Shown here in pieces: positions 1 through 64,000 of a stretch of DNA of 64,000 nt. Position numbers and translations under genes: made by a program. The stretch's first letter is position 1; the number at the start of each line of letters is the position of its first letter. The notes under the pieces are model-generated. The model made no database searches. It was not told where the DNA came from and saw only the letters and a program-made list of their open reading frames with translations. The stretch spans positions 96,001-160,000 of the forward strand of contig CAWKNZ010000010.1 of the NCBI GenBank assembly GCA_963851265.1. Direction: 5' to 3'. The DNA comes from an uncultured Gemmatimonadales bacterium. Its GTDB lineage: Bacteria; Gemmatimonadota; Gemmatimonadetes; Gemmatimonadales; Gemmatimonadaceae.

Positions 1-518
1 CGCAGCGTGCCGGGCAGCCCGTGCACGGCCTCGGGCGTGACGACGGGGCGGCCCGGCGGCAGCGCGATCGCGCGCCCGGCGGCGAGCGCCTCGAGCGACG
101 TCTTGCCGCACACGCCGCAGCTGGACGCCGTGTAGAAGTGGCGCTCGAGCCGGCGCACGTCGACCGGGACGCCGGCGCGCACCGTGATGCGCACGGTGTT
201 GCAGTCGCGCGCGCCGGGCGCGGTGGGCGGCTCCGACGCGGGCGCGCCGATTTCGTCCACTCCGGCAATTATACCCTCGGTGTAGAGGAAGCCGAGGGCG
301 AGCTCGACGTCGTGGCCGGGCGTGCGCATCGTCACCGAGACGCTCTCCGTCACGCGGCCGCCGTCGCGATCGAACGCGAGTTCGATGAGCAGCGGCTCCT
401 CGATGGCGACCTCGTCTGCGACGTCCGTCGCGTGCGCACCGTCGACGCGCCGGACCACGCCGTCGGCGAGTGGCGCGGGCACGTCGCGCGCGGGAGCCGT
501 CGACGTGCGTGCCGTCAT
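1..518 (-). CDS. fdhD: Formate dehydrogenase accessory sulfurtransferase FdhD (3' end beyond window start)
   Basis: Hand translation of the minus strand from ATG 518 gives MTARTSTAP...VAIEEPL...VTMRTPGHDVELALGFLYTEG...RLERHFYTASSCGVCGK, the FdhD signature motifs. Not in the ORF track because it is truncated. Confidence 0.92.
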   Translation of the reverse strand, partial: MTARTSTAPARDVPAPLADGVVRRVDGAHATDVADEVAIEEPLLIELAFDRDGGRVTESVSVTMRTPGHDVELALGFLYTEGIIAGVDEIGAPASEPPTAPGARDCNTVRITVRAGVPVDVRRLERHFYTASSCGVCGKTSLEALAAGRAIALPPGRPVVTPEAVHGLPGTL

Positions 519-712
519 GCGGGATGAGCCATGGAGGATGAATCGCGGGCGCGCGGGAACGTGCCAACGTCGTTCAGCGCTGATGCAACGCGCGCGCGAA
601 ATGGTGGACCTGGTGCGGTACGTGGTACAGTTTGCACGCACCGCTTGGACGCACTGCGCCCCGGCGCGCGTAGCAGCGCCGATACATCTTCATCATATCT
701 TATCTGTCCGGC

Positions 713-2173
713 ATGTCGTCCGCACTGGCGTTTCTCGACCGCGACCGCACGATCGCGCCGCCCGGTTACAACCGCTGGCTCGTGCCGCCCGCGGCGCTCG
801 CGATCCACCTGTCGATCGGGCAGGCGTACGCGTTCTCGGTCTTCAACCTCCCGCTCTCCAAGCAACTCGGCGTCACCACGTCGGCGCCCGGCGACTGGTC
901 GCTCAGCACCATCGGCTGGGTGTTCTCCGCGGCGATCGTGATGCTCGGGCTCTCGGCCGCACTGTTCGGGGCGTGGCTCGAGCGCGCCGGCCCGCGCAAG
1001 GCGATGTTCGCGTCCGCGTGCTGCTTCGCGGCCGGCTTCTTCGTCGGCTCGTTCGGCGTGTCGACGCACCAGTTCTGGCTGCTGCTCCTCGGGTACGGCG
1101 TGATCGGCGGGACCGGGCTCGGCCTGGGTTACATCTCGCCGGTGAGCACGCTCATCAAGTGGTTCCCCGACCGGCCCGGTATGGCGACTGGCCTGGCGAT
1201 CATGGGGTTCGGCGGCGGCGCGATGATCGCGTCGCCCCTCTCGGTCGCGCTGATGGACCATTTCAAGTCGGCGACCTCGACCGGCGTCGCGCCGACGTTC
1301 GTGACGTTGGGCGTGATCTACCTCGTGTTCATGATGTTCGGCGTGTTCACGGTCCGCGTGCCCGCCGTGGGGTGGACCCCCGCCGCCGCGGTCCGCGGCG
1401 TGCCCGAGACGTCGGGGTCGACGTCGACGATGACCGCCGCGTGGGCCGCCGCTCGCCCCGCCGCATCCCGCCCCACGGTGCCCGACGTGGCCGTGTCGGA
1501 CGCGGTGCGCACGCCGCAGTTCTGGCTGCTCTGGGCGATGCTCCTGGTCAACGTGACCGCCGGCATCGCCGTGCTGAGCCAGGCGTCGCCGATGATCCAG
1601 GAGATGTTCCCCGGGCGGATCGGCGCCCAAGCCGCCGCGGCGTTCGTCGGGCTGTTGAGCCTCGCGAACCTCGTCGGGCGCTTCTTCTGGGCGTCGTTCT
1701 CCGACCGGATCGGGCGCCGCGCGACGTTCGCGACCTTCTTCACGCTCGGCGCCGTGCTCTACGCGCTCGTCCCGACGCTCGGGCGCTCGGGCGTCGTCGC
1801 CCTGTTCGTCGGAGCGTGCGTGGTGATCCTGTCGATGTACGGCGGCGGCTTCGCGACGATCCCGGCCTACTTGCGCGACCTGTTCGGCACGGGCCAGGTC
1901 GGCGCCATTCACGGCCGCCTCCTCACGGCGTGGTCCACCGCCGGCGTGCTCGGGCCGGTGCTCGTCAACTACGTACGCGACTACCGCATCGCGCACGGCG
2001 TTCCCAAGGCGGAGGCGTACAGCACGACGATGTACGTGATGACCGCGCTGCTGCTCGTCGGACTCGTCGCGAGCACGCGGGTGCGCGCGCTGAGCGCGGC
2101 GCGGCTGGGCGCCGTCGGGGGCGGTCGGGTGAACGCGCCCGTCGTGCCGCGGGCCGTGGAGCGCGCGTCGTGA
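713..2173 (+). CDS. OFA-family (oxalate/formate antiporter-like) MFS transporter
   Basis: 486 aa, about 12 hydrophobic helices; YNRWLVPPAALAIHLSIGQAYAFSVF, KWFPDRPGMATGLAIMGFGGG, YGGGFATIPAYLRDLFG. Confidence 0.88.
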   Translation: MSSALAFLDRDRTIAPPGYNRWLVPPAALAIHLSIGQAYAFSVFNLPLSKQLGVTTSAPGDWSLSTIGWVFSAAIVMLGLSAALFGAWLERAGPRKAMFASACCFAAGFFVGSFGVSTHQFWLLLLGYGVIGGTGLGLGYISPVSTLIKWFPDRPGMATGLAIMGFGGGAMIASPLSVALMDHFKSATSTGVAPTFVTLGVIYLVFMMFGVFTVRVPAVGWTPAAAVRGVPETSGSTSTMTAAWAAARPAASRPTVPDVAVSDAVRTPQFWLLWAMLLVNVTAGIAVLSQASPMIQEMFPGRIGAQAAAAFVGLLSLANLVGRFFWASFSDRIGRRATFATFFTLGAVLYALVPTLGRSGVVALFVGACVVILSMYGGGFATIPAYLRDLFGTGQVGAIHGRLLTAWSTAGVLGPVLVNYVRDYRIAHGVPKAEAYSTTMYVMTALLLVGLVASTRVRALSAARLGAVGGGRVNAPVVPRAVERAS

Positions 2174-2331
2174 GCGGGCCGCGGTTGGACGGCACGGGCA
2201 CGGCGGCGCGCGGCGCCGCGCCGCCGACCTCGCCGGTCGCGCTCGTGATCATCTCGTGGGCCATCGTCGGCGTCCCGGCGCTATGGGGCGTCGCGCAGAC
2301 GGTCATCAAATCGCTTGCCCTGTTTCGCTGA
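2170..2331 (+). CDS. Small single-TM protein coupled to the OFA transporter (MFS small-subunit-like)
   Basis: GTG overlaps the MFS stop (GTGA); ends ...VIISWAIVGVPALWGVAQTVIKSLALFR. Confidence 0.65.
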   Translation: MSGPRLDGTGTAARGAAPPTSPVALVIISWAIVGVPALWGVAQTVIKSLALFR

Positions 2332-2965
2332 CCGGGCCGCCGCTGACGATGCGGCCCCGGGCCGCGACCCGACGACCGTTACCGGCGTGATCCTCGCGGG
2401 CGGCAGGGCGACGCGGTTCGGCGGAGCGGCGAAGGGGCTCGAGCGGATCGGCAGCGTCCGCATCATCGACCGCGTCGCGGCGGCGCTGGACGGGGTGTGC
2501 GACCGCCTGCTGCTCGTAGCCAACGCGCCGGACGCCGGCACGTGGCTTCCCGGCGCGCGCGTCGCGCCCGACGTGCTGCCCGGGTTCGGCAGCCTCGGCG
2601 GGCTGCATGCCGCGCTCGCGCACGCGGGCACCGCCGTCGTCGTCGTCGCGTGGGACATGCCGTTCGTCCCCGCTGGGCTGCTCGCCGCGCTCCGGACCGA
2701 GGGCGATCTCGGCGCGACGGCCGTGATCCCGGATGCTGGGAGTGGGCCAGAGCCGCTCTGCGCGTACTACGCGCGCGATTGTTGCCCCGTGGCCGAGCGC
2801 CTGCTCCGCGCCGGCGAACGTCGGGCGCGCGCGCTCGGCGACGCGGTCGGCGCGCGTCGATTCGACGCCGGACAGGTCGCTCGGTTCGGCGACCCGCATA
2901 CCCTCTTCCGCAACGTGAACACGCCCCACGACCTCGACGCCGCGCGCGCACACGTCGCCGCGTGA
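2315..2965 (+). CDS. mobA: Molybdenum cofactor guanylyltransferase
   Basis: GVILAGGRATRFGG-K, GSLGGLHAAL, WDMPF, EPLCAYY, FRNVNTPHDL; start codon uncertain. Confidence 0.9.
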   Translation: MPCFADRAAADDAAPGRDPTTVTGVILAGGRATRFGGAAKGLERIGSVRIIDRVAAALDGVCDRLLLVANAPDAGTWLPGARVAPDVLPGFGSLGGLHAALAHAGTAVVVVAWDMPFVPAGLLAALRTEGDLGATAVIPDAGSGPEPLCAYYARDCCPVAERLLRAGERRARALGDAVGARRFDAGQVARFGDPHTLFRNVNTPHDLDAARAHVAA

Positions 2966-3519
2966 GCGTACCACCGCTGGTCGCCGTCGTCGGTCGCAAG
3001 CACAGCGGCAAGACCACACTCGTCGTGCGCCTCGTCGCGGCGTTGGTCGCGCGCGGACATCGCGTGATGACCATCAAGCACGGCCACCACACGTTCAACC
3101 TCGACCCGTCCACCACGGACACGTACCGCCACTACCACGAGGGCGGGGCCGAGCGCGTCGCGATGGCCGCGCCCGACAAGTTCGCGCTCGTGGTCCGGTG
3201 GGGCGACGAGCGCGGCGGACCCGAACTCGGGCCCGAGGCGATCGCGGAGCGCTACCTGAGCGACGCCGACGTCGTGGTCTGCGAGGGGTTCAAGAATTCG
3301 GCGCTGCCCATGATCGAGGTATTCCGCGAGGCCGCACACCGCGCCCCGATCTACGAGCCCGGCGGCCCGACGGCGCCGCAGTACCTCGCCGTGGTGACGG
3401 ACGTGCCTAACGGCGGGACCGACGCGCGGCTCGCCGGCGTGCGCGTGCTGTCGTTCGACGACCCGGGACACCTCGACGCGCTCGCGGCGATCGTCGAGGG
3501 CTCGGTCATGCGCCGCTGA
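2962..3519 (+). CDS. mobB: Molybdopterin-guanine dinucleotide biosynthesis protein B
   Basis: GTG overlapping the mobA stop; P-loop VVGRKHSGKTTL, TIKHGHH, DTYRH, VVCEGFK. Confidence 0.9.
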   Translation: MSVPPLVAVVGRKHSGKTTLVVRLVAALVARGHRVMTIKHGHHTFNLDPSTTDTYRHYHEGGAERVAMAAPDKFALVVRWGDERGGPELGPEAIAERYLSDADVVVCEGFKNSALPMIEVFREAAHRAPIYEPGGPTAPQYLAVVTDVPNGGTDARLAGVRVLSFDDPGHLDALAAIVEGSVMRR

Positions 3520-3537
3520 CGCGCGGCGCGCCCCGTC

Positions 3538-4857
3538 GTGTCGGGCCCCTGGCGTGGCGCCCCGCCCCGCGACCGCGAGCGGCTAACGGCTGGGGAGGCG
3601 GGCGCGCGGATCCTCGACGCGGTGCAGCCGCTCGCGGCCGAGGGCGTCGCGCTCGACGATGCGTTCGGCCGGGTGCTCGCCGAGCCCGTGTCGTCTCCGC
3701 TCACCATCCCGCCGTGGGATGCGAGCGCGATGGACGGCTACGCCGTGCGCGCGGTGGACGTTCGTGGCGCCGCGCCCGCGGAGCCGGTGTACCTCGCCGT
3801 CGACGGTACGGTGGCCGCCGGGCACGAGGACGCGCGTCCGCTCGCCCCGGGGACCGCGCGTCGCATCATGACCGGCGCGCCGCTCCCGCCCGGGGCTGAT
3901 GCGGTCGTGCGCGTGGAGGACACGGACGGCGGGGGCGGACGGGTGGCCGTATGGCGAGAGGCGTCGCCGGCGCGCGACGTCCGCCGCCGCGGCGAGGACG
4001 TGCGCACGGGCGACGTCGTGCTCGACGGCGGCGCGTCGCTCGGACCCGCGCAGATCGGGCTGCTCGCCGCTTGCGCCGCCGCGACGGTTCACGTGCACCG
4101 CCGCCCGCGCGTGGGCATCCTCGGATCGGGCGACGAACTCGTCCCGCTGGCTCGCGCGTCCGAGGCCGTGACCCGGGGACGCATCGTGGGCTCCAACAAT
4201 CACGCACTCGCCGCCGCGGTCCGCGAGGCAGGCGGCATCCCGGTGGACCTGGGCATCGCGGCCGATACCGTGGATGCGGTACGCGAGCGCATGGCAGCGG
4301 GCGCCGGCTGTGACCTGATCGTCACCACCGCCGGCGTCTCGGCCGGCGAGTTCGACTGCATGCACGACGCGGTCGCCGGGATGGGCGGCCGCGCCGCGCG
4401 GTGGGCGGTGCGCATGCGCCCGGGCGCGCCGATGGGGTTCGGCCGCGTGGGCGCGGCGCCCGGCGTGACGTGGCTCGGCCTGTCCGGCAACCCCGGCGCC
4501 GCGCTCGTCGCCTTCGAGCTGTTCGCACGACCCGCGATCCGGCGCCTCGGCGGACACCGGGCGCCCTTTCGCCGGGTCGTGCCGGTGGTACTCGGTGAGC
4601 CCCTCGTGCTCGCCGCGTCGGTGCTGCACCTGCTCCGCGTCGAGCTACACGAGGGCGACCGCGACGCCCCGGACGACCGTCACGTCCCGCGCGCGCGGCT
4701 CGCGGGCGCACAGGGGGCCGGGCGGCTCACGACGGCGGCGCGCGCGGACGCCCTACTCATCGTGCCGGAGGCGCGCGCGCGGTACGAGGCGGGCGAGCGG
4801 CTCACGGCCATTCCGTTAGGCGACGCTCCGCCCAGCGCGACGCCGCCACCGCTCTGA
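3538..4857 (+). CDS. moeA: Molybdopterin molybdotransferase (MoeA/Glp)
   Basis: SAMDGYAV, IMTGAPLP, GDELV, TTAGVSAG, MRPG-P, GLSGNP. Confidence 0.9.
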   Translation: MSGPWRGAPPRDRERLTAGEAGARILDAVQPLAAEGVALDDAFGRVLAEPVSSPLTIPPWDASAMDGYAVRAVDVRGAAPAEPVYLAVDGTVAAGHEDARPLAPGTARRIMTGAPLPPGADAVVRVEDTDGGGGRVAVWREASPARDVRRRGEDVRTGDVVLDGGASLGPAQIGLLAACAAATVHVHRRPRVGILGSGDELVPLARASEAVTRGRIVGSNNHALAAAVREAGGIPVDLGIAADTVDAVRERMAAGAGCDLIVTTAGVSAGEFDCMHDAVAGMGGRAARWAVRMRPGAPMGFGRVGAAPGVTWLGLSGNPGAALVAFELFARPAIRRLGGHRAPFRRVVPVVLGEPLVLAASVLHLLRVELHEGDRDAPDDRHVPRARLAGAQGAGRLTTAARADALLIVPEARARYEAGERLTAIPLGDAPPSATPPPL

Positions 4858-4910
4858 TCGCCCGGGTGCCGGGGCGCGCGTGGCGCGCTTCCTGTACACC
4901 ACCGCCCGCC

Positions 4911-6254
4911 ATGACGCGCAGCTTCCTCGACGTCCTCGCGCACGCGCGCGCCGCGCCCGACGGTTGGGACGACTACGCCAAGCCGCGGACATCTCGCCGC
5001 GGAACGCCCGTCGCGGTGCCCGACGGCGATACCGGCCGGTTCCTGTTCGCGACGGGCGTCGAATGCTCGTACCCTAGAGCGATGGGGCGCGACGGGCGTG
5101 TCGTCCGACGCGACCAACTCGCGGAGTGCCACCATTACGATCGTTGGCGCGAGGATTTCGCGCTCGTCCGCGATCTCGGGCTGCGCGTGCTGCGTTATGG
5201 GCTGCCGTACTACCGAATCCACCTCGGGCCCGACTGCTACGACTGGAGCTTCGCCGACGAGGCGATGGCCGAACTTCGGCGCGTCGGCATCACGCCCATC
5301 CTCGACCTGTTGCACTTCGGCGTCCCCGACTGGCTCGGCGATCTCCAGAATCCGGAGCTGCCGCTGCACTTCGCGCGTTATGCCGACGCGGTCGCCGAAC
5401 GCTACCCGTGGGTGCGCTACTACACGCCTGTCAACGAGGCGTACGTGGCCGCGCGCGCGAGCGCGCGCGACGGCGTCTGGAACGAGCGTCTGAAGACCGA
5501 GCGCGGGTTCGTGACCGCGATCTGCCACCTCGCCGCCGCGGGCAAGCTCGCCGCGTCCGCGATCGCCCGACGCCGCCCGGACGCCGTCTTCGTCCAGAGC
5601 GAATCCACGGAGATCACGCACGACCTTCATGGCGTGCCGGACCCGGCGACCGACTTCGACAACGAGGTGCGCTTCCTCTCGCTCGACCTGCTCTACGCGC
5701 ACCAGCCGCGAGGCGACGTGGCGCTCTACCTGCTCGACAACGGCCTCACCCGCGACGCCTACACGTGGTTCATGCGCGGCGAGCCGCCCGGATATCACGT
5801 GATGGGCAACGACTACTACGGGCGTAACGAGTGGTTGCTGCTCCCCGACGGCTCGCGACAGCGGGCGGAGGACATCGCGGGCTGGTACGGCGTGAGCAAG
5901 CTCTACCAGAAGCGGTACCGCAAGCCGATGATGCACACCGAGACCAACGTCTTCGACGCGGACGCGGCGCCGATGTGGCTCTGGAAGCAGTGGCTCAACG
6001 TGCTTCGCATCCGCGCCGACGGGTACCCCGTGGTCGGATTCACGTGGTACTCGCTCACCGATCAGGTGGACTGGGATACGTCGCTCGCCGAACAGAACGG
6101 TCGGGTGAACGCGTGCGGCCTCTACGACCTCGACCGAAAGCCGCGGCCCGTCGCCGCTGCTTACCGCACGCTGCTCGAGGAGTTCGGCCATCTTTCCACG
6201 CTCGGCGGAACGGACCTGTTTCAGCTGGCAGACGGCCCCGCGCGCGGCCGGTAG
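4911..6254 (+). CDS. Family 1 glycoside hydrolase (beta-glucosidase-like)
   Basis: [34 protein letters not shown] (acid/base), MHTETN (nucleophile), [13 protein letters not shown]. Confidence 0.82.
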
Positions 6255-6322
6255 GCGCGCGGACGCCGGACCATTCACCGCTCCATACGAGCCTGCCGCC
6301 CGGCGAGGGCTCCCACCGGTAT

Positions 6323-7828
6323 ATGATCGACCTCAAGACCTTCGAGGTATGGTTCGTCACGGGGAGCCAGCACCTGTACGGTCCCGAGACGCTGGAGCAG
6401 GTGGCGGAGCACTCCCGCACCGTCGCGCGCGCGTTGGACGAGAGCGCCGACATCCCCGTGCGCGTGGTCTTCAAGCCCGTCCTCACCACGCCCGACGAGA
6501 TCGCGCGCCTCGCGCTCGACGCGAACCGCGCGGATCGGTGCGTGGGACTCGTGACGTGGATGCACACGTTCTCGCCCGCGAAGATGTGGATCGCCGCGCT
6601 GCGCGCACTGCAGAAGCCGTTTCTGCACCTGCACACGCAGTTCAACCGCGACCTTCCGTGGCGCGAGATCGACATGGACTTCATGAACCTGAACCAGTCG
6701 GCGCACGGCGACCGCGAGTTCGGGTTCATCGGCAGCCGCATGCGCCTGGAGCGCAAGGTGGTCGTCGGGCACTGGGAGGAGCCGGGCGTGCGGGCGAGCG
6801 TCGGCGCGTGGGCGCGCGCGGCGTCCGCGTGGCACGACGCGCAGGGCGCGCGCTTCGTACGCTTCGGCGACAACATGCGCGAGGTCGCCGTGACCGAAGG
6901 CGACAAGGTCAACGCCCAGATGCGCCTCGGCTACAGCGTGAACGGCTATGGGGTCGGTGACCTCGTCCGGATCGTCGACGGTGTCGGCGACGCCGACGTC
7001 GACGCGATCGTCCGCGAGTACGACGAGCAGTACACGGTCGCGCCCGAGCTGCGCGCCGGCGGCGCGCGCCACCAGTCGCTCCGCGACGGCGCGCGCATCG
7101 AGATCGGGATCCGCCGCTTCCTGGAGGACGGCAACTTCAAGGGGTTCACGACGACGTTCGAAGACCTGCACGGCCTCGCGCAGCTCCCCGGGCTCGGGCC
7201 GCAGCGGCTGATGGCGGAGGGCTACGGTTTCGCCGGCGAGGGCGACTGGAAGACGGCCGCGCTCGTGCGCGCGATGAAGGTGATGGGCGCCGGCCTGACG
7301 GGGGGCACGTCGTTCATGGAGGATTACACGTACCACCTCAGCCCCGACGGCGCGAAGGTGTTGGGCTCGCACATGCTCGAGGTCTGCCCGTCGATCGCCG
7401 GGACGCGACCCGCGCTCGACGTTCACCCGCTCGGCATCGGCGGCAAGGCGGACCCGGTGCGCCTCGTGTTCGACGCCAAGACGGGGCCCGCGGTGAACGC
7501 GTCGGTGGTCGAGATGGGAGACCGGTACCGGATGGTCGTCAACTCGGTGAACGCGGTTCCGACCGACGCGCCGCTCCCGAAGCTGCCGGTCGCGCGCGCG
7601 TTCTGGACGCCGCAGCCCGACCTCAAGACCGGCGCGGCCGCGTGGATTTACGCCGGCGGCGCGCACCACACCGGTTTCAGCTTCGACCTCGCCGCGGAGC
7701 ACCTCTCGGACTTCGCGGAGATGGCCGGGATGGAGTGCCTGCTCATCGACCACGACACGACGGTGCCGAACTTCAAGAAGGAGCTGCGCTGGAACGACCT
7801 GTACTACCGGCTCGCGAAGGGGCTCTGA
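6323..7828 (+). CDS. araA: L-arabinose isomerase
   Basis: [69 protein letters not shown]. Confidence 0.97.
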
Positions 7829-7880
7829 CCGGGGACGATTTCCGCGCCGAAACGGACCGGCCAGGTGCCTAACGACAAGA

Positions 7881-7904
7881 CGCCGGCCACGGTGGTGGCC
7901 GGCG
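7881..7904. terminator. Hairpin between convergent araA and ferritin-like gene (probable terminator)
   Basis: CGCCGGCCAC-GGTG-GTGGCCGGCG, 10-bp perfect stem; followed by TCTTGTCGTT on the minus strand. Confidence 0.65.
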
Positions 7905-7931
7905 CCTCGATCATGCCGCGACTGCGGGCCG

Positions 7932-8810
7932 TCAGGCCGCGATGAAGTTCCCGGCGATGGCCAACACCTGCGCCATCGTCAGCGGCTCGTCGAACGCTTC
8001 CGCGAACGCGGTGGGTGCGGGGGTGACCGGCGTGACCAACGTCGTCACATCGACGCCACCCTGGCTCACGTTGTCCTCGCCGGCGTACACGGCACCCGCA
8101 CCGGGCACGTCGGTCTGCGCGCCCGTGATCCAGCCCTTCCCGAACGGCCCCTGATTCTGGAAGCCGCCGCGGAGTCGACGGATCTCGCTGGCGTGCCGCG
8201 CCTCGACCGAGTGGATGCTCAGCGCGGTCGCGAGCACCGACTTGTACGGCATGACGGCCGGGGCCTGGCCCTTGTACGCGCGCACGCCCGTGTCCTCGAA
8301 GGCCTGCGCGACGGCCGTGAACGTCCCGTAGTTGCTGAAGACGTCGGCGTAGGGCCCGTTGCCGGATCCCTGGCCGCCGGTGAAGTCGAAGACCGGGCTC
8401 GGGCGCGCGGACGCGCCGAGCGCCTGCTTGAGCGCGGTGACGTGCTGCGACTCGTGCTGCGTGATCGTCGCGAAAATCTGCTGGTCGCCGGTCGGGATCA
8501 GCCCCGCCTTGTTGACGCCCATCGTGTAGAACGCCGACTCGAGGTACTCGAGCGTGAGCGCGAAGTTGAGCACCGAGATCACGACCGCGGGGAGGCGCGT
8601 CGACTGGCCGAACGCGTCGCGCGCGAGCGCGGCGAGCGCCACGGGCGCGGTCGCGAGCCCGATCCCCGCGGCGACGGCGGCCGAGGCACCGGCGCCGTGG
8701 AGGATCGCCGTCCGGCGATCGACGAGGCGCTCCGCGACCTCGGGGTCGGCCGACTCGAGGTGGTCGAGCAGCGAGAGCGGACGGCCCTGGTCCAGCATGT
8801 GTTCAGACAT
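7932..8810 (-). CDS. Ferritin-like domain protein (Ferritin_2 type)
   Basis: LNFALTLEYLESAFY, HESQH, AFEDTGVRAY, SVEARHAS di-metal motifs. Confidence 0.85.
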   Translation of the reverse strand: MSEHMLDQGRPLSLLDHLESADPEVAERLVDRRTAILHGAGASAAVAAGIGLATAPVALAALARDAFGQSTRLPAVVISVLNFALTLEYLESAFYTMGVNKAGLIPTGDQQIFATITQHESQHVTALKQALGASARPSPVFDFTGGQGSGNGPYADVFSNYGTFTAVAQAFEDTGVRAYKGQAPAVMPYKSVLATALSIHSVEARHASEIRRLRGGFQNQGPFGKGWITGAQTDVPGAGAVYAGEDNVSQGGVDVTTLVTPVTPAPTAFAEAFDEPLTMAQVLAIAGNFIAA

Positions 8811-8821
8811 GGAATCTCCGC

Positions 8822-9523
8822 TCAGGCGTTGATGACGGTGATCGTCTCGAGGACGTACTGCCCGGCCGCGTTGATCACGGTCTGGGGCGTGTTACCGGTG
8901 TCGAAGACGTTCGGGGCGAAGGACCCGCTCCTCGGCGAGATGAGGTCGTGGATCGCCGACGCGTGACGCGCCTCGACCGAGACGATCTTTCCGGCAAGCG
9001 TGAGGTACGTCGCGTCCTTGATGTAGCCGCCGGCGCCGTTGTACGCGCTCACGCCGAGGTCTTCGAAGGCCGCGGCCGTCTGCAGGACGCTCGTGCGGCT
9101 CGTGAAGTCGATGCTGCCGAACCTCGGCGTGAGGTTCGGGATCGCCCTGCCTCCGAGGGCCGCCGCGAAGAACGCGCGGTGGATCGCCTCGTGGTCGCGG
9201 AGATCGGTGAGTACCCGCTGCTCCGACGCGCTGAACGCCGTCGTGAACGCGCTGTTCGAGACGACCTGCGCGTAGAACGCCGCCTCGAGCTGTTCGAGGG
9301 CGAAGGCGTAATTCAGGACGCCGTAGTCGTTGCTGAAGTCGAGCGTGATGGCGGCGGTCACCGCGGCGCCGACGCTCGGGGTCGGGGCAGCGGCTTCCGT
9401 GGCGCGGGTCGGGTCCACGCCGCACGCGGCGAGCGCGATGGCCGCGCCGCCGAGTCCGGCGATCCGCATGAAGTCGCGGCGCTGGACGCGCGCCGCCTCG
9501 TTCGGTCGTTCGATGTCGTGCAT
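8822..9523 (-). CDS. Ferritin-like domain protein with Tat/lipoprotein signal
   Basis: RRDFMR...ALAAC signal; LNYAFALEQLEAAFY, HEAIH, FEDLGVSAYNG, SVEARHAS. Confidence 0.85.
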   Translation of the reverse strand: MHDIERPNEAARVQRRDFMRIAGLGGAAIALAACGVDPTRATEAAAPTPSVGAAVTAAITLDFSNDYGVLNYAFALEQLEAAFYAQVVSNSAFTTAFSASEQRVLTDLRDHEAIHRAFFAAALGGRAIPNLTPRFGSIDFTSRTSVLQTAAAFEDLGVSAYNGAGGYIKDATYLTLAGKIVSVEARHASAIHDLISPRSGSFAPNVFDTGNTPQTVINAAGQYVLETITVINA

Positions 9524-9667
9524 CGTCACTCCCTCAAGGAATCCGTTAGGCCACGTCTCATGTCGTGGCGGCGGCCCCGCCGGGCGGCGGGGCGCTGGGC
9601 GCGCGGCGCGAGCCCGGTGCGCGGGTGGTGCGGTACGGGTCCGGTCGCGGCGGCGGCGCGCGACGCG

Positions 9668-10351
9668 TCAGGCGCGCGGCGCGCGACGGCGACGCGCCGC
9701 CGCGCCGAGGCCGAGCAGGCCGCCGGCGACGAGGGCGATGGTCGCCGGCTCGGGTGTGGCGGTGACGGCGGTGACGGCGATGTTGTCGAACTGCACGATC
9801 GGCTCGCCGTACGAGTCGAGGGCCGTCAGGCGCACCGACGTCAGACCGGTGAAGCCGTTCAACATGAGCGTCTGCAGGCCCGACGAGGTTCCGAGGAAGT
9901 TGAACGTCTGCATCACCGTCCCGCCGGCGGCGAGCGAGCCGACGAGCGTGATCGCTTCGTTGGCTCCCAGGAACGAGGCGAAGTCGATCGACTGCATCGA
10001 GAACGCTCCGCCGCCGACGCGTCCGAAATCGACCTGCGTCGCGGTCGCGTCATTCAGGAAGAGCGCCGGGGACCCGGTCCAGAGCGTGGGATCCGCCGCG
10101 CCGCCGGTCGCGAAGCTGTACGGGGTGTTGCACGCGACGCCGACCGCCGTGACCTGGAAGCCGGACTCCTGGTAGCAGTTGTCGACGTACCGGACGCCCG
10201 AACCGTCCGTCACGGTCAACGAGTTGAAGTTCAGCGTCGTCGACTGGGCGCGGGCCGGGGCGGCGACCGCGCCCAGCGCGAGCGTGCCGAGCACGGTGCC
10301 GAACAGGGCCGACGCGACCGCGCGGCGGTGGGGGGCAAGCGTCCTGAACAT
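9668..10351 (-). CDS. PEP-CTERM sorting domain protein
   Basis: N-terminal signal (..PARA|Q); C-terminal TATPEPATIALVAGGLLGLGAAARRRR. Confidence 0.9.
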   Translation of the reverse strand: MFRTLAPHRRAVASALFGTVLGTLALGAVAAPARAQSTTLNFNSLTVTDGSGVRYVDNCYQESGFQVTAVGVACNTPYSFATGGAADPTLWTGSPALFLNDATATQVDFGRVGGGAFSMQSIDFASFLGANEAITLVGSLAAGGTVMQTFNFLGTSSGLQTLMLNGFTGLTSVRLTALDSYGEPIVQFDNIAVTAVTATPEPATIALVAGGLLGLGAAARRRRAPRA

Positions 10352-10652
10352 CCGCGACTTCCTCCGTAGGGAGTAATGGGACGGAACACCCGACGACACG
10401 GACGTGTCGGCCGCGGGAACACGCGACCCGGGTACACCGCCGAGAGAGCCCGCCGCGCGTGCCGCGGCGGAACACACGGGAATGCCTGGCGACCACCGTC
10501 CGCGCTTCGAAGCGGGCGCGGACGTCTGCAGCGCCGCGCGCAGGCGCGGCGTTATTGGCGTTCTGCATCTTTAACCGCGAAGTGCCCCCGCGCGCGGGCG
10601 CTCGGGCGATCGTGGCCCGTCCGTGACGACGCGGTCACCGTCGCCGCGCCTC

Positions 10653-10668
10653 TGCATCACACGTGCCC
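10653..10668 (-). promoter_or_regulatory. Possible sigma-54 -24/-12 element upstream of the PEP-CTERM gene
   Basis: Minus strand GGGCACGTGTGATGCA = GG-N10-GC with a GGCACG core; lies about 300 bp from the ATG, so tentative. Confidence 0.3.
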
Positions 10669-10911
10669 GCGCAGTATGCAGAGCTGAAATGATGCAGTTT
10701 TCTGACTGCGGCGGTCGAAGTTGCCGCCCACCCCCGGGCGAACCGCGTCCGCAGACGGTTCGCCGGCCCGGGCGGGGGAACGCGCGCCGCCAGCCCCCCG
10801 GTTCCGAACGACGCGGCCGGACCGCTCAGCCGCTTCTTTGTACGACCCTCGGGCGCGCGCCCGCCCCGCCCACGCCGCTTCCGGCACGGCAGTACTCGGC
10901 GGGGGCGCGCG

Positions 10912-11910
10912 TCACCCGTTCACGGTGCGCATCGTCGCCTCCGGGTACCGCGCGCCCGACGCGACGCCCTGCGGCGCGATCTCGTCGATCCGCGCGAGGT
11001 CGGCGGGCGTGAGCACGACGTCGAGCGCGCCGACGTTCTCCTCCAGGTACGGCACGCGCTTGGTGCCCGGGATCGGCACGACGTCATCACCTTGCGCCAG
11101 CAGCCAGGCGAGGGCGAGCTGCGACGCGGTGCACGCCTTCTCGCGGGCGAGCGTCTCGACGAGCGCGACGACGTCGAGGTTCCGCCGGAAGTTGTCGCCC
11201 TGGAAGCGGGGCGAGTTCCGCCGGTAGTCGTCCGCCGGAAGGTCGTCGGCCGAGCGGAACCGCCCGGTGAGGAAGCCGCGCCCTAGTGGACTGTAGGGCA
11301 CGAAGCCGACGCCGAGCGCGCGGCACGTCGGCAGGACCTCGTCCTCCACGTCGCGGCTCCAGAGCGAGTACTCCGTCTGGAGCGCCGCGATCGGGTGCAC
11401 GGCGTGCGCGCGCCGTATCGTCGCCGGCGCGGCCTCGCTCAGCCCCAGGTGGCGCACCTTGCCCGCCCCGACCAGTGCCGCCATCGCGCCCACGGTGTCC
11501 TCGATCGGGACCTTGGGGTCGACGCGGTGCTGGTAGTACAGGTCGATGTGATCGACGCCCAGCCGCTGCAGCGACGCGTCGCACGCGCGGCGCACGTACT
11601 CGGGCGAGCCCTCGATGCCGAGGAACGCGCCGTCTTCCGACCGCACGTTGCCGAACTTCGTCGCGAGCACCACGCGGTCGCGCGCGGAGGCGCCGGCCTC
11701 CCGGAGCGCGCGCCCCACGAGCCGCTCGTTGGTGAACGGGCCGTACATGTCGGCCGTATCGAGGAAGGTCACCCCGAGGTCGAGGGCGCGGTGGATCGTC
11801 GCGATCGACTCCGCGTCGTCGCGCCCCGCGTAGAAATCGGACATCCCCATACACCCGAGACCGAGGGCGGACACGTCGAGCGCGTCGGGGCCGAGTTGGC
11901 GGTGTTGCAT
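10912..11910 (-). CDS. Aldo/keto reductase
   Basis: [60 protein letters not shown]. Confidence 0.95.
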
Positions 11911-12126
11911 GTGCTCCTCCTGGTACGTGCTGGTGCGTGGCGGCAGGAAGCGGTCGCCCGGACCGGCGCGCCGCGGGCGCGTGGCGCACGCAAGGCGCAA
12001 GCCCGCGTCGTGTGCGCGGGTCGCGCGGCCGTCGCCGGCCGCGCGCGTGGCGCGCCCGCTACACCGTCGACATCTTCGTGCGCGGCCGTCGGCCGCCCAC
12101 CACCTGGTCAGCAACGCACTCCACGC

Positions 12127-13413
12127 ATGTCCCTGCCCCATCGCGCGCGGGCCCGGCCCGTACTCGGGCTGATGCTCGCGCCCTTCGCGGCCACCCTCGC
12201 CCCGCGCGCGACGGTCGGCGCGCAGACGCAGGCAACGCCCGCCGCGCCGTCGCGGCCCGCGCAGACGGAGGCCGACGCGTACACGCGCTACGAGCTCCTC
12301 ACGCCCGGCTCCGCCAAGTTCCGGATCGTCTACGAGGTCACGGCGACCACGCCCGGCGCCACCGAGTACTACAACCCGATCCGCCCAGGCAGCGTGGCGA
12401 GCGACGAGCGCGTCACCGACCGCGCGACCGGACGGCCGCTCGCCTTCGCGCAGGTCGACGGCCGCGCGGCGCGCGCCGGCGGCGTGACCGGCGCGGATTC
12501 GGCCGGCGCGTACATCCGCGTCACCCTCGCGCGGCCGGTCCCGCCTAACGGAGGCGGGCGCGTGCTGATCGAGAAGACCTACGAGGACCCGAAGAGCTAC
12601 CGCGTCGACGGGCGGGACCTCGTCTTCGAGCGCGCGTTCGGCATCAAGCGCAACGCGGTCGTGCTCCCGCCGGGCTACGAGCTGGTCGCGTGCAACTACC
12701 CGTCGCAGGTCCGGCACGAGCCCGACGGGCGGGTGGCGGTGAGCTTCTGGAACGCCACGCCGGCCCCGGCGCCGCTCGTCCTCCGCGCCCGCCCCGGCGC
12801 GCCGCGCCCGGCGGCCCCGTCGAGCGCCGCCGCGCGGATCGACGAGCGCGCGCACGGCACGCGCGCCATCGTCTACTTCCTCCGGCAGCCCGAGACGCAC
12901 ACCTTCGACCTCTACCACGATTACACCGAGTCGCGCCCCGGCACGAGCACCTACGTCAACGTCGTGCGCGCGGGCAGCAGGGTGTCAGCCCCCTCCGCGC
13001 GCGACCTCGACACGGGCGAGTCGCTGCGCTGGGAGGTGCTGCGCGGCGCCGCGATCGCCGCCGCGCCGGGCGTCTCGATGGCCGGCGAACCGCCGGTCAC
13101 GCCGCAGACCGAGGCCGTGGTGTTCCGCTTCGCACCCGTTAGGCCCGGCGCGTCGGTGCGCCTCCGCATGTCCGAGACGTACACCGACAGCTCGCGCTAC
13201 ACGCTGAACGGCGACGAGCTGGTGTGGAACCGGTCGTTCGGCCGTCCCGCCAACGCGGTCGTGCTGCCGCCCGGCTGGGTGCTCACGGGGAGCGCGGCCC
13301 CGGCGACGGTGGGCGAGATGCCCGACGGTCGCATCCGGCTCGACTTCATCAACCCGCGCCCGGACGACCTCGCGGTACTCATCACCGCGCGCCGGCGAGT
13401 CGCCGGGTCGTGA
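12127..13413 (+). CDS. Exported protein with two tandem homologous domains, function unknown
   Basis: Signal-like N-terminus; halves share TY.D...Y...[18 protein letters not shown]......PDGR....F.N. Confidence 0.75.
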
Positions 13414-14171
13414 CGGCGGGCCAGTCGCCCGCGACCGCCGTGTACGTCGGGTGCGCGGGGTGGAGCATTCCTCGCGTGTCGCAGGGCGACTTCCCCGGCG
13501 ACGGCTCGCATCTCGAACGGTACGCCGCGCGCTTCCCCGGGGTCGAGATCAACTCGTCGTTCTACCGCCCACACCGACCGGCGACGTACGCGCGGTGGGG
13601 CGCGTCCGTGCCCGCTGCGTTCCGCTTCTCCGTCAAGTTGCCGCGCGCGATCACGCACGAGCGGCGACTCGTCGGGACCGAGCCGCTCCTGGACGGGTTC
13701 CTCGCCGACGCGTCGGCGCTCGGCACGCATCTCGGGTGCCTGTTGGTCCAGCTGCCGCCGAGCCTCGCGTTCGACGCGTCGGTGGCGGACGCGTTCATGG
13801 GCACACTCCGGGCGCGCCACGCGGGCCCGGTGGTCGTCGAGCCGCGGCATGCGAGCTGGTTCGTGCCGGCCGCCGACCGGGTGCTCGACGCGTGGTGCAT
13901 GGGTCGCGTGGCGGCCGACCCTGCCAGGGTGCCGCTGGCGGCCGAGCCGGGCGGCTGGCCGGACACCATCTACTACCGGCTGCACGGCTCGCCGCGCACG
14001 TACTACTCCTCGTACGACGAGGCCTACCTCGACCGGCTCGCCGAGCGGCTGATCGGCGAGCGCGCGGGGGCCGCGTGGTGCGTGTTCGACAACACCGCGC
14101 TCGGCGCGGCGACGCCTAACGCGCTCGCCCTGGTCGACCGGCTCGCCGCCGCGGCCACGCGCGGCGGGTGA
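13410..14171 (+). CDS. DUF72 family protein
   Basis: YVGCAGWS, VEINSSFYR, FRFSVKLPRAITH, LVQLPPS, EPRHASW, YYRLHG, CVFDN. Confidence 0.9.
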   Translation: MTAGQSPATAVYVGCAGWSIPRVSQGDFPGDGSHLERYAARFPGVEINSSFYRPHRPATYARWGASVPAAFRFSVKLPRAITHERRLVGTEPLLDGFLADASALGTHLGCLLVQLPPSLAFDASVADAFMGTLRARHAGPVVVEPRHASWFVPAADRVLDAWCMGRVAADPARVPLAAEPGGWPDTIYYRLHGSPRTYYSSYDEAYLDRLAERLIGERAGAAWCVFDNTALGAATPNALALVDRLAAAATRGG

Positions 14172-14195
14172 TGCGGCGCCGGGTGCGACGTCGGG

Positions 14196-15167
14196 TCAGG
14201 GCGCCCGGTTGATGCGCGCGCTGGCGCCCGCCGTCGCGAGCGACGAGGCCGCGTCGACGGCGCGCGCCAGCCACGGCTCCGCGGCGTCGCCCGGCTCGCG
14301 TTCCGCGACCCCGACGGTGCACGTGAGGTCGAACGTGCGACCGGCGGCACGGGCTCGTGCGTCGTGCCGCTCGAACGCGGCGCGCACGCGCGCTGCCGCC
14401 GCCGCGCCGTGGTGCGGCGTACCCGTCCCGACGGCGTAGACTGCGAACGCATCGTCGCCGATGCGGGCGACGACGTCGGAATCGCGAACGACGCCGCGCA
14501 GCGCCTCCGCCACGGAGCACACCGCGTCGTCGCCCGCGGCGTCGCCGTGCGTCGCGTACGCCGTGGCGAGCCCGTCGACGCGCACGCAGAGGACGGCGTC
14601 GGTCCGGCGCATACGCGCGGCGACGCGGACCGCGTGCGCCGTCTCCCGCACGAACCCCCGTCGGTTGAGGAGGCCGGTCAGCGGGTCGCGGTCGACGCGC
14701 GCGGCGAGTTCCCGCGCGAGACGGGCGCGTTCACGTGCGGCGCGGCGCTCGTCGGTGACGTCTCGGCCGACGCAGACGACGCCGCACGCGCGCCCCACAT
14801 CGTCGCGGAGGGCGATGAATTCCCACGCCACGCGGCGGAGGTCGCCGTGCAGGGTGAACAGCTCTCCCTGGCCGCGTGCCGAGACGCCCGCCGTCGCCGC
14901 GGCGACGAGCGCGCGCGTCTCACAGCCCGCCGGGACGAACCCGTCGCCCCACTCGGCGCCGACGACGTCGGCCCGCGCCCACCCGGTCGCGTCGAGGAAC
15001 GCCTCGTTGACGAACGTCACGCGTCCCTCGGCGTCGAGCTGAACGGAAAACGCGCTGAGGCCGCCCAGGACGGCGTGCAGCCGCGCGTCGGGATTCGACG
15101 TCGCGCCGTCCGGCCCGGAACACGTGTCGCCGCAGGACGCGTCCTGCGCAGTGGGGAGGAGGACCAT
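14196..15167 (-). CDS. PAS + degenerate GGDEF domain protein
   Basis: PAS (LDAEGRVTFVNEAF...GRDVT), RDPLTGLLNRRGF, RDSD I-site, GDDAF in place of GGDEF. Confidence 0.82.
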   Translation of the reverse strand: MVLLPTAQDASCGDTCSGPDGATSNPDARLHAVLGGLSAFSVQLDAEGRVTFVNEAFLDATGWARADVVGAEWGDGFVPAGCETRALVAAATAGVSARGQGELFTLHGDLRRVAWEFIALRDDVGRACGVVCVGRDVTDERRAARERARLARELAARVDRDPLTGLLNRRGFVRETAHAVRVAARMRRTDAVLCVRVDGLATAYATHGDAAGDDAVCSVAEALRGVVRDSDVVARIGDDAFAVYAVGTGTPHHGAAAAARVRAAFERHDARARAAGRTFDLTCTVGVAEREPGDAAEPWLARAVDAASSLATAGASARINRAP

Positions 15168-15523
15168 GGAACTCGGGAATGGAGGGCAGCGAGAAGCTAT
15201 GGCGAAGCGCCGCGTGGCGGCTGCCCTGTGTCGGCATAGATGCGGCCGGAGCGAGCTGGTCGCCGGACAGCATATGTGACGCACGGCACAGGCGCGAGTA
15301 GGACGATCGATGCGGTGCGGCGTTTCTGAGTTCTCTTCGCTCCGGGCGGCCGGATGACGAGGTGTGGTGATATCGGCGGACGCGCCGACACTCGACGTCG
15401 CGCAACTTGCTTGTAAGACGATCCGCGCGGCCGCCGACACGTCGTCGGCCGTGACGAAGTTCCGCCACCGTTCGTATGTGTGGCGGAGCAAACTGCAAGC
15501 GTTGCGTGTTCACGCGTAGCTCC

Positions 15524-17095
15524 ATGCCGTTTCGCCGCGCCGTTCCCGCATCCCGAACCGAGTCCGCCGTGCCGCCGACCGCCGCCCCCGACGCTCCTGT
15601 ATTGCTCACACCGCCTGCCGGCGCGACTCCGCCCGCAGTCCCGGCACCGGCCGAGCCGATGCCCGCGGTCACCGTGGAACCGTCGCATGACATGCCGACC
15701 GTCGACGCGGCCGCCGCGGGCGCGTCGGCGGCCGGGGTCGCGGCGGGGGCGCTCGACGCGGGGGCGTGGGCGGGGGTGGACCCGCTGCGGGGGAGCTTCG
15801 CGGAGTTCGCGCGGCCGAGCGGGCCGGACCTGGTGGCGCGCACGGCGGGGATCGCGCCGTGGATCGCGGCGCGGCGCGCGGCCGAGGTGTGGCCGTACGC
15901 GCGGGCGGTGGAGGGGGGCGTGGGCCCGGTGGCGCGGGCCGAGGGGGCGCGGTTCGCGCCCGGGGCGGCCGGGGACGCGGCGGCGGGGGCGGGCTACGTG
16001 GAGGGGCTCAACTTCGCCACGCAGGACTACCTCTCGCTCGCGGCGCACCCGGCGGTGCGGGCGGCCGCGGCCGACGCGCTCGAGCGCTTCGGCGTGCACT
16101 CCGGGGGCTCGGGCGCGCTGCAGGGGCGCTCGGCGGCCTCGCGCGCGCTGGAGCGCGAGCTGGGCGAGGCGCTGGGCGTGGAGCACGTGGTGCTCTTCTC
16201 CAGCGGCTGGGGCGCGGCGTTCGCGGCGGTGACCGCGCTGGTGCGCCCCGACGACCACGTGGTCATGGACCGCCTGGCGCACGCCTCGCTGCAGACCGGG
16301 GCGCAGGCGGCCACCGCGAACGTGACGCGCGTGGAGCACCTGAGCGTGCCGGCCCTGGCGCGCGCGCTCGCCCAGATCCGCGCGGCCGACGCGCGCCACG
16401 GGATCCTGGTGCTCACCGAGGGCCTGTTCTCGATGGACGCCGACTCGCCCGACCTCGGCGCCATGCGCGCGGTGTGCCGCGAGTACCAGGCGACGCTCCT
16501 GGTCGACGTGGCGCACGACTTCGGCGCGCTCGGCCCCGGGGGCACGGGGCACGTGGGGCGCTCGGGGCTCCTGGGCGAGGTGGACCTGGTGATGGGCGCG
16601 TTCTCGAAGACCTTCGCCTCGAACGGCGGCTTCGTGGCCACGCGCTCCGCCGGGGTGCGCGCCTACCTGGAGGCCTACGGCGGCCCCTACACGTTCTCCA
16701 ACGCGCTCTCGCCGCTGCAGGTGGCCGTGGTGCGCGCGGCGCTCGCCATCGTGCGCGGGCCCGAGGGCGCCGCGCGCCGCGAGCGCCTGCTGGCCAACGT
16801 CGCGGCGCTGCGCGCGGCGCTCGGCGCGCGCGGGCTCGCGTGCCTCGGCGAGCCCGCCGCCGTGGTGCCCGTGCTCATCGGCCACACCCCGCTGGCGCGC
16901 CTGGCCAGCGGCGGCGTGCTGCGCCGCGGGCTCTTCGCCAACCTGGTCGAGTTCCCCGCCGTCGGCGTGCGCGCCGCGCGCTTCCGCCTCCAGGCCCAGG
17001 CCGACCACACCCCCGCCCAGTGCGCCGACGCCGCCGCCCGCCTCGCCGACGCCGTCGCCGAGGCCCGCGCCGCCCTCGCCCACCGCCGCGGGTAG
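15524..17095 (+). CDS. PLP-dependent alpha-oxoamine synthase family enzyme (AONS/KBL/SPT-like)
   Basis: NFATQDYLSL, DRLAHASL, EGLFSMD, VDVAHDFG, AFSKTF (PLP lysine), FSNALSP; start uncertain (15524, 15659 or 15692). Confidence 0.85.
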   Translation: MPFRRAVPASRTESAVPPTAAPDAPVLLTPPAGATPPAVPAPAEPMPAVTVEPSHDMPTVDAAAAGASAAGVAAGALDAGAWAGVDPLRGSFAEFARPSGPDLVARTAGIAPWIAARRAAEVWPYARAVEGGVGPVARAEGARFAPGAAGDAAAGAGYVEGLNFATQDYLSLAAHPAVRAAAADALERFGVHSGGSGALQGRSAASRALERELGEALGVEHVVLFSSGWGAAFAAVTALVRPDDHVVMDRLAHASLQTGAQAATANVTRVEHLSVPALARALAQIRAADARHGILVLTEGLFSMDADSPDLGAMRAVCREYQATLLVDVAHDFGALGPGGTGHVGRSGLLGEVDLVMGAFSKTFASNGGFVATRSAGVRAYLEAYGGPYTFSNALSPLQVAVVRAALAIVRGPEGAARRERLLANVAALRAALGARGLACLGEPAAVVPVLIGHTPLARLASGGVLRRGLFANLVEFPAVGVRAARFRLQAQADHTPAQCADAAARLADAVAEARAALAHRRG

Positions 17096-17110
17096 CCCGG
17101 CCACGGCCTA

Positions 17111-17158
17111 ACGCGACGCGCCCCCCGCCGGACCGGTCCGGCGGGGGGCGCGTCGCGT
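17111..17158. repeat. Perfect 48-bp palindrome between convergent genes (probable bidirectional terminator hairpin)
   Basis: ACGCGACGCGCCCCCCGCCGGACC followed directly by its exact reverse complement. Confidence 0.85.
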
Positions 17159-17202
17159 GGAAAATGGGGAGGCCACGATCGCGCGTCGAGCGCGTTCGCG
17201 CA

Positions 17203-18636
17203 TCAGTGTAGGCCGACCTGCCCGCGCACCGACGCGAACAGCCGTACCGCGTCGTAGCCGACACCGCCCTTGAACACGGTCTCGACGTGCTCGACGTCGG
17301 CGATGCGGGCAGACGGATCGCCGAGCACGACGACGAGGTCGGCGCGACGGCCCGCCGCGACGGTCCCGATCCGATCGGTCTGCCCGAGGTAGGTGGCTCC
17401 GTTGAGCGTGGCGATGCGGATCGCCTCCAGCGGCGTGAACCCGGCCTCGACGAGCAGTTCCAGCTCGCGGTGATTCGCGTAGCCAGCGACGACGCCGCCG
17501 TATCCGGTCGGGTCCGTGCCGGCCAGCAGCAGTCCCCCCGCGCGCACGAACTCGCGTTCGAACTGCATCTCGTTCGCGAAGATCCGCGTCCACGGAGACG
17601 CGGGCTGCGCGGCGATGCGCCGCCACGTGCGCTCGTACTGCTCGCGCGCCTCGGGAAGCATGGCGTCGAGCGCGCCCGCCGGCGCCTCCGGCCGACCGGG
17701 CGTGTACGTCTCGAACACGGTGAGCGTCGACGTGACCGCGACGTGGTGCGCGACGAGGTCCCGGATCAGCGACTGGACCGGTTCGGAGCGGACGTCGAGT
17801 GCCGCGACCGAAGCCGCCCCAGCCGCGGCCGGGCAATCGTCCGCGCGCTTGCCCGGCGCGAAGTCGGTCGCGACGGCGAGCCCGTGCTCGAGGTTGTCGA
17901 TCCCGAGTGCGGCCGCCTCGCGGAAGGTCACCGAACAGAGATGCCCGGTGATCTTGAGCCCGCGCCGGTGCGCTTCGTCGGCCGCGGCTTTCAGCTCGGC
18001 GCGCGTGATGTGCATGTAGGCCTTGAACGACGTCGCGCCGCGGTCGGCCCAGTAGGCGACCGTTTGCCGCGCGTCGTCGGCCCCTGTGAGGGCGTGGACC
18101 TGGTAGATGGGCAGGCCGGGCCCCTCGAGGTACGGGGCGGTCGCGTCGAGCGACGGGCCGGCCGCGCGACCGCCGTCGATCGCCGCCTTCAGCTCGAGGT
18201 CGGCGTAGCCGGCCATGTTGCCCGCGGTGCGCGCGGTGGTCACGCCGCCGGCGAGGTAGAGGCGCGGAAAGCTGAACGCCTGCTCGTTGTAGACGGTCCC
18301 ACCCCCGGACGGGTAGAACATGTGCTCGTGCATCATGACGAGGCCGGGGAGCACGGAGCGCCCGGGCAGGTCGAGCACGCGCGCGTCGTTAGGCACCGGC
18401 GTCGTCGCGGCGTCGCCGACGGCACGCACGACCCCGTGATCGACGACGACGCTCTGGTCGGCGCGCGCGGGCGCGCCGGTCCCGTCGATCACGCGCACGT
18501 GGCGGAGCACGAACAGCGCGGTGTCCAACGACACGAACGCGCGCACCTCGGGGGCCAGCGTCGACGTCTGCGCGGGCGTCCGGGCGAACGGGGTGAGCGC
18601 GAGCAGCGCGGCGGGCAGGTAGGCGGACAGGCGCAT
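17203..18636 (-). CDS. Secreted amidohydrolase-family protein
   Basis: Signal peptide; HVRVIDGTG, PGLVMMHEH, GVTTART, ITGHL, LEHG, LLAGTD, ADLVV. Confidence 0.88.
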   Translation of the reverse strand: MRLSAYLPAALLALTPFARTPAQTSTLAPEVRAFVSLDTALFVLRHVRVIDGTGAPARADQSVVVDHGVVRAVGDAATTPVPNDARVLDLPGRSVLPGLVMMHEHMFYPSGGGTVYNEQAFSFPRLYLAGGVTTARTAGNMAGYADLELKAAIDGGRAAGPSLDATAPYLEGPGLPIYQVHALTGADDARQTVAYWADRGATSFKAYMHITRAELKAAADEAHRRGLKITGHLCSVTFREAAALGIDNLEHGLAVATDFAPGKRADDCPAAAGAASVAALDVRSEPVQSLIRDLVAHHVAVTSTLTVFETYTPGRPEAPAGALDAMLPEAREQYERTWRRIAAQPASPWTRIFANEMQFEREFVRAGGLLLAGTDPTGYGGVVAGYANHRELELLVEAGFTPLEAIRIATLNGATYLGQTDRIGTVAAGRRADLVVVLGDPSARIADVEHVETVFKGGVGYDAVRLFASVRGQVGLH

Positions 18637-18697
18637 GGCCGGGGTGCGGGCGGAGAGAAACTTTGGTGGCGCGGCTGAGCGGGCGCCGGCGAGACCG

Positions 18698-19918
18698 TCA
18701 GGCGACACCGGCGGGCCTGGTGCCCCGGCGTGCGGCGGCGAGGGCGAACACGCCGAGCGCGGCGACGCCGACGAGCGCCTCGGCGAACAGGGCGCCGTCG
18801 GCCCCGTGCGCGTCGTGCGCCCAGCCGGCCACGCGGAGCATGCCGAGGCTGAACAACGTGTTGAGCGCGAAGAACAGATTCAACTTCGTGGCCGCCGCGG
18901 TGCGGCCGACGATCGCGAGCGCGAGGACCGTGAACGCGGCCACGGTCATGCCGAGCGCGAAGGTGTAGAGCAGGGTCGCGGCCGCGTAGCCGACCGCGGT
19001 GCGCGGCGAGAGCGCCATGGCCACACACGCCGCCAGCCCGAGGGCGCACGACGCCGCGTACGCGGCCGGCGGGGGTACGCGCTCGGCGAGGCGGCCGCCG
19101 GCGAAACAGCCGGCGACGATCGCCGCGCCGCCGCCCACGCCTAACACGAGCGAGACGGCGTCGCCCGACGCGTGCCACTCGGGGGCGAGCGAGCCGAAGA
19201 GGACCTGCGCCGCGCCGGTCCCGACGGGCAACACTGCGAGCAGGAGCGCGACGCGCCCGTCTCGCGAGCGCAGCACCTCGACAAGGTGCCCCCACGCTTC
19301 GGCCGCGCGGTGAGCGACCGACGTGCCCGTGGCAGTCGGGGGCGGGTCTTCGAGGCCGCGCAGGGCGAGGGCGCACGCGGCGGCGATCATGGCGAGTACG
19401 GTGCCGGCCATCCACGGCGCCGGCACGTGCGTGAGAAGCCATAGTCCGAGCCCGCCGCCCGCGGTCTGGGCGAACTGGTTGCCCGACTGGAACCATCCCG
19501 CCGCACGCCCGCGGTAGGCTGCAGGCGTGTTGTGAACGAGGAGTCCTTCGGTCGCGAAAGCGACGAAGGTGGCGGCGACCCCCGTCAGCAGCACGAGCGC
19601 GGAGAGCGCGGGCGCCGTCCGCGTCGTGAACGGGATGGTCGTGAGCGCGAGCAGCCCCGCCGCGGTGAGCGAAATCGCGAGCAGGTACCACCGTTTGCGC
19701 GACAGCGTGTAGTCGCCGATCGGGGCCCACAGGAACTTCCAGCCGGCCGCGAGGAGGCTCATCCCGACGACGCCCGAGACGATCGACACGGGCACGCCGG
19801 CGCGGCGCCCGATGTAGCCGAGGGCGATCGAGGGAAAGCCGAAGCTGAGGCCGTACGGGAAGTACAGGATCGCCCAGACCCACGGGCGGGGCGCGGTCGC
19901 GTCGCGCGCCCCCGTCAC
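18698..19918 (-). CDS. MFS transporter (AmpG-like)
   Basis: GTG overlapping the upstream stop; LYFPYGL.FGF, WKFLWAPIGD, RKRW; multiple TM helices. Confidence 0.75.
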   Translation of the reverse strand: MTGARDATAPRPWVWAILYFPYGLSFGFPSIALGYIGRRAGVPVSIVSGVVGMSLLAAGWKFLWAPIGDYTLSRKRWYLLAISLTAAGLLALTTIPFTTRTAPALSALVLLTGVAATFVAFATEGLLVHNTPAAYRGRAAGWFQSGNQFAQTAGGGLGLWLLTHVPAPWMAGTVLAMIAAACALALRGLEDPPPTATGTSVAHRAAEAWGHLVEVLRSRDGRVALLLAVLPVGTGAAQVLFGSLAPEWHASGDAVSLVLGVGGGAAIVAGCFAGGRLAERVPPPAAYAASCALGLAACVAMALSPRTAVGYAAATLLYTFALGMTVAAFTVLALAIVGRTAAATKLNLFFALNTLFSLGMLRVAGWAHDAHGADGALFAEALVGVAALGVFALAAARRGTRPAGVA

Positions 19919-20835
19919 GGCAGGCGCGTGCCCTCCGCGTACCGCGTGTCGTCGGACGCGCGCAACTCGAAGCCGGTGGAACGGCCGCCGGCGACGGTGA
20001 ACGAGACGAGCGCGAAATCGAAGTACTCCACCACCTCGCCGTTCTGCAAGCGCCCGAGGACGTAGTACCCCGGGCGTCGCGGCGCGAGCACCCAGTCGAC
20101 GTAACCGTCGCGCAGCGGGAAGAGTGCGGGCGTCATGCGGGCGCGCAACTCGCGGCCGTCGTAGCGCACGTCGAGCTTGACCGCGCGGGAGGCCTTGTCG
20201 GCCGGGTCGGCCGCGGTGTCGTGCGCGCCGGGAAAGCTGAACTTGACGTCGTATCGCCCGACGAGCGGGGTGGCCGCTTCGGGGGCGACGGCGGTCGTCT
20301 GCGACGGCGTCACATGTACGTGGAGCGGCACCGCGACGGTGTCCCACTCCATCGCGAGCGTGGCGCCGGTGGCGGTCACCTCCGGGAACCACCACGTCAG
20401 CACCTCGGTGAAGGCGCCGTGCGAGGGCAGGACCGGGATCCGCACCTGGCCGGCGCGCGGCTTCGGCCCCTGCGTGTGGAAGAGGGTGGTATCGTGGTCG
20501 AGCACGAGTTCCCACGGGCCCGTCTGTGCCGGGATGAGCCACACCGAGTAGCGGCCGGGGGCGACGGGTTGGCCTTCGAGCGTGACGGGCTTCGAGACGG
20601 CGAGCGTGGTGGCCGTATTCGCGCCCGCCGTCCAGATCTGTCCCCAGTGGACCTGCGTGCCGATGACGTTGCGGCGACCGCGAAGGCGTGGGCGCGAGTA
20701 GCGCACCTCCATGCGCGTGCCGTCGACGGTCTGCATGACCGACGCGGCCTCGCTCGCGGCGAGTTGGGCGCGCGCCGGGGACGCGACGACCAGGGCGACC
20801 GCCGCGAGCGCGGCGCTGGCAGGAAGCCGGATCAT
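19915..20835 (-). CDS. DUF2911 domain exported protein with extra C-terminal domain
   Basis: Signal peptide; VMQTVDGT.MEVRYSRP..RGR, W.AGAN.AT, PGRYSVW.IP, L.MEW. Confidence 0.8.
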   Translation of the reverse strand: MIRLPASAALAAVALVVASPARAQLAASEAASVMQTVDGTRMEVRYSRPRLRGRRNVIGTQVHWGQIWTAGANTATTLAVSKPVTLEGQPVAPGRYSVWLIPAQTGPWELVLDHDTTLFHTQGPKPRAGQVRIPVLPSHGAFTEVLTWWFPEVTATGATLAMEWDTVAVPLHVHVTPSQTTAVAPEAATPLVGRYDVKFSFPGAHDTAADPADKASRAVKLDVRYDGRELRARMTPALFPLRDGYVDWVLAPRRPGYYVLGRLQNGEVVEYFDFALVSFTVAGGRSTGFELRASDDTRYAEGTRLP

Positions 20836-21326
20836 CCGTAACGGTCGTCGATCGCGGAGCGGATCGCGTCGAGCGAGCGCCCGGCGCGGGCGAGGCGGAA
20901 CGCCATACGCCCCTGGCCGGTACAGATCGCGCACTCGCGCGCCATGCCGTCGCCCTCGTAGCAGCTGAGCAGCGAGTAGTGCGCGTGGTCGTCGGCGCAT
21001 CCGCAGTGGCAGCGAATGCCGTCGGCGATCTGCGGGATCTGGCGCACCTCGTCGAACGCGGGGATCGCGGCCGCCGCACCGAGCTCGCGCAGTCGCGCCG
21101 CGGTGAGGACGCGTGCGGCGTCGACGCCGGCGCGTGGGGTGGGGTGGGACGGACCGAACAACACACGCGGCGACGCGAGCGCGCGCAGGGTGTCCGGCGC
21201 ACCGACGCAGAGCGCCGCCGCCGCGAGCGCGGCGGCGTGGCCGGCGACGCGGCGCAACGCGCCTCGCCGGTCGAGGCGAGCGGCGCGTGGTGCCGGGCGG
21301 CCCGAAGGCGCCGCGTCCTCTTTCAT
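20832..21326 (-). CDS. PCYCGC-motif-like Cys/His-rich protein, possible Tat substrate
   Basis: DRRGAL leader; RCHCGC...HYSLLSCY...ECAIC...IRSAIDDRYG. Confidence 0.7.
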   Translation of the reverse strand: MKEDAAPSGRPAPRAARLDRRGALRRVAGHAAALAAAALCVGAPDTLRALASPRVLFGPSHPTPRAGVDAARVLTAARLRELGAAAAIPAFDEVRQIPQIADGIRCHCGCADDHAHYSLLSCYEGDGMARECAICTGQGRMAFRLARAGRSLDAIRSAIDDRYG

Positions 21327-21454
21327 GCACGCTCCTGACGTGAGATTACCACCCGGCCGGCGTCCGGCGCCGCGGGCGCCCCCACGATACGTCGGGACGC
21401 CGGGGTGTCAAGCGACGCGTCCTCGGCGCGGCGCACGCCGCCCAGGGCCTAACG

Positions 21455-21545
21455 CACCCGCGCGGCGCACCCGCGCGGCGCAACCGGGCGGCGCACCCGG
21501 GCGGCGTACCCGGGCGGCGTACCCGGGCGGCGTACCCGGGCGGCG
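21455..21545. repeat. Intergenic 13-bp tandem repeat, 7 copies
   Basis: CACCCGCGCGGCG x2, CAACCGGGCGGCG, CACCCGGGCGGCG, TACCCGGGCGGCG x3. Confidence 0.9.
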
Positions 21546-21561
21546 TGCCGCCCGCGCCGAC

Positions 21562-21876
21562 TCAGCTGCGCGTGCTGGGCTTGTCGCGCGGCGTGTGGTC
21601 GCCGCGGCTCGCCTGGAACGCGCGGTCGGCGTCGTCGCGCGCGTTCGCATCGGGCGCGCCGCTCGCGCCGCCGCCGGCCGCGGCCTCGGCGCGCATCGCG
21701 GTCCCCGTCCGATCAGACACGGCGCGGTGCGGGTCCTCGGTCTCGGCGGTCGCCTGGTTGTCGCCCTGGGCGTGTACGGCGCGGCGCTGTGACTCGAGTT
21801 GCTTGTAGGCGGGGTCGGCGGCGTCAGGGCCGCCGGCGGGGCGAGCGCCGCTCACGGGCTGGTCGTTGTTGGCCAT
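21562..21876 (-). CDS. Small hydrophilic hypothetical protein (104 aa)
   Basis: GGGAG RBS before ATG; MANNDQPVSG...DKPSTRS; strong GC3 bias. Confidence 0.6.
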   Translation of the reverse strand: MANNDQPVSGARPAGGPDAADPAYKQLESQRRAVHAQGDNQATAETEDPHRAVSDRTGTAMRAEAAAGGGASGAPDANARDDADRAFQASRGDHTPRDKPSTRS

Positions 21877-22050
21877 CGGGTAGCTCCCGGCGAAGTGTGG
21901 AATCGGGGCGGGCGGCAGGGTGCGTGCCAGGAGGTGTCGTTCGGCGCGCCGGACCGTCGCGGCGGGCCGCGGCACCGATTCTGCGCCCCGGTTCGCCATG
22001 CCCCCGCCCCGGACCCACCGCCCGGGCGCGCCCACACGCACGCCTAACTG

Positions 22051-23277
22051 ATGCCGCCGAGCGCCCCGCTCTTTCGCAGCTTCTTTCAGGCCGGATTCGA
22101 GTGCTCCACGCACCGGCTGCGCACGTCGCGCCGTCTCGACCTGGTCGCGTCCACGCAGCACGACGTGTTCGCCGGCTCCGACTACGCGCTCTGCGCGGCC
22201 GCGGGGCTGCGCACCGTGCGGGACGGGGTCCGCTGGCATCTCGCCGACCGCGGCGGCGCGCTCGACCTCTCGGCCGAGGTGCCGCGGGTCCGGGCCGCGC
22301 GCGACGCGGGGGTCGAGGTGATCTGGGACCTGTGCCATTACGGATGGCCCGACGACGTCGACGTGTTCGCGCCGGCGTTCGTGAACCGGTTCGCGCGGTT
22401 CGCGCGCGCGTTCGCCGCGATGGTCGCGAACGAGACCGACGAGGTCCCGTGGTACGCGCCCGTCAACGAGATCTCGTTTTTCGCGTGGGCCGGGGGCGAC
22501 GCGACGTACCTCAACCCGTTCCGCGGCGACGCCGGGCACGCGCTCAAGCGGCAGCTGGTGCGCGCGGCGGTGGCCGCGGTGCACGCCGTGCGCGACGTCG
22601 ACCGGCGCGCGCGTATCGTGCACACGGACCCCGTGTTCTGGGTCGTGCCGCACGCCGGACGGCCGGGCGACGCCGCGGACGCGGACGGGCACAACGTCGC
22701 CCAGTTCGAGGCGTGGGACATGCTCGCCGGGCGGCGCGAGCCGGAGTTAGGCGGCACCCCGGACGTGCTCGACGTCGTCGGCGTCAACTATTACGCCAAC
22801 AACCAGTGGGTGTGGGCAGGCCCGCTCGCCTTCCGCAACGAGGTGCTCGACGCGTCCGACGCGCGGTACCGGCCGTTCCGTGAGCTGGTCGCCGCGGTGT
22901 ACGGCCGATACGGGCGCCCGCTGTTCGTCGCCGAAACGGGGATCGAAGGCGAGGCGCGGCCGGCGTGGCTGCGCTACATGGCCGACGAGGTGCGCGCGGC
23001 CCAGCACGCGGGTGTACCGGTCGAGGGGCTGTGCGTGTACCCCGTGGTCGACCACCCGGGGTGGGACGACGACCGCCACTGCCCGAACGGGCTGTGGGGC
23101 TACCCCGACGCGGTTGGCGCACGCGAGGCGTACGCGCCGCTCCTCGAGGAGCTCGGACGGCAGCAGGACGCGCAGCGCGCGCTCCACGCGGATCCGGCGG
23201 CGCACCTGCAGCATGACGCACGCCGGACGGAGTCGCAGAGGGAGGCGCGGTCGCAGCTCGACGCGGCCCCGCGGTAG
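22051..23277 (+). CDS. GH1-like beta-glucosidase
   Basis: FFQAGFECSTH, RDGVRWH, WDLCHYGWP, APVNE, GVNYY, FVAETG. Confidence 0.8.
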   Translation: MPPSAPLFRSFFQAGFECSTHRLRTSRRLDLVASTQHDVFAGSDYALCAAAGLRTVRDGVRWHLADRGGALDLSAEVPRVRAARDAGVEVIWDLCHYGWPDDVDVFAPAFVNRFARFARAFAAMVANETDEVPWYAPVNEISFFAWAGGDATYLNPFRGDAGHALKRQLVRAAVAAVHAVRDVDRRARIVHTDPVFWVVPHAGRPGDAADADGHNVAQFEAWDMLAGRREPELGGTPDVLDVVGVNYYANNQWVWAGPLAFRNEVLDASDARYRPFRELVAAVYGRYGRPLFVAETGIEGEARPAWLRYMADEVRAAQHAGVPVEGLCVYPVVDHPGWDDDRHCPNGLWGYPDAVGAREAYAPLLEELGRQQDAQRALHADPAAHLQHDARRTESQREARSQLDAAPR

Positions 23278-23459
23278 CGAGCCGCCCGCGGCCGATGCGG
23301 TCGCGCCGCGCCCGTCGCGCCGGCGCGCGCGCGGGGCGACATTGCACCCGACCGCGGCGGCGGTGGTTCAGCCCGCCGAGTACCCCCAAGCCGACCGGCC
23401 GACCCCGATGCGCACCGACCTGCAGCTGACGCGGCACGTGGCCCCGTGATGGGCTTCGC

Positions 23460-24404
23460 GTGACGCGCGTTCCTCACCGCGCGCGCGGCGCCCGCGCCGC
23501 GGCCGTCTGCCTTTCCGCCATCGCCCTAGCGGCGTGCCGCCAGGGGACCGCACCGGCCCCCGCGACCGCGCCGGCGTCCCCGCCCGCTCCGGCCGCCGGG
23601 ACGGTGGTGTTCTTCGACGATTTCACGGGGCCCGCGCTCGACCGCACGCACTGGACGGTGCGCGTGACCGGGCCGGACAACGGCACCGTCAACGACGAGC
23701 AGCAGGCGTACGTCGACGACGAGGGCACGGCCGGCGGGACGCTCCACATCGTCCACGGCGCGGCGGCCGCGGGCGCCGCGGGCGACGGCGCGCTGGAGAT
23801 CCGCCCGCGATCCCGGCCGGGCTTCACCACCGCCGACGGGCACCGCTTCGATTTCGTGTCAGGACGACTCGATACCCGCGGGCTGGTCGAGTTCACCTAC
23901 GGCACGGCGGCCGCGCGCATGCGGTTGCCCGCCGGCGCCGGGCTCTGGCCGGCGTTCTGGGCGCTCGGCACGGGCCCGTGGCCCGCCACGGGCGAGATCG
24001 ACGTGATGGAGAACGTGGGGGATTCCTCCTGGACGAGCGCGGCGCTGCACGGCCCCGGCTACTCGGGCAACACGCCTCTGGTCCAACGCGCGCCCTTGCC
24101 GGCCGGGCAGGACGTCACGGGCTGGCACGTCTACTCGGTGGACTGGGCGCCCGACACGCTCACGTTCCGCGTAGACGACCGGATCATCTACACCGTGCCC
24201 CGCCCCGCCGTCGAACGCTACGGCCGGTGGGCGTTCGACAACCCGAAGTACCTGATCCTCAACCTCGCCCTCGGCGGCGCCTACCCCCGCGCCGTCAACA
24301 GCGTGGGCGCACCGTACCCCGGGCTCCCGGACGCGACGGTCCGCCGTATCCAGGGCGACAGCGCCGTCGTGCTCGTCGACTGGGTGCGGGTCACGCGGCG
24401 GTGA
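23460..24404 (+). CDS. GH16 beta-glucanase (laminarinase-like) lipoprotein
   Basis: LAAC lipobox; GLWPAFW, GEIDVME catalytic motif, WHVYSVDW, YLILNLALGG. Confidence 0.9.
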   Translation: MTRVPHRARGARAAAVCLSAIALAACRQGTAPAPATAPASPPAPAAGTVVFFDDFTGPALDRTHWTVRVTGPDNGTVNDEQQAYVDDEGTAGGTLHIVHGAAAAGAAGDGALEIRPRSRPGFTTADGHRFDFVSGRLDTRGLVEFTYGTAAARMRLPAGAGLWPAFWALGTGPWPATGEIDVMENVGDSSWTSAALHGPGYSGNTPLVQRAPLPAGQDVTGWHVYSVDWAPDTLTFRVDDRIIYTVPRPAVERYGRWAFDNPKYLILNLALGGAYPRAVNSVGAPYPGLPDATVRRIQGDSAVVLVDWVRVTRR

Positions 24405-24432
24405 AACGCGCGGACGCGTCACGGGCCGCGGC

Positions 24433-26859
24433 ATGCTGCTCGCCGCCCCACCATCCCTGATGCGCGCGCTGGCGCGCGGAGACTTCCGATTGACGTTTGA
24501 CCACGTTCGGACGCGGCTGGGCGGCCTCGTCGCGACACTCGCGTCGGCGGCGGCGCTCTCGGCGGCCCCGAGCGGCGCGCAGGCGCCCGCGGCGGTGCCG
24601 GCTGCCCAACGGCTCGACCCGCGCGTCGAGGCGCGCGTCGACTCGCTGCTGCGCGTGATGACGCTCGAGGAGAAGGTGGGCGAGATGACGCAGCTGACCG
24701 TGCAGGCGGTGTCGCGCGTGCACGGAACCGCCACCGTCTCCCAGCAGCTCGATTCGGCCAAACTGGAGGAGGCGATCGTGCGGCGGCACGTGGGGTCGCT
24801 GCTCAACGTGTGGGACGTCGCGCTCACGCCCGAGCAGTGGCGGCAGCTGACGACGACCGTACAGCGCGCCGCGGCGCGCTCGCGGCTCAAGATCCCGGTG
24901 ATCTACGGCATCGACGCGGTGCACGGCGAGCACTACATGCGCGGCGCCACGCTCTTTCCGCAGAACGTGGCGATGGCGGCGACGTTCAACCCCGACCTCG
25001 TGCGGCGCGAGCACGAGATCACGGCGTACGAGACGCGGGCGAGCGGGATCCCGTGGAACTTCGCCCCCGTGCTCGACGTCGGCCGCCAGCCGCTCTGGCC
25101 GCGCTTCTACGAAACGTTCGGCGAGGACCCGTACCTCGGCAGCGTGCTCGGCGCGGTCGCCGTGGAGGCCGAGCAGCGGGACCCGCGGCCGGCGCTCGCG
25201 CCGCTGTTAGGCGGTGCCGCGCGCACGGGCGCCCGGGGCGTGGGCGGGCGCGTGTTCGTGACCGCGTCGGCGAAGCACTTCCTCGGCTACAGCATGCCGC
25301 TCAGCGGCAAGGATCGCACGACGGCGTGGATCCCCGAGCGCGAGCTGCGCGAGATCTTCCTGCCGCCGTTCCGGAGCGCGATCAACGCCGGCATCCGCAC
25401 GGTGATGGTCAACTCGGGCGACATCAACGGCGTGCCGGTGCACGCGAGCCACGAGATCCTCACCGACCTGCTGCGCAACGAGCTCGGCTTCACCGGGGTC
25501 GCGGTGAGCGACTGGGAGGACGTCCGGAAGCTCGTCACGTTCCACCGCACGGCGGCCAACGACAAGGAGGCCGTGCGCCAGGCGATCATGGCCGGGATCG
25601 ACATGAGCATGGTCCCGTACGACTACTCGTTCACCGACGACCTGCTCGCGCTCGTGCGCGAGGGGGCGGTGCCGCAGGCGCGGATCGACGAGAGCGTGCG
25701 GCGCATCCTGCGGCTCAAGTTCGAACTCGGACTGTTCGAGAACCCGAACCCCGACCCGGCGATGCTCGCCAACGTCGGCACGACCGCGTTCCAGCCGGCG
25801 AGCCGCGAGGCGGCGAACCAGGCGGTGACGCTGCTGAAGAACGCGGGCGGCTCCGGGGGCGCGCCGATGCTGCCGCTGCCGAAGACCGCGCGCGTGCTCG
25901 TGACGGGCCCCGCGGCCACGTCGCTCCCCGCGCAATACGGCGGGTGGTCGTACACCTGGCAGGGGCGCGACACGGCGCTCTACCCGAAGGACGTGAAGAC
26001 GCTGCTCGACGCCGTGCGCGACCGGGTGGGCGCGGGACGCGTGACGTACGTGCCGGGCGCGACGTTCGATGCCCCCGGCGACGTGGCCGCGGCGGTGGCC
26101 GCCGCGCGCGACGTGGACGTGGTCGTCGTCGCGTTGGGCGAGAACTCCTCGGCCGAACAGCCAGGCAACATCGACGACCTCATGATGCCCGAAGGGCAGC
26201 TGCAGCTGGCGCGCGCGCTCGAGGCGACGGGCAAGCCGGTGGTCGTGGCGCTGTTCGAGGGGCGGCCGCGCGTGATCCGGCCGCTCGTCGACTCCGCGCG
26301 CGCGATCGTGACGGGCTACGAGACGGGCCCGTACGGCGGCGAGGCGGTCGCGGGCGTGCTGTTCGGCGACGTGAACCCGAGCGGGCGCCTGCCGTTCACG
26401 TACCCGCGGTACACGGGCGCGATCGAGCACTACGACCGCGCGGAGCCCGCGAACTCGACGGCGGGCGACTCGACCACGGGCTACCACCCCGAGTTCGAGT
26501 TCGGGTACGGCCTCTCGTACACGACGTACGCGTACAGCGACCTGCACGTGGACCGGGCGCGCGCGGGGGCGCGCGACACCGTGACGGTCACGGTGACCGT
26601 CGCCAACACCGGCGCGCGCGCCGGGATGGAGGCCGTGCCGCTCTACTCGCGGCAGCTCTACGCGAGCGTGAACCCGCCGGTCAAACGCCTGCGTGACTTC
26701 ACGAAGATCACCCTCGCGCCGGGCGAACGCCGGACGGTGACGTTCCGCCTTCCCGTCCAGCGCCTCGCGTTCGTCGGTCGCGACAACCATCCGGTGGTCG
26801 AGCCGGGCGACTTCGACCTCATGGTCGGCGGGCTCACCACGCGACTCACGGTGCAATGA
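24433..26859 (+). CDS. GH3 beta-glucosidase with C-terminal Fn3-like domain
   Basis: MTLEEKVGEM, GIDAVHG, FAPVLDV, ETFGEDP, KHF, VSDW nucleophile, PSGRLPFTYP, FGYGLSYT. Confidence 0.93.
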   Translation: MLLAAPPSLMRALARGDFRLTFDHVRTRLGGLVATLASAAALSAAPSGAQAPAAVPAAQRLDPRVEARVDSLLRVMTLEEKVGEMTQLTVQAVSRVHGTATVSQQLDSAKLEEAIVRRHVGSLLNVWDVALTPEQWRQLTTTVQRAAARSRLKIPVIYGIDAVHGEHYMRGATLFPQNVAMAATFNPDLVRREHEITAYETRASGIPWNFAPVLDVGRQPLWPRFYETFGEDPYLGSVLGAVAVEAEQRDPRPALAPLLGGAARTGARGVGGRVFVTASAKHFLGYSMPLSGKDRTTAWIPERELREIFLPPFRSAINAGIRTVMVNSGDINGVPVHASHEILTDLLRNELGFTGVAVSDWEDVRKLVTFHRTAANDKEAVRQAIMAGIDMSMVPYDYSFTDDLLALVREGAVPQARIDESVRRILRLKFELGLFENPNPDPAMLANVGTTAFQPASREAANQAVTLLKNAGGSGGAPMLPLPKTARVLVTGPAATSLPAQYGGWSYTWQGRDTALYPKDVKTLLDAVRDRVGAGRVTYVPGATFDAPGDVAAAVAAARDVDVVVVALGENSSAEQPGNIDDLMMPEGQLQLARALEATGKPVVVALFEGRPRVIRPLVDSARAIVTGYETGPYGGEAVAGVLFGDVNPSGRLPFTYPRYTGAIEHYDRAEPANSTAGDSTTGYHPEFEFGYGLSYTTYAYSDLHVDRARAGARDTVTVTVTVANTGARAGMEAVPLYSRQLYASVNPPVKRLRDFTKITLAPGERRTVTFRLPVQRLAFVGRDNHPVVEPGDFDLMVGGLTTRLTVQ

Positions 26860-28414
26860 CCAACACGAACGGGCTGGACGCGGGCCGCCGCGCGTTCCTC
26901 ACGACTGGCGCGGCGGCTGCGGCGCGGGGCTACCGATCCTCGCGCTGCCGGGTCTCGCGCGCGCGGCGACGTGGGCCGGCGCGCGCGACCTCGCGCGCGA
27001 GGTCGCGCGTGCGCCGGTGCCCTCTCCGGCCGGCGCGATCCGGGTGCACCAGACGGCGGGATCGCGACGCCACGCGACGCTGCCCGACATCGCGTGGCGT
27101 GCGGCGGCCGAGAGCCCTGGGCCGGGTGATGTGGTCGTCGCCGCGGAACGCCGGCGCCAGGAGGTGCTGGGCTTCGGCGCGGCCTTCACCGACGCGGCGT
27201 GCTACTTGTTCAGCCGCCTCACGCCGAGCGCCCGCGCCGCCCTGTTTCACGAGCTGTATCACCCGTCGGAGATGGCGCTCGGCGTCGGGCGAACGTGCGT
27301 CGGGTCGAGCGACTACTCGACGGTCGCGTATAGTTACGACGAGGGCCCAACCCCCGACCCCGGGCTGACGAGGTTCTCCATCGCGCACGACCGCCAGTGG
27401 ATCCTCCCGATGCTGCGCGAGGTGCGGGCCGTGAATCCCGACCTCTTCCTGCTCGCGTCGCCGTGGAGTCCGCCGGCGTGGATGAAGGACAACGGCTCGC
27501 TGTTAGGCGGTACGATCCGCCGCCGGTACCTCGGCGCGTACGCCGACTATTTCACGAGGTACCTGCAGGCGTACGCGGCGGAGGGCGTGCCCGTCGGCGC
27601 GGTGACGACGCAGAACGAGCTCGACACCGACCAGGACGGCGGCATGCCGGCGTGCACGTGGCCGCAGGAGGCAGAGATCCAGTTCGTCGGGCAGAACCTG
27701 GGCCCGGCGCTGGCGCGGGCGGGGCTCACGACGAAGATCTGGCTCATCGACCACAACTACACGCTGTGGGGGCGCGCGCTCTCGGAGTTCGACGACGAGG
27801 CGGTGCGCCGCTACGCCGACGGCGTCGCGTGGCACGGCTACGTCGGCGACCCGGCGTCGATGTCACGCGTGCACGACGCCTACCCGGACAAACACGCCTA
27901 CTGGACCGAAGGCGGACCCGACGTCACGAGTCCGCGCTACGCGACGGACTGGTCGTCGTGGGCGGCCCAGTTCACCGACATCCTGCGCAACTGGTCGCGC
28001 TGCATCATCGCGTGGAATTACGCGCTGGACGAGAAGGGGAAGCCGAACATCGGGCCCTTCTCGTGCGGCGGGCTGGTGACGATCGACAGTCGCACGCAGG
28101 CGCTCACGCGGAGCGGCATGTACTGGGCGTTCGCGCACTTCTCGCGACACGTGCGGCGCGGCGCGCACGTCATCGAATCGACCGGGGGAACGCCGCCCGG
28201 GGGCGGGACGGCGCCGCCGCCTGCGACGGGCGGCGGCGCGCGGCCCACGGCGGAGTTCGGGCACGTAGCCTTCGAGAATCCCGACGGCAGCCGCGTGGTC
28301 GTGCTCGCGAACGTCGGCGCGCAACCCCGCACGCAGCGCGTCGTGCTCGGCAGCAGCGTGGCCGAAGTCGCGCTGCCGGCCGACTCGGTGACGACGCTCG
28401 AATGGAACGCGTGA
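26856..28414 (+). CDS. GH30 glycoside hydrolase with Tat signal; apparent 1-nt frameshift near 26910-26925
   Basis: Catalytic ORF 27017-28414 (GFGAAFTD, ASPWSPPAWMK, TTQNE, AWHGY, WTEG). The ATG at 26856 gives MTNTNGLDAGRRAFLTTGAAA, which continues as GAGLPILALPGLARA only in the downstream frame. Confidence 0.82.
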
Positions 28415-29145
28415 CGCGGGCCGACATGCGCACGTGGGCACGCGTTCGGCGCGTGGCTCTCCTGATCTCCGCCGGCGCGGCGCTCGGTGCCTGTGCGAGC
28501 GCACCACCGCACGGCTCGTCGGGCGTGCCCTCGCGGGGCGCCGCGGACCGGTGGCGACCGCTGCTCGCCGGACAGTCGTTCGACGCATGGCGCGGATACC
28601 AGGGCGCGCCCGTGCCACCGGGGTGGACGATCGCCGACGGCGTGCTCGCGCGGCGCGTGAGCACCGGCGACCTCGTCACGCGCGACGAGTTCGGCGACTT
28701 CGAACTGGAGTGGGAGTGGAAGCTCGGCGTCGGCGGGGACGCGGGCGTGTTCTACCGCGGAACCGAGGGCGATCCGCGCATCTTCTTCAGCGCGGTCGAA
28801 TATCAGTTGGAGGACGACGCGCACCCGCTCGACGGTCCGAGCCGCCTGGCAGCGGCCGGCGCGGTGTACGGGCTGTACCCGGTGCGCCCCGGGGTGGTGC
28901 GGCCGGCCGGCGAGTGGAACGCGTCGCGCATCGTCGCGCGCGGCGCGCACGTCGAGCACTGGCTGAACGGCGAGAAGGTCGCCGAGTACGAGGCCGGGAG
29001 TGCCGACTGGGACGCGCGGGTGCAAGGGAGCAAGTTCTCGCGCTGGCCCAACTTCGGACGGGCGCGGCGCGGGCACATCGCGATCCAGGGCGACCACGCG
29101 GGCGAGTTCGCGGTCCGCGGGATGCGGATCCGCGAACTCCGTTAG
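28411..29145 (+). CDS. DUF1080 (3-keto-disaccharide hydrolase-like) lipoprotein
   Basis: LGAC lipobox; GDLVT...FGDFELEWEWK, EYQL.DD, GEWN..RI, HWLNG, GHIAIQGDH. Confidence 0.85.
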   Translation: MTRADMRTWARVRRVALLISAGAALGACASAPPHGSSGVPSRGAADRWRPLLAGQSFDAWRGYQGAPVPPGWTIADGVLARRVSTGDLVTRDEFGDFELEWEWKLGVGGDAGVFYRGTEGDPRIFFSAVEYQLEDDAHPLDGPSRLAAAGAVYGLYPVRPGVVRPAGEWNASRIVARGAHVEHWLNGEKVAEYEAGSADWDARVQGSKFSRWPNFGRARRGHIAIQGDHAGEFAVRGMRIRELR

Positions 29146-29163
29146 GCGCGCCTTATCGGGCGT

Positions 29164-29844
29164 TCACCCGGTGAGCCGCCGGGCGTACGCGCCGAGCGCG
29201 TCGAACTGGCGCGCGCGCTCCCGCGCCCACGCGGGAAGGCGTAGCGCGCCGACGGCCAGTAGCAGCACGCCCGTAAGTCCGGCGAAGCGGGCCAGGGCCA
29301 GCCGCGACAGGTCGCCGGGCGACCCCGCCGCCGCCACGCCGACGAGGGCGACGGCGGCGAGCAGGAGTATCGCCCCGAGTTGCAGCACGGCGCGCGCGTT
29401 GCCCTTGCGCGTCCGCAGTTGCAGGAGCGCGCCGCTTCCGGCCGGCTCGTACGTGACGCGGAGGTTCCCCACCCGCCACTCGCGGCTCGCACCGCTCACG
29501 CGCGTGCGTCCCTCGACCGCGAACGTTGCGCGGAGCTCCCCGACGAGTTGCGCCCAATCCTCGTCCGAGAGCGTGCGGCCGAGCGGCACCGCCCGCGTGA
29601 CGGCGACGGGCAGGCCGAAGTATCGCGTGCCGTCCCGCCCGGGCACGGCGTCGGCGGGCTGCCGTTCGAGCGCCACCGCGGCGGCGGCCACGGCCTGCGG
29701 CGCGACGCCGGCCTCCACCCCGATCTGCTCGACGTCGGCGAGGGTCCACCGGCGCTCCGGCTCGGCTGCCGCGGCCGCCTCCGCATCGACGGCGAGCGCG
29801 AGAATGCGGCGAACGTCTTCGTCGGAATAGCGGCGGTCGGCCAT
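29164..29844 (-). CDS. Hypothetical membrane protein
   Basis: MADRRYSDEDVRRILALA..., two C-terminal TM helices. Confidence 0.65.
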   Translation of the reverse strand: MADRRYSDEDVRRILALAVDAEAAAAAEPERRWTLADVEQIGVEAGVAPQAVAAAAVALERQPADAVPGRDGTRYFGLPVAVTRAVPLGRTLSDEDWAQLVGELRATFAVEGRTRVSGASREWRVGNLRVTYEPAGSGALLQLRTRKGNARAVLQLGAILLLAAVALVGVAAAGSPGDLSRLALARFAGLTGVLLLAVGALRLPAWARERARQFDALGAYARRLTG

Positions 29845-29974
29845 AGCGGGCTCTCGGGGGGCGGGCGGCGCGTCCGGACGGGGCGCCGCGGTCGTCGGTC
29901 GCGATACCCACCCCATACGTGCACGGACGGTCGCGGTTTCGGGCGCGCGCACGGGTACACCGCGCGCGGCGTCC

Positions 29975-31519
29975 TCACCGTCGGGCGGGGACCAGCGTGT
30001 AGTCGGGGAAGTTGCCGAACAGGCGCTCGTCCGCGGCTCCGCGGGTCGCGGCCTGCACGAGATACGCGCCCCCGACGAAGCAGCCGTGCCACGACTGCCC
30101 GATCCCGCCGAAGACCTCGTCGCGGTCGCCGCGCGACCGCACCGCATTGATGCCGACCTTGAAGCCGCGGACCTGGCCCGCGATCTCCGCGGCGGTCGTG
30201 GGGTCGTCGCACGCGATCGACGCGACGAGCGAGCCGTTCGAGACGTTCATCTCGGAGACCAGCTCCTCGACCGAGTCGACGACCACGATCGTGTCCACCG
30301 GGCCGAACGGCTCGCTGTGGTAGAGGGTGCTGCTACGCGGCACGCCGAGGAGCGCGGCGGGTGCGAGATACGCGCCATCGTCCTGACCCGCGACGAACCG
30401 GTCGGGGTCGAGGGCGCCCGCGTAGAGCGGCACGGCCCCGCCGTCGACCGCCGCCGCCGTCGACCTGCGCAGCGCCGCCGCCTGCCCCCGGTTGATGAGC
30501 GGGCCGAAATCGAGCTTCGGGAGCGCGTCGTCGGCGGCGTCCACAGCGACCGGGTTGCCGACGCGCACGGACTTCACCGTTTCGAGGTACGTCTCGAGGA
30601 AGCGCGGGAAGAGCCGCCGCGCGACGACGAATCGCGCGTACGCCGTACACCGCTGCTTACCGTAATCGAACCCCTTGCGCATCTGCTCGGCGAGCCGGGG
30701 CCAGTCGGAGTAGTCCCAGACGCCGTACGCGTTCACGCCTTCCATCTCGAGCATGTGCCGCTTGCGCCCGTCGAGGAGCGACGCGGCGACGGCGCGGCCG
30801 CTCGAGCGCCCGCCGACGAAGGCGAGGCAGTCGACGTCGTCGCCGCGCACGAGGGCGGGGCCCAATTCCGACCCCGACCCGCTCAGCAGGGCGACCGGCA
30901 GCCCCGCGCGGCGCGCGAGCGCGAAGCCCACCGTGAGCGCGAACAGCCCGCCGTCGGTGGGCGTCTTGGCGACGACCGCGTTGCCCGCCAACACCTGGAC
31001 GAGCACGGCGTGCACGAGCACCGAGTAGGGATAGTTCCAGGACGCGATGTTCGACACGACGCCGAGCGGCGCGCGCCCCGCGAGCATCGGCTCGATCTGC
31101 TCCACGTACCACGCCACGCCGTCGACGCAGCGGTCGACGTCGGTCTCCGCCTGCGCGAGCGGCTTGCCGATCTCCCAGATCAGCAGGCGGGCGATGAGGT
31201 CGCGGTGGGCACGGAGGAGGTCGAGGCACGCGCTCACCCGGCTGCGGCGCTCGTCGAGGTCGACGCGCGCCCACTCGGCCGCGTCGGCGGCCGCGCCCGC
31301 GACGGCGGCATGCGCGGCCGCGACGTCGACCGCCGGAAGCGGACCGAGGTCGGAGCCGTCGACCGGCGACGTGTACCGGCGCGGCGTTCCGGGACGCCCC
31401 CACTCACCGGCGATGAGGTTGAGTGCCGCCCCGTCTGCCGCGAACGCCTCGGGCACCGCCGCGCGCGCCGCGGCGGCAAGACTCGGCCACGCGGCCGTTG
31501 CTGCGACCTGTTTCACCAT
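29975..31519 (-). CDS. Aldehyde dehydrogenase family protein
   Basis: EIGK, SWNYP, GNAVVAK, LEMEG, GKQRCTA (catalytic Cys), EPFGP. Confidence 0.88.
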   Translation of the reverse strand: MVKQVAATAAWPSLAAAARAAVPEAFAADGAALNLIAGEWGRPGTPRRYTSPVDGSDLGPLPAVDVAAAHAAVAGAAADAAEWARVDLDERRSRVSACLDLLRAHRDLIARLLIWEIGKPLAQAETDVDRCVDGVAWYVEQIEPMLAGRAPLGVVSNIASWNYPYSVLVHAVLVQVLAGNAVVAKTPTDGGLFALTVGFALARRAGLPVALLSGSGSELGPALVRGDDVDCLAFVGGRSSGRAVAASLLDGRKRHMLEMEGVNAYGVWDYSDWPRLAEQMRKGFDYGKQRCTAYARFVVARRLFPRFLETYLETVKSVRVGNPVAVDAADDALPKLDFGPLINRGQAAALRRSTAAAVDGGAVPLYAGALDPDRFVAGQDDGAYLAPAALLGVPRSSTLYHSEPFGPVDTIVVVDSVEELVSEMNVSNGSLVASIACDDPTTAAEIAGQVRGFKVGINAVRSRGDRDEVFGGIGQSWHGCFVGGAYLVQAATRGAADERLFGNFPDYTLVPARR

Positions 31520-31544
31520 CCCCCTCCGGGACTCCCGCCGTTGA

Positions 31545-32147
31545 TCATGCGACGGCCGCGCCGTGCGCGGCCCCGCCCTGGGCGGGCAGCGCCCGCGCGG
31601 CCCGCCGCCGTGCCGCGCCCGCGACGCCGGCCGCGAGCAGCAGCGCGAACCCGAGCGCGAGCCCTGCCGCCGCGCGCGGACTCGCTTGGTGCTGGAATGT
31701 GACCAGAAAGACGACGAGCACGAGCAGCACCGTCGGCGCCTCGTTGAAGAGCCGGAACTGTTGCGACGTCATCGGCGACGTGCCGGCCGCGAGGCGCGCG
31801 GCGCAGCGGACGCAGGCCACGTGGTACGCGGCGACGCCGGCGACGAGGACCAGCTTGGCCTGCAGCCATCCCGCGCCTAACAGCCCGGGGCGTCCGGCGA
31901 GCATGCCGACCGCCGCCGCGACGGCGAGCACGCACGCGGGGCGCATGATCGCCCGCTCCAGCAGGCGCTCCATGCGCGCGAACTGCGCGTGCAGGACCGC
32001 GCGCGCGGGTTCCGGCCCGGCGAGCGCCTCGGCGTGGTACACGAACAGGCGCGGGAGGTAGAACAGCCCCGCGAACCACGCAACCACGGCCACGATGTGC
32101 AGCGTCTTCGCCCAGAGGTACAGCGTGCCCGACGCGGCACCCGTCAC
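31545..32147 (-). CDS. hemJ: Protoporphyrinogen IX oxidase HemJ (CopD-like)
   Basis: YLWAKTLHIVAVVAWFAGLFYLPRLFVYH, MERLL, WLQAKL, FRLFNEAPT. Confidence 0.92.
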   Translation of the reverse strand: MTGAASGTLYLWAKTLHIVAVVAWFAGLFYLPRLFVYHAEALAGPEPARAVLHAQFARMERLLERAIMRPACVLAVAAAVGMLAGRPGLLGAGWLQAKLVLVAGVAAYHVACVRCAARLAAGTSPMTSQQFRLFNEAPTVLLVLVVFLVTFQHQASPRAAAGLALGFALLLAAGVAGAARRRAARALPAQGGAAHGAAVA

Positions 32148-33199
32148 GCCAACACCTCGTCGCCCGCTCCCGGCGCGAGCCAGTCCCGCGGCTCGAGCAT
32201 CGCCGCGAGCCGCGCGCCGGCGCTCCCGGCGGGGTGCGTACCCGTCGCGCCCCACGCCGCCATCGGCGGCAGCGACATGAGCACGCTGTCGATGCGCGCG
32301 TTCGTGCGGAGCCCGAACAACGTGCCGCGGTCGTGCAGCAGGTTGAACTCCGCGTAGCGCGCGCGGCGCTCGAGCTGGAGCGCGCGCTCCGCGTCGCCGT
32401 ACGGCTCGGCGCGCCAGCGGTCGACGACGGGCGCGTACGCCGCCGAGAGCACGGTGCCGACGGCCGCGGAAAGGCCGTGGAGCGCGGCCGTGTTCAGGAA
32501 CTCCGCCACGCCCTCGCCGGGGCGCACGTGGTCGTAGAAGATGCCGCCGACGCCCCGGCGCTCGCCGCCGCGGTGGGCGTTCGCGAAGTACTCGTCGCAG
32601 CACGCCTTGCCGCGCGCGTACACCGCGAGCCCGAACGGCGCGCAGGCCGCCGCGAGCGCCGCGTGGAAGTGTCGCGCGTCGGCCGGGCGCGGGTGGGTGG
32701 GCGTGAGGTCGGTGCCGCCCCCGAACCACGCGTCGACGCGGGCGCCGGTCGCGTCGGTCAGCTCGAAGTAGCGCACGTTCAGGTGGACCGTCGGCACCAT
32801 CGGGCTGCGCGGGTGCACGACGACGCTGACGCCGGTGGCGAAGAAGTCGAGCGGTCCGGTCCCGTCCGACCCGCCGCGCGCGCCTAACGCGCGGCCGACT
32901 TCGTCCGGCAGCGCCCCGTAGACGGTCGATCGGTTGGCCCCCGCCTTCTCGAACGTCGTCCCTTCGGTGAGGAGCCGGGACACCCCGCCTCCGCCCCCGG
33001 CGCGCTCCCACGACTCGTCCGCGAAACGGCCGCCGCGGTCGAGGTCGGTGAGCAGCCGGGTGATCTCGTCGTGCACGGCGACCGTCCACGCGCCGGCGCG
33101 CGCGCGGTCGTCGTCGGCGGCCGGCACGCGGGTGTACGGCGCCACGCGCCCGGAGAGTCGGTGGTCCGGCGCGCGCGGCGCCGTGGGCGTCAGCTGCAC
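32144..33199 (-). CDS. hemF: Oxygen-dependent coproporphyrinogen III oxidase
   Basis: GGGGVS, FEKAGAN.STVYG, GVSVVVHP.SP.VPTVHLNVRYF, WFGGGTDLTP, RGVGGIFYD, YAEFNL..DRGTLFGL; GGAGG RBS. Confidence 0.93.
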   Translation of the reverse strand: MQLTPTAPRAPDHRLSGRVAPYTRVPAADDDRARAGAWTVAVHDEITRLLTDLDRGGRFADESWERAGGGGGVSRLLTEGTTFEKAGANRSTVYGALPDEVGRALGARGGSDGTGPLDFFATGVSVVVHPRSPMVPTVHLNVRYFELTDATGARVDAWFGGGTDLTPTHPRPADARHFHAALAAACAPFGLAVYARGKACCDEYFANAHRGGERRGVGGIFYDHVRPGEGVAEFLNTAALHGLSAAVGTVLSAAYAPVVDRWRAEPYGDAERALQLERRARYAEFNLLHDRGTLFGLRTNARIDSVLMSLPPMAAWGATGTHPAGSAGARLAAMLEPRDWLAPGAGDEVLA

Positions 33200-34689
33200 C
33201 GCAGCCTCCGGCCGGCGACGTGCGCCGCGTGCGTGACGGCGGCGGCGTCCGCGCCCACGCCGGCCAGCGGCGGAGGCGAGCCGCGGGTCGCGGCCGCGTC
33301 GGTGCGTCGGCGGCGCGGGCGCAGCGCGCGGCCGGCTTCTCCGGCGGCAGCGGACGCCGCGGGCGGGAAGAGACAGGCGAGCGCGGCCACGAGCGCGTCG
33401 CACGATTCACCCTCCGCCGCGGCCGCCGCGCGGAGCGTCTGCATCGGACCGGCGAGCAGCTTGGCCACGACGCGCCCCGCCGCACGCTCGGCCACGGCGT
33501 CGCGCGTCTCGACGTCGACCCCGGCCATACCGACGGCGTAGGCGACCTCGCGCCGGCAGATGGTGGCGAGCGCGGCGCAGAAGGGGCGCACCGCCTCGCG
33601 CGCCGCCGCGTCCCGCATCCACGTGGCCAGCGCGACCCGCTCCTCCTCGACGATCCGCTCGGCGTCGGGGACCGAGGCGCCGCGCACGCGTTCCCCCGCG
33701 GCGACGGCCGGGCGGAGGGCGTCGAGATCGACGATCGTCACCGCGGCCACCGAGGCGAGCGCGGGGTCGACGTTGCGCGGCACGGCAAGGTCGATCATCA
33801 GCAGTGGGTACTGCGCCGTGGCGCACCGACGCCGCGCGGAGACGAGCGGGTCCGCGTACACGATCGGTTCGGTCGACGACGTCGCGACGACCGCGACGTC
33901 GGCGAGGGCGAGTTCTCCGTAGAGCGCGGCCACCGGCGCCGAGCGTCCGCCGACGTCGGTCGCGAGCCGCTCGGCGCGCTCGGGCGAACGGTTGAGCAGG
34001 ACGAGGTCGCGGGCGCCCAACTTGGCGAGCTGGCGGGCCGCGCGTTCGCCCGTCGTCCCGCACCCGACGACGACGACGCGCGCGTGCGCGAGCGATCCGA
34101 AGCGCCGGAGCGCGACGTTCGCCGCTTCGGCGCCGACCGACTGGCGGCCGCTCGACAGGGTCGTTTCGGCGCGCACGCGCTTGCCGACGTGCAACGCGGC
34201 CTCGAACAGCCGGTGGAGCACCGTCCCCGTGACGCCGGCGTTCCCCGCGCTCGCGTGCGCCGCGCGGAGCTGGCCTAACAGCTGTGAGTCGCCGAGGACC
34301 TGCGATTCGAGCCCCGCGGCGACGCGCAGCAGATGGAGCGCGGCCGCGTCGCCGGTCCGACGCCGGGCGGCCGCGAGGAGTTGCCGCCCGCCCGCGTCCC
34401 CGCCCATCCACGCGCGTGCGAGGGCGGCGAACTGGGCCTCGAGTGCGCGCCCGCCCGCGGCCGCCGCCGGCGCCCACGCGTACGCCTCGCTCCTGTTGCA
34501 CGTGGCAAGTGCGACACGCTGCACCGGGGCGATCCCGACGGGCGCGAGCCCCCCGGCGGCCAGCTCTGCGAGGGCCGGCCCGGTCGAGGCGCGGCCGTAG
34601 AGGCGGTCCAGTCGGTCCGGCGTGAGGTGGAAACGCTCACGCGTGGCCACGTCGGCGTGTCGGTAATCGACGGCGAGGGAGAGGAGCAT
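33190..34689 (-). CDS. hemA: Glutamyl-tRNA reductase (C5 ALA pathway), divergent
   Basis: H.ADVATRERF, ATCNRSE (catalytic Cys), AAGLESQVLGDSQLLGQ, GCGTTG Rossmann motif, NRS.ERA, DLAVPRNVDP. Confidence 0.88.
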   Translation of the reverse strand: MLLSLAVDYRHADVATRERFHLTPDRLDRLYGRASTGPALAELAAGGLAPVGIAPVQRVALATCNRSEAYAWAPAAAAGGRALEAQFAALARAWMGGDAGGRQLLAAARRRTGDAAALHLLRVAAGLESQVLGDSQLLGQLRAAHASAGNAGVTGTVLHRLFEAALHVGKRVRAETTLSSGRQSVGAEAANVALRRFGSLAHARVVVVGCGTTGERAARQLAKLGARDLVLLNRSPERAERLATDVGGRSAPVAALYGELALADVAVVATSSTEPIVYADPLVSARRRCATAQYPLLMIDLAVPRNVDPALASVAAVTIVDLDALRPAVAAGERVRGASVPDAERIVEEERVALATWMRDAAAREAVRPFCAALATICRREVAYAVGMAGVDVETRDAVAERAAGRVVAKLLAGPMQTLRAAAAAEGESCDALVAALACLFPPAASAAAGEAGRALRPRRRRTDAAATRGSPPPLAGVGADAAAVTHAAHVAGRRLRCS

Positions 34690-34709
34690 GCGGGGGCGGC
34701 TGGGGCGCG

Positions 34710-35957
34710 TCAGGTCGCGGCGAGGCCGCTCAGGTGGGCCAGGTTCTTCACGAAAATCCGCGCGTGCGACAGCGGCTTCGCGCGCACGAGGCGCTTGCGC
34801 ATGTAGGCATCGAACGTGAGGCGCTGCACGTCCACGTCCTCGCAGATCGCGACGAACCGCTCGCGCCGGCCGTCGCCGCGGTACCAGAAGCGCTGCATGA
34901 CGTCGAGCACGAAGAACACGGCGCCGTGCTCGCGCATGAAGCGGCGGCGCGCCCCGGCGAGCGCCGCGGCGCGTGCGCGGGGCGAGGCGGCACGGATGGC
35001 CTCTTCGACCGCCTCCGCCGTGCGCCGGCCGCCCGTCATCGCGTAGAAGATTCCCTCGCCCGACGCGGGTGCGACGAGCCCCGCGGCGTCGCCGGTCACG
35101 ACGACATCGCGGCCGTTGTCCCACCGGCGGAGCGGCGTGAGGGGGATCGGCGCGCCCTCGCGCTTGAGGGTGCGTGCGTGGGCGAGGCCCGCCGTTTCGC
35201 GCAGCGCGGCGACGGCGCCGCGCATGTCGAAGCCCTGGCGAAAGGTCCCCGTGCCGACGCTGCAGACCGGGCCGTGCGGGAACACCCACGCGTAGAAGTC
35301 GGGCGAGAGCCGCCCCTGGTAGTAGACGTCGCAGCGCGTGTCGTCGTACGACGTGCCGAGCGCCGCGGCGTCGGGACGCTCGACGATCTCGTGGTAGGCG
35401 AACACGTGTCGCATGCGGGCCGCCCCCGGAATCTCCTGCCGCGCGACCGCCGAGAGCGCGCCGTCGGCACCGACGAGGAATCGCGTGCGCACCGACCGCA
35501 GCGCGCCCTCGCGCGAGGCGCCGTCGCGGTACCACACGACCGCGGTCCCGTCGCTCTCGCGCGTGAGGCGTTCGTACCGCCCCGTCACGCGTTCGGCGCC
35601 GAAGGCGACCGCGCGGACTCGGAGCCATTCGTCGAACGCACCCCGGTCGACCATGCCGACGAAGCCGTCGCCGACCGGGATGTCGACGGCTCGCCCCGCC
35701 GGCGAGACCATACGCGCGGACGCGATCTCGGCGACGAGCGCCGAGCGTGGCACGTCGAAGTCGACGAGCAGTTGCGGGGGGACGGCCCCCCCGCACGGTT
35801 TCACACGCCCGGCCTTGTCGAGCAGCATGACGCGCCGCCCGCGCTTCGCGAGTTCGTGCGCGGCAGTCGCGCCGGCGGGCCCGCCGCCGACGACGACCGC
35901 GTCGTACAGATCGCCCGCGCGTGTACCGTTCGCCTGGCCGTCCACCGAGCCGTTCAC
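34710..35957 (-). CDS. bchP: Geranylgeranyl reductase
   Basis: VVGGGPAGATAA, KPCGGAVP, GADGA.S.VA, PDFYAWVFP, GDAAG.VAP.SGEGIFYAM. Confidence 0.95.
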   Translation of the reverse strand: MNGSVDGQANGTRAGDLYDAVVVGGGPAGATAAHELAKRGRRVMLLDKAGRVKPCGGAVPPQLLVDFDVPRSALVAEIASARMVSPAGRAVDIPVGDGFVGMVDRGAFDEWLRVRAVAFGAERVTGRYERLTRESDGTAVVWYRDGASREGALRSVRTRFLVGADGALSAVARQEIPGAARMRHVFAYHEIVERPDAAALGTSYDDTRCDVYYQGRLSPDFYAWVFPHGPVCSVGTGTFRQGFDMRGAVAALRETAGLAHARTLKREGAPIPLTPLRRWDNGRDVVVTGDAAGLVAPASGEGIFYAMTGGRRTAEAVEEAIRAASPRARAAALAGARRRFMREHGAVFFVLDVMQRFWYRGDGRRERFVAICEDVDVQRLTFDAYMRKRLVRAKPLSHARIFVKNLAHLSGLAAT

Positions 35958-36925
35958 CGCGCACCTCCCACCGTGACGATTCGCAGCCCGACGGCTGCGG
36001 CCATCATGCCGAACACGTAGAACGGCACGCCGACCGCGCTGTACACGAGCGCGCTCCGCGGCGTGACCGCGCCGAGAAAACGGCGCATCAGCGCGAGCTG
36101 CGCGACGACGAGCACCGCGACGAGCGCGGCAGCCCCACGCGCGTGCCATGTGGTGAGCAGTGCGATCACGGCGAGCTGCGGAACGAGCATCACCGCGCAG
36201 GCCGCGCGCGCCGCGCCGGCCGCGCCGAGCTGCACGGGGAGCGAGCGAACACCGTGGCGCTGGTCGCCTTCGACCGATTTGAAATCGTTGAGGGTCATGA
36301 TCCCGTGCGCGCCGAGGCTGTAGAGGAGCGCGAGTGCCAGCACGCGCGGGCCCGGGAGCGCCCCACCGGCCATGACGAGCGCCCCCGTGGTCCACGCGAC
36401 GCCTTCGTAGCAGAGTCCGACGGCGAGGTTCCCCCACCAGCCGTTCGCCTTGAGCCGCGCGGGAGGCGCGCTGTACGCCCACGCGAGCAGGAGCGCGAGC
36501 GCGGTCGCGGCCCCGCCCGCGGGCCCGAGCAGCAGCCCCGCGCCTAACGCGACCGCCGACCAGACGACCGCCACGGCGAGCCCCCACGCACCCGGCACGC
36601 GCCCCGACGGGATCGGTCGCGCCGGCTCGTTCACCGCGTCGACGTGGCGATCGAACCAGTCGTTGACCGCCTGGCTCGCGCCACACACGAGCGGCCCCGC
36701 GACGCACACGCCGAGGGCGAGCGCGGCCGGCGTCGCGGCCCGCGCTCCTGGCATCACGGCCGCAGCCGACACCGCACCGCACGCGAACGCCCACATCGGC
36801 GGGAACCACGTCACCGGCTTGAGCAGTTCGACGAGCGCGCGCGGGTCGGGCCGGCTGCGCAGCGCCGGCCGATCGAGCGCCGCGCCGAGCGGGTGTACGG
36901 TCAACAGAACACGTGAAGATGTCAT
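35954..36925 (-). CDS. bchG: Bacteriochlorophyll synthase
   Basis: LKPVTWFPPMWAF.CG, NDWFDRHVDAVNEP.RPIPSGR, YSAPP.RLK.NGW, LNDFKSVEGD. Confidence 0.95.
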   Translation of the reverse strand: MTSSRVLLTVHPLGAALDRPALRSRPDPRALVELLKPVTWFPPMWAFACGAVSAAAVMPGARAATPAALALGVCVAGPLVCGASQAVNDWFDRHVDAVNEPARPIPSGRVPGAWGLAVAVVWSAVALGAGLLLGPAGGAATALALLLAWAYSAPPARLKANGWWGNLAVGLCYEGVAWTTGALVMAGGALPGPRVLALALLYSLGAHGIMTLNDFKSVEGDQRHGVRSLPVQLGAAGAARAACAVMLVPQLAVIALLTTWHARGAAALVAVLVVAQLALMRRFLGAVTPRSALVYSAVGVPFYVFGMMAAAVGLRIVTVGGAR

Positions 36926-36937
36926 GCTTCGTTGACA
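36894..36937. promoter_or_regulatory. Tandem PpsR/CrtJ operators (TGT-N12-ACA x2, 8-bp spacer) over the bchG start
   Basis: TGTACGGTCAACAGAACA (36894-36911) and TGTCATGCTTCGTTGACA (36920-36937). Confidence 0.8.
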
Positions 36938-37041
36938 CTGTGGGCGAAGAGGAACCCCGGGTGGAGCCGGGGTTGAGGCACTGCAGCGGGGCGAGCGGGC
37001 GGGCGGTGGCGCGGTGGACGCCGGCGGGGAAGCCGGAGTGT

Positions 37042-38532
37042 TCAGCCGCTCGGGTCGGCGTCGGCGCCCTCGGCGGAGAGCAGTCGGTGTCGGCGCAGCT
37101 TGAGGTAGAGCGACTGCCGGGAGAGGCCGAGCACCTCGGCCGCTGCCGTGCGATTGCCCTGCGTCAGCGTGAGCGCGGCCTCGACGAAGTGCCGTTCGAC
37201 CATCTGCACGGTGTCACGCACGAGATCGGGGAGCGACACGCGCCCGACCTGCCGCGTCAGCTGCTCGACCGCGCGCGACAGATCGCGCGCGCCACCCGTC
37301 CCGCCCCCGACGCGGCGGCCCACGTCGCGGATCGTCCACGCCACGGCCGGTTCGGCGCCGTCGGGCGCGGACACCGCGGAGAGTTCGACGTCGGTGACGG
37401 TGCCGTGTTCGCCGCGCACCGCGGTGCCGAGCAGCCGGACGACGCCGTGCTGGCGCAACATGGCGAGCAGGAGGGGTAGATCCGCGCCGGGGCGGCCGAG
37501 CCACTCGCCGAGCGAGCGGCCGTCGGCGTGCGCGGCGTCGCCGAGCTGTGCGAGCGCGACGAACGCGCGGTTCGCGGTGAGCACGCGGCCGTCCGCGTCG
37601 GTGACGACGAACGCGTCGGGCGCGGTCTCGAGCAACGTCTGGAGCGCGGCGTGCGCGGCGTCGGGCACGTTCGCGTCGGCGTCGTCCTCCTCGGCGAAGC
37701 GCACGAGGAAGAGCGTCTGCGCTTCCTGCCGAAGGTACGACGCCGCCACCCGTACCGCGCGACCGTCGGCGAGCATGATCTCGACGTCGTCGCCGTGCCC
37801 TTCGGTGCGCGCCGACGCGAGAAGATCGTTGAGCGTCTGTCGCGCCGCGACCGCGGACTCGGGCGGGAACGCGCGCCCGACGAGCCGGTCGACGGCGGAC
37901 CCGAACAGCGCGCCCGCGGCCTCGTTCGCGTCGACCACCTTGCGCGTGTCCGCGTCGACGACGAGCACGGCATCGCGCGAGCGTTGGAACAGCAGGCGGT
38001 AGCGCGTCTCGACGTGGCGCAGACGCCAGTAGTCGCGCTCGAGCGCCTGCTGCGTCTCGACGAGGCGCTGCTGGAGCGCGGCGACGGCGCGCAGGTCGCG
38101 GCCGACCGCGACGACGCTGCCGTCGTCGAGGCGGACCGCCGCGTAGGTCACGGGAACGTCGTGGCCGTCGGACGCGACGTGGTTGACCTGACGCCGCGGC
38201 CCACCGCCCGCTGCGTTGGCCTCGCGCAGCAGCAACTCGATCTTGGCGCGCGAGTCCGGCGTCACGGTATCGACCCACCGCCGCCCGACCCAGCCGTCGA
38301 GCATCGCGCTGTGGCCCGGCTCGGGTGCCGCGGACAGTCCGGTCGCGCCGCCGCCGCTGGCCGCCGCGTCGATCACGACACCGGCCGGGTCGATGACGAG
38401 GGCGAGGTCGCTGGCCGCCGCGAGCGCCGCCGCCCCGTCCGCGCCGAGGTGCATGAGCGCGGCGCGCCCAGCGTGCCCGAAGGCGCGCGAGCCGCGCGGC
38501 GCCGGAGCGCGTTGGGCGCGTGAGGCGCTCAT
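37042..38532 (-). CDS. ppsR: Transcriptional regulator PpsR/CrtJ
   Basis: PAS domains, Q-linker LQQRLVETQQALERDYWRLRHVETRYRLLF, C-terminal HTH GNRTAAAEVLGLSRQSLYLKLRR. Confidence 0.95.
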   Translation of the reverse strand: MSASRAQRAPAPRGSRAFGHAGRAALMHLGADGAAALAAASDLALVIDPAGVVIDAAASGGGATGLSAAPEPGHSAMLDGWVGRRWVDTVTPDSRAKIELLLREANAAGGGPRRQVNHVASDGHDVPVTYAAVRLDDGSVVAVGRDLRAVAALQQRLVETQQALERDYWRLRHVETRYRLLFQRSRDAVLVVDADTRKVVDANEAAGALFGSAVDRLVGRAFPPESAVAARQTLNDLLASARTEGHGDDVEIMLADGRAVRVAASYLRQEAQTLFLVRFAEEDDADANVPDAAHAALQTLLETAPDAFVVTDADGRVLTANRAFVALAQLGDAAHADGRSLGEWLGRPGADLPLLLAMLRQHGVVRLLGTAVRGEHGTVTDVELSAVSAPDGAEPAVAWTIRDVGRRVGGGTGGARDLSRAVEQLTRQVGRVSLPDLVRDTVQMVERHFVEAALTLTQGNRTAAAEVLGLSRQSLYLKLRRHRLLSAEGADADPSG

Positions 38533-38551
38533 CACGCCGCCAGTGGGTTGG

Positions 38552-39391
38552 CTACTCGACGCGAGCATCGAGGAGCGCGCGGGCGCAGCGGGGAGCGTCC
38601 GCCGCAGACGCCGCGAAGGCGTCGGCTCCGACTCGACTGACGAACTCGGGGTGCTCGACGAAGATTCTTCCACCAACCAGGACACCAACGTGGGGGTTCC
38701 GCGCGCGGCGGCGTACCGAGGCGATCTCGCGCCGCAACGTCAACAGCCGGACATCGCACGCCGCGGAGAAGCCTACCACGTCGAACCAGTCGTCGCGTAC
38801 CGCGGCCGCGAGGCTGTCGCCCGCGCCGAGCGCGGCCACGCGGACGCTCCAGCCATCGCGCAACAGGAACTCCGCCACCATGTAGACGCCGAGCGAATGC
38901 TGCTCGCCGGGCGCGCACGCGAGCAGCGCGCGGCCGATCGGCGCGCTAACGGGCGGCTCCGACCCGAACGAATGACCGAGCTCGCGCGCGACCCGATGCA
39001 CGCGCCCCATGCCGAGCGTGACGTCGAAGAAGTCGCACGTGTCGTCGACCCACATTCGGCCGAGTGCCTCTGCCGTCGGCCCGAGCAGTTCGACGTAGAG
39101 CGCGGCAGCCGGAACCCCGCGTCGCACGAGGTCGGCGACGAGCCGCGTGGGCGCCTGATCGTCGGCGCCGAACACCAGCGCGAGGAACTCGGCGCGCTCG
39201 TCCTCGCCGACGCACGCGACCACCTCGGTACGCCCAACGTGTCGCTCCGCGCTTGCCGCGGTCGTCCACGCCGCCGGCGAGCATTCGGGCGTGTAGGCGT
39301 ACGCCTGCGCGTACACCGCGGCGGGGTGGGCGGCGATCCCGAGTCCGGCCTTCGCCGGCCGGCCGGTCCAACGCATCTCTCCATGACTCAC
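38552..39391 (-). CDS. aerR: Cobalamin-binding regulator AerR/PpaA
   Basis: LGRMWVDD..DF.DVT.G, PGEQHSLG (ExHxxG), FLLRDGW, VLVGG; upstream of ppsR; GTG start with a purine-rich RBS. Confidence 0.88.
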   Translation of the reverse strand: MSHGEMRWTGRPAKAGLGIAAHPAAVYAQAYAYTPECSPAAWTTAASAERHVGRTEVVACVGEDERAEFLALVFGADDQAPTRLVADLVRRGVPAAALYVELLGPTAEALGRMWVDDTCDFFDVTLGMGRVHRVARELGHSFGSEPPVSAPIGRALLACAPGEQHSLGVYMVAEFLLRDGWSVRVAALGAGDSLAAAVRDDWFDVVGFSAACDVRLLTLRREIASVRRRARNPHVGVLVGGRIFVEHPEFVSRVGADAFAASAADAPRCARALLDARVE

Positions 39392-39499
39392 GGCAACCCC
39401 CTCCCCTCGACGCCGGCGTCCGATGTGCCCTACCGCCCGTCCCCAAAACGAACACAGGAGACCGCGGTGACGGGCCAATGTGGGACCGACACCACGAAC

Positions 39500-41552
<2,053 letters not shown>

Positions 41553-41577
41553 CCGGGAGGAAGGGGACGGCGACGAC

Positions 41578-43259
41578 ATGCAGCTGACGCTCTGGACCTA
41601 CGAGGGACCGCCGCACGTGGGGGCGATGCGCGTCGCGGCGTCGATGCGGGGCGTGCACTACGTCCTGCACGCCCCGCAGGGCGACACCTACGCCGACCTG
41701 CTGTTCACGATGATCGAGCGCTCCGCCGCGCGCCCGCCGGTCTCGTACACCACCTTCCAGGCCCGCGACCTCGGCGGCGACACGGCCGGTCTCGTGATCG
41801 AAGCCGTGCGCGAGGCGGCCGCGCTCTTCGCGCCCGACGCGCTGCTCGTCGGCGAGTCGTGCACGGCCGAGCTGATCCAGGATCAGGCCGGCGCGCTCGC
41901 GAAGGGACTCGGGCTCGGCATCCCCGTCGTCCCCCTCGACCTGCCGGCGTACTCGAAGAAGGAGAACTGGGGCGCGGCCGAGACGCTCTACCAGCTCGTG
42001 CGCGCGACGTGCGCGGCGGACGCGCCCGCGCCGGGCACGACGCGGCCGCCGCGCGACCCCGCGCGTCGCCCGGTCGCGAACGTGTTAGGCCCGAGCGCGC
42101 TCGGCTTCCGCGCGCGCGACGACGCCCGCGAGATCGTCGCGCTGCTCGGTGAGATCGGGGTGGACGTGGGCGTCGTCGCGCCGCTCGGCGCGACGGTGGC
42201 CGACCTGCGGCGGCTTCCCGCGGCCGACCTCAACGTGTGCTACGCCGCCGAGATCGCGCTCTCGACGTGCGAGTGGCTGCGACGCACGTTCGGGCAGCCC
42301 GTGGTGCGTACCGTGCCGATCGGCGTCGGCGCGACGGGCGACTTCCTGCGCGAGGTGGCCGCGGCCGCGGGGCTCCCGACGCCCGCGGTGCGCCACGACG
42401 CGTCGCGCCTGCCCTGGTACTCGCGCTCCGTCGACTCGACGTACCTGACCGGCAAGCGGGTGTTCGTGTTCGGCGACGGCACGCACGCGTGCGCGGCCGC
42501 GCGCATGGTGGTCGAGGAGTTCGGCTTCGACCTCGTCGGGCTCGGGACGTACAGCCGCGAGATGGCGCGCGACGTGCGCGCGGCGGGCGCGAAGTACGGC
42601 GTGGAGGCGTTCGTGAGCGACGACTACCTCGACGTCGAGGCGCGGATCGCGGCGGCCGCGCCGGAGCTCGTGTTAGGCACGCAGATGGAGCGGCACACGG
42701 CCAAGCGGCTGGGGGTGCCCTGCGCGGTGATCTCGGCCCCGCTCCACGTGCAGGACGTGCCCGCGCGCTACTCGCCGCAGGTCGGGTGGGAGGGCGCGAA
42801 CGTGCTGTTCGACAGCTGGGTGCACCCGCTCATGATGGGGCTCGAAGAACACCTGCTCGGGATGTTCCGCAACGACTTCGAGTTCCACGACGGCGCGGCG
42901 CCGTCGCACCTCGGGTCGCACGCGGTGCCGGCCGGCGCGTCGGCCGCGGTCGGCGTGCCGCCGCGGGCCGCGGTGGTCGATCCGTCTCCTTTTGGTCGCG
43001 GTCGAACCGGTCGCGGTCGAACCGGTCTCGGTCGAAACGGTCGTGGTCGAACCCGTGGCGGCCCCGACGCCGCGCACGACCGAGCCCGCGCCGACCGAGG
43101 TCGTCGTGACGTTGCGGTGGGCGCCCGAAGCCGAGGCCGAGCTGCGCAAGATCCCGTTCTTCGTCCGCCCCAAGGCGCGCCGCAACACGGAGCGGTACGC
43201 GGCCGAGCGCGGCGTGGCCGACATCTCGATCGACACGCTGTACGAAGCGAAGGCGCACT

Positions 43260-43270
<11 letters not shown>
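41578..43270 (+). CDS. bchB: DPOR subunit B; apparent +1 frameshift near 42990 before the C-terminal domain
   Basis: [41 protein letters not shown]. The terminal domain [23 protein letters not shown]...LYEAKAHY is in the next frame (42992-43270). Confidence 0.93.
42994..43053 (+). repeat. 15-bp tandem repeat, 4 copies, in the bchB linker
   Basis: GGTCGCGGTCGAACC x2, GGTCTCGGTCGAAAC, GGTCGTGGTCGAACC (VAVEP-like repeats). Confidence 0.85.
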
Positions 43271-48098
<4,828 letters not shown>

Positions 48099-48099
<1 letters not shown>

Positions 48100-48887
48100 T
48101 GCAGGCGACCGGGCGCGCACCGGCCGACGCGTTAGGCTCCACGATGGGCGGCGGCTACGCCGAACGGCGCGGGCGGGTGCAGGAGTACTTCGACCACACC
48201 GCCGCCGGCGCGTGGGCGCGCCTCACGGGCGACGCGCCCGTGAGCGGCGTGCGCGCGACCGTGCGCGAGGGGCGCGCGCGCATGCGGGCGCAGCTGCTCG
48301 CGTGGCTGCCGACCGATCTCGCCGGCGCGCGCGTGCTCGACGCGGGGTGCGGGCCCGGCGCGCTCTCGACGGAGCTCGCCGCGCGCGGCGCGCACGTCAC
48401 CGCGGTCGACCTCTCGCCGACGCTCGTCGCGCTCGCGCGCGAGCGCGCCGGCGGGTATCCTGGGGCGAAGCACATTACCTGGCGCGTGGGCGACATGCTC
48501 GACCCCGCGCTCGGCCGACACGACTACGTGGTCGCCATGGACTCACTGCTCTACTACGACGCGCCCGAGGCGGCGCGCGCGCTGGCCCTGTTCGCGGCCG
48601 GTGCGACGCGCGCGGTGCTCGCCACCTTCGCGCCGGCCACGCCGCTGCTGCGTGCGATGCACGCGACGGGGCGGCTGTTCCCGCGCGGCGACCGCGCGCC
48701 GGCGATCGAGCCCGTGGGCGAGGGCGCGCTGCGTGCGGCCGTCGGCACGCTGGTTCAGGCCGACACGCGGCTCGCCGCGTGGCGGTGGGCGCGCTCGGCG
48801 CGGGTCGCGCGCGGCTTCTACACGTCGCAGGCGCTGGAGCTGCGCCGCGACCACGGTTCGGCTACCACCCTGGAGGACGTTGCATGA
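48099..48887 (+). CDS. bchM: Mg-protoporphyrin IX methyltransferase
   Basis: YFD.TA..AW.RLT.DAPVS.VRATVREGR, VLDAGCG.G, GDMLDP, MDSL.YY, GFYTSQALEL. Confidence 0.95.
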
Positions 48888-49231
48888 GTGCCCCCGTCGG
48901 TTCCGCCCTCGTCGCCGCCGGCGTGCTCGCGGCCGCGCTGCCCCTCGCCGGCTGGTTCGCCGTGCGGCGTCGCGAGGAGGTGCCGTGTACGCTGGACCTC
49001 GAGAGCACCCCCGAGCACTTCCACGCGCACGCGGTGCTCGACGGGGCGGTGGTCCGCGAGGGCGACGCCGTGCAGCTGTTCGACGCGCCGACGCACATCG
49101 CGCCGGGTGAGAAGCGGGTGGTGCACACCCGGGCGTCGGTCGCGCACGCCAGCGCGCCGCGCCGGTGGTGGACGCGGGCCGTGGGGGTGAGCGAGATCAG
49201 CTCGCTCTACGAAGTCGGCTTCGAAGGCTGA
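48884..49231 (+). CDS. BciE-like cyclase accessory protein with N-terminal TM segment
   Basis: Directly upstream of acs[21 protein letters not shown]...GD.V...AP...W.R....E...LYEVGF resembles, from recall, the acsF-linked BciE of purple bacteria. Confidence 0.65.
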
Positions 49232-49245
49232 CGGGGAACCGGCGC

Positions 49246-50394
49246 ATGTACGACGTCACCCAGGGGCCGCGCGCGGAGTTCACGACGTTCGCGCCGCCGG
49301 CCGCGGACACGCCCGAGGCGATGGCGGCCGCCGCGACGCCGACCGGCGCGCGCGGCCTCAACGAGTCCACGCGACAGGCGCAGGAGGACGCGGTCCTCAC
49401 GCCGCGCTTCTACACCACGGACTTCGCCGAGCTGGACCGACTGCAGGTCGAGCGGCACCGCGCCCTCTGGGACGCGATGGTCGACGAGTTCCGGCGCGAC
49501 CCGAACAAGGACCACTTCAAGCGCAACGCCGAGTTCGACGCCGACTTCTCCGACATGGACCCGGCGCTCCGGCGCCAGTTCGTCGACTTCCTCGTCAGCT
49601 CCGTCACGGCGGAGTTCTCGGGGTGCGTGCTGTACGCCGAGATCAAGAAGCGCGTCACGAACCCGGACGTGCGCGAGCTGTTCGGTTTCATGAGCCGGGA
49701 CGAGGGGCGGCACGCGGGGTTCATCAACCACGTGCTCAAGGATTTCGACGTCGCCGTCGACCTGAGCTTCCTCACGAAGGCCAAGAAGTACACGTACTTC
49801 AAGCCGAAATTCATCTATTACGCGACGTACCTGAGCGAGAAGATCGGCTACGCCCGGTACATCACGATCTTCCGCAATTTCGAGCGGCAGCCGGAGCGGC
49901 GCTTCCACCCGATCTTCAAGTGGTTCGAGAACTGGTGTCACGACGAGTTCCGCCACGGCGAGGCGTTCGCGGTGTTGATGCGGGCCAACCCCGAGACGCT
50001 GTCGGGCGTGAACAGGCTCTGGATCCGCTTCTTCCTCACCGCCGTGTTCGCGACGATGTACGTGCGCGACCACCTGCGCCGCCCGTTCTTCGAGGCGATG
50101 GGGCTGGACGTGGACGACTACGACCGCCGCGTGCTCGCGCTGACCAACACGATCAGCCGCCAGGTCTTTCCCGTCGTGCTCGACCTCGACAACGACCGGC
50201 TGTGGGCGCTGTTCGCCAGGCTGCACCGGAACACGGAGGCGATCGGCGCGGCGGTCAAGGCGGGCGGGGTCGTGAACAAGGTGCGGACCGCCGCACTCCG
50301 GCTGGACTGCGCCGTGACGTTCGCGCGCGCGTACCTGCAGCGTCCCGTGCGCAACGCGTTGCCGGCGGACGTCCGCCTGCAGCCGGTGTGGTGA
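49246..50394 (+). CDS. acsF: O2-dependent Mg-protoporphyrin IX monomethyl ester cyclase
   Basis: [50 protein letters not shown] diiron motifs. Confidence 0.96.
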
Positions 50395-50401
50395 CGGCGC
50401 G

Positions 50402-51865
50402 ATGAGCGCGGCGCCCGGCGCGTGGACGCGCGGCTGGATGCAAATCGGTGCGCGGTGGCTCCCGTTCGCCGACGCGGCGTCGGCGGAGCTGCCGTTAGGC
50501 CGCCTGCTGCGCCTCGGGCTGTTCCAGGTCACCGTGGGCGCGGCGCTTACGCTGCTCACGGGCACGCTCAACCGCGTGATGATCGTGGAACTGCGCGTGC
50601 CGGCGTCGGTGGTCGGCTGGATGCTCGCGTTGCCGCTGTTCGTCGCGCCGTTCCGCGCCCTCGTCGGGCACCGGTCGGACGTGTACGCCTCGGTGCTCGG
50701 CTGGCGGCGCGTGCCGTACGTGTGGTTCGGCACGCTGATGTCGTGGGGCGGACTCGCGATCCTGCCGTTCGCGCTGATTCTGCTGTCGGGCGACACGCAC
50801 GGGTCGCGTGCGGCGGCGGTGACGGCGAGCGCGCTCGCGTTCTTCCTCGTGGGCGCGGGCATGCACACCACGCAGACGGCGGGGCTCGCGCTCGCGACCG
50901 ACCTCGCGCCCGAGTCGGCGCGGCCGCGCGTGGTCGCCCTGCTCTACCTCATGCTGCTCGTCGGCACGTTCGTGAGCGCGCTCGCCTTCGGCGCCCTCCT
51001 GCGCGACTTCTCGCAGATCCGTCTGATCCAGGTGATTCAGGGGACGGCGGTGGTCACGCTGGCGCTCAACGTCGTCGCGCTCTGGAAGCAGGAGCCGCGG
51101 CGACCGATGACGCGCGCGCAGGCGGCGGCGGTGCCGCGGCCGCCGTTCCGGGCGCGGTGGCGGGCGTTCGTCGGCGCGGGGCGTGCGGCGCGGCTGCTCG
51201 CCGCGGTCGGGTTGGGCACGTTCGCCTTCAACCTGCAGGACGTGCTGCTCGAGCCGTACGGCGGCGAGGTCCTGCACCTGTCGGTCGCGGGAACCACCGC
51301 GCTCACGGCGCTGTTTGCCGCGGGCATGATCGCGGCGTTCGGCGTGAGCGCGCGCGCGCTCGAACGGGGCCGCGACCCGATCCGCGTCGCCGCCGCCGGC
51401 ATCGGGTGCGGGATGCTCGGGTTCGTGGCCGTGATCTTCGCCTCGCCACTCGCGGACGTGACGCTGTTCCGCATCGGAAGCGCGCTGATCGGCTTCGGCG
51501 AAGGGTGCTTCGCGGTCGGCACGCTGACGAGCGCGATGGGCCTGCGCACCACGTGCGACGAGCACGGCATCGCGCTCGGCGCGTGGGGTGCGGTGTTCGC
51601 GACGAGCGAGGGCGCGGCGCTCGCGCTCAGCGGCGTGGTCAAGGACGCGATCGCGGCGCTCGTGCGCGGCGGCGTGCTCACGGGCGGGATGGCCGCCCCT
51701 AGCGTGCCGTACAGCGTCGTGTACCACGCCGAGGTCGGGTTGCTGTTCGCGACGCTGGTCGCGCTCGGGCCGCTCGTCGCTCGGCGGGGCGCGCTCCGGC
51801 CCGCGGCGGCCGCCTCCGCCGGCCCGCGCCCGCGCTTCGGCCTCGCCGAGCTGCCCGGCAGTTAG
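50402..51865 (+). CDS. lhaA: BCD-family MFS LH1 assembly protein (LhaA/PucC)
   Basis: LPFADAASAELPL.RLLRL.LFQ, GTLNRVMIVEL, GWRRVPY, QDVLLEPYGG, ALGAWGAV. Confidence 0.92.
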   Translation: MSAAPGAWTRGWMQIGARWLPFADAASAELPLGRLLRLGLFQVTVGAALTLLTGTLNRVMIVELRVPASVVGWMLALPLFVAPFRALVGHRSDVYASVLGWRRVPYVWFGTLMSWGGLAILPFALILLSGDTHGSRAAAVTASALAFFLVGAGMHTTQTAGLALATDLAPESARPRVVALLYLMLLVGTFVSALAFGALLRDFSQIRLIQVIQGTAVVTLALNVVALWKQEPRRPMTRAQAAAVPRPPFRARWRAFVGAGRAARLLAAVGLGTFAFNLQDVLLEPYGGEVLHLSVAGTTALTALFAAGMIAAFGVSARALERGRDPIRVAAAGIGCGMLGFVAVIFASPLADVTLFRIGSALIGFGEGCFAVGTLTSAMGLRTTCDEHGIALGAWGAVFATSEGAALALSGVVKDAIAALVRGGVLTGGMAAPSVPYSVVYHAEVGLLFATLVALGPLVARRGALRPAAAASAGPRPRFGLAELPGS

Positions 51866-51919
51866 GCACTTCCCCTTCGGCGCTCCGCCGTCCCCTTCCC
51901 CACTCGGAGGCTCGTCCCC

Positions 51920-52225
51920 ATGCACTTCGCACGCTCGATCGACGTCGCCCAGGTCGCGATCTACGCGTTCTGGCTCTTCTTCGCCGGCCTCGTCTACTAC
52001 CTGCGCCGCGAGGACAAGCGCGAGGGGTACCCGATGGTCTCGGACGGGCCGGGGGGCGTGATCCAGGGGTACCCGCGCACGCCGGGACCGAAGCGCTTCA
52101 TCCACCGGCCGCTCCACGCCGACGTGCCCTTCGGCAGCTCGGCCGCCACCCCGGCGTCCGTCGCCGCGACGTCCAGCGCGCCGCCGCCCCCGGCCGACTA
52201 CCCCGCCGCGCCGCCCACCGCCTAA
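51920..52225 (+). CDS. puhA: Reaction centre H subunit, N-terminal TM polypeptide (Ht)
   Basis: [40 protein letters not shown]; ends at TAA 52223-52225. Confidence 0.88.
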
Positions 52226-52249
52226 CGTACCCGCCACCGGAGCCCCGCC

Positions 52250-52816
52250 ATGGCCACCGCCGCCAACCCCGTCACCTACGCCCCCGCGCTCGCCCAGCCC
52301 GGCGCGCCGCTGCAACCCGAGGGCGACCCGATGCTGAGCGGCCTCGGGCCGTCCGCGTGGGCCAACCGCGCCGACGTGCCCGACACGACCGTGCACGGCG
52401 ACCCGAAGATCGTCCCGATGCGCGCCGCGCCCAACTTCTACATCGAGCCGCGCGACCCCGACCCGCGCGGGATGCGCATGCTCGGCTGCGACGACGAGGT
52501 CGCGGGGATCATCGCGGACGTGTGGGTCGACCGCGCGGAGCCGACGGTGCGGTACTTCGAGGTCGAACTGCCGGCCGGCACCGCGGCCGCCGAGGGGGGG
52601 CGAGGGCGCCGCGTGCTGATTCCGTCGACCGTGTGCAAGATCGACCGTCGGCGTGCCGTGGTCCGTACGAAGTCGATCCTGGCGCACCAGTTCGCCAACG
52701 TGCCGGGCACGCGCGCGCCGGACCGCGTGACGTTCCTCGAAGAGGACAAGATCATGGCGTACTACGCGGGCGGCTATCTGTACGCCACGCGGTCACGGTC
52801 GGAGCCGATCCTGTGA
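52250..52816 (+). CDS. puhA: Reaction centre H subunit, cytoplasmic PRC-barrel polypeptide (Hc)
   Basis: Own GGAG RBS and ATG; GAPL.P.GDPM..G.GP.AWA.R.D.PD, DPDPRGM, WVDRAE..VRYFEV, HQFA.VP, VT.LEEDKI.AYYAGG.LYA. Confidence 0.9.
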   Translation: MATAANPVTYAPALAQPGAPLQPEGDPMLSGLGPSAWANRADVPDTTVHGDPKIVPMRAAPNFYIEPRDPDPRGMRMLGCDDEVAGIIADVWVDRAEPTVRYFEVELPAGTAAAEGGRGRRVLIPSTVCKIDRRRAVVRTKSILAHQFANVPGTRAPDRVTFLEEDKIMAYYAGGYLYATRSRSEPIL

Positions 52817-53535
52817 CCACGGCGCGCCTCGACTCGGCGCGCGAGAAGGCGGCGCGCGCGGACGCGGTGCGCGTCGACGCCCAGGGCCGCGCGTGGCTGC
52901 CCGGGTTCGGGGAGCCGCTGCCCGCCGGCGAGCGCGTGCTCTGGGCCGGGCGACCCGACGCCGCGGCACTCGCGCGCCGTGCGCTCCACGTGCGCGGGCT
53001 CGCCGTCTACTTCGCGCTCCTCACGGCGCTCACGTTCTCGGTGCGCTGGCGGATGGCCGGCACGCCGGTGGCCGTGGTCGACGCGCTGACCGTGGCGGCG
53101 ATGGGCGCGGCGGTGCTCGTCTTCGCGCGCGTGTACGCGACCGTGGTCGCACGCGCGACGCTCTACGCGGTGACCGACCGTCGCGTGGTCCTGCGCGTCG
53201 GCGTGGCGGTGCCGGCGGTGCTCAACATCCCGCTCGACCGCGTCACGTCGGTCGACCTGCGGCGCGGGCGCGACGGGGCCGGCGACGTGGAGGTCACACT
53301 CGGCGGCGACGCGCGCATCGCCTACCTGCTGCTCTGGCCGCACGCGCGGCCCTGGCACATCACCCGCACGCGGCCCACGTTCCGCGGCCTGCGCGACGCG
53401 GGAGCCGCGGGAATGGCGCTGGCCGACGTGGTGCGGGCCGCTCAGTCCGCACGTGAGGAGTCGAGCGTCGCGCCGCCCGCGGTGGACGCCGCGGCGACGC
53501 AGCCGGAGCCCACACGCCGCGTGAAGGCCGCGTGA
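52813..53535 (+). CDS. puhB: Photosynthetic complex assembly protein PuhB
   Basis: LP.GERVLW.GRP, LH...LAVYF, TLYAVTDRRVVLRVGVA, YLLLWPHARPW. Confidence 0.9.
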   Translation: MTTARLDSAREKAARADAVRVDAQGRAWLPGFGEPLPAGERVLWAGRPDAAALARRALHVRGLAVYFALLTALTFSVRWRMAGTPVAVVDALTVAAMGAAVLVFARVYATVVARATLYAVTDRRVVLRVGVAVPAVLNIPLDRVTSVDLRRGRDGAGDVEVTLGGDARIAYLLLWPHARPWHITRTRPTFRGLRDAGAAGMALADVVRAAQSAREESSVAPPAVDAAATQPEPTRRVKAA

Positions 53536-54125
53536 GCGGGGGGGTGGCGGTGCGGATCGCAGGAGGACCGGCGGGCGGCGGACGCAGCGGGCGCGACGGA
53601 CAGTCGGGCGGCCGCGGCCTCGACGACCTCCCGCGCGAGGCGGGCGGACCGTCGCCCCCGCGCCCCGTGTTGATCGCAGCGGGCGTGCTGGCAGTCGCGA
53701 CCATCATCGGCGCCGGGGTGGCGCGACGGACCGGGGCGGGGCACGTCGAGCCACCGCGCTCGTCGGTCGCCGCCTCGCGCGATCTGTGGTTCGATGACGC
53801 GCCGGGGGGCGTGGTCATCGTGCGCACGCACACGGCCGCCGGCGTCGACTCGACGGTGGCGACGCTGCACTCGGGCGAGGGGATGTTCGTGCGCGGCACG
53901 CTTCGGGCGCTGGCCCGCGGCCGGCGACTCGGCGCGTCGGCGACCGACGCCGATGCGGCGACGGCCGTGTCGCATGCGCCGTTCCGCCTCACGCGCTACG
54001 CCGACGGACGGCTCACGCTCGACGACTCGTCCACCGGCGCGCATCTCGAGTTGCGCGCGTACGGGCCGACGAACGCGGCGGCGTTCGCGGGGCTACTGCC
54101 CGCCGCGCCCGATTCGGCGCGCTGA
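53532..54125 (+). CDS. puhC: Photosynthetic complex assembly protein PuhC
   Basis: TM segment, L.F.D...G, FVRGTLRALARGR, PF.LTR..DGRL.L.D..TG..LEL.AYGPTN..AF. Confidence 0.85.
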   Translation: MSGGVAVRIAGGPAGGGRSGRDGQSGGRGLDDLPREAGGPSPPRPVLIAAGVLAVATIIGAGVARRTGAGHVEPPRSSVAASRDLWFDDAPGGVVIVRTHTAAGVDSTVATLHSGEGMFVRGTLRALARGRRLGASATDADAATAVSHAPFRLTRYADGRLTLDDSSTGAHLELRAYGPTNAAAFAGLLPAAPDSAR

Positions 54126-54140
54126 GGGGGAACGCTCGCG

Positions 54141-54695
54141 ATGCCCGACACCGCGCCGGACCTCGCCGGCCACCCGGAGCGGCAGACGCGTGCGGCGGCT
54201 CCGTCATGGGGCGCCATCGCGCTGTTCGGCGCGCTGACCGTCGTCGGCGTCGTTGCGGCGAACGTGGGCTCGGGCGCCGCGCGCCCGAGCACGTATCGCT
54301 GGTGGCGGTCGCTGGACAAACCGTCGTACACGCCGCCCGATCCCGTCATTCCCGCCGTCTGGAGCGTGATGTACACGCTCGCGGCGGTGTCCGCGGCGCG
54401 GGTCTGGCGGGCGGGGCCGGATGCCGACCGGCCGCGTGCGCTGGCGCGGTGGGGCGTTCAGCTTGGGCTGAACGGGCTCTGGACGCGACTGTTCTTCGGC
54501 CACCGCCGGCCCGACCTCGCGCTCGTCGACTCCGCCGCGCTGTTCGGGGCAGTCGCGGCGTACGCACGCGCCGCGGATCAGGTGGACCGGCCCGCGGCGC
54601 AGCTCATGCTGCCGTACCTCGGGTGGGTCGGGTTCGCGACGGTGCTGAACGCGGACCTCGCGCTCCGGAACGCGACGCCAGACTCGGGCGCCTAA
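54141..54695 (+). CDS. tspO: TspO/MBR tryptophan-rich sensory protein
   Basis: WW.SLDKPSYTPP, VWSVMY, QLGLNGLWT.LFFG, L.LPYLGWVGFA.VLN. Confidence 0.9.
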   Translation: MPDTAPDLAGHPERQTRAAAPSWGAIALFGALTVVGVVAANVGSGAARPSTYRWWRSLDKPSYTPPDPVIPAVWSVMYTLAAVSAARVWRAGPDADRPRALARWGVQLGLNGLWTRLFFGHRRPDLALVDSAALFGAVAAYARAADQVDRPAAQLMLPYLGWVGFATVLNADLALRNATPDSGA

Positions 54696-54988
54696 CGAAG
54701 GCGGTCGGGGCGCGGGGCGCGCGTTCGGGCGTACGCGCTCCCAACGTGCGCGACGTTCGCCACGCCGGCGGCCGCGAGGGCCGCCAGTGTGACCCAGGCC
54801 GGCCATCCGGCGAGCACCGCACGGAGCGCGACGAGGAGTCCGGCGCCCGCCCCGGCGAACGACAGCACGAACCCCGCCCCGGGCGCCCCCGTCCGGCGCC
54901 CCCGCCACGCGAGCCAGAGTGACTCGAGGGCGAGCAGCGCGAGGACGGCGTCGACGAGGGCGGGGCGGAGGAGCGCGGCCGCGGTCAC
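54692..54988 (-). CDS. Small membrane protein (about 3 TM) downstream of pufC
   Basis: 98 aa, hydrophobic; VDAVLALLALE...GLLVALRAVLAGW; stop overlaps the tspO stop. Confidence 0.6.
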   Translation of the reverse strand: MTAAALLRPALVDAVLALLALESLWLAWRGRRTGAPGAGFVLSFAGAGAGLLVALRAVLAGWPAWVTLAALAAAGVANVAHVGSAYARTRAPRPDRLR

Positions 54989-55064
54989 GCGGCCACGCTC
55001 ACGGCACCACGCTCACCCAACCGCGCTCACAGCGGCGTGCCGGCCATGCCCCGATCGCGATGCG

Positions 55065-56342
55065 CTACCGCGAGGCGTACCGCGAGGCGGCACGAGCGGC
55101 CGGGGGCGGGCCGACCCGCGATGCGAGTCGTGCTCCCGCCACCGGTCCGATGGGCGTTGGGCGCACGGTCAGCAACTGCTCCGCCGCGTCGAGCCCCGAG
55201 ACCTGGGCCGCCGCACCCGGAGCGACCGAAACCGCCGCGGCCGCGGCCGCGCGCGGCGGTACCGGCGCGGGTCGCGAGCGCGGGTACGGGTCCGGAGACG
55301 GCAGCGACGACGAGTCGGTCGGGATCTTGTCGACCGCGTCGCGCCGGTCGACGATGCCGTCGAACGACGTGTCCGCCGGCGTGTGCGCGTCCCACGGCCC
55401 GGGGTGGCCCCAGAGCGCCGGATAGTCCTTGACCATGCTCACGCCCGCGAGCGGCTTGTGCACGCCGTTGTGACACGTGGCGCAACCGACCATCGGCGGG
55501 TCGCCGCGCTCGCCCAGCCGCACGGCGGGGAGGACGGTGCCGAGCGGGCCGACGTACGTCTGGTTGATGTGGCGCGTCATGCGCAGCCCGTAGAGCGCCG
55601 ACACGCGCGTCCAGGGCGCGTTCTGCCAGCTCGCCCACGAGCGGCTGTTGTGGCAGAACGTGCAGTTGACGCCTAACGAGTTGCTCATGTTGATCATGAG
55701 CGCGTACGTCCACTCGGCCTGCCGGACCGACGAGTAGTTCGCGTTGGTCGGCGGCGCGGTGTACGACTGCACCCGGACGTCCGACCGGTCGAGGTAGGCG
55801 CGGAGGTACTGGTTCTCGTTGGTCTGGTGCCAGAGCCCCGCGCGCGGCACCGGGGCCCCGTAGTGGCACGTGTAGCACGTGACGCCGGTGACCCGCACGT
55901 GCGCGCGCCAGTTGGTGTTGATGTCGCGCGTCATCAGCAGCATGCGGCGCGAGACCACCTTGGCGTACTTCTCGTCCGAGGCGTAATTGGCGGGGTTGTG
56001 GCAGTAGATGCACCCGGCCTGCGACCCCGTCTTCGGCGCCACCCAGTTGGTCATCGCCTGCATGGTGCGCGTGAACTCGCCCGCGGGCAGGTTCACGAGC
56101 ACCTGGACGTTTTGCCAGTTGCCGACCGGTGTGTTGGGCGGCGCCGGCGGCAGCGGCGGCAGCGCGACGTTGCGCGAGAGGACCTCGCGTTCGTTGCGGA
56201 CGTCGATGTTCTGCTCTTCGGCGACCCCGCGATAGCCGAGTTGCGCCGTTTCCTTCTTCCCCAGCTGGCACGCCGCGAGTGCGGCGGCGGCCAGGGGGAA
56301 GGTGACGGCCGACCACGCGCGGGCGGTCATGCGGATGGTCAT
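55065..56342 (-). CDS. pufC: RC-bound tetraheme cytochrome c subunit (lipoprotein)
   Basis: LAAC lipobox; four CXXCH motifs (CIYCH, CYTCH, CTFCH, CATCH); Pro/Ala-rich C-terminal tail. Confidence 0.95.
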
Positions 56343-57799
56343 GGCGGCGTCCTCTGGGACTTCGGGGCCGGCGTCGTCCCCTGGGCGGGGACCTCGTTTC
56401 GCGCGGCGCCCGGCGGCGGCGTCACGCGCGGCTTCGCGGCCGCCGGGTTCTGCGGATAGTACGGGGCGGGCGCGCCTTTCGGCAGCGGGAGCGTGCCCGC
56501 GTTGGCAGGCGGCGCCGCACCCATCGGTTGTGCCGGGTTCAGCTTCCCGGGATACGGGGACGTCGTGGCCGGGCCCGCGGCGTTGGGCTGCGCGCTCGTG
56601 TTGGTGCTCGCGTTGGGCATCGCACCCGCCGCCGGATTCGCCGTCGTCGGCATCTGCACGACCGGCGTGTTCTGCTGCAGATGGCCGATGTGACCGCCCC
56701 GCGTCGCGCCCGGGAACGTGTCGGGCGGCGAGCCCTGGTAGTACCCGCGCAGGTCCTGCGCCTTACGCGGCGAGATCACGATCGTCGCGGGGTACTGCGG
56801 CGTGAGGCCGTGCTTCTGGCCCCACAGGTACCAGTTGTCGACCGCGGTGCCCGTCAGCAGGATCCCGATCGCGCCGGTGAACGTGGTGAGGAACGCGAAC
56901 CACCAGCTCCAGCGGTGGATGCTCTCCATCGTCGCGTTCCAGCCCATCGTCCAGCGCCAGAACAGCGCCGCGCGCTCGGTCGCGGTGCCGCGGTCGGTGA
57001 TCTGCTCGATCTCGCGCTCGCCGCCCAGGCGGCTCACGGCCAGGATGGTGGCACCGTGCATCGCGAAGAGCAGCGTCGACCCGTAGAGGAAGACGATGCT
57101 CAGCATGTGGAACGGGTTGTAGAACAGGTTCCCGTAGCGCAGGCTGAACGCGGCCGTCCAGTCGAGGTGCGGCAGGATGCCGAACGGCACCGCCTCGCCC
57201 CAGCTTCCCATCAGCAGCGGCCGGATGAAGCCGAGCGACAGGTAGAGGAAGATCGCCGAGGCGAACGCCCAGGGCAGGTGCGTGCCCAGCCCCAGCGCGC
57301 GCACGCGGCGGTAGGTGCGCACCCACCAGAGGATGATGCTCGTGGTGAGGAAGAACCCCGCCATGAGCCACCACCCGCCCTGGTTGAGCGGCGGGATGTG
57401 CAGCCCGTAGGCGGGCGGCGGCGGCTCGAGCGCGAGCCACGGGAGGCGTCGCACGAACTGGATCGGGTTCCAGTTCACCGACGCGAACATGTTGAGCCCG
57501 ATGATCTCGAAGGCCGCGAAGCCGAAGATCAGCGACGCGACGCCGGTCGCGCCCAGGTAGATGGGGCCGACCTGCGCGTCGCCGAGCTTGCCGAGCCAGT
57601 ACGAGAATCCCGGGGCGCCCTGGCGCACCCACGTGCGCTGCTCGATGGGCACGCCCCAGTCGGGGGCGGTGCGCACCTGCACGCTCGTGAACAGGTTCTG
57701 GTACTCGAGCCGCGGCAGGAATGCCGTGAGCGGGTCGAGCGGTTCGGGGGCCGCCGCCGGCGGCGCGCCGGCGGGCGTCGGCTGTGTGATGGTTGCCAT
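56339..57799 (-). CDS. pufM: Reaction centre M subunit with long N- and C-terminal extensions
   Basis: [61 protein letters not shown]. Confidence 0.98.
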
Positions 57800-57809
57800 G
57801 GCCGCTTCC

Positions 57810-58634
57810 TCAGCGCCAGATCGGGAGGTTGAGCCACCAGTCCCACCACTCCGGCCAGCCCTTGGTCCAGAGCGGCCCGCTCACCACGATGCAGAGGGCC
57901 GAGAAGATCCCGGCGCCTAACGCAAGGGCGAGTCCGAGGCGGTGGATGCCGACCGCGCCGATCGAGTAGCCGAGCACGTCGCGGAAGAAGGTGTTCTCGT
58001 GCTCGCTCGTCTTCACCGGCTCCCCCTTCTTGGGGTTCACCACGGAGAGGATGAGCGACCCGTGCATGGAGAGCGCGAGCGTCGTCGTGAAGAACAACGT
58101 CACCGCGATCATGTGCAACGGGTTGTAATGGAAGTGCAGGTACTGGTACCCGACGTTGCTCACCCAGTCGAGGTGGCTCAGGATGCCGTAGGGGAAGCCG
58201 TGTCCCCACGCGCCGAGCCAGACGGGGCGGATGACGACGAGCGTGACGTAGGCGAACACGGCCACGCCGTACGCCCAGGGGATGTGCATCCCCATGCCCA
58301 GCTTGCGCGAGATCTCGGCCTGCCGGAACGCCCAGCTCACGAACGCGCCGATCGCGGCGATCGTGATGAGCTGCCAGAGGCCGCCCTCACGGAGGGGGGC
58401 GAGGCCCAGTCCGTACTTGAGGTCGGGCGGGGCGATGTTGATCTGCCACAGGTCCCAGGTGCCGCCGATGGCCGCGCCCCAGACACAGAGCAGCGTCCCG
58501 ACGACGGCGAAGAAAATGGTGGTGACGCCGAAGAAGCCCACGTAGAACGGTCCGACCCAGAAATCGAACAGGTCGCCGCCGATCAGCGTGCCGCCCCGGA
58601 CGCGGTACTTGGCCTCGTAACTCAGCATGGCCAT
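57810..58634 (-). CDS. pufL: Reaction centre L subunit
   Basis: [56 protein letters not shown]. Confidence 0.98.
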
Positions 58635-58709
58635 GTCGCAGGCCCTCCGCGTGGTGAACGAACGGGAAAAGAACGAAACGTGCTAGGGAGCGCGGGGCGG
58701 GGGGCCGCC

Positions 58710-58743
58710 CGGGGGGAGCACGCCGATGGGCGCGCCCCCCCCG
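58710..58743 (-). promoter_or_regulatory. pufA-pufL intercistronic RNA stem-loop
   Basis: 15-bp stem with a CAUC loop; two positions pair as G-U only on the mRNA (minus) strand. Confidence 0.7.
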
Positions 58744-58749
58744 CGGGGC

Positions 58750-58929
58750 TCATCGGCCGCCGGGCAGCGGCGAGATTTCCGCGGCCGACGCCCGGGCGTT
58801 GGCGTCGAGCCAGTTGTACCGGTTGGTGCTCAGGAGGATGAAGTGAATCACCAGCGCGAGCACGAACAGGAACGTGAACAGCGCGATGAGCGTGCGCCGC
58901 GGGTCGAAAAGCATCCAGACGCGATGCAT
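58750..58929 (-). CDS. pufA: LH1 alpha polypeptide
   Basis: Hand translation (not in ORF track): [66 protein letters not shown]. Confidence 0.95.
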
Positions 58930-58938
58930 GGCGGGCTC

Positions 58939-59268
58939 CTAACGCGAAGTGGGAGAGACGGCCGCGACGCGGAGCGCGGCCGAGAGTGCCGATGGGGCCT
59001 TGGCCGCCGGCGCGATCTGCGCGGTGCGCGTGGGGTACCCGTTCGCGCCGGGGATCCACGGGCGCCACTGCCAGACGAGGATGTGGGCGACGATGGCGAT
59101 CGCGAGGAAGCCGAGGAAGCTCATCGTGAACGCCGTGTGGAACCCGCGCGCTTCATCCTCGTTCAGCCCCGACGTGGGGGTGGACGGGCGCGCGGTCAGG
59201 TCGCCGTACCCGCCGCCGTAGGGCGGTTGGGACGTGGCGGTCGACTGCATTCCGATCGGGGCGGTCAT
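58939..59268 (-). CDS. pufB: LH1 beta polypeptide with terminal extensions (109 aa)
   Basis: SGLNEDEARGFH..F..SF..F.AIAIVAHILVWQWRPW; GGAGG RBS before ATG 59268. Confidence 0.93.
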   Translation of the reverse strand: MTAPIGMQSTATSQPPYGGGYGDLTARPSTPTSGLNEDEARGFHTAFTMSFLGFLAIAIVAHILVWQWRPWIPGANGYPTRTAQIAPAAKAPSALSAALRVAAVSPTSR

Positions 59269-59395
59269 AACAACCTCCGGGGTGTGGAGAGCGCCGCCGC
59301 CCGGCCGTGGCCGGCCGTCGACGGCGTGGTGAGCGACGCCGCGCGCGTGCACGTCACGCGCGGGCGCCGCGGGGACGGCGCGCCGGGACCGGCGC

Positions 59396-59443
59396 GCCTA
59401 ACATGTAGCCCAACATAGTGTCCGACACATCGCCTAACACGGG
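59396..59443. repeat. Four 12-bp-phased direct repeats in the divergent pufB/bchO region
   Basis: GCCTAACA (59396), GCCCAACA (59408), GTCCGACA (59420), GCCTAACA (59432). Confidence 0.7.
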
Positions 59444-60332
59444 GCCCGACTGGGCCGAGTGGCGCGGCCGCTGGCCCAACGCGGCCGCCAGCCGCTTCGT
59501 CCGCGCCGCCGGCTACACCTGGCACGTCCAGGTCGCCGGCGCCGGCCCGCCCCTGCTCCTCCTGCACGGCGCGGGCGGCGGCACGCACAGCTGGCTCCGC
59601 GTGCTGCCGCGCCTCGCGACGCGTTACACCGTCGTCGCCTGCGACCTGCCGGGGCACGCGTTCACCGACGCGCCGCCGGCCGACCGCCTCACGCTGCCCG
59701 GCATGGCGGCCGACGTCGCCGCGCTCCTCGCCACGCTCGGCCTGCGCCCGCGGCTCGCCGCGGGTCACTCGGCCGGCGCGGCCGTGCTGCTCCGCATGGC
59801 GCTCGACGGCGCCCTGCCCGACGCGCGCGCGCTCGTCGGCATCAACGCCGCGATCGTCCCGCCGCCCGACGTCTACCGCCTGCTCGGCGGGTCGTGGCTG
59901 CGCGGCGCGTTCACGGGGCTGTTCACCGGCCCGCTCGTCACCCGCCTCACCACGCGCTACGCCGCGCGCGCCGGCGCCGTCGAGGCGCTGCTGCGCTCCA
60001 GCGGCTCGCGCGTGCCGCCGCTCCTCGTCGCCTGCTACGAGGGCCTCGCGACGAGCGAGCGCCACGTCCGCTCGACGCTCACGATGATGGCCGAGTGGCA
60101 GATCGAACCGCTCCTGCGCGACGCGCGCGCGCTGCGCGTCCCGACCGTGCTCCTCTCCGGCGCCGACGACCGCTGGGTGCCGGCCGGCGCGGTACAGCGC
60201 GTCGCCGCCTACGTGCCGGGCAGCGAGTTCGAGCTGTGGCCGCACCAGGGCCACCTCATGCACGAGGAGCTGCCCGACGCCACGGCCGACCGCGTCCTGG
60301 CGCTCGGCGCCGCGCACGGCCTGGGCGGCTGA
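59418..60332 (+). CDS. bchO: Alpha/beta hydrolase BchO
   Basis: WPN..ASRFV.A.G..WHVQ..G.GP.LLLLHG.G...HSW, DLPGHAF, GHSAG, GHLMHEE. Confidence 0.88.
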   Translation: MSDTSPNTGPDWAEWRGRWPNAAASRFVRAAGYTWHVQVAGAGPPLLLLHGAGGGTHSWLRVLPRLATRYTVVACDLPGHAFTDAPPADRLTLPGMAADVAALLATLGLRPRLAAGHSAGAAVLLRMALDGALPDARALVGINAAIVPPPDVYRLLGGSWLRGAFTGLFTGPLVTRLTTRYAARAGAVEALLRSSGSRVPPLLVACYEGLATSERHVRSTLTMMAEWQIEPLLRDARALRVPTVLLSGADDRWVPAGAVQRVAAYVPGSEFELWPHQGHLMHEELPDATADRVLALGAAHGLGG

Positions 60333-60355
60333 CCCCTCGCGAGCCCGCGCGCCGC

Positions 60356-61849
60356 TCACGCCCCGGCCCCCGCGAGCGCGCCGCGCGCGCCCTCGACGAA
60401 CGCCCGCGTGACCGCCGCCGCGCCCGCGTGCCGCGCGTCCCGCTCGGCCCGGTCACGAATCCGCTTGGCGACCGAGATGCGGGCCACGTACGGCGCGGCC
60501 TCCACCGCCTCGTCGAGGCCGGCCTGCGCGCCGTCGTCCCACGGCAGCGCGTCGTCCGCCGCGACGACGCCCGCCGAGCCGGCCGCCGCACCCGCCGCGC
60601 GCGCCGGCGTGGCGTCGATCCGGTCCAGCTCCGTGCCTAACGGGATGATGTGGAACAGGGTGTCGAACAACGCGTTGCAGCACTCCTGCACGAGGTACGT
60701 CGCGCCGGCGTACCCCATGAAGGGCGTGCCGGTGTGCCGCCGCACGACGGCGCCCGGGAACGACGCCGGGATGTACGTCGCCCGCCCGCCGGTCTCCGCG
60801 AGGTACATGCGCTCGTTGAAGCTCCCGAACAGGACGAGCGGCGGCCGCTCCTTGATCGACTGCCGCACGGCCGCGTTGTCGGTCTTCTGCCCGGGCCGCC
60901 GCGCGACCGCGAAGGTGCACGGCATCCCGAGCTCCTCCTCGAGGAAGTGCCGCAGCCCGCGCGCGTACGTCTCGTTCGCGACCACGCCGAACGACGCCGT
61001 GCCGAAGAAGTCCTGCGTCACGCTCCGCCACAGATCCCAGAGCGGCTTCACCGTCGTGTGCTTCTCGCTCGCGATGAACGGCTCGGGGTCGAGGCCGAGC
61101 TCCGCGCCGAGCGCCCGCAGGAACGCCGTGGTGCTGTGCAGCCCGATCGGCGCCTGGAAGTAGGGCCGGCCGAGCGCCTCGGCCAGCAGGCGCCCGTACT
61201 CGCGGTACATCACCACGTTCGCCTCGGCATCGATCAGCCGCGGCACGTCGGCGAGGTGGCAGCCGAGCGGGAAGGTGAGGTTCACCTCCGCGCCGATGCC
61301 TTCGACCAGCCGGCGCAGCTCGGCGAGATCGCTCCACACGTTGAACGTGCCGTACGCGGGGCCGAGGATGTTCACCCGCGGGCGCTCCCCGGCCGCACGT
61401 TCGCGGGGCTTGGGGGCCACGCCGCGCTTGAGCCCGTACTCGGTCCACAGCCAGGCCATCGCGCGGTTCGCGCTCTGCCACTGGTCCTCGTCGATCGTGC
61501 GCGGCAGGAAGCGCTGGATGCCGGTGCCTTCGGGCGTCACGCCGCCGCCGATCATCTCGGCGATCGATCCGGTGACCACCACCGACGGCAGCTCGGGGTC
61601 GAGCGCGCGGTGCGCGCGGCGCATGGCGCCCTCGGTGCCGTGCTGGCCCAACTCCTCCTCGCCGAGGCCGGTGACGACGATCGGCAGCTCGTGCGGCGGG
61701 AGCGCGTCGGTGTAGTGCAGGACCGACGTGACCGGGAGGTTCTCGCAGCCGACGGGGCCGTCGATGACGACCTGCAGCCCCTTCACGGCCGTGAAGACGT
61801 ACACGGCGCCCCAGTAGCCGCCGGCGCGGTCGTGGTCGAGGACTAACAC
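60356..61849 (-). CDS. bchZ: Chlorophyllide a reductase subunit Z
   Basis: GTG with [56 protein letters not shown]. Confidence 0.96.
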
Positions 61850-61878
61850 GGAGCGCCTCCCCGCGATCGCGACGCGCA

Positions 61879-63432
61879 TCAGACCATCTCCTCCGCCTTG
61901 CGCGCCCGCGCGAGCTTGACGAGGTGCCGCTTGTAGTGCTCGCGGAACTCCGGCCGGTCCTGGGGCAGCTCGTTGGACGCGGTGCGCTCCCACACACCTG
62001 CCGCGTGGCCCTCGCCCACCCCGGCGAAGAACTCGCGCATCCGGTCGAACCGCGCGCGGTTGGCGACGGCCCCGTTGACGACCGGCGCGAGCGCTCCCGC
62101 CCCCGCCGGGCCCATCAGCGGACGCGCGGAGATCAGGTTCGTGAAGTAGAGCGCGGGCACGCCGCGCTCCTTCGCGTGCTGCACCACCGGCGTCGTCCCG
62201 ATCGCGACGTCGGGTTGGAACTCCTCGAACGCGGCGAGGTCCTGCTCCAGCGACGCGCGGTACTGCACGTGCACGCCGTGCGCGGCGAGCCACTCGCGGT
62301 CGGGCTCGCTCCAGGGCGTCCGCGGGCAGGCCGTGCCGACGTAGCGCACGTCCGCGCCGCTCTCGACGAGCAGCCGCGCGACGATCAGCTCCGACCCCTC
62401 GTACCCGGAAAGCGTGACGCGCGCGTCGATCCGGTTGGCCGCGAGCGCGGCGCGGATCGGGTGCAGCACGCCCTTGGCGGTGTCGATCGCCGAGCGCGCC
62501 GCGCCCGTCGCCTCGCCCACCGCCTCGAGCCACGCGGCCGTTCCGTCGACACCCACCGGCGCGGAGGGGAGCACGCGCCGCCCCGCCGCCTCGAACTCGC
62601 GCACCGAGGCGACGTAGAAGGGGTGCAGCGCCGCGACCACCGCGCCGTCGAGCGCGGCGTACAGCTCGCGCCACTCGCGCGTGGGCACCGCCGGCCCCGC
62701 CGCGAGGCCTAACGGTTCGAGCAGCCGGCCGATCACGACCGGGTCGGCCGGGAACAGCTCGCCCAGCAGCGTGACGGTCGGCTTCGCGCTCACGCCCGCG
62801 CGCGGCGCGCGCACCGGGCCCTGCTCCGCCTCGCCGCGCGCGTAGCGCAGCATCGCGCCGGCCAGCACGTCCTTCGCCTCGGCGTGCGTCGGCACGCCGA
62901 AGCCCGGCACGTCGATGCCGACCACGCGCACGCCGTTGATCTCCTTCGGCAGCAGCTGCAGCGGCACGCCCGACGCCGTGGGCACGCACAGGTTGGTCAC
63001 CACGATCGCGTCGTACTGCGCAGGGTCGGCGAGCTCGTGCACCGCGTCGCGGATGTCCTCGAACAGCTTGCCGGTGACGAGCGACTCGGAGTTGAACGGC
63101 ACGTACCCGACGGTGCGGCGCGCGCCGTAGAAGTGGCTCGTGAACGTCAGGCCGTACACGCAGCACGCGCTGCCCGAGAGCACGGTCGCCGTGCGGCGCA
63201 TGCGCAGCCCGACGCGCAGCGATCCGAACGCGGGGCACATGCTCTGCGGACGGTCGTGCGGGCCTTTCGGGTAGTCGCGCGCGAACCCGTCGAGCACGTC
63301 GCCCTTGCCCGCGGCGGTCGCGGCCGCGCGCAGCTGCTCCGCCCCCGCGTGGCAGCCGAGTCCGTCGACGCCGTCAGTGGGCATGTTGGGCACCGCCTCG
63401 GGGGCAACCAGTGTGGCCATCGTCGCGCTCAC
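61879..63432 (-). CDS. bchY: Chlorophyllide a reductase subunit Y
   Basis: [45 protein letters not shown]. Confidence 0.96.
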
Positions 63433-64000
63433 TCAGACGGCGTCGTAGACGATTTCGAGCGACGGGCGCGTGACGATCGCGCCCCCGCACATGTCCGCCA
63501 TCGTCGCCGGGTCGAGCACGACGTCGCGGCCCACCGCCTCGGCCGCGAACAGGTCGAGCAGCGCGTTCTGCGAGAGCGGGCGCGGGCGCACCGGCGGCGC
63601 CTCGGCGACCGCGGTCGCGAGCTCCTCGAAGACCGGCGCCCAACGCGTGCCGGGGCGGCCGATGATCTCGTAGTTCGCGCTCTTACGCCGGATGTCCTCG
63701 TGCGCGGGGATCGCCGCGAGCACGGGGATGCCGGCCGCCTCGGCGAACCGCGCGGCCTCACCGGTGCCGTCGTCCTTGTTCACCACGAGCCCCGCAACGC
63801 CGACGTTGCCGCCGAGCTTGCGGAAGTACTCGACCGCCGAGCAGACGTTGTTGGCGACGTAGAGCGACTGCAGGTCGTTGGAGCCGACGACGATCACCTT
63901 CTGGCACATGTCGCGCGCGATCGGCAGCCCGAAGCCGCCGCACACCACGTCGCCGAGGAAGTCGAGGAGGACGTAGTCGAACCCCCACTCGTGGAAGCCG
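63433..64000 (-). CDS. bchX: Chlorophyllide a reductase iron protein X (5' end beyond window)
   Basis: [48 protein letters not shown]. Confidence 0.95.
   Translation of the reverse strand, partial: GFHEWGFDYVLLDFLGDVVCGGFGLPIARDMCQKVIVVGSNDLQSLYVANNVCSAVEYFRKLGGNVGVAGLVVNKDDGTGEAARFAEAAGIPVLAAIPAHEDIRRKSANYEIIGRPGTRWAPVFEELATAVAEAPPVRPRPLSQNALLDLFAAEAVGRDVVLDPATMADMCGGAIVTRPSLEIVYDAV

What the first reader, a model, noticed from the sequence alone, without database searches (positions are those of the whole stretch)
3405..62713. Highly iterated non-palindromic heptamer GCCTAAC/GTTAGGC overriding codon bias
Seen: 35 exact copies by manual count (21 in one orientation, 14 in the other; about 1 per 1.8 kb), plus near-variants sharing the CTAAC core near 3581, 38944, 43676, 58937 and 61841. 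A zero-order estimate at about 74% GC gives only about 5 copies, and TA-containing words are otherwise scarce here. The motif does not depend on reading frame: 18 copies encode Leu-Gly with the very rare TTA codon (including pufL, pufC, bchB, bchN, hemA), 6 encode CCT-AAC, 1 uses GTT-AGG, 4 supply stop codons and 6 are intergenic. Inference: a DNA-level signal, either a binding, uptake or organisation site for an unknown protein, or a methylation/repair-driven word analogous to cyanobacterial HIP1 but asymmetric. Its similar density inside the photosynthesis cluster suggests the cluster has been resident for a long time.
Basis: partly seen in the sequence, partly recalled or inferred. Interest (0 to 1): 0.85.

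Follow-up and report, generated by a model that had tools for sequence, protein, structure and literature searches.

The report
Genome-wide DNA word GCCTAAC/GTTAGGC
This soil bacterium and a few relatives have written one exact seven-letter DNA word about 1,800 times into genes, stop codons and spacers against their own codon habits, so some unknown protein must read the DNA itself; it looks most like the self tags used for DNA uptake in Neisseria and Haemophilus.

Summary
The window holds 35 exact copies (21+/14-) against 2.4 expected from dinucleotide shuffles. Inside its genes there are 25 against 1.4 under a codon-preserving null.

Genome-wide there are 1,762 copies (0.38/kb) against 74 to 400 expected, depending on the null. 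The signal is at the level of double-stranded DNA:
- Both strands carry it equally, and both senses relative to genes are equally saturated.
- There is no replication polarity.
- Density is highest in 3' spacers and at stop codons.
- Specificity is sharp.
- Copies avoid each other within about 1 kb.
- Copies are kept between species far better than comparable words, yet are still being gained.

The word is rich in all 5 genomes of this genus and in one other genus. Three word-poor relatives have no substitute word.

It is spelled exactly like the R box of the integron attC sites carried by this order. However, the integrase is broken in 3 of 6 word-rich genomes.

None of the candidate readers I tested (methyltransferases, two minor pilins, integrase, Xer/dif) tracks the word. 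My best reading is an uptake- or recombination-type self tag (about 0.4).

This scan has already noted the same word in other windows of this genome and in other Gemmatimonadaceae genomes. No paper in the searched library describes it.

The parts
3405..3411 (+). word, G|CCT|AAC (Pro-Asn) in mobB (2962-3519 +)
4815..4821 (-). word, G|TTA|GGC (Leu-Gly) in moeA/glp-like gene (3538-4857 +)
7867..7873 (+). word, intergenic, 39 bp after araA stop, convergent spacer
9545..9551 (-). word, intergenic between ORFs 8822-9529 and 9668-10351 (both -)
12543..12549 (+). word, G|CCT|AAC in ORF 12127-13413 (+)
13138..13144 (-). word, GTT|AGG|C (Val-Arg) in ORF 12127-13413 (+)
14114..14120 (+). word, G|CCT|AAC in ORF 13410-14171 (+)
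17106..17112 (+). word, intergenic, convergent spacer after BioF/Kbl-family gene (15659-17095)
18388..18394 (-). word, G|CCT|AAC in ORF 17203-18636 (-)
19139..19145 (+). word, G|TTA|GGC in ORF 18698-19918 (-)
21447..21453 (+). word, intergenic, divergent spacer 21258-22050
22042..22048 (+). word, intergenic, just upstream of ORF 22051-23277
22746..22752 (-). word, G|TTA|GGC in ORF 22051-23277 (+)
25206..25212 (-). word, G|TTA|GGC in GH3 beta-glucosidase-like gene (24433-26859 +)
27502..27508 (-). word, G|TTA|GGC in endo-1,6-beta-glucanase-like gene (27131-28414 +)
29141..29147 (-). word supplying the stop GT|TAG|GC of ORF 28525-29145 (+)
31875..31881 (+). word, G|TTA|GGC in hemJ (31545-32147 -)
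32882..32888 (+). word, G|TTA|GGC in coproporphyrinogen oxidase gene (32144-33199 -)
34273..34279 (+). word, G|TTA|GGC in hemA (33190-34689 -)
36542..36548 (+). word, G|TTA|GGC in bchG (35954-36904 -)
41234..41240 (-). word, G|TTA|GGC in bchN (40212-41552 +); G001 has GTTGGGC here
42084..42090 (-). word, G|TTA|GGC in bchB (41578-43338 +); CTC-GGx in G001 and G004
42672..42678 (-). word, G|TTA|GGC in bchB
45206..45212 (+). word, G|CCT|AAC in bchH (43260-47144 +); CCG/CCC-AAC in three congeners
48131..48137 (-). word, G|TTA|GGC in bchM (48099-48887 +); shared with G003 and G004
50494..50500 (-). word, G|TTA|GGC in ORF 50402-51865 (+); shared with G001, G003 and G004
51861..51867 (-). word supplying the stop GT|TAG|GC of ORF 50402-51865 (+)
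52220..52226 (+). word supplying the stop GCC|TAA|C of the first half of the split puhA (51920-52225)
54690..54696 (+). word supplying the stop GCC|TAA|C of tspO (54141-54695 +)
55671..55677 (+). word, G|TTA|GGC in pufC (55065-56342 -); CTC-GGC in all three congeners, so gained in this lineage by two changes
57915..57921 (+). word, G|TTA|GGC in pufL (57810-58634 -); shared with G003 and G004
59396..59402 (+). word, intergenic between pufB and bchO; shared with G004
59432..59438 (+). word, G|CCT|AAC in bchO (59418-60332 +)
60635..60641 (+). word, G|TTA|GGC in bchZ (60356-61879 -)
62707..62713 (+). word, G|TTA|GGC in bchY (61879-63432 -)

Best explanation
The word (C/T)GTTAGGC, which is GCCTAAC(G/A) on the other strand, is a lineage-specific 'self' tag on double-stranded DNA. 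An unidentified sequence-specific protein reads it.

It has accumulated and is maintained by a directional process that acts on whole DNA segments. The most likely process is preferential uptake or recombination of word-bearing DNA during natural transformation, as with USS in Pasteurellaceae and DUS in Neisseriaceae.

Under this reading:
- Point mutations that create the word (mostly synonymous CTS/TTG to TTA, or CCS to CCT) are fixed more often than chance.
- Mutations that destroy it are removed.
- One copy per roughly 1 kb is enough, so neighbouring copies add little.
- The word therefore settles where it costs least: 3' spacers, stop codons and synonymous sites.

Shown here: the DNA-level nature of the signal, its symmetry, its sharp specificity, its spacing, its retention and ongoing gain, and its restriction to certain lineages.

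For: Abundance. The genome holds 877 + 885 copies, against 396 / 160 / 96 / 126 expected under Markov orders 0 to 3. Inside genes there are 1,294 against 73.9 +/- 9.3 under a codon-preserving shuffle. Of 1,303 TTA codons, 994 lie in the word.

Symmetry.
- 7.8% of 12,783 Leu-Gly and 10.6% of 1,888 Pro-Asn dipeptides are written as the word.
- Around the inferred terminus, the sense ratio is 115:20 in leading-strand genes and 14:3 in lagging-strand genes (p = 0.72). Non-genic copies split 16:15. A dif-like site at C2:1368948 supports the terminus call.

Placement, as for DUS/USS.
- Density is 1.23/kb in convergent spacers, 0.55 in tandem spacers, 0.35 in divergent spacers and 0.32 in coding DNA.
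- 124 of 440 TAA stops and 84 of 757 TAG stops are part of the word.
- A few inverted pairs form hairpins between convergent genes. Passages read in PMC2397512 describe this arrangement for DUS.

Spacing. Gaps of 200 bp or less number 46 against 128.6 +/- 9.4. Gaps of 500 bp or less number 193 against 306 +/- 14. None of 300 permutations among real Leu-Gly, Pro-Asn and spacer positions goes as low as the observed counts. G012 shows the same deficit: 28 against 63 at 200 bp or less.

Retention with turnover.
- Against G001, over 364 kb aligned at 80.8% identity, 54 copies are shared, 67 are G000-only and 146 are G001-only. So 45% of G000's copies are kept. The controls are 26.9% for same-phase 7-mers and 4.6% for those with a central A/T.
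- Some copies were gained in G000 alone by two changes, for example pufC 55671.

Native DNA. Density rises from 0.19 to 0.40 per kb with codon typicality. The one 45-kb void is more divergent from congeners than its flanks: 77.0 against 83.5% identity with G001, and 78.4 against 82.9% with G004.

Machinery. ComEC was found in 31 of 31 genomes. DprA and ComEA-like HHH_3 genes are present in G000.
Against: - No competence is documented for this phylum. The search for 'Gemmatimonas' with 'natural transformation' listed 6 papers, and none is about it by title or abstract.
- The uptake genes are equally present in word-poor relatives, so they do not discriminate.
- No receptor was found. Two minor pilins show no word-rich-only pattern.
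- The distribution is patchy and without dialects. The three word-poor relatives sampled (400 kb each) have no hyper-abundant word of their own: their largest observed/expected ratio is 2 to 6, against 13 to 41 in the word-rich samples under the same null. DUS are family-wide with dialects (PMC3630211, abstract in the listing).
- One-mismatch variants are not enriched (0.12-1.0x), except GCCCAAC at 2.5x and GCCGAAC at 1.4x.
- Flanks of species-specific copies are not more divergent than random places: 81-82.6% against 81.1%. This is unlike the DUS-proximal regions described in PMC2397512.
- Uptake alone does not explain why the word equals the integron R box.
Confidence: 0.4

Rival explanations
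1. The word is a half-site for an integron-integrase or Xer-type tyrosine recombinase. The dispersed copies are solitary R boxes (double-stranded attI/attG-like sites). A recombinase, or a protein derived from one, binds them, and their spread is tied to integron activity.
For: - The word matches the core-site consensus GTTRRRY / RYYYAAC. That consensus is recalled; papers holding the term are listed.
- G000 carries a real cassette array at C10:188.9-215 kb. Its attC hairpins read GCCTAACG...CGTTAGGC, which shows the same +G flank as the dispersed copies (G in 79% at +7).
- In arrays of word-poor G021, 12 of 13 attC sites start with GCCTAAC and 10 of 13 end with GTTAGGC.
- Integron integrase scores above the family cut-off in 18 of 31 genomes of the order.
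- Integrases can recombine double-stranded genomic sites with only a GWT consensus (passages read in preprint 10.1101/2022.09.11.507474).
Against: - The integrase is split by an insertion of about 2 kb in G000. It is a fragment with a stop in G001 and is frameshifted in G012. Yet the words are retained and still being gained.
- Many integron-bearing relatives have almost no dispersed copies.
- The dispersed copies are solitary. Only 11 convergent pairs lie within 200 bp, out of 1,750 gaps.
- Thousands of good target sites inside essential genes should be harmful.
- The dif-like site bears no likeness to the word.
Confidence: 0.15
2. The word is driven by methylation or repair, like HIP1 but asymmetric. 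It would be the recognition site of a Type IIG/III/ISP- or BREX-like enzyme, and biased repair or selection tied to that enzyme enriches it.
For: - The specificity is all-or-none, as for restriction-modification enzymes.
- An asymmetric 7-mer with a penultimate A resembles the sites of MmeI-family enzymes (recalled, not tested).
- G000 encodes a 1,141-aa Eco57I/MmeI-type N6 methyltransferase beside an SNF2 helicase.
Against: - That gene has orthologues in 30 of 31 relatives.
- Its C-terminal third, taken here as the specificity region by analogy with MmeI (recalled), is no closer between word-rich G000 and G012 (53% identity) than to word-poor genomes (51-52%).
- No C5 methyltransferase was found, so a Vsr-type route has no substrate.
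- No PF01555 member was found. The two PF02384 loci are fragmented.
- Dam/D12-class families were not searched.
Confidence: 0.15
3. The word is a binding site for a nucleoid-associated or chromosome-organising protein. Selection would act in cis for roughly one site per kb or so.
For: - Copies are spread nearly evenly: 7.6 per 20 kb on average, variance 8.6.
- Copies repel each other at short range in two genera.
- There is no strand or replichore polarity.
Against: - Positions turn over quickly. Only 45% of G000's copies are shared with G001 and 58% with G004, at about 81% identity.
- Copy number differs two-fold within the genus and four-fold between genera.
- Close relatives do without it and have no substitute word.
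- The 45-kb void at parAB-mnmG is not conserved in G012, G001 or G004.
Confidence: 0.15
4. The word is a Chi-like or KOPS-like polar signal for RecBCD/AddAB or FtsK.
For: In the terminus-proximal 650 kb of contig C2, GTTAGGC lies on the leading strand in 133 of 183 copies.
Against: - That skew is fully explained by gene orientation. The sense ratio is the same in leading and lagging genes, and non-genic copies split 16:15.
- Genome-wide there are 877 against 885 copies on the two strands.
- The word is built from the rarest codons, unlike Chi (recalled).
Confidence: 0.03
5. The enrichment is only a by-product of composition or codon usage, or an assembly or base-calling artefact.
For: None was found. 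The maximal-order Markov model gives 1,722 expected, but only because nearly every CCTAAC and GCCTAA is itself part of the word.
Against: - The codon-preserving null gives 73.9 against 1,294 observed.
- Dinucleotide shuffles give 2.4 against 35 observed.
- The same word is rich in 5 other assemblies and sits at orthologous positions.
- A contig of run X1 covers 50438-50689, including the copy at 50494, without a difference. That run may be the source sample.
Confidence: 0.01

Closest known systems
DNA uptake sequences: USS of Pasteurellaceae and DUS of Neisseriaceae
   Same: - One exact short asymmetric word at 0.4-1.5 per kb.
- Equal on both strands.
- Written into genes at permissive positions, and densest in 3' spacers.
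- Occasional inverted pairs that form hairpins.
- Retained across species, with gains that are too divergent to be simple single changes.
- Richer in native DNA.
   Different: - A different phylum with no known competence, and no receptor found.
- Patchy distribution with no dialects in word-poor relatives.
- Almost no enrichment of one-mismatch variants.
- Flanks are not more divergent.
- Only 7-8 bp long, and identical to the integron R box.
HIP1 (GCGATCGC) of cyanobacteria
   Same: A hyper-abundant word that overrides codon usage, is conserved beyond neutral expectation, and has an unknown function.
   Different: HIP1 is a palindrome and has been linked to cognate methyltransferases (recalled). 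Here the word is asymmetric, and no methyltransferase tracks it.
Integron attC/attI core site (R box, GTTRRRY / RYYYAAC)
   Same: The spelling is identical, including the flanking G. The same genome and order carry real attC arrays with this R box.
   Different: - The dispersed copies are solitary, with no L box, hairpin or partner.
- They lie in frame inside conserved genes.
- They persist where the integrase is broken.
Chi and KOPS (polar chromosome words)
   Same: Over-represented short asymmetric words.
   Different: There is no polarity once gene strand is controlled. The enrichment is far stronger and runs against codon usage.

Membership tests
DNA uptake sequences (USS/DUS) | One exact short word hugely over-represented genome-wide, about equal on both strands | tested here: met
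   877 + 885 copies against 74-400 expected.
DNA uptake sequences (USS/DUS) | Densest in permissive places: 3' spacers, terminator-like inverted pairs, synonymous sites | tested here: met
   Convergent spacers hold 1.23/kb against 0.32/kb in coding DNA. 208 stop codons are part of the word. Hairpin pairs occur at C2:11210, C7:567606, C8:177680 and C7:601245.
DNA uptake sequences (USS/DUS) | Over-represented in core or native DNA and lacking in recently acquired DNA | tested here: inconclusive
   Density rises from 0.19 to 0.40 per kb with codon typicality. The 45-kb void is more divergent from congeners. No true core/accessory partition could be made.
DNA uptake sequences (USS/DUS) | The word increases DNA uptake or transformation in a competent organism | not testable with these tools
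   This needs a cultured word-rich strain. ComEC, DprA and ComEA-like genes are present, but also in word-poor genomes.
DNA uptake sequences (USS/DUS) | A cognate receptor (ComP-type minor pilin in Neisseria) | tested here: inconclusive
   Nine prepilin-type N-termini were found. I tested 2 of the 9 as full proteins. Neither shows a word-rich-only pattern.
DNA uptake sequences (USS/DUS) | Shared across the family, with dialects in related lineages | tested here: not met
   The word is rich in only 6 of 31 genomes and intermediate in 4. None of the 3 word-poor relatives sampled has an alternative word.
HIP1-type methylation-linked word | Palindromic word | tested here: not met
   GCCTAAC is not its own reverse complement.
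HIP1-type methylation-linked word | A cognate DNA methyltransferase co-occurs with the word | tested here: not met
   No PF00145 or PF01555 member was found. The Eco57I-type enzyme is in 30 of 31 genomes, with no closeness in its C-terminal third between rich lineages. Methylation itself was not testable.
Integron attC site | R''/R' inverted cores with L boxes in a 50-150 nt hairpin, downstream of a cassette ORF | tested here: not met
   This holds for about 12 sites in the array at C10:188.9-215 kb. It does not hold for the dispersed copies: only 11 convergent pairs lie within 200 bp, out of 1,750 gaps.
Integron attC site | Core sequence GTTRRRY / RYYYAAC | tested here: met
   GTTAGGC / GCCTAAC fits. 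The consensus is recalled; papers holding the term are listed.
Chi / KOPS polar words | Orientation bias with respect to replication, independent of gene strand | tested here: not met
   115:20 against 14:3 (p = 0.72), and non-genic copies split 16:15.

The most novel reading that the evidence does not exclude
The self tag and the integron are functionally coupled. The lineage's DNA-uptake or recombination reader recognises the very sequence that forms the R box of the order's attC sites.

Environmental cassette arrays would then be imported preferentially and handed to chromosomal integrons as single strands. Transformation-fed cassette recruitment has been shown in Vibrio cholerae (PMC12614218, abstract read). 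The same bias, acting on conspecific DNA, would have written the word all over the chromosome.

A side effect would be thousands of strong double-stranded integrase targets. That could explain why the integrase is broken in 3 of 6 word-rich genomes.
Probability: 0.12. Interest if true: 0.9.

Novelty: new variant of a known kind. Interest (0 to 1): 0.75.

Why it matters
Only two bacterial families are known to carry uptake-type self tags, and the function of the cyanobacterial HIP1 word is still open.

This is a third, independent case. It lies in a common soil phylum and has an unusually clean signature:
- an exact 7-8-mer
- about 17-fold excess over a codon-preserving null

The identity with the integron recombination core raises a testable link between DNA exchange and gene-cassette capture.

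For annotation, the word explains odd codon usage and many TAA/TAG stop contexts in these genomes. It can also serve as a marker of how long a piece of DNA has been resident.

Tried and rejected
**Replication and chromosome structure**
- Replichore polarity was rejected. GC skew alone was uninformative.
- A functional exclusion zone around parAB/mnmG was tested because the longest void (45 kb) holds these genes. It was rejected. G012 has copies right through parB, and G001 and G004 have copies within 2-6 kb of it.
- A Xer/dif reader was rejected. The dif-like site at C2:1368948 bears no likeness to the word.

**Candidate readers**
- Integrase as the necessary reader was rejected, because it is broken in G000, G001 and G012.
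- Methyltransferases gave nothing. There are no PF00145 or PF01555 members. The PF02384 loci are fragmented. The Eco57I-type gene is order-wide.
- The minor pilins C9:34212-35204 and C3:173442-174677 show no word-rich-only pattern.

**Other tests**
- Dialects in word-poor relatives were not found in G006, G015 or G028.
- Rfam found nothing in the intI region.
- Adjacent-copy orientation is unremarkable: ++ 482, -- 483, -+ 393, +- 392. Position within genes is flat.
- Flanks of species-specific copies are not more divergent than random places.

**Sequencing runs**
- No RNA holder was listed. Only small shares of the window's words were held (best 0.19).
- The laid contigs are short fragments, mostly from relatives. 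They add only one exact piece over one copy.

**Literature** (each result is a listing of titles and abstracts)
- searched for the word itself. It returned 4,851 papers, and the 20 listed are primer or sequence hits.
- Gemmatimonadetes + integron + attC.
- uptake sequence + over-represented + Gemmatimonad.
- Gemmatimonas + natural transformation.
- None of the listed papers describes this word.

Full report
**1. The observation**

One hundred dinucleotide-preserving shuffles give 2.43 on average (largest 8).

I called genes with a codon log-odds ORF caller of my own. It gave 3,768 genes covering about 89% of the genome. I named the 56 window genes with NCBIfam.

- 18 G|TTA|GGC
- 6 G|CCT|AAC
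- 1 GTT|AGG|C
- 4 stop codons
- 6 intergenic

The named genes (pufL, pufC, bchB, bchN, hemA) are right. The five CTAAC-core variants exist. Inside the window's genes, 25 copies stand against 1.42 +/- 1.17 under a within-gene synonymous codon shuffle (largest 6 of 500).

**2. Genome scale**

The window is G000:C10:96001-160000, in a 4.60-Mb, 12-contig, 73% GC genome. The word occurs 877 + 885 = 1,762 times. Markov orders 0 to 3 expect 396, 160, 96 and 126. Higher orders "explain" it only because nearly every GCCTAA (1,794) and CCTAAC (1,848) is itself part of the word.

Inside genes there are 1,294 copies against 73.9 +/- 9.3 under the codon shuffle. This null is generous, because it keeps the TTA codons that the word itself supplies.

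All frames without an internal stop are used:

| Class | Copies |
|---|---|
| G\|TTA\|GGC | 994 |
| G\|CCT\|AAC | 201 |
| xGC\|CTA\|ACx | 74 |
| GTT\|AGG\|C | 25 |
| gene boundary | 191 |
| intergenic | 277 |

Of 1,303 TTA codons, 994 lie in the word. One tRNA-Leu(UAA) gene exists. The flanks add C/T before GTTAGGC: G 79% and A 14% at +7 of GCCTAAC. There is also a weaker preference at -1: C 54%, T 22%.

**3. A signal on double-stranded DNA**

The fraction of available dipeptides written as the word is alike in both senses: 994 of 12,783 Leu-Gly (7.8%) and 201 of 1,888 Pro-Asn (10.6%). The 4:1 sense bias therefore reflects amino-acid supply, not transcription or translation.

GC skew is weak. 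Contig C2 nevertheless shows a switch of gene strand and a cumulative-skew maximum near 1.35 Mb, and a dif-like site lies at 1,368,948. Around it, the sense ratio is 115:20 in leading-strand genes and 14:3 in lagging-strand genes (p = 0.72). Non-genic copies split 16:15. There is thus no Chi- or KOPS-type polarity.

**4. Placement**

| Region | Copies per kb |
|---|---|
| convergent (3'/3') spacers | 1.23 |
| tandem spacers | 0.55 |
| divergent spacers | 0.35 |
| coding DNA | 0.32 |

In addition, 124 of 440 TAA stops read GCC|TAA|C, and 84 of 757 TAG stops read GT|TAG|GC. A few inverted pairs form long hairpins between convergent genes. Passages of PMC2397512 describe this arrangement for neisserial DUS. 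Position along genes is flat, and the orientation of neighbouring copies is unremarkable.

**5. Spacing**

Copies avoid each other. I re-dealt the copies among the real Leu-Gly, Pro-Asn and spacer positions:

| Gap | Observed | Expected |
|---|---|---|
| 200 bp or less | 46 | 128.6 +/- 9.4 |
| 500 bp or less | 193 | 306 +/- 14 |
| 1,000 bp or less | 507 | 568 +/- 16 |

None of 300 permutations goes as low as the observed counts (the exponential expectation is). A 202-kb sample of G012 shows the same deficit: 28 against 63 at 200 bp or less. One copy per roughly 1 kb seems to suffice.

**6. Specificity**

Under the codon-shuffle null the exact word is 17.2-fold enriched. The 21 one-mismatch variants lie at 0.12 to 1.0-fold, with two exceptions. 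GCCCAAC, the TTG-GGC neighbour reached by one transition, stands at 2.5-fold. GCCGAAC stands at 1.4-fold.

**7. Evolution**

Counts in 31 genomes of the order are given as word against the reversed-word control:

| Group | Genomes and counts |
|---|---|
| Genus of G000, all five rich | 1,762 / 2,703 / 977 (in 1.7 Mb) / 2,124 / 3,304, against 187-365 control |
| G012, another genus | 7,758 against 891 |
| Intermediate (word/control 0.8 to 2.1) | G008 681/717, G017 531/632, G018 654/309, G030 628/392 |
| The other 21 | 8 to 233 copies, far below control |

Alignments with two congeners gave the following:
- G000 against G001, 364 kb at 80.8% identity: 54 shared copies, 67 G000-only, 146 G001-only.
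- G000 against G004, 251 kb at 81.4% identity: 52 shared, 38 G000-only, 104 G004-only.
- So 45-58% of G000's copies are kept. The controls against G001 and G004 are 27% and 28% for same-phase 7-mers, and 4.6% and 3.6% for those with A/T at the central third position.

The usual alternative states are GCCCAAC, GCCGAGC, GCCCAGC and GCCGAAC. Some copies arose in G000 alone by two changes. In pufC at 55671, for example, all three congeners read CTC-GGC.

Against G012 (median 58% protein identity), positions are shared somewhat more than chance. At conserved Leu-Gly dipeptides the counts are both 9, G000-only 9, G012-only 47 and neither 183 (4.1 expected, p = 0.007).

On a single-gene MnmG tree of 17 genomes, G012 nests among word-poor genera in the sister clade of the G000 genus. 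That implies either one old gain with several losses, or two gains.

Three word-poor relatives (400 kb each) have no hyper-abundant word of their own.

**8. Native against foreign DNA**

Density rises from 0.19 to 0.40 per kb from the least to the most codon-typical fifth of genes.

The longest void, 45 kb at C1:182,876-227,962, holds mnmG, parA, parB and mnmE. It is not a conserved exclusion zone. It is more divergent from congeners than its flanks: 77.0 against 83.5% with G001, and 78.4 against 82.9% with G004. That fits an import from a word-poor lineage but does not prove one.

The photosynthesis cluster is as word-rich as its flanks (19 against 16 copies) and is collinear in three congeners.

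**9. The integron link**

The word is the integron core and inverse-core sequence (consensus recalled).
- On the same contig, C10:188.9-215 kb is a cassette array. Its small ORFs are followed by 96-121-nt hairpins that read GCCTAACG...CGTTAGGC.
- Arrays of word-poor G021 use the same R box.
- Integron integrase scores above the family cut-off in 18 of 31 genomes.
- In G000 the integrase is split by about 2 kb carrying a large serine recombinase gene.
- In G001 the integrase is a fragment with a stop, and in G012 it is frameshifted. G003 and G004 have intact copies.

The integrase is therefore not needed to keep the word. The coincidence of spelling, flank included, remains unexplained.

Two papers give context. 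Passages of preprint 10.1101/2022.09.11.507474 show that integrases insert cassettes at double-stranded genomic GWT sites. The abstract of PMC12614218 reports that natural transformation feeds cassettes to chromosomal integrons.

**10. The search for a reader**

- No C5 methyltransferase and no PF01555 member was found, and the two PF02384 loci are fragmented.
- An Eco57I/MmeI-type methyltransferase with an SNF2 helicase neighbour has orthologues in 30 of 31 genomes. Its C-terminal third is no closer between the word-rich lineages.
- ComEC is in 31 of 31 genomes, and DprA and ComEA-like genes are present. This is permissive but does not discriminate.
- Two of the nine prepilin-type proteins were tested, and neither tracks the word.

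**11. Verdict**

The feature is real, strong and acts at the DNA level. It behaves most like USS/DUS, which I rate at about 0.4. It fails the "family-wide with dialects" criterion and lacks any functional test, so I do not file it as a member.

Earlier notes of this scan reached the same reading on other windows and genomes. My literature searches found no description in print.

The unpublished genome G011 contributes one row to the 31-genome tallies.

Noticed in passing
window 51920-52816: puhA (reaction-centre H subunit) is split into two ORFs at the Pro/Ala-rich linker. The first ends in the TAA of a word copy. All four congeners examined are split at the same place, with different stops and frames. 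The split is known as puhA1/puhA2 (Ht/Hc) in Gemmatimonas phototrophica (PMC8849296, passages read).
   Followed up: yes
L007 (G000:C6:1-12000) 2951-7469: The integron integrase gene is interrupted. Profile positions 2-265 lie at 5244-6044, and 260-313 at 3005-3166. Between them sits about 2 kb holding a large serine recombinase gene (Resolvase, Recombinase and Zn_ribbon_recom domains) on the other strand.
   Followed up: partly
G000:C10:188900-215025 (same contig, 29 kb beyond the window's end): A cassette array of small minus-strand ORFs with textbook attC hairpins runs to the contig end. It includes two copies of a 371-aa plus-strand gene with equal score (200950-202062 and 206483-207595), possibly an insertion sequence inside attC sites.
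   Followed up: partly
L120 (G000:C7:572001-590000) 7720-13511: A 1,141-aa Eco57I/MmeI-type N6 methyltransferase protein and an adjacent 759-aa SNF2-family helicase. The methyltransferase is conserved in 30 of 31 genomes of the order, which is unusual for a defence-type gene pair.
   Followed up: partly
G000:C1:182876-227962 (L141-L143): The longest word-free stretch (45 kb) holds mnmG, parA, parB and mnmE. It is 4.5-6.5 points more divergent from congeners than its flanks. The 120 kb around parB is also below each genome's average density in G001 (0.28/kb) and G004 (0.42/kb), but hardly so in G012.
   Followed up: yes
G000:C2:1368948-1368975: A dif-like site, GGTTTACATAA-CATATA-TTATAAGCGAG. 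It lies at the gene-strand switch and cumulative-skew maximum, and a Xer-type recombinase gene sits at C2:1346667-1347503.
   Followed up: no
G000 whole genome: Words containing AGCGCT, or a variant with one extra central base, score high under a maximal-order Markov model. Examples: AGGCGCT 2,075 against 1,040; AAGCGCT 635 against 234; TAGCGCTTG 33 against 8.4. This may be a second, weaker word bias.
   Followed up: no
G000:C7:771474-772495 and G000:C9:923-1858: Two N6_Mtase (HsdM-like) loci, both near contig ends, are broken into pieces in different frames. They are either pseudogenes or carry assembly errors.
   Followed up: no
L020-L059 (G001 and G004 samples): In the congeners, a flank variant with A after GTTAGGC (GTTAGGCA / TGCCTAAC) is itself 25-28-fold over expectation. 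It is more prominent there than in G000.
   Followed up: no
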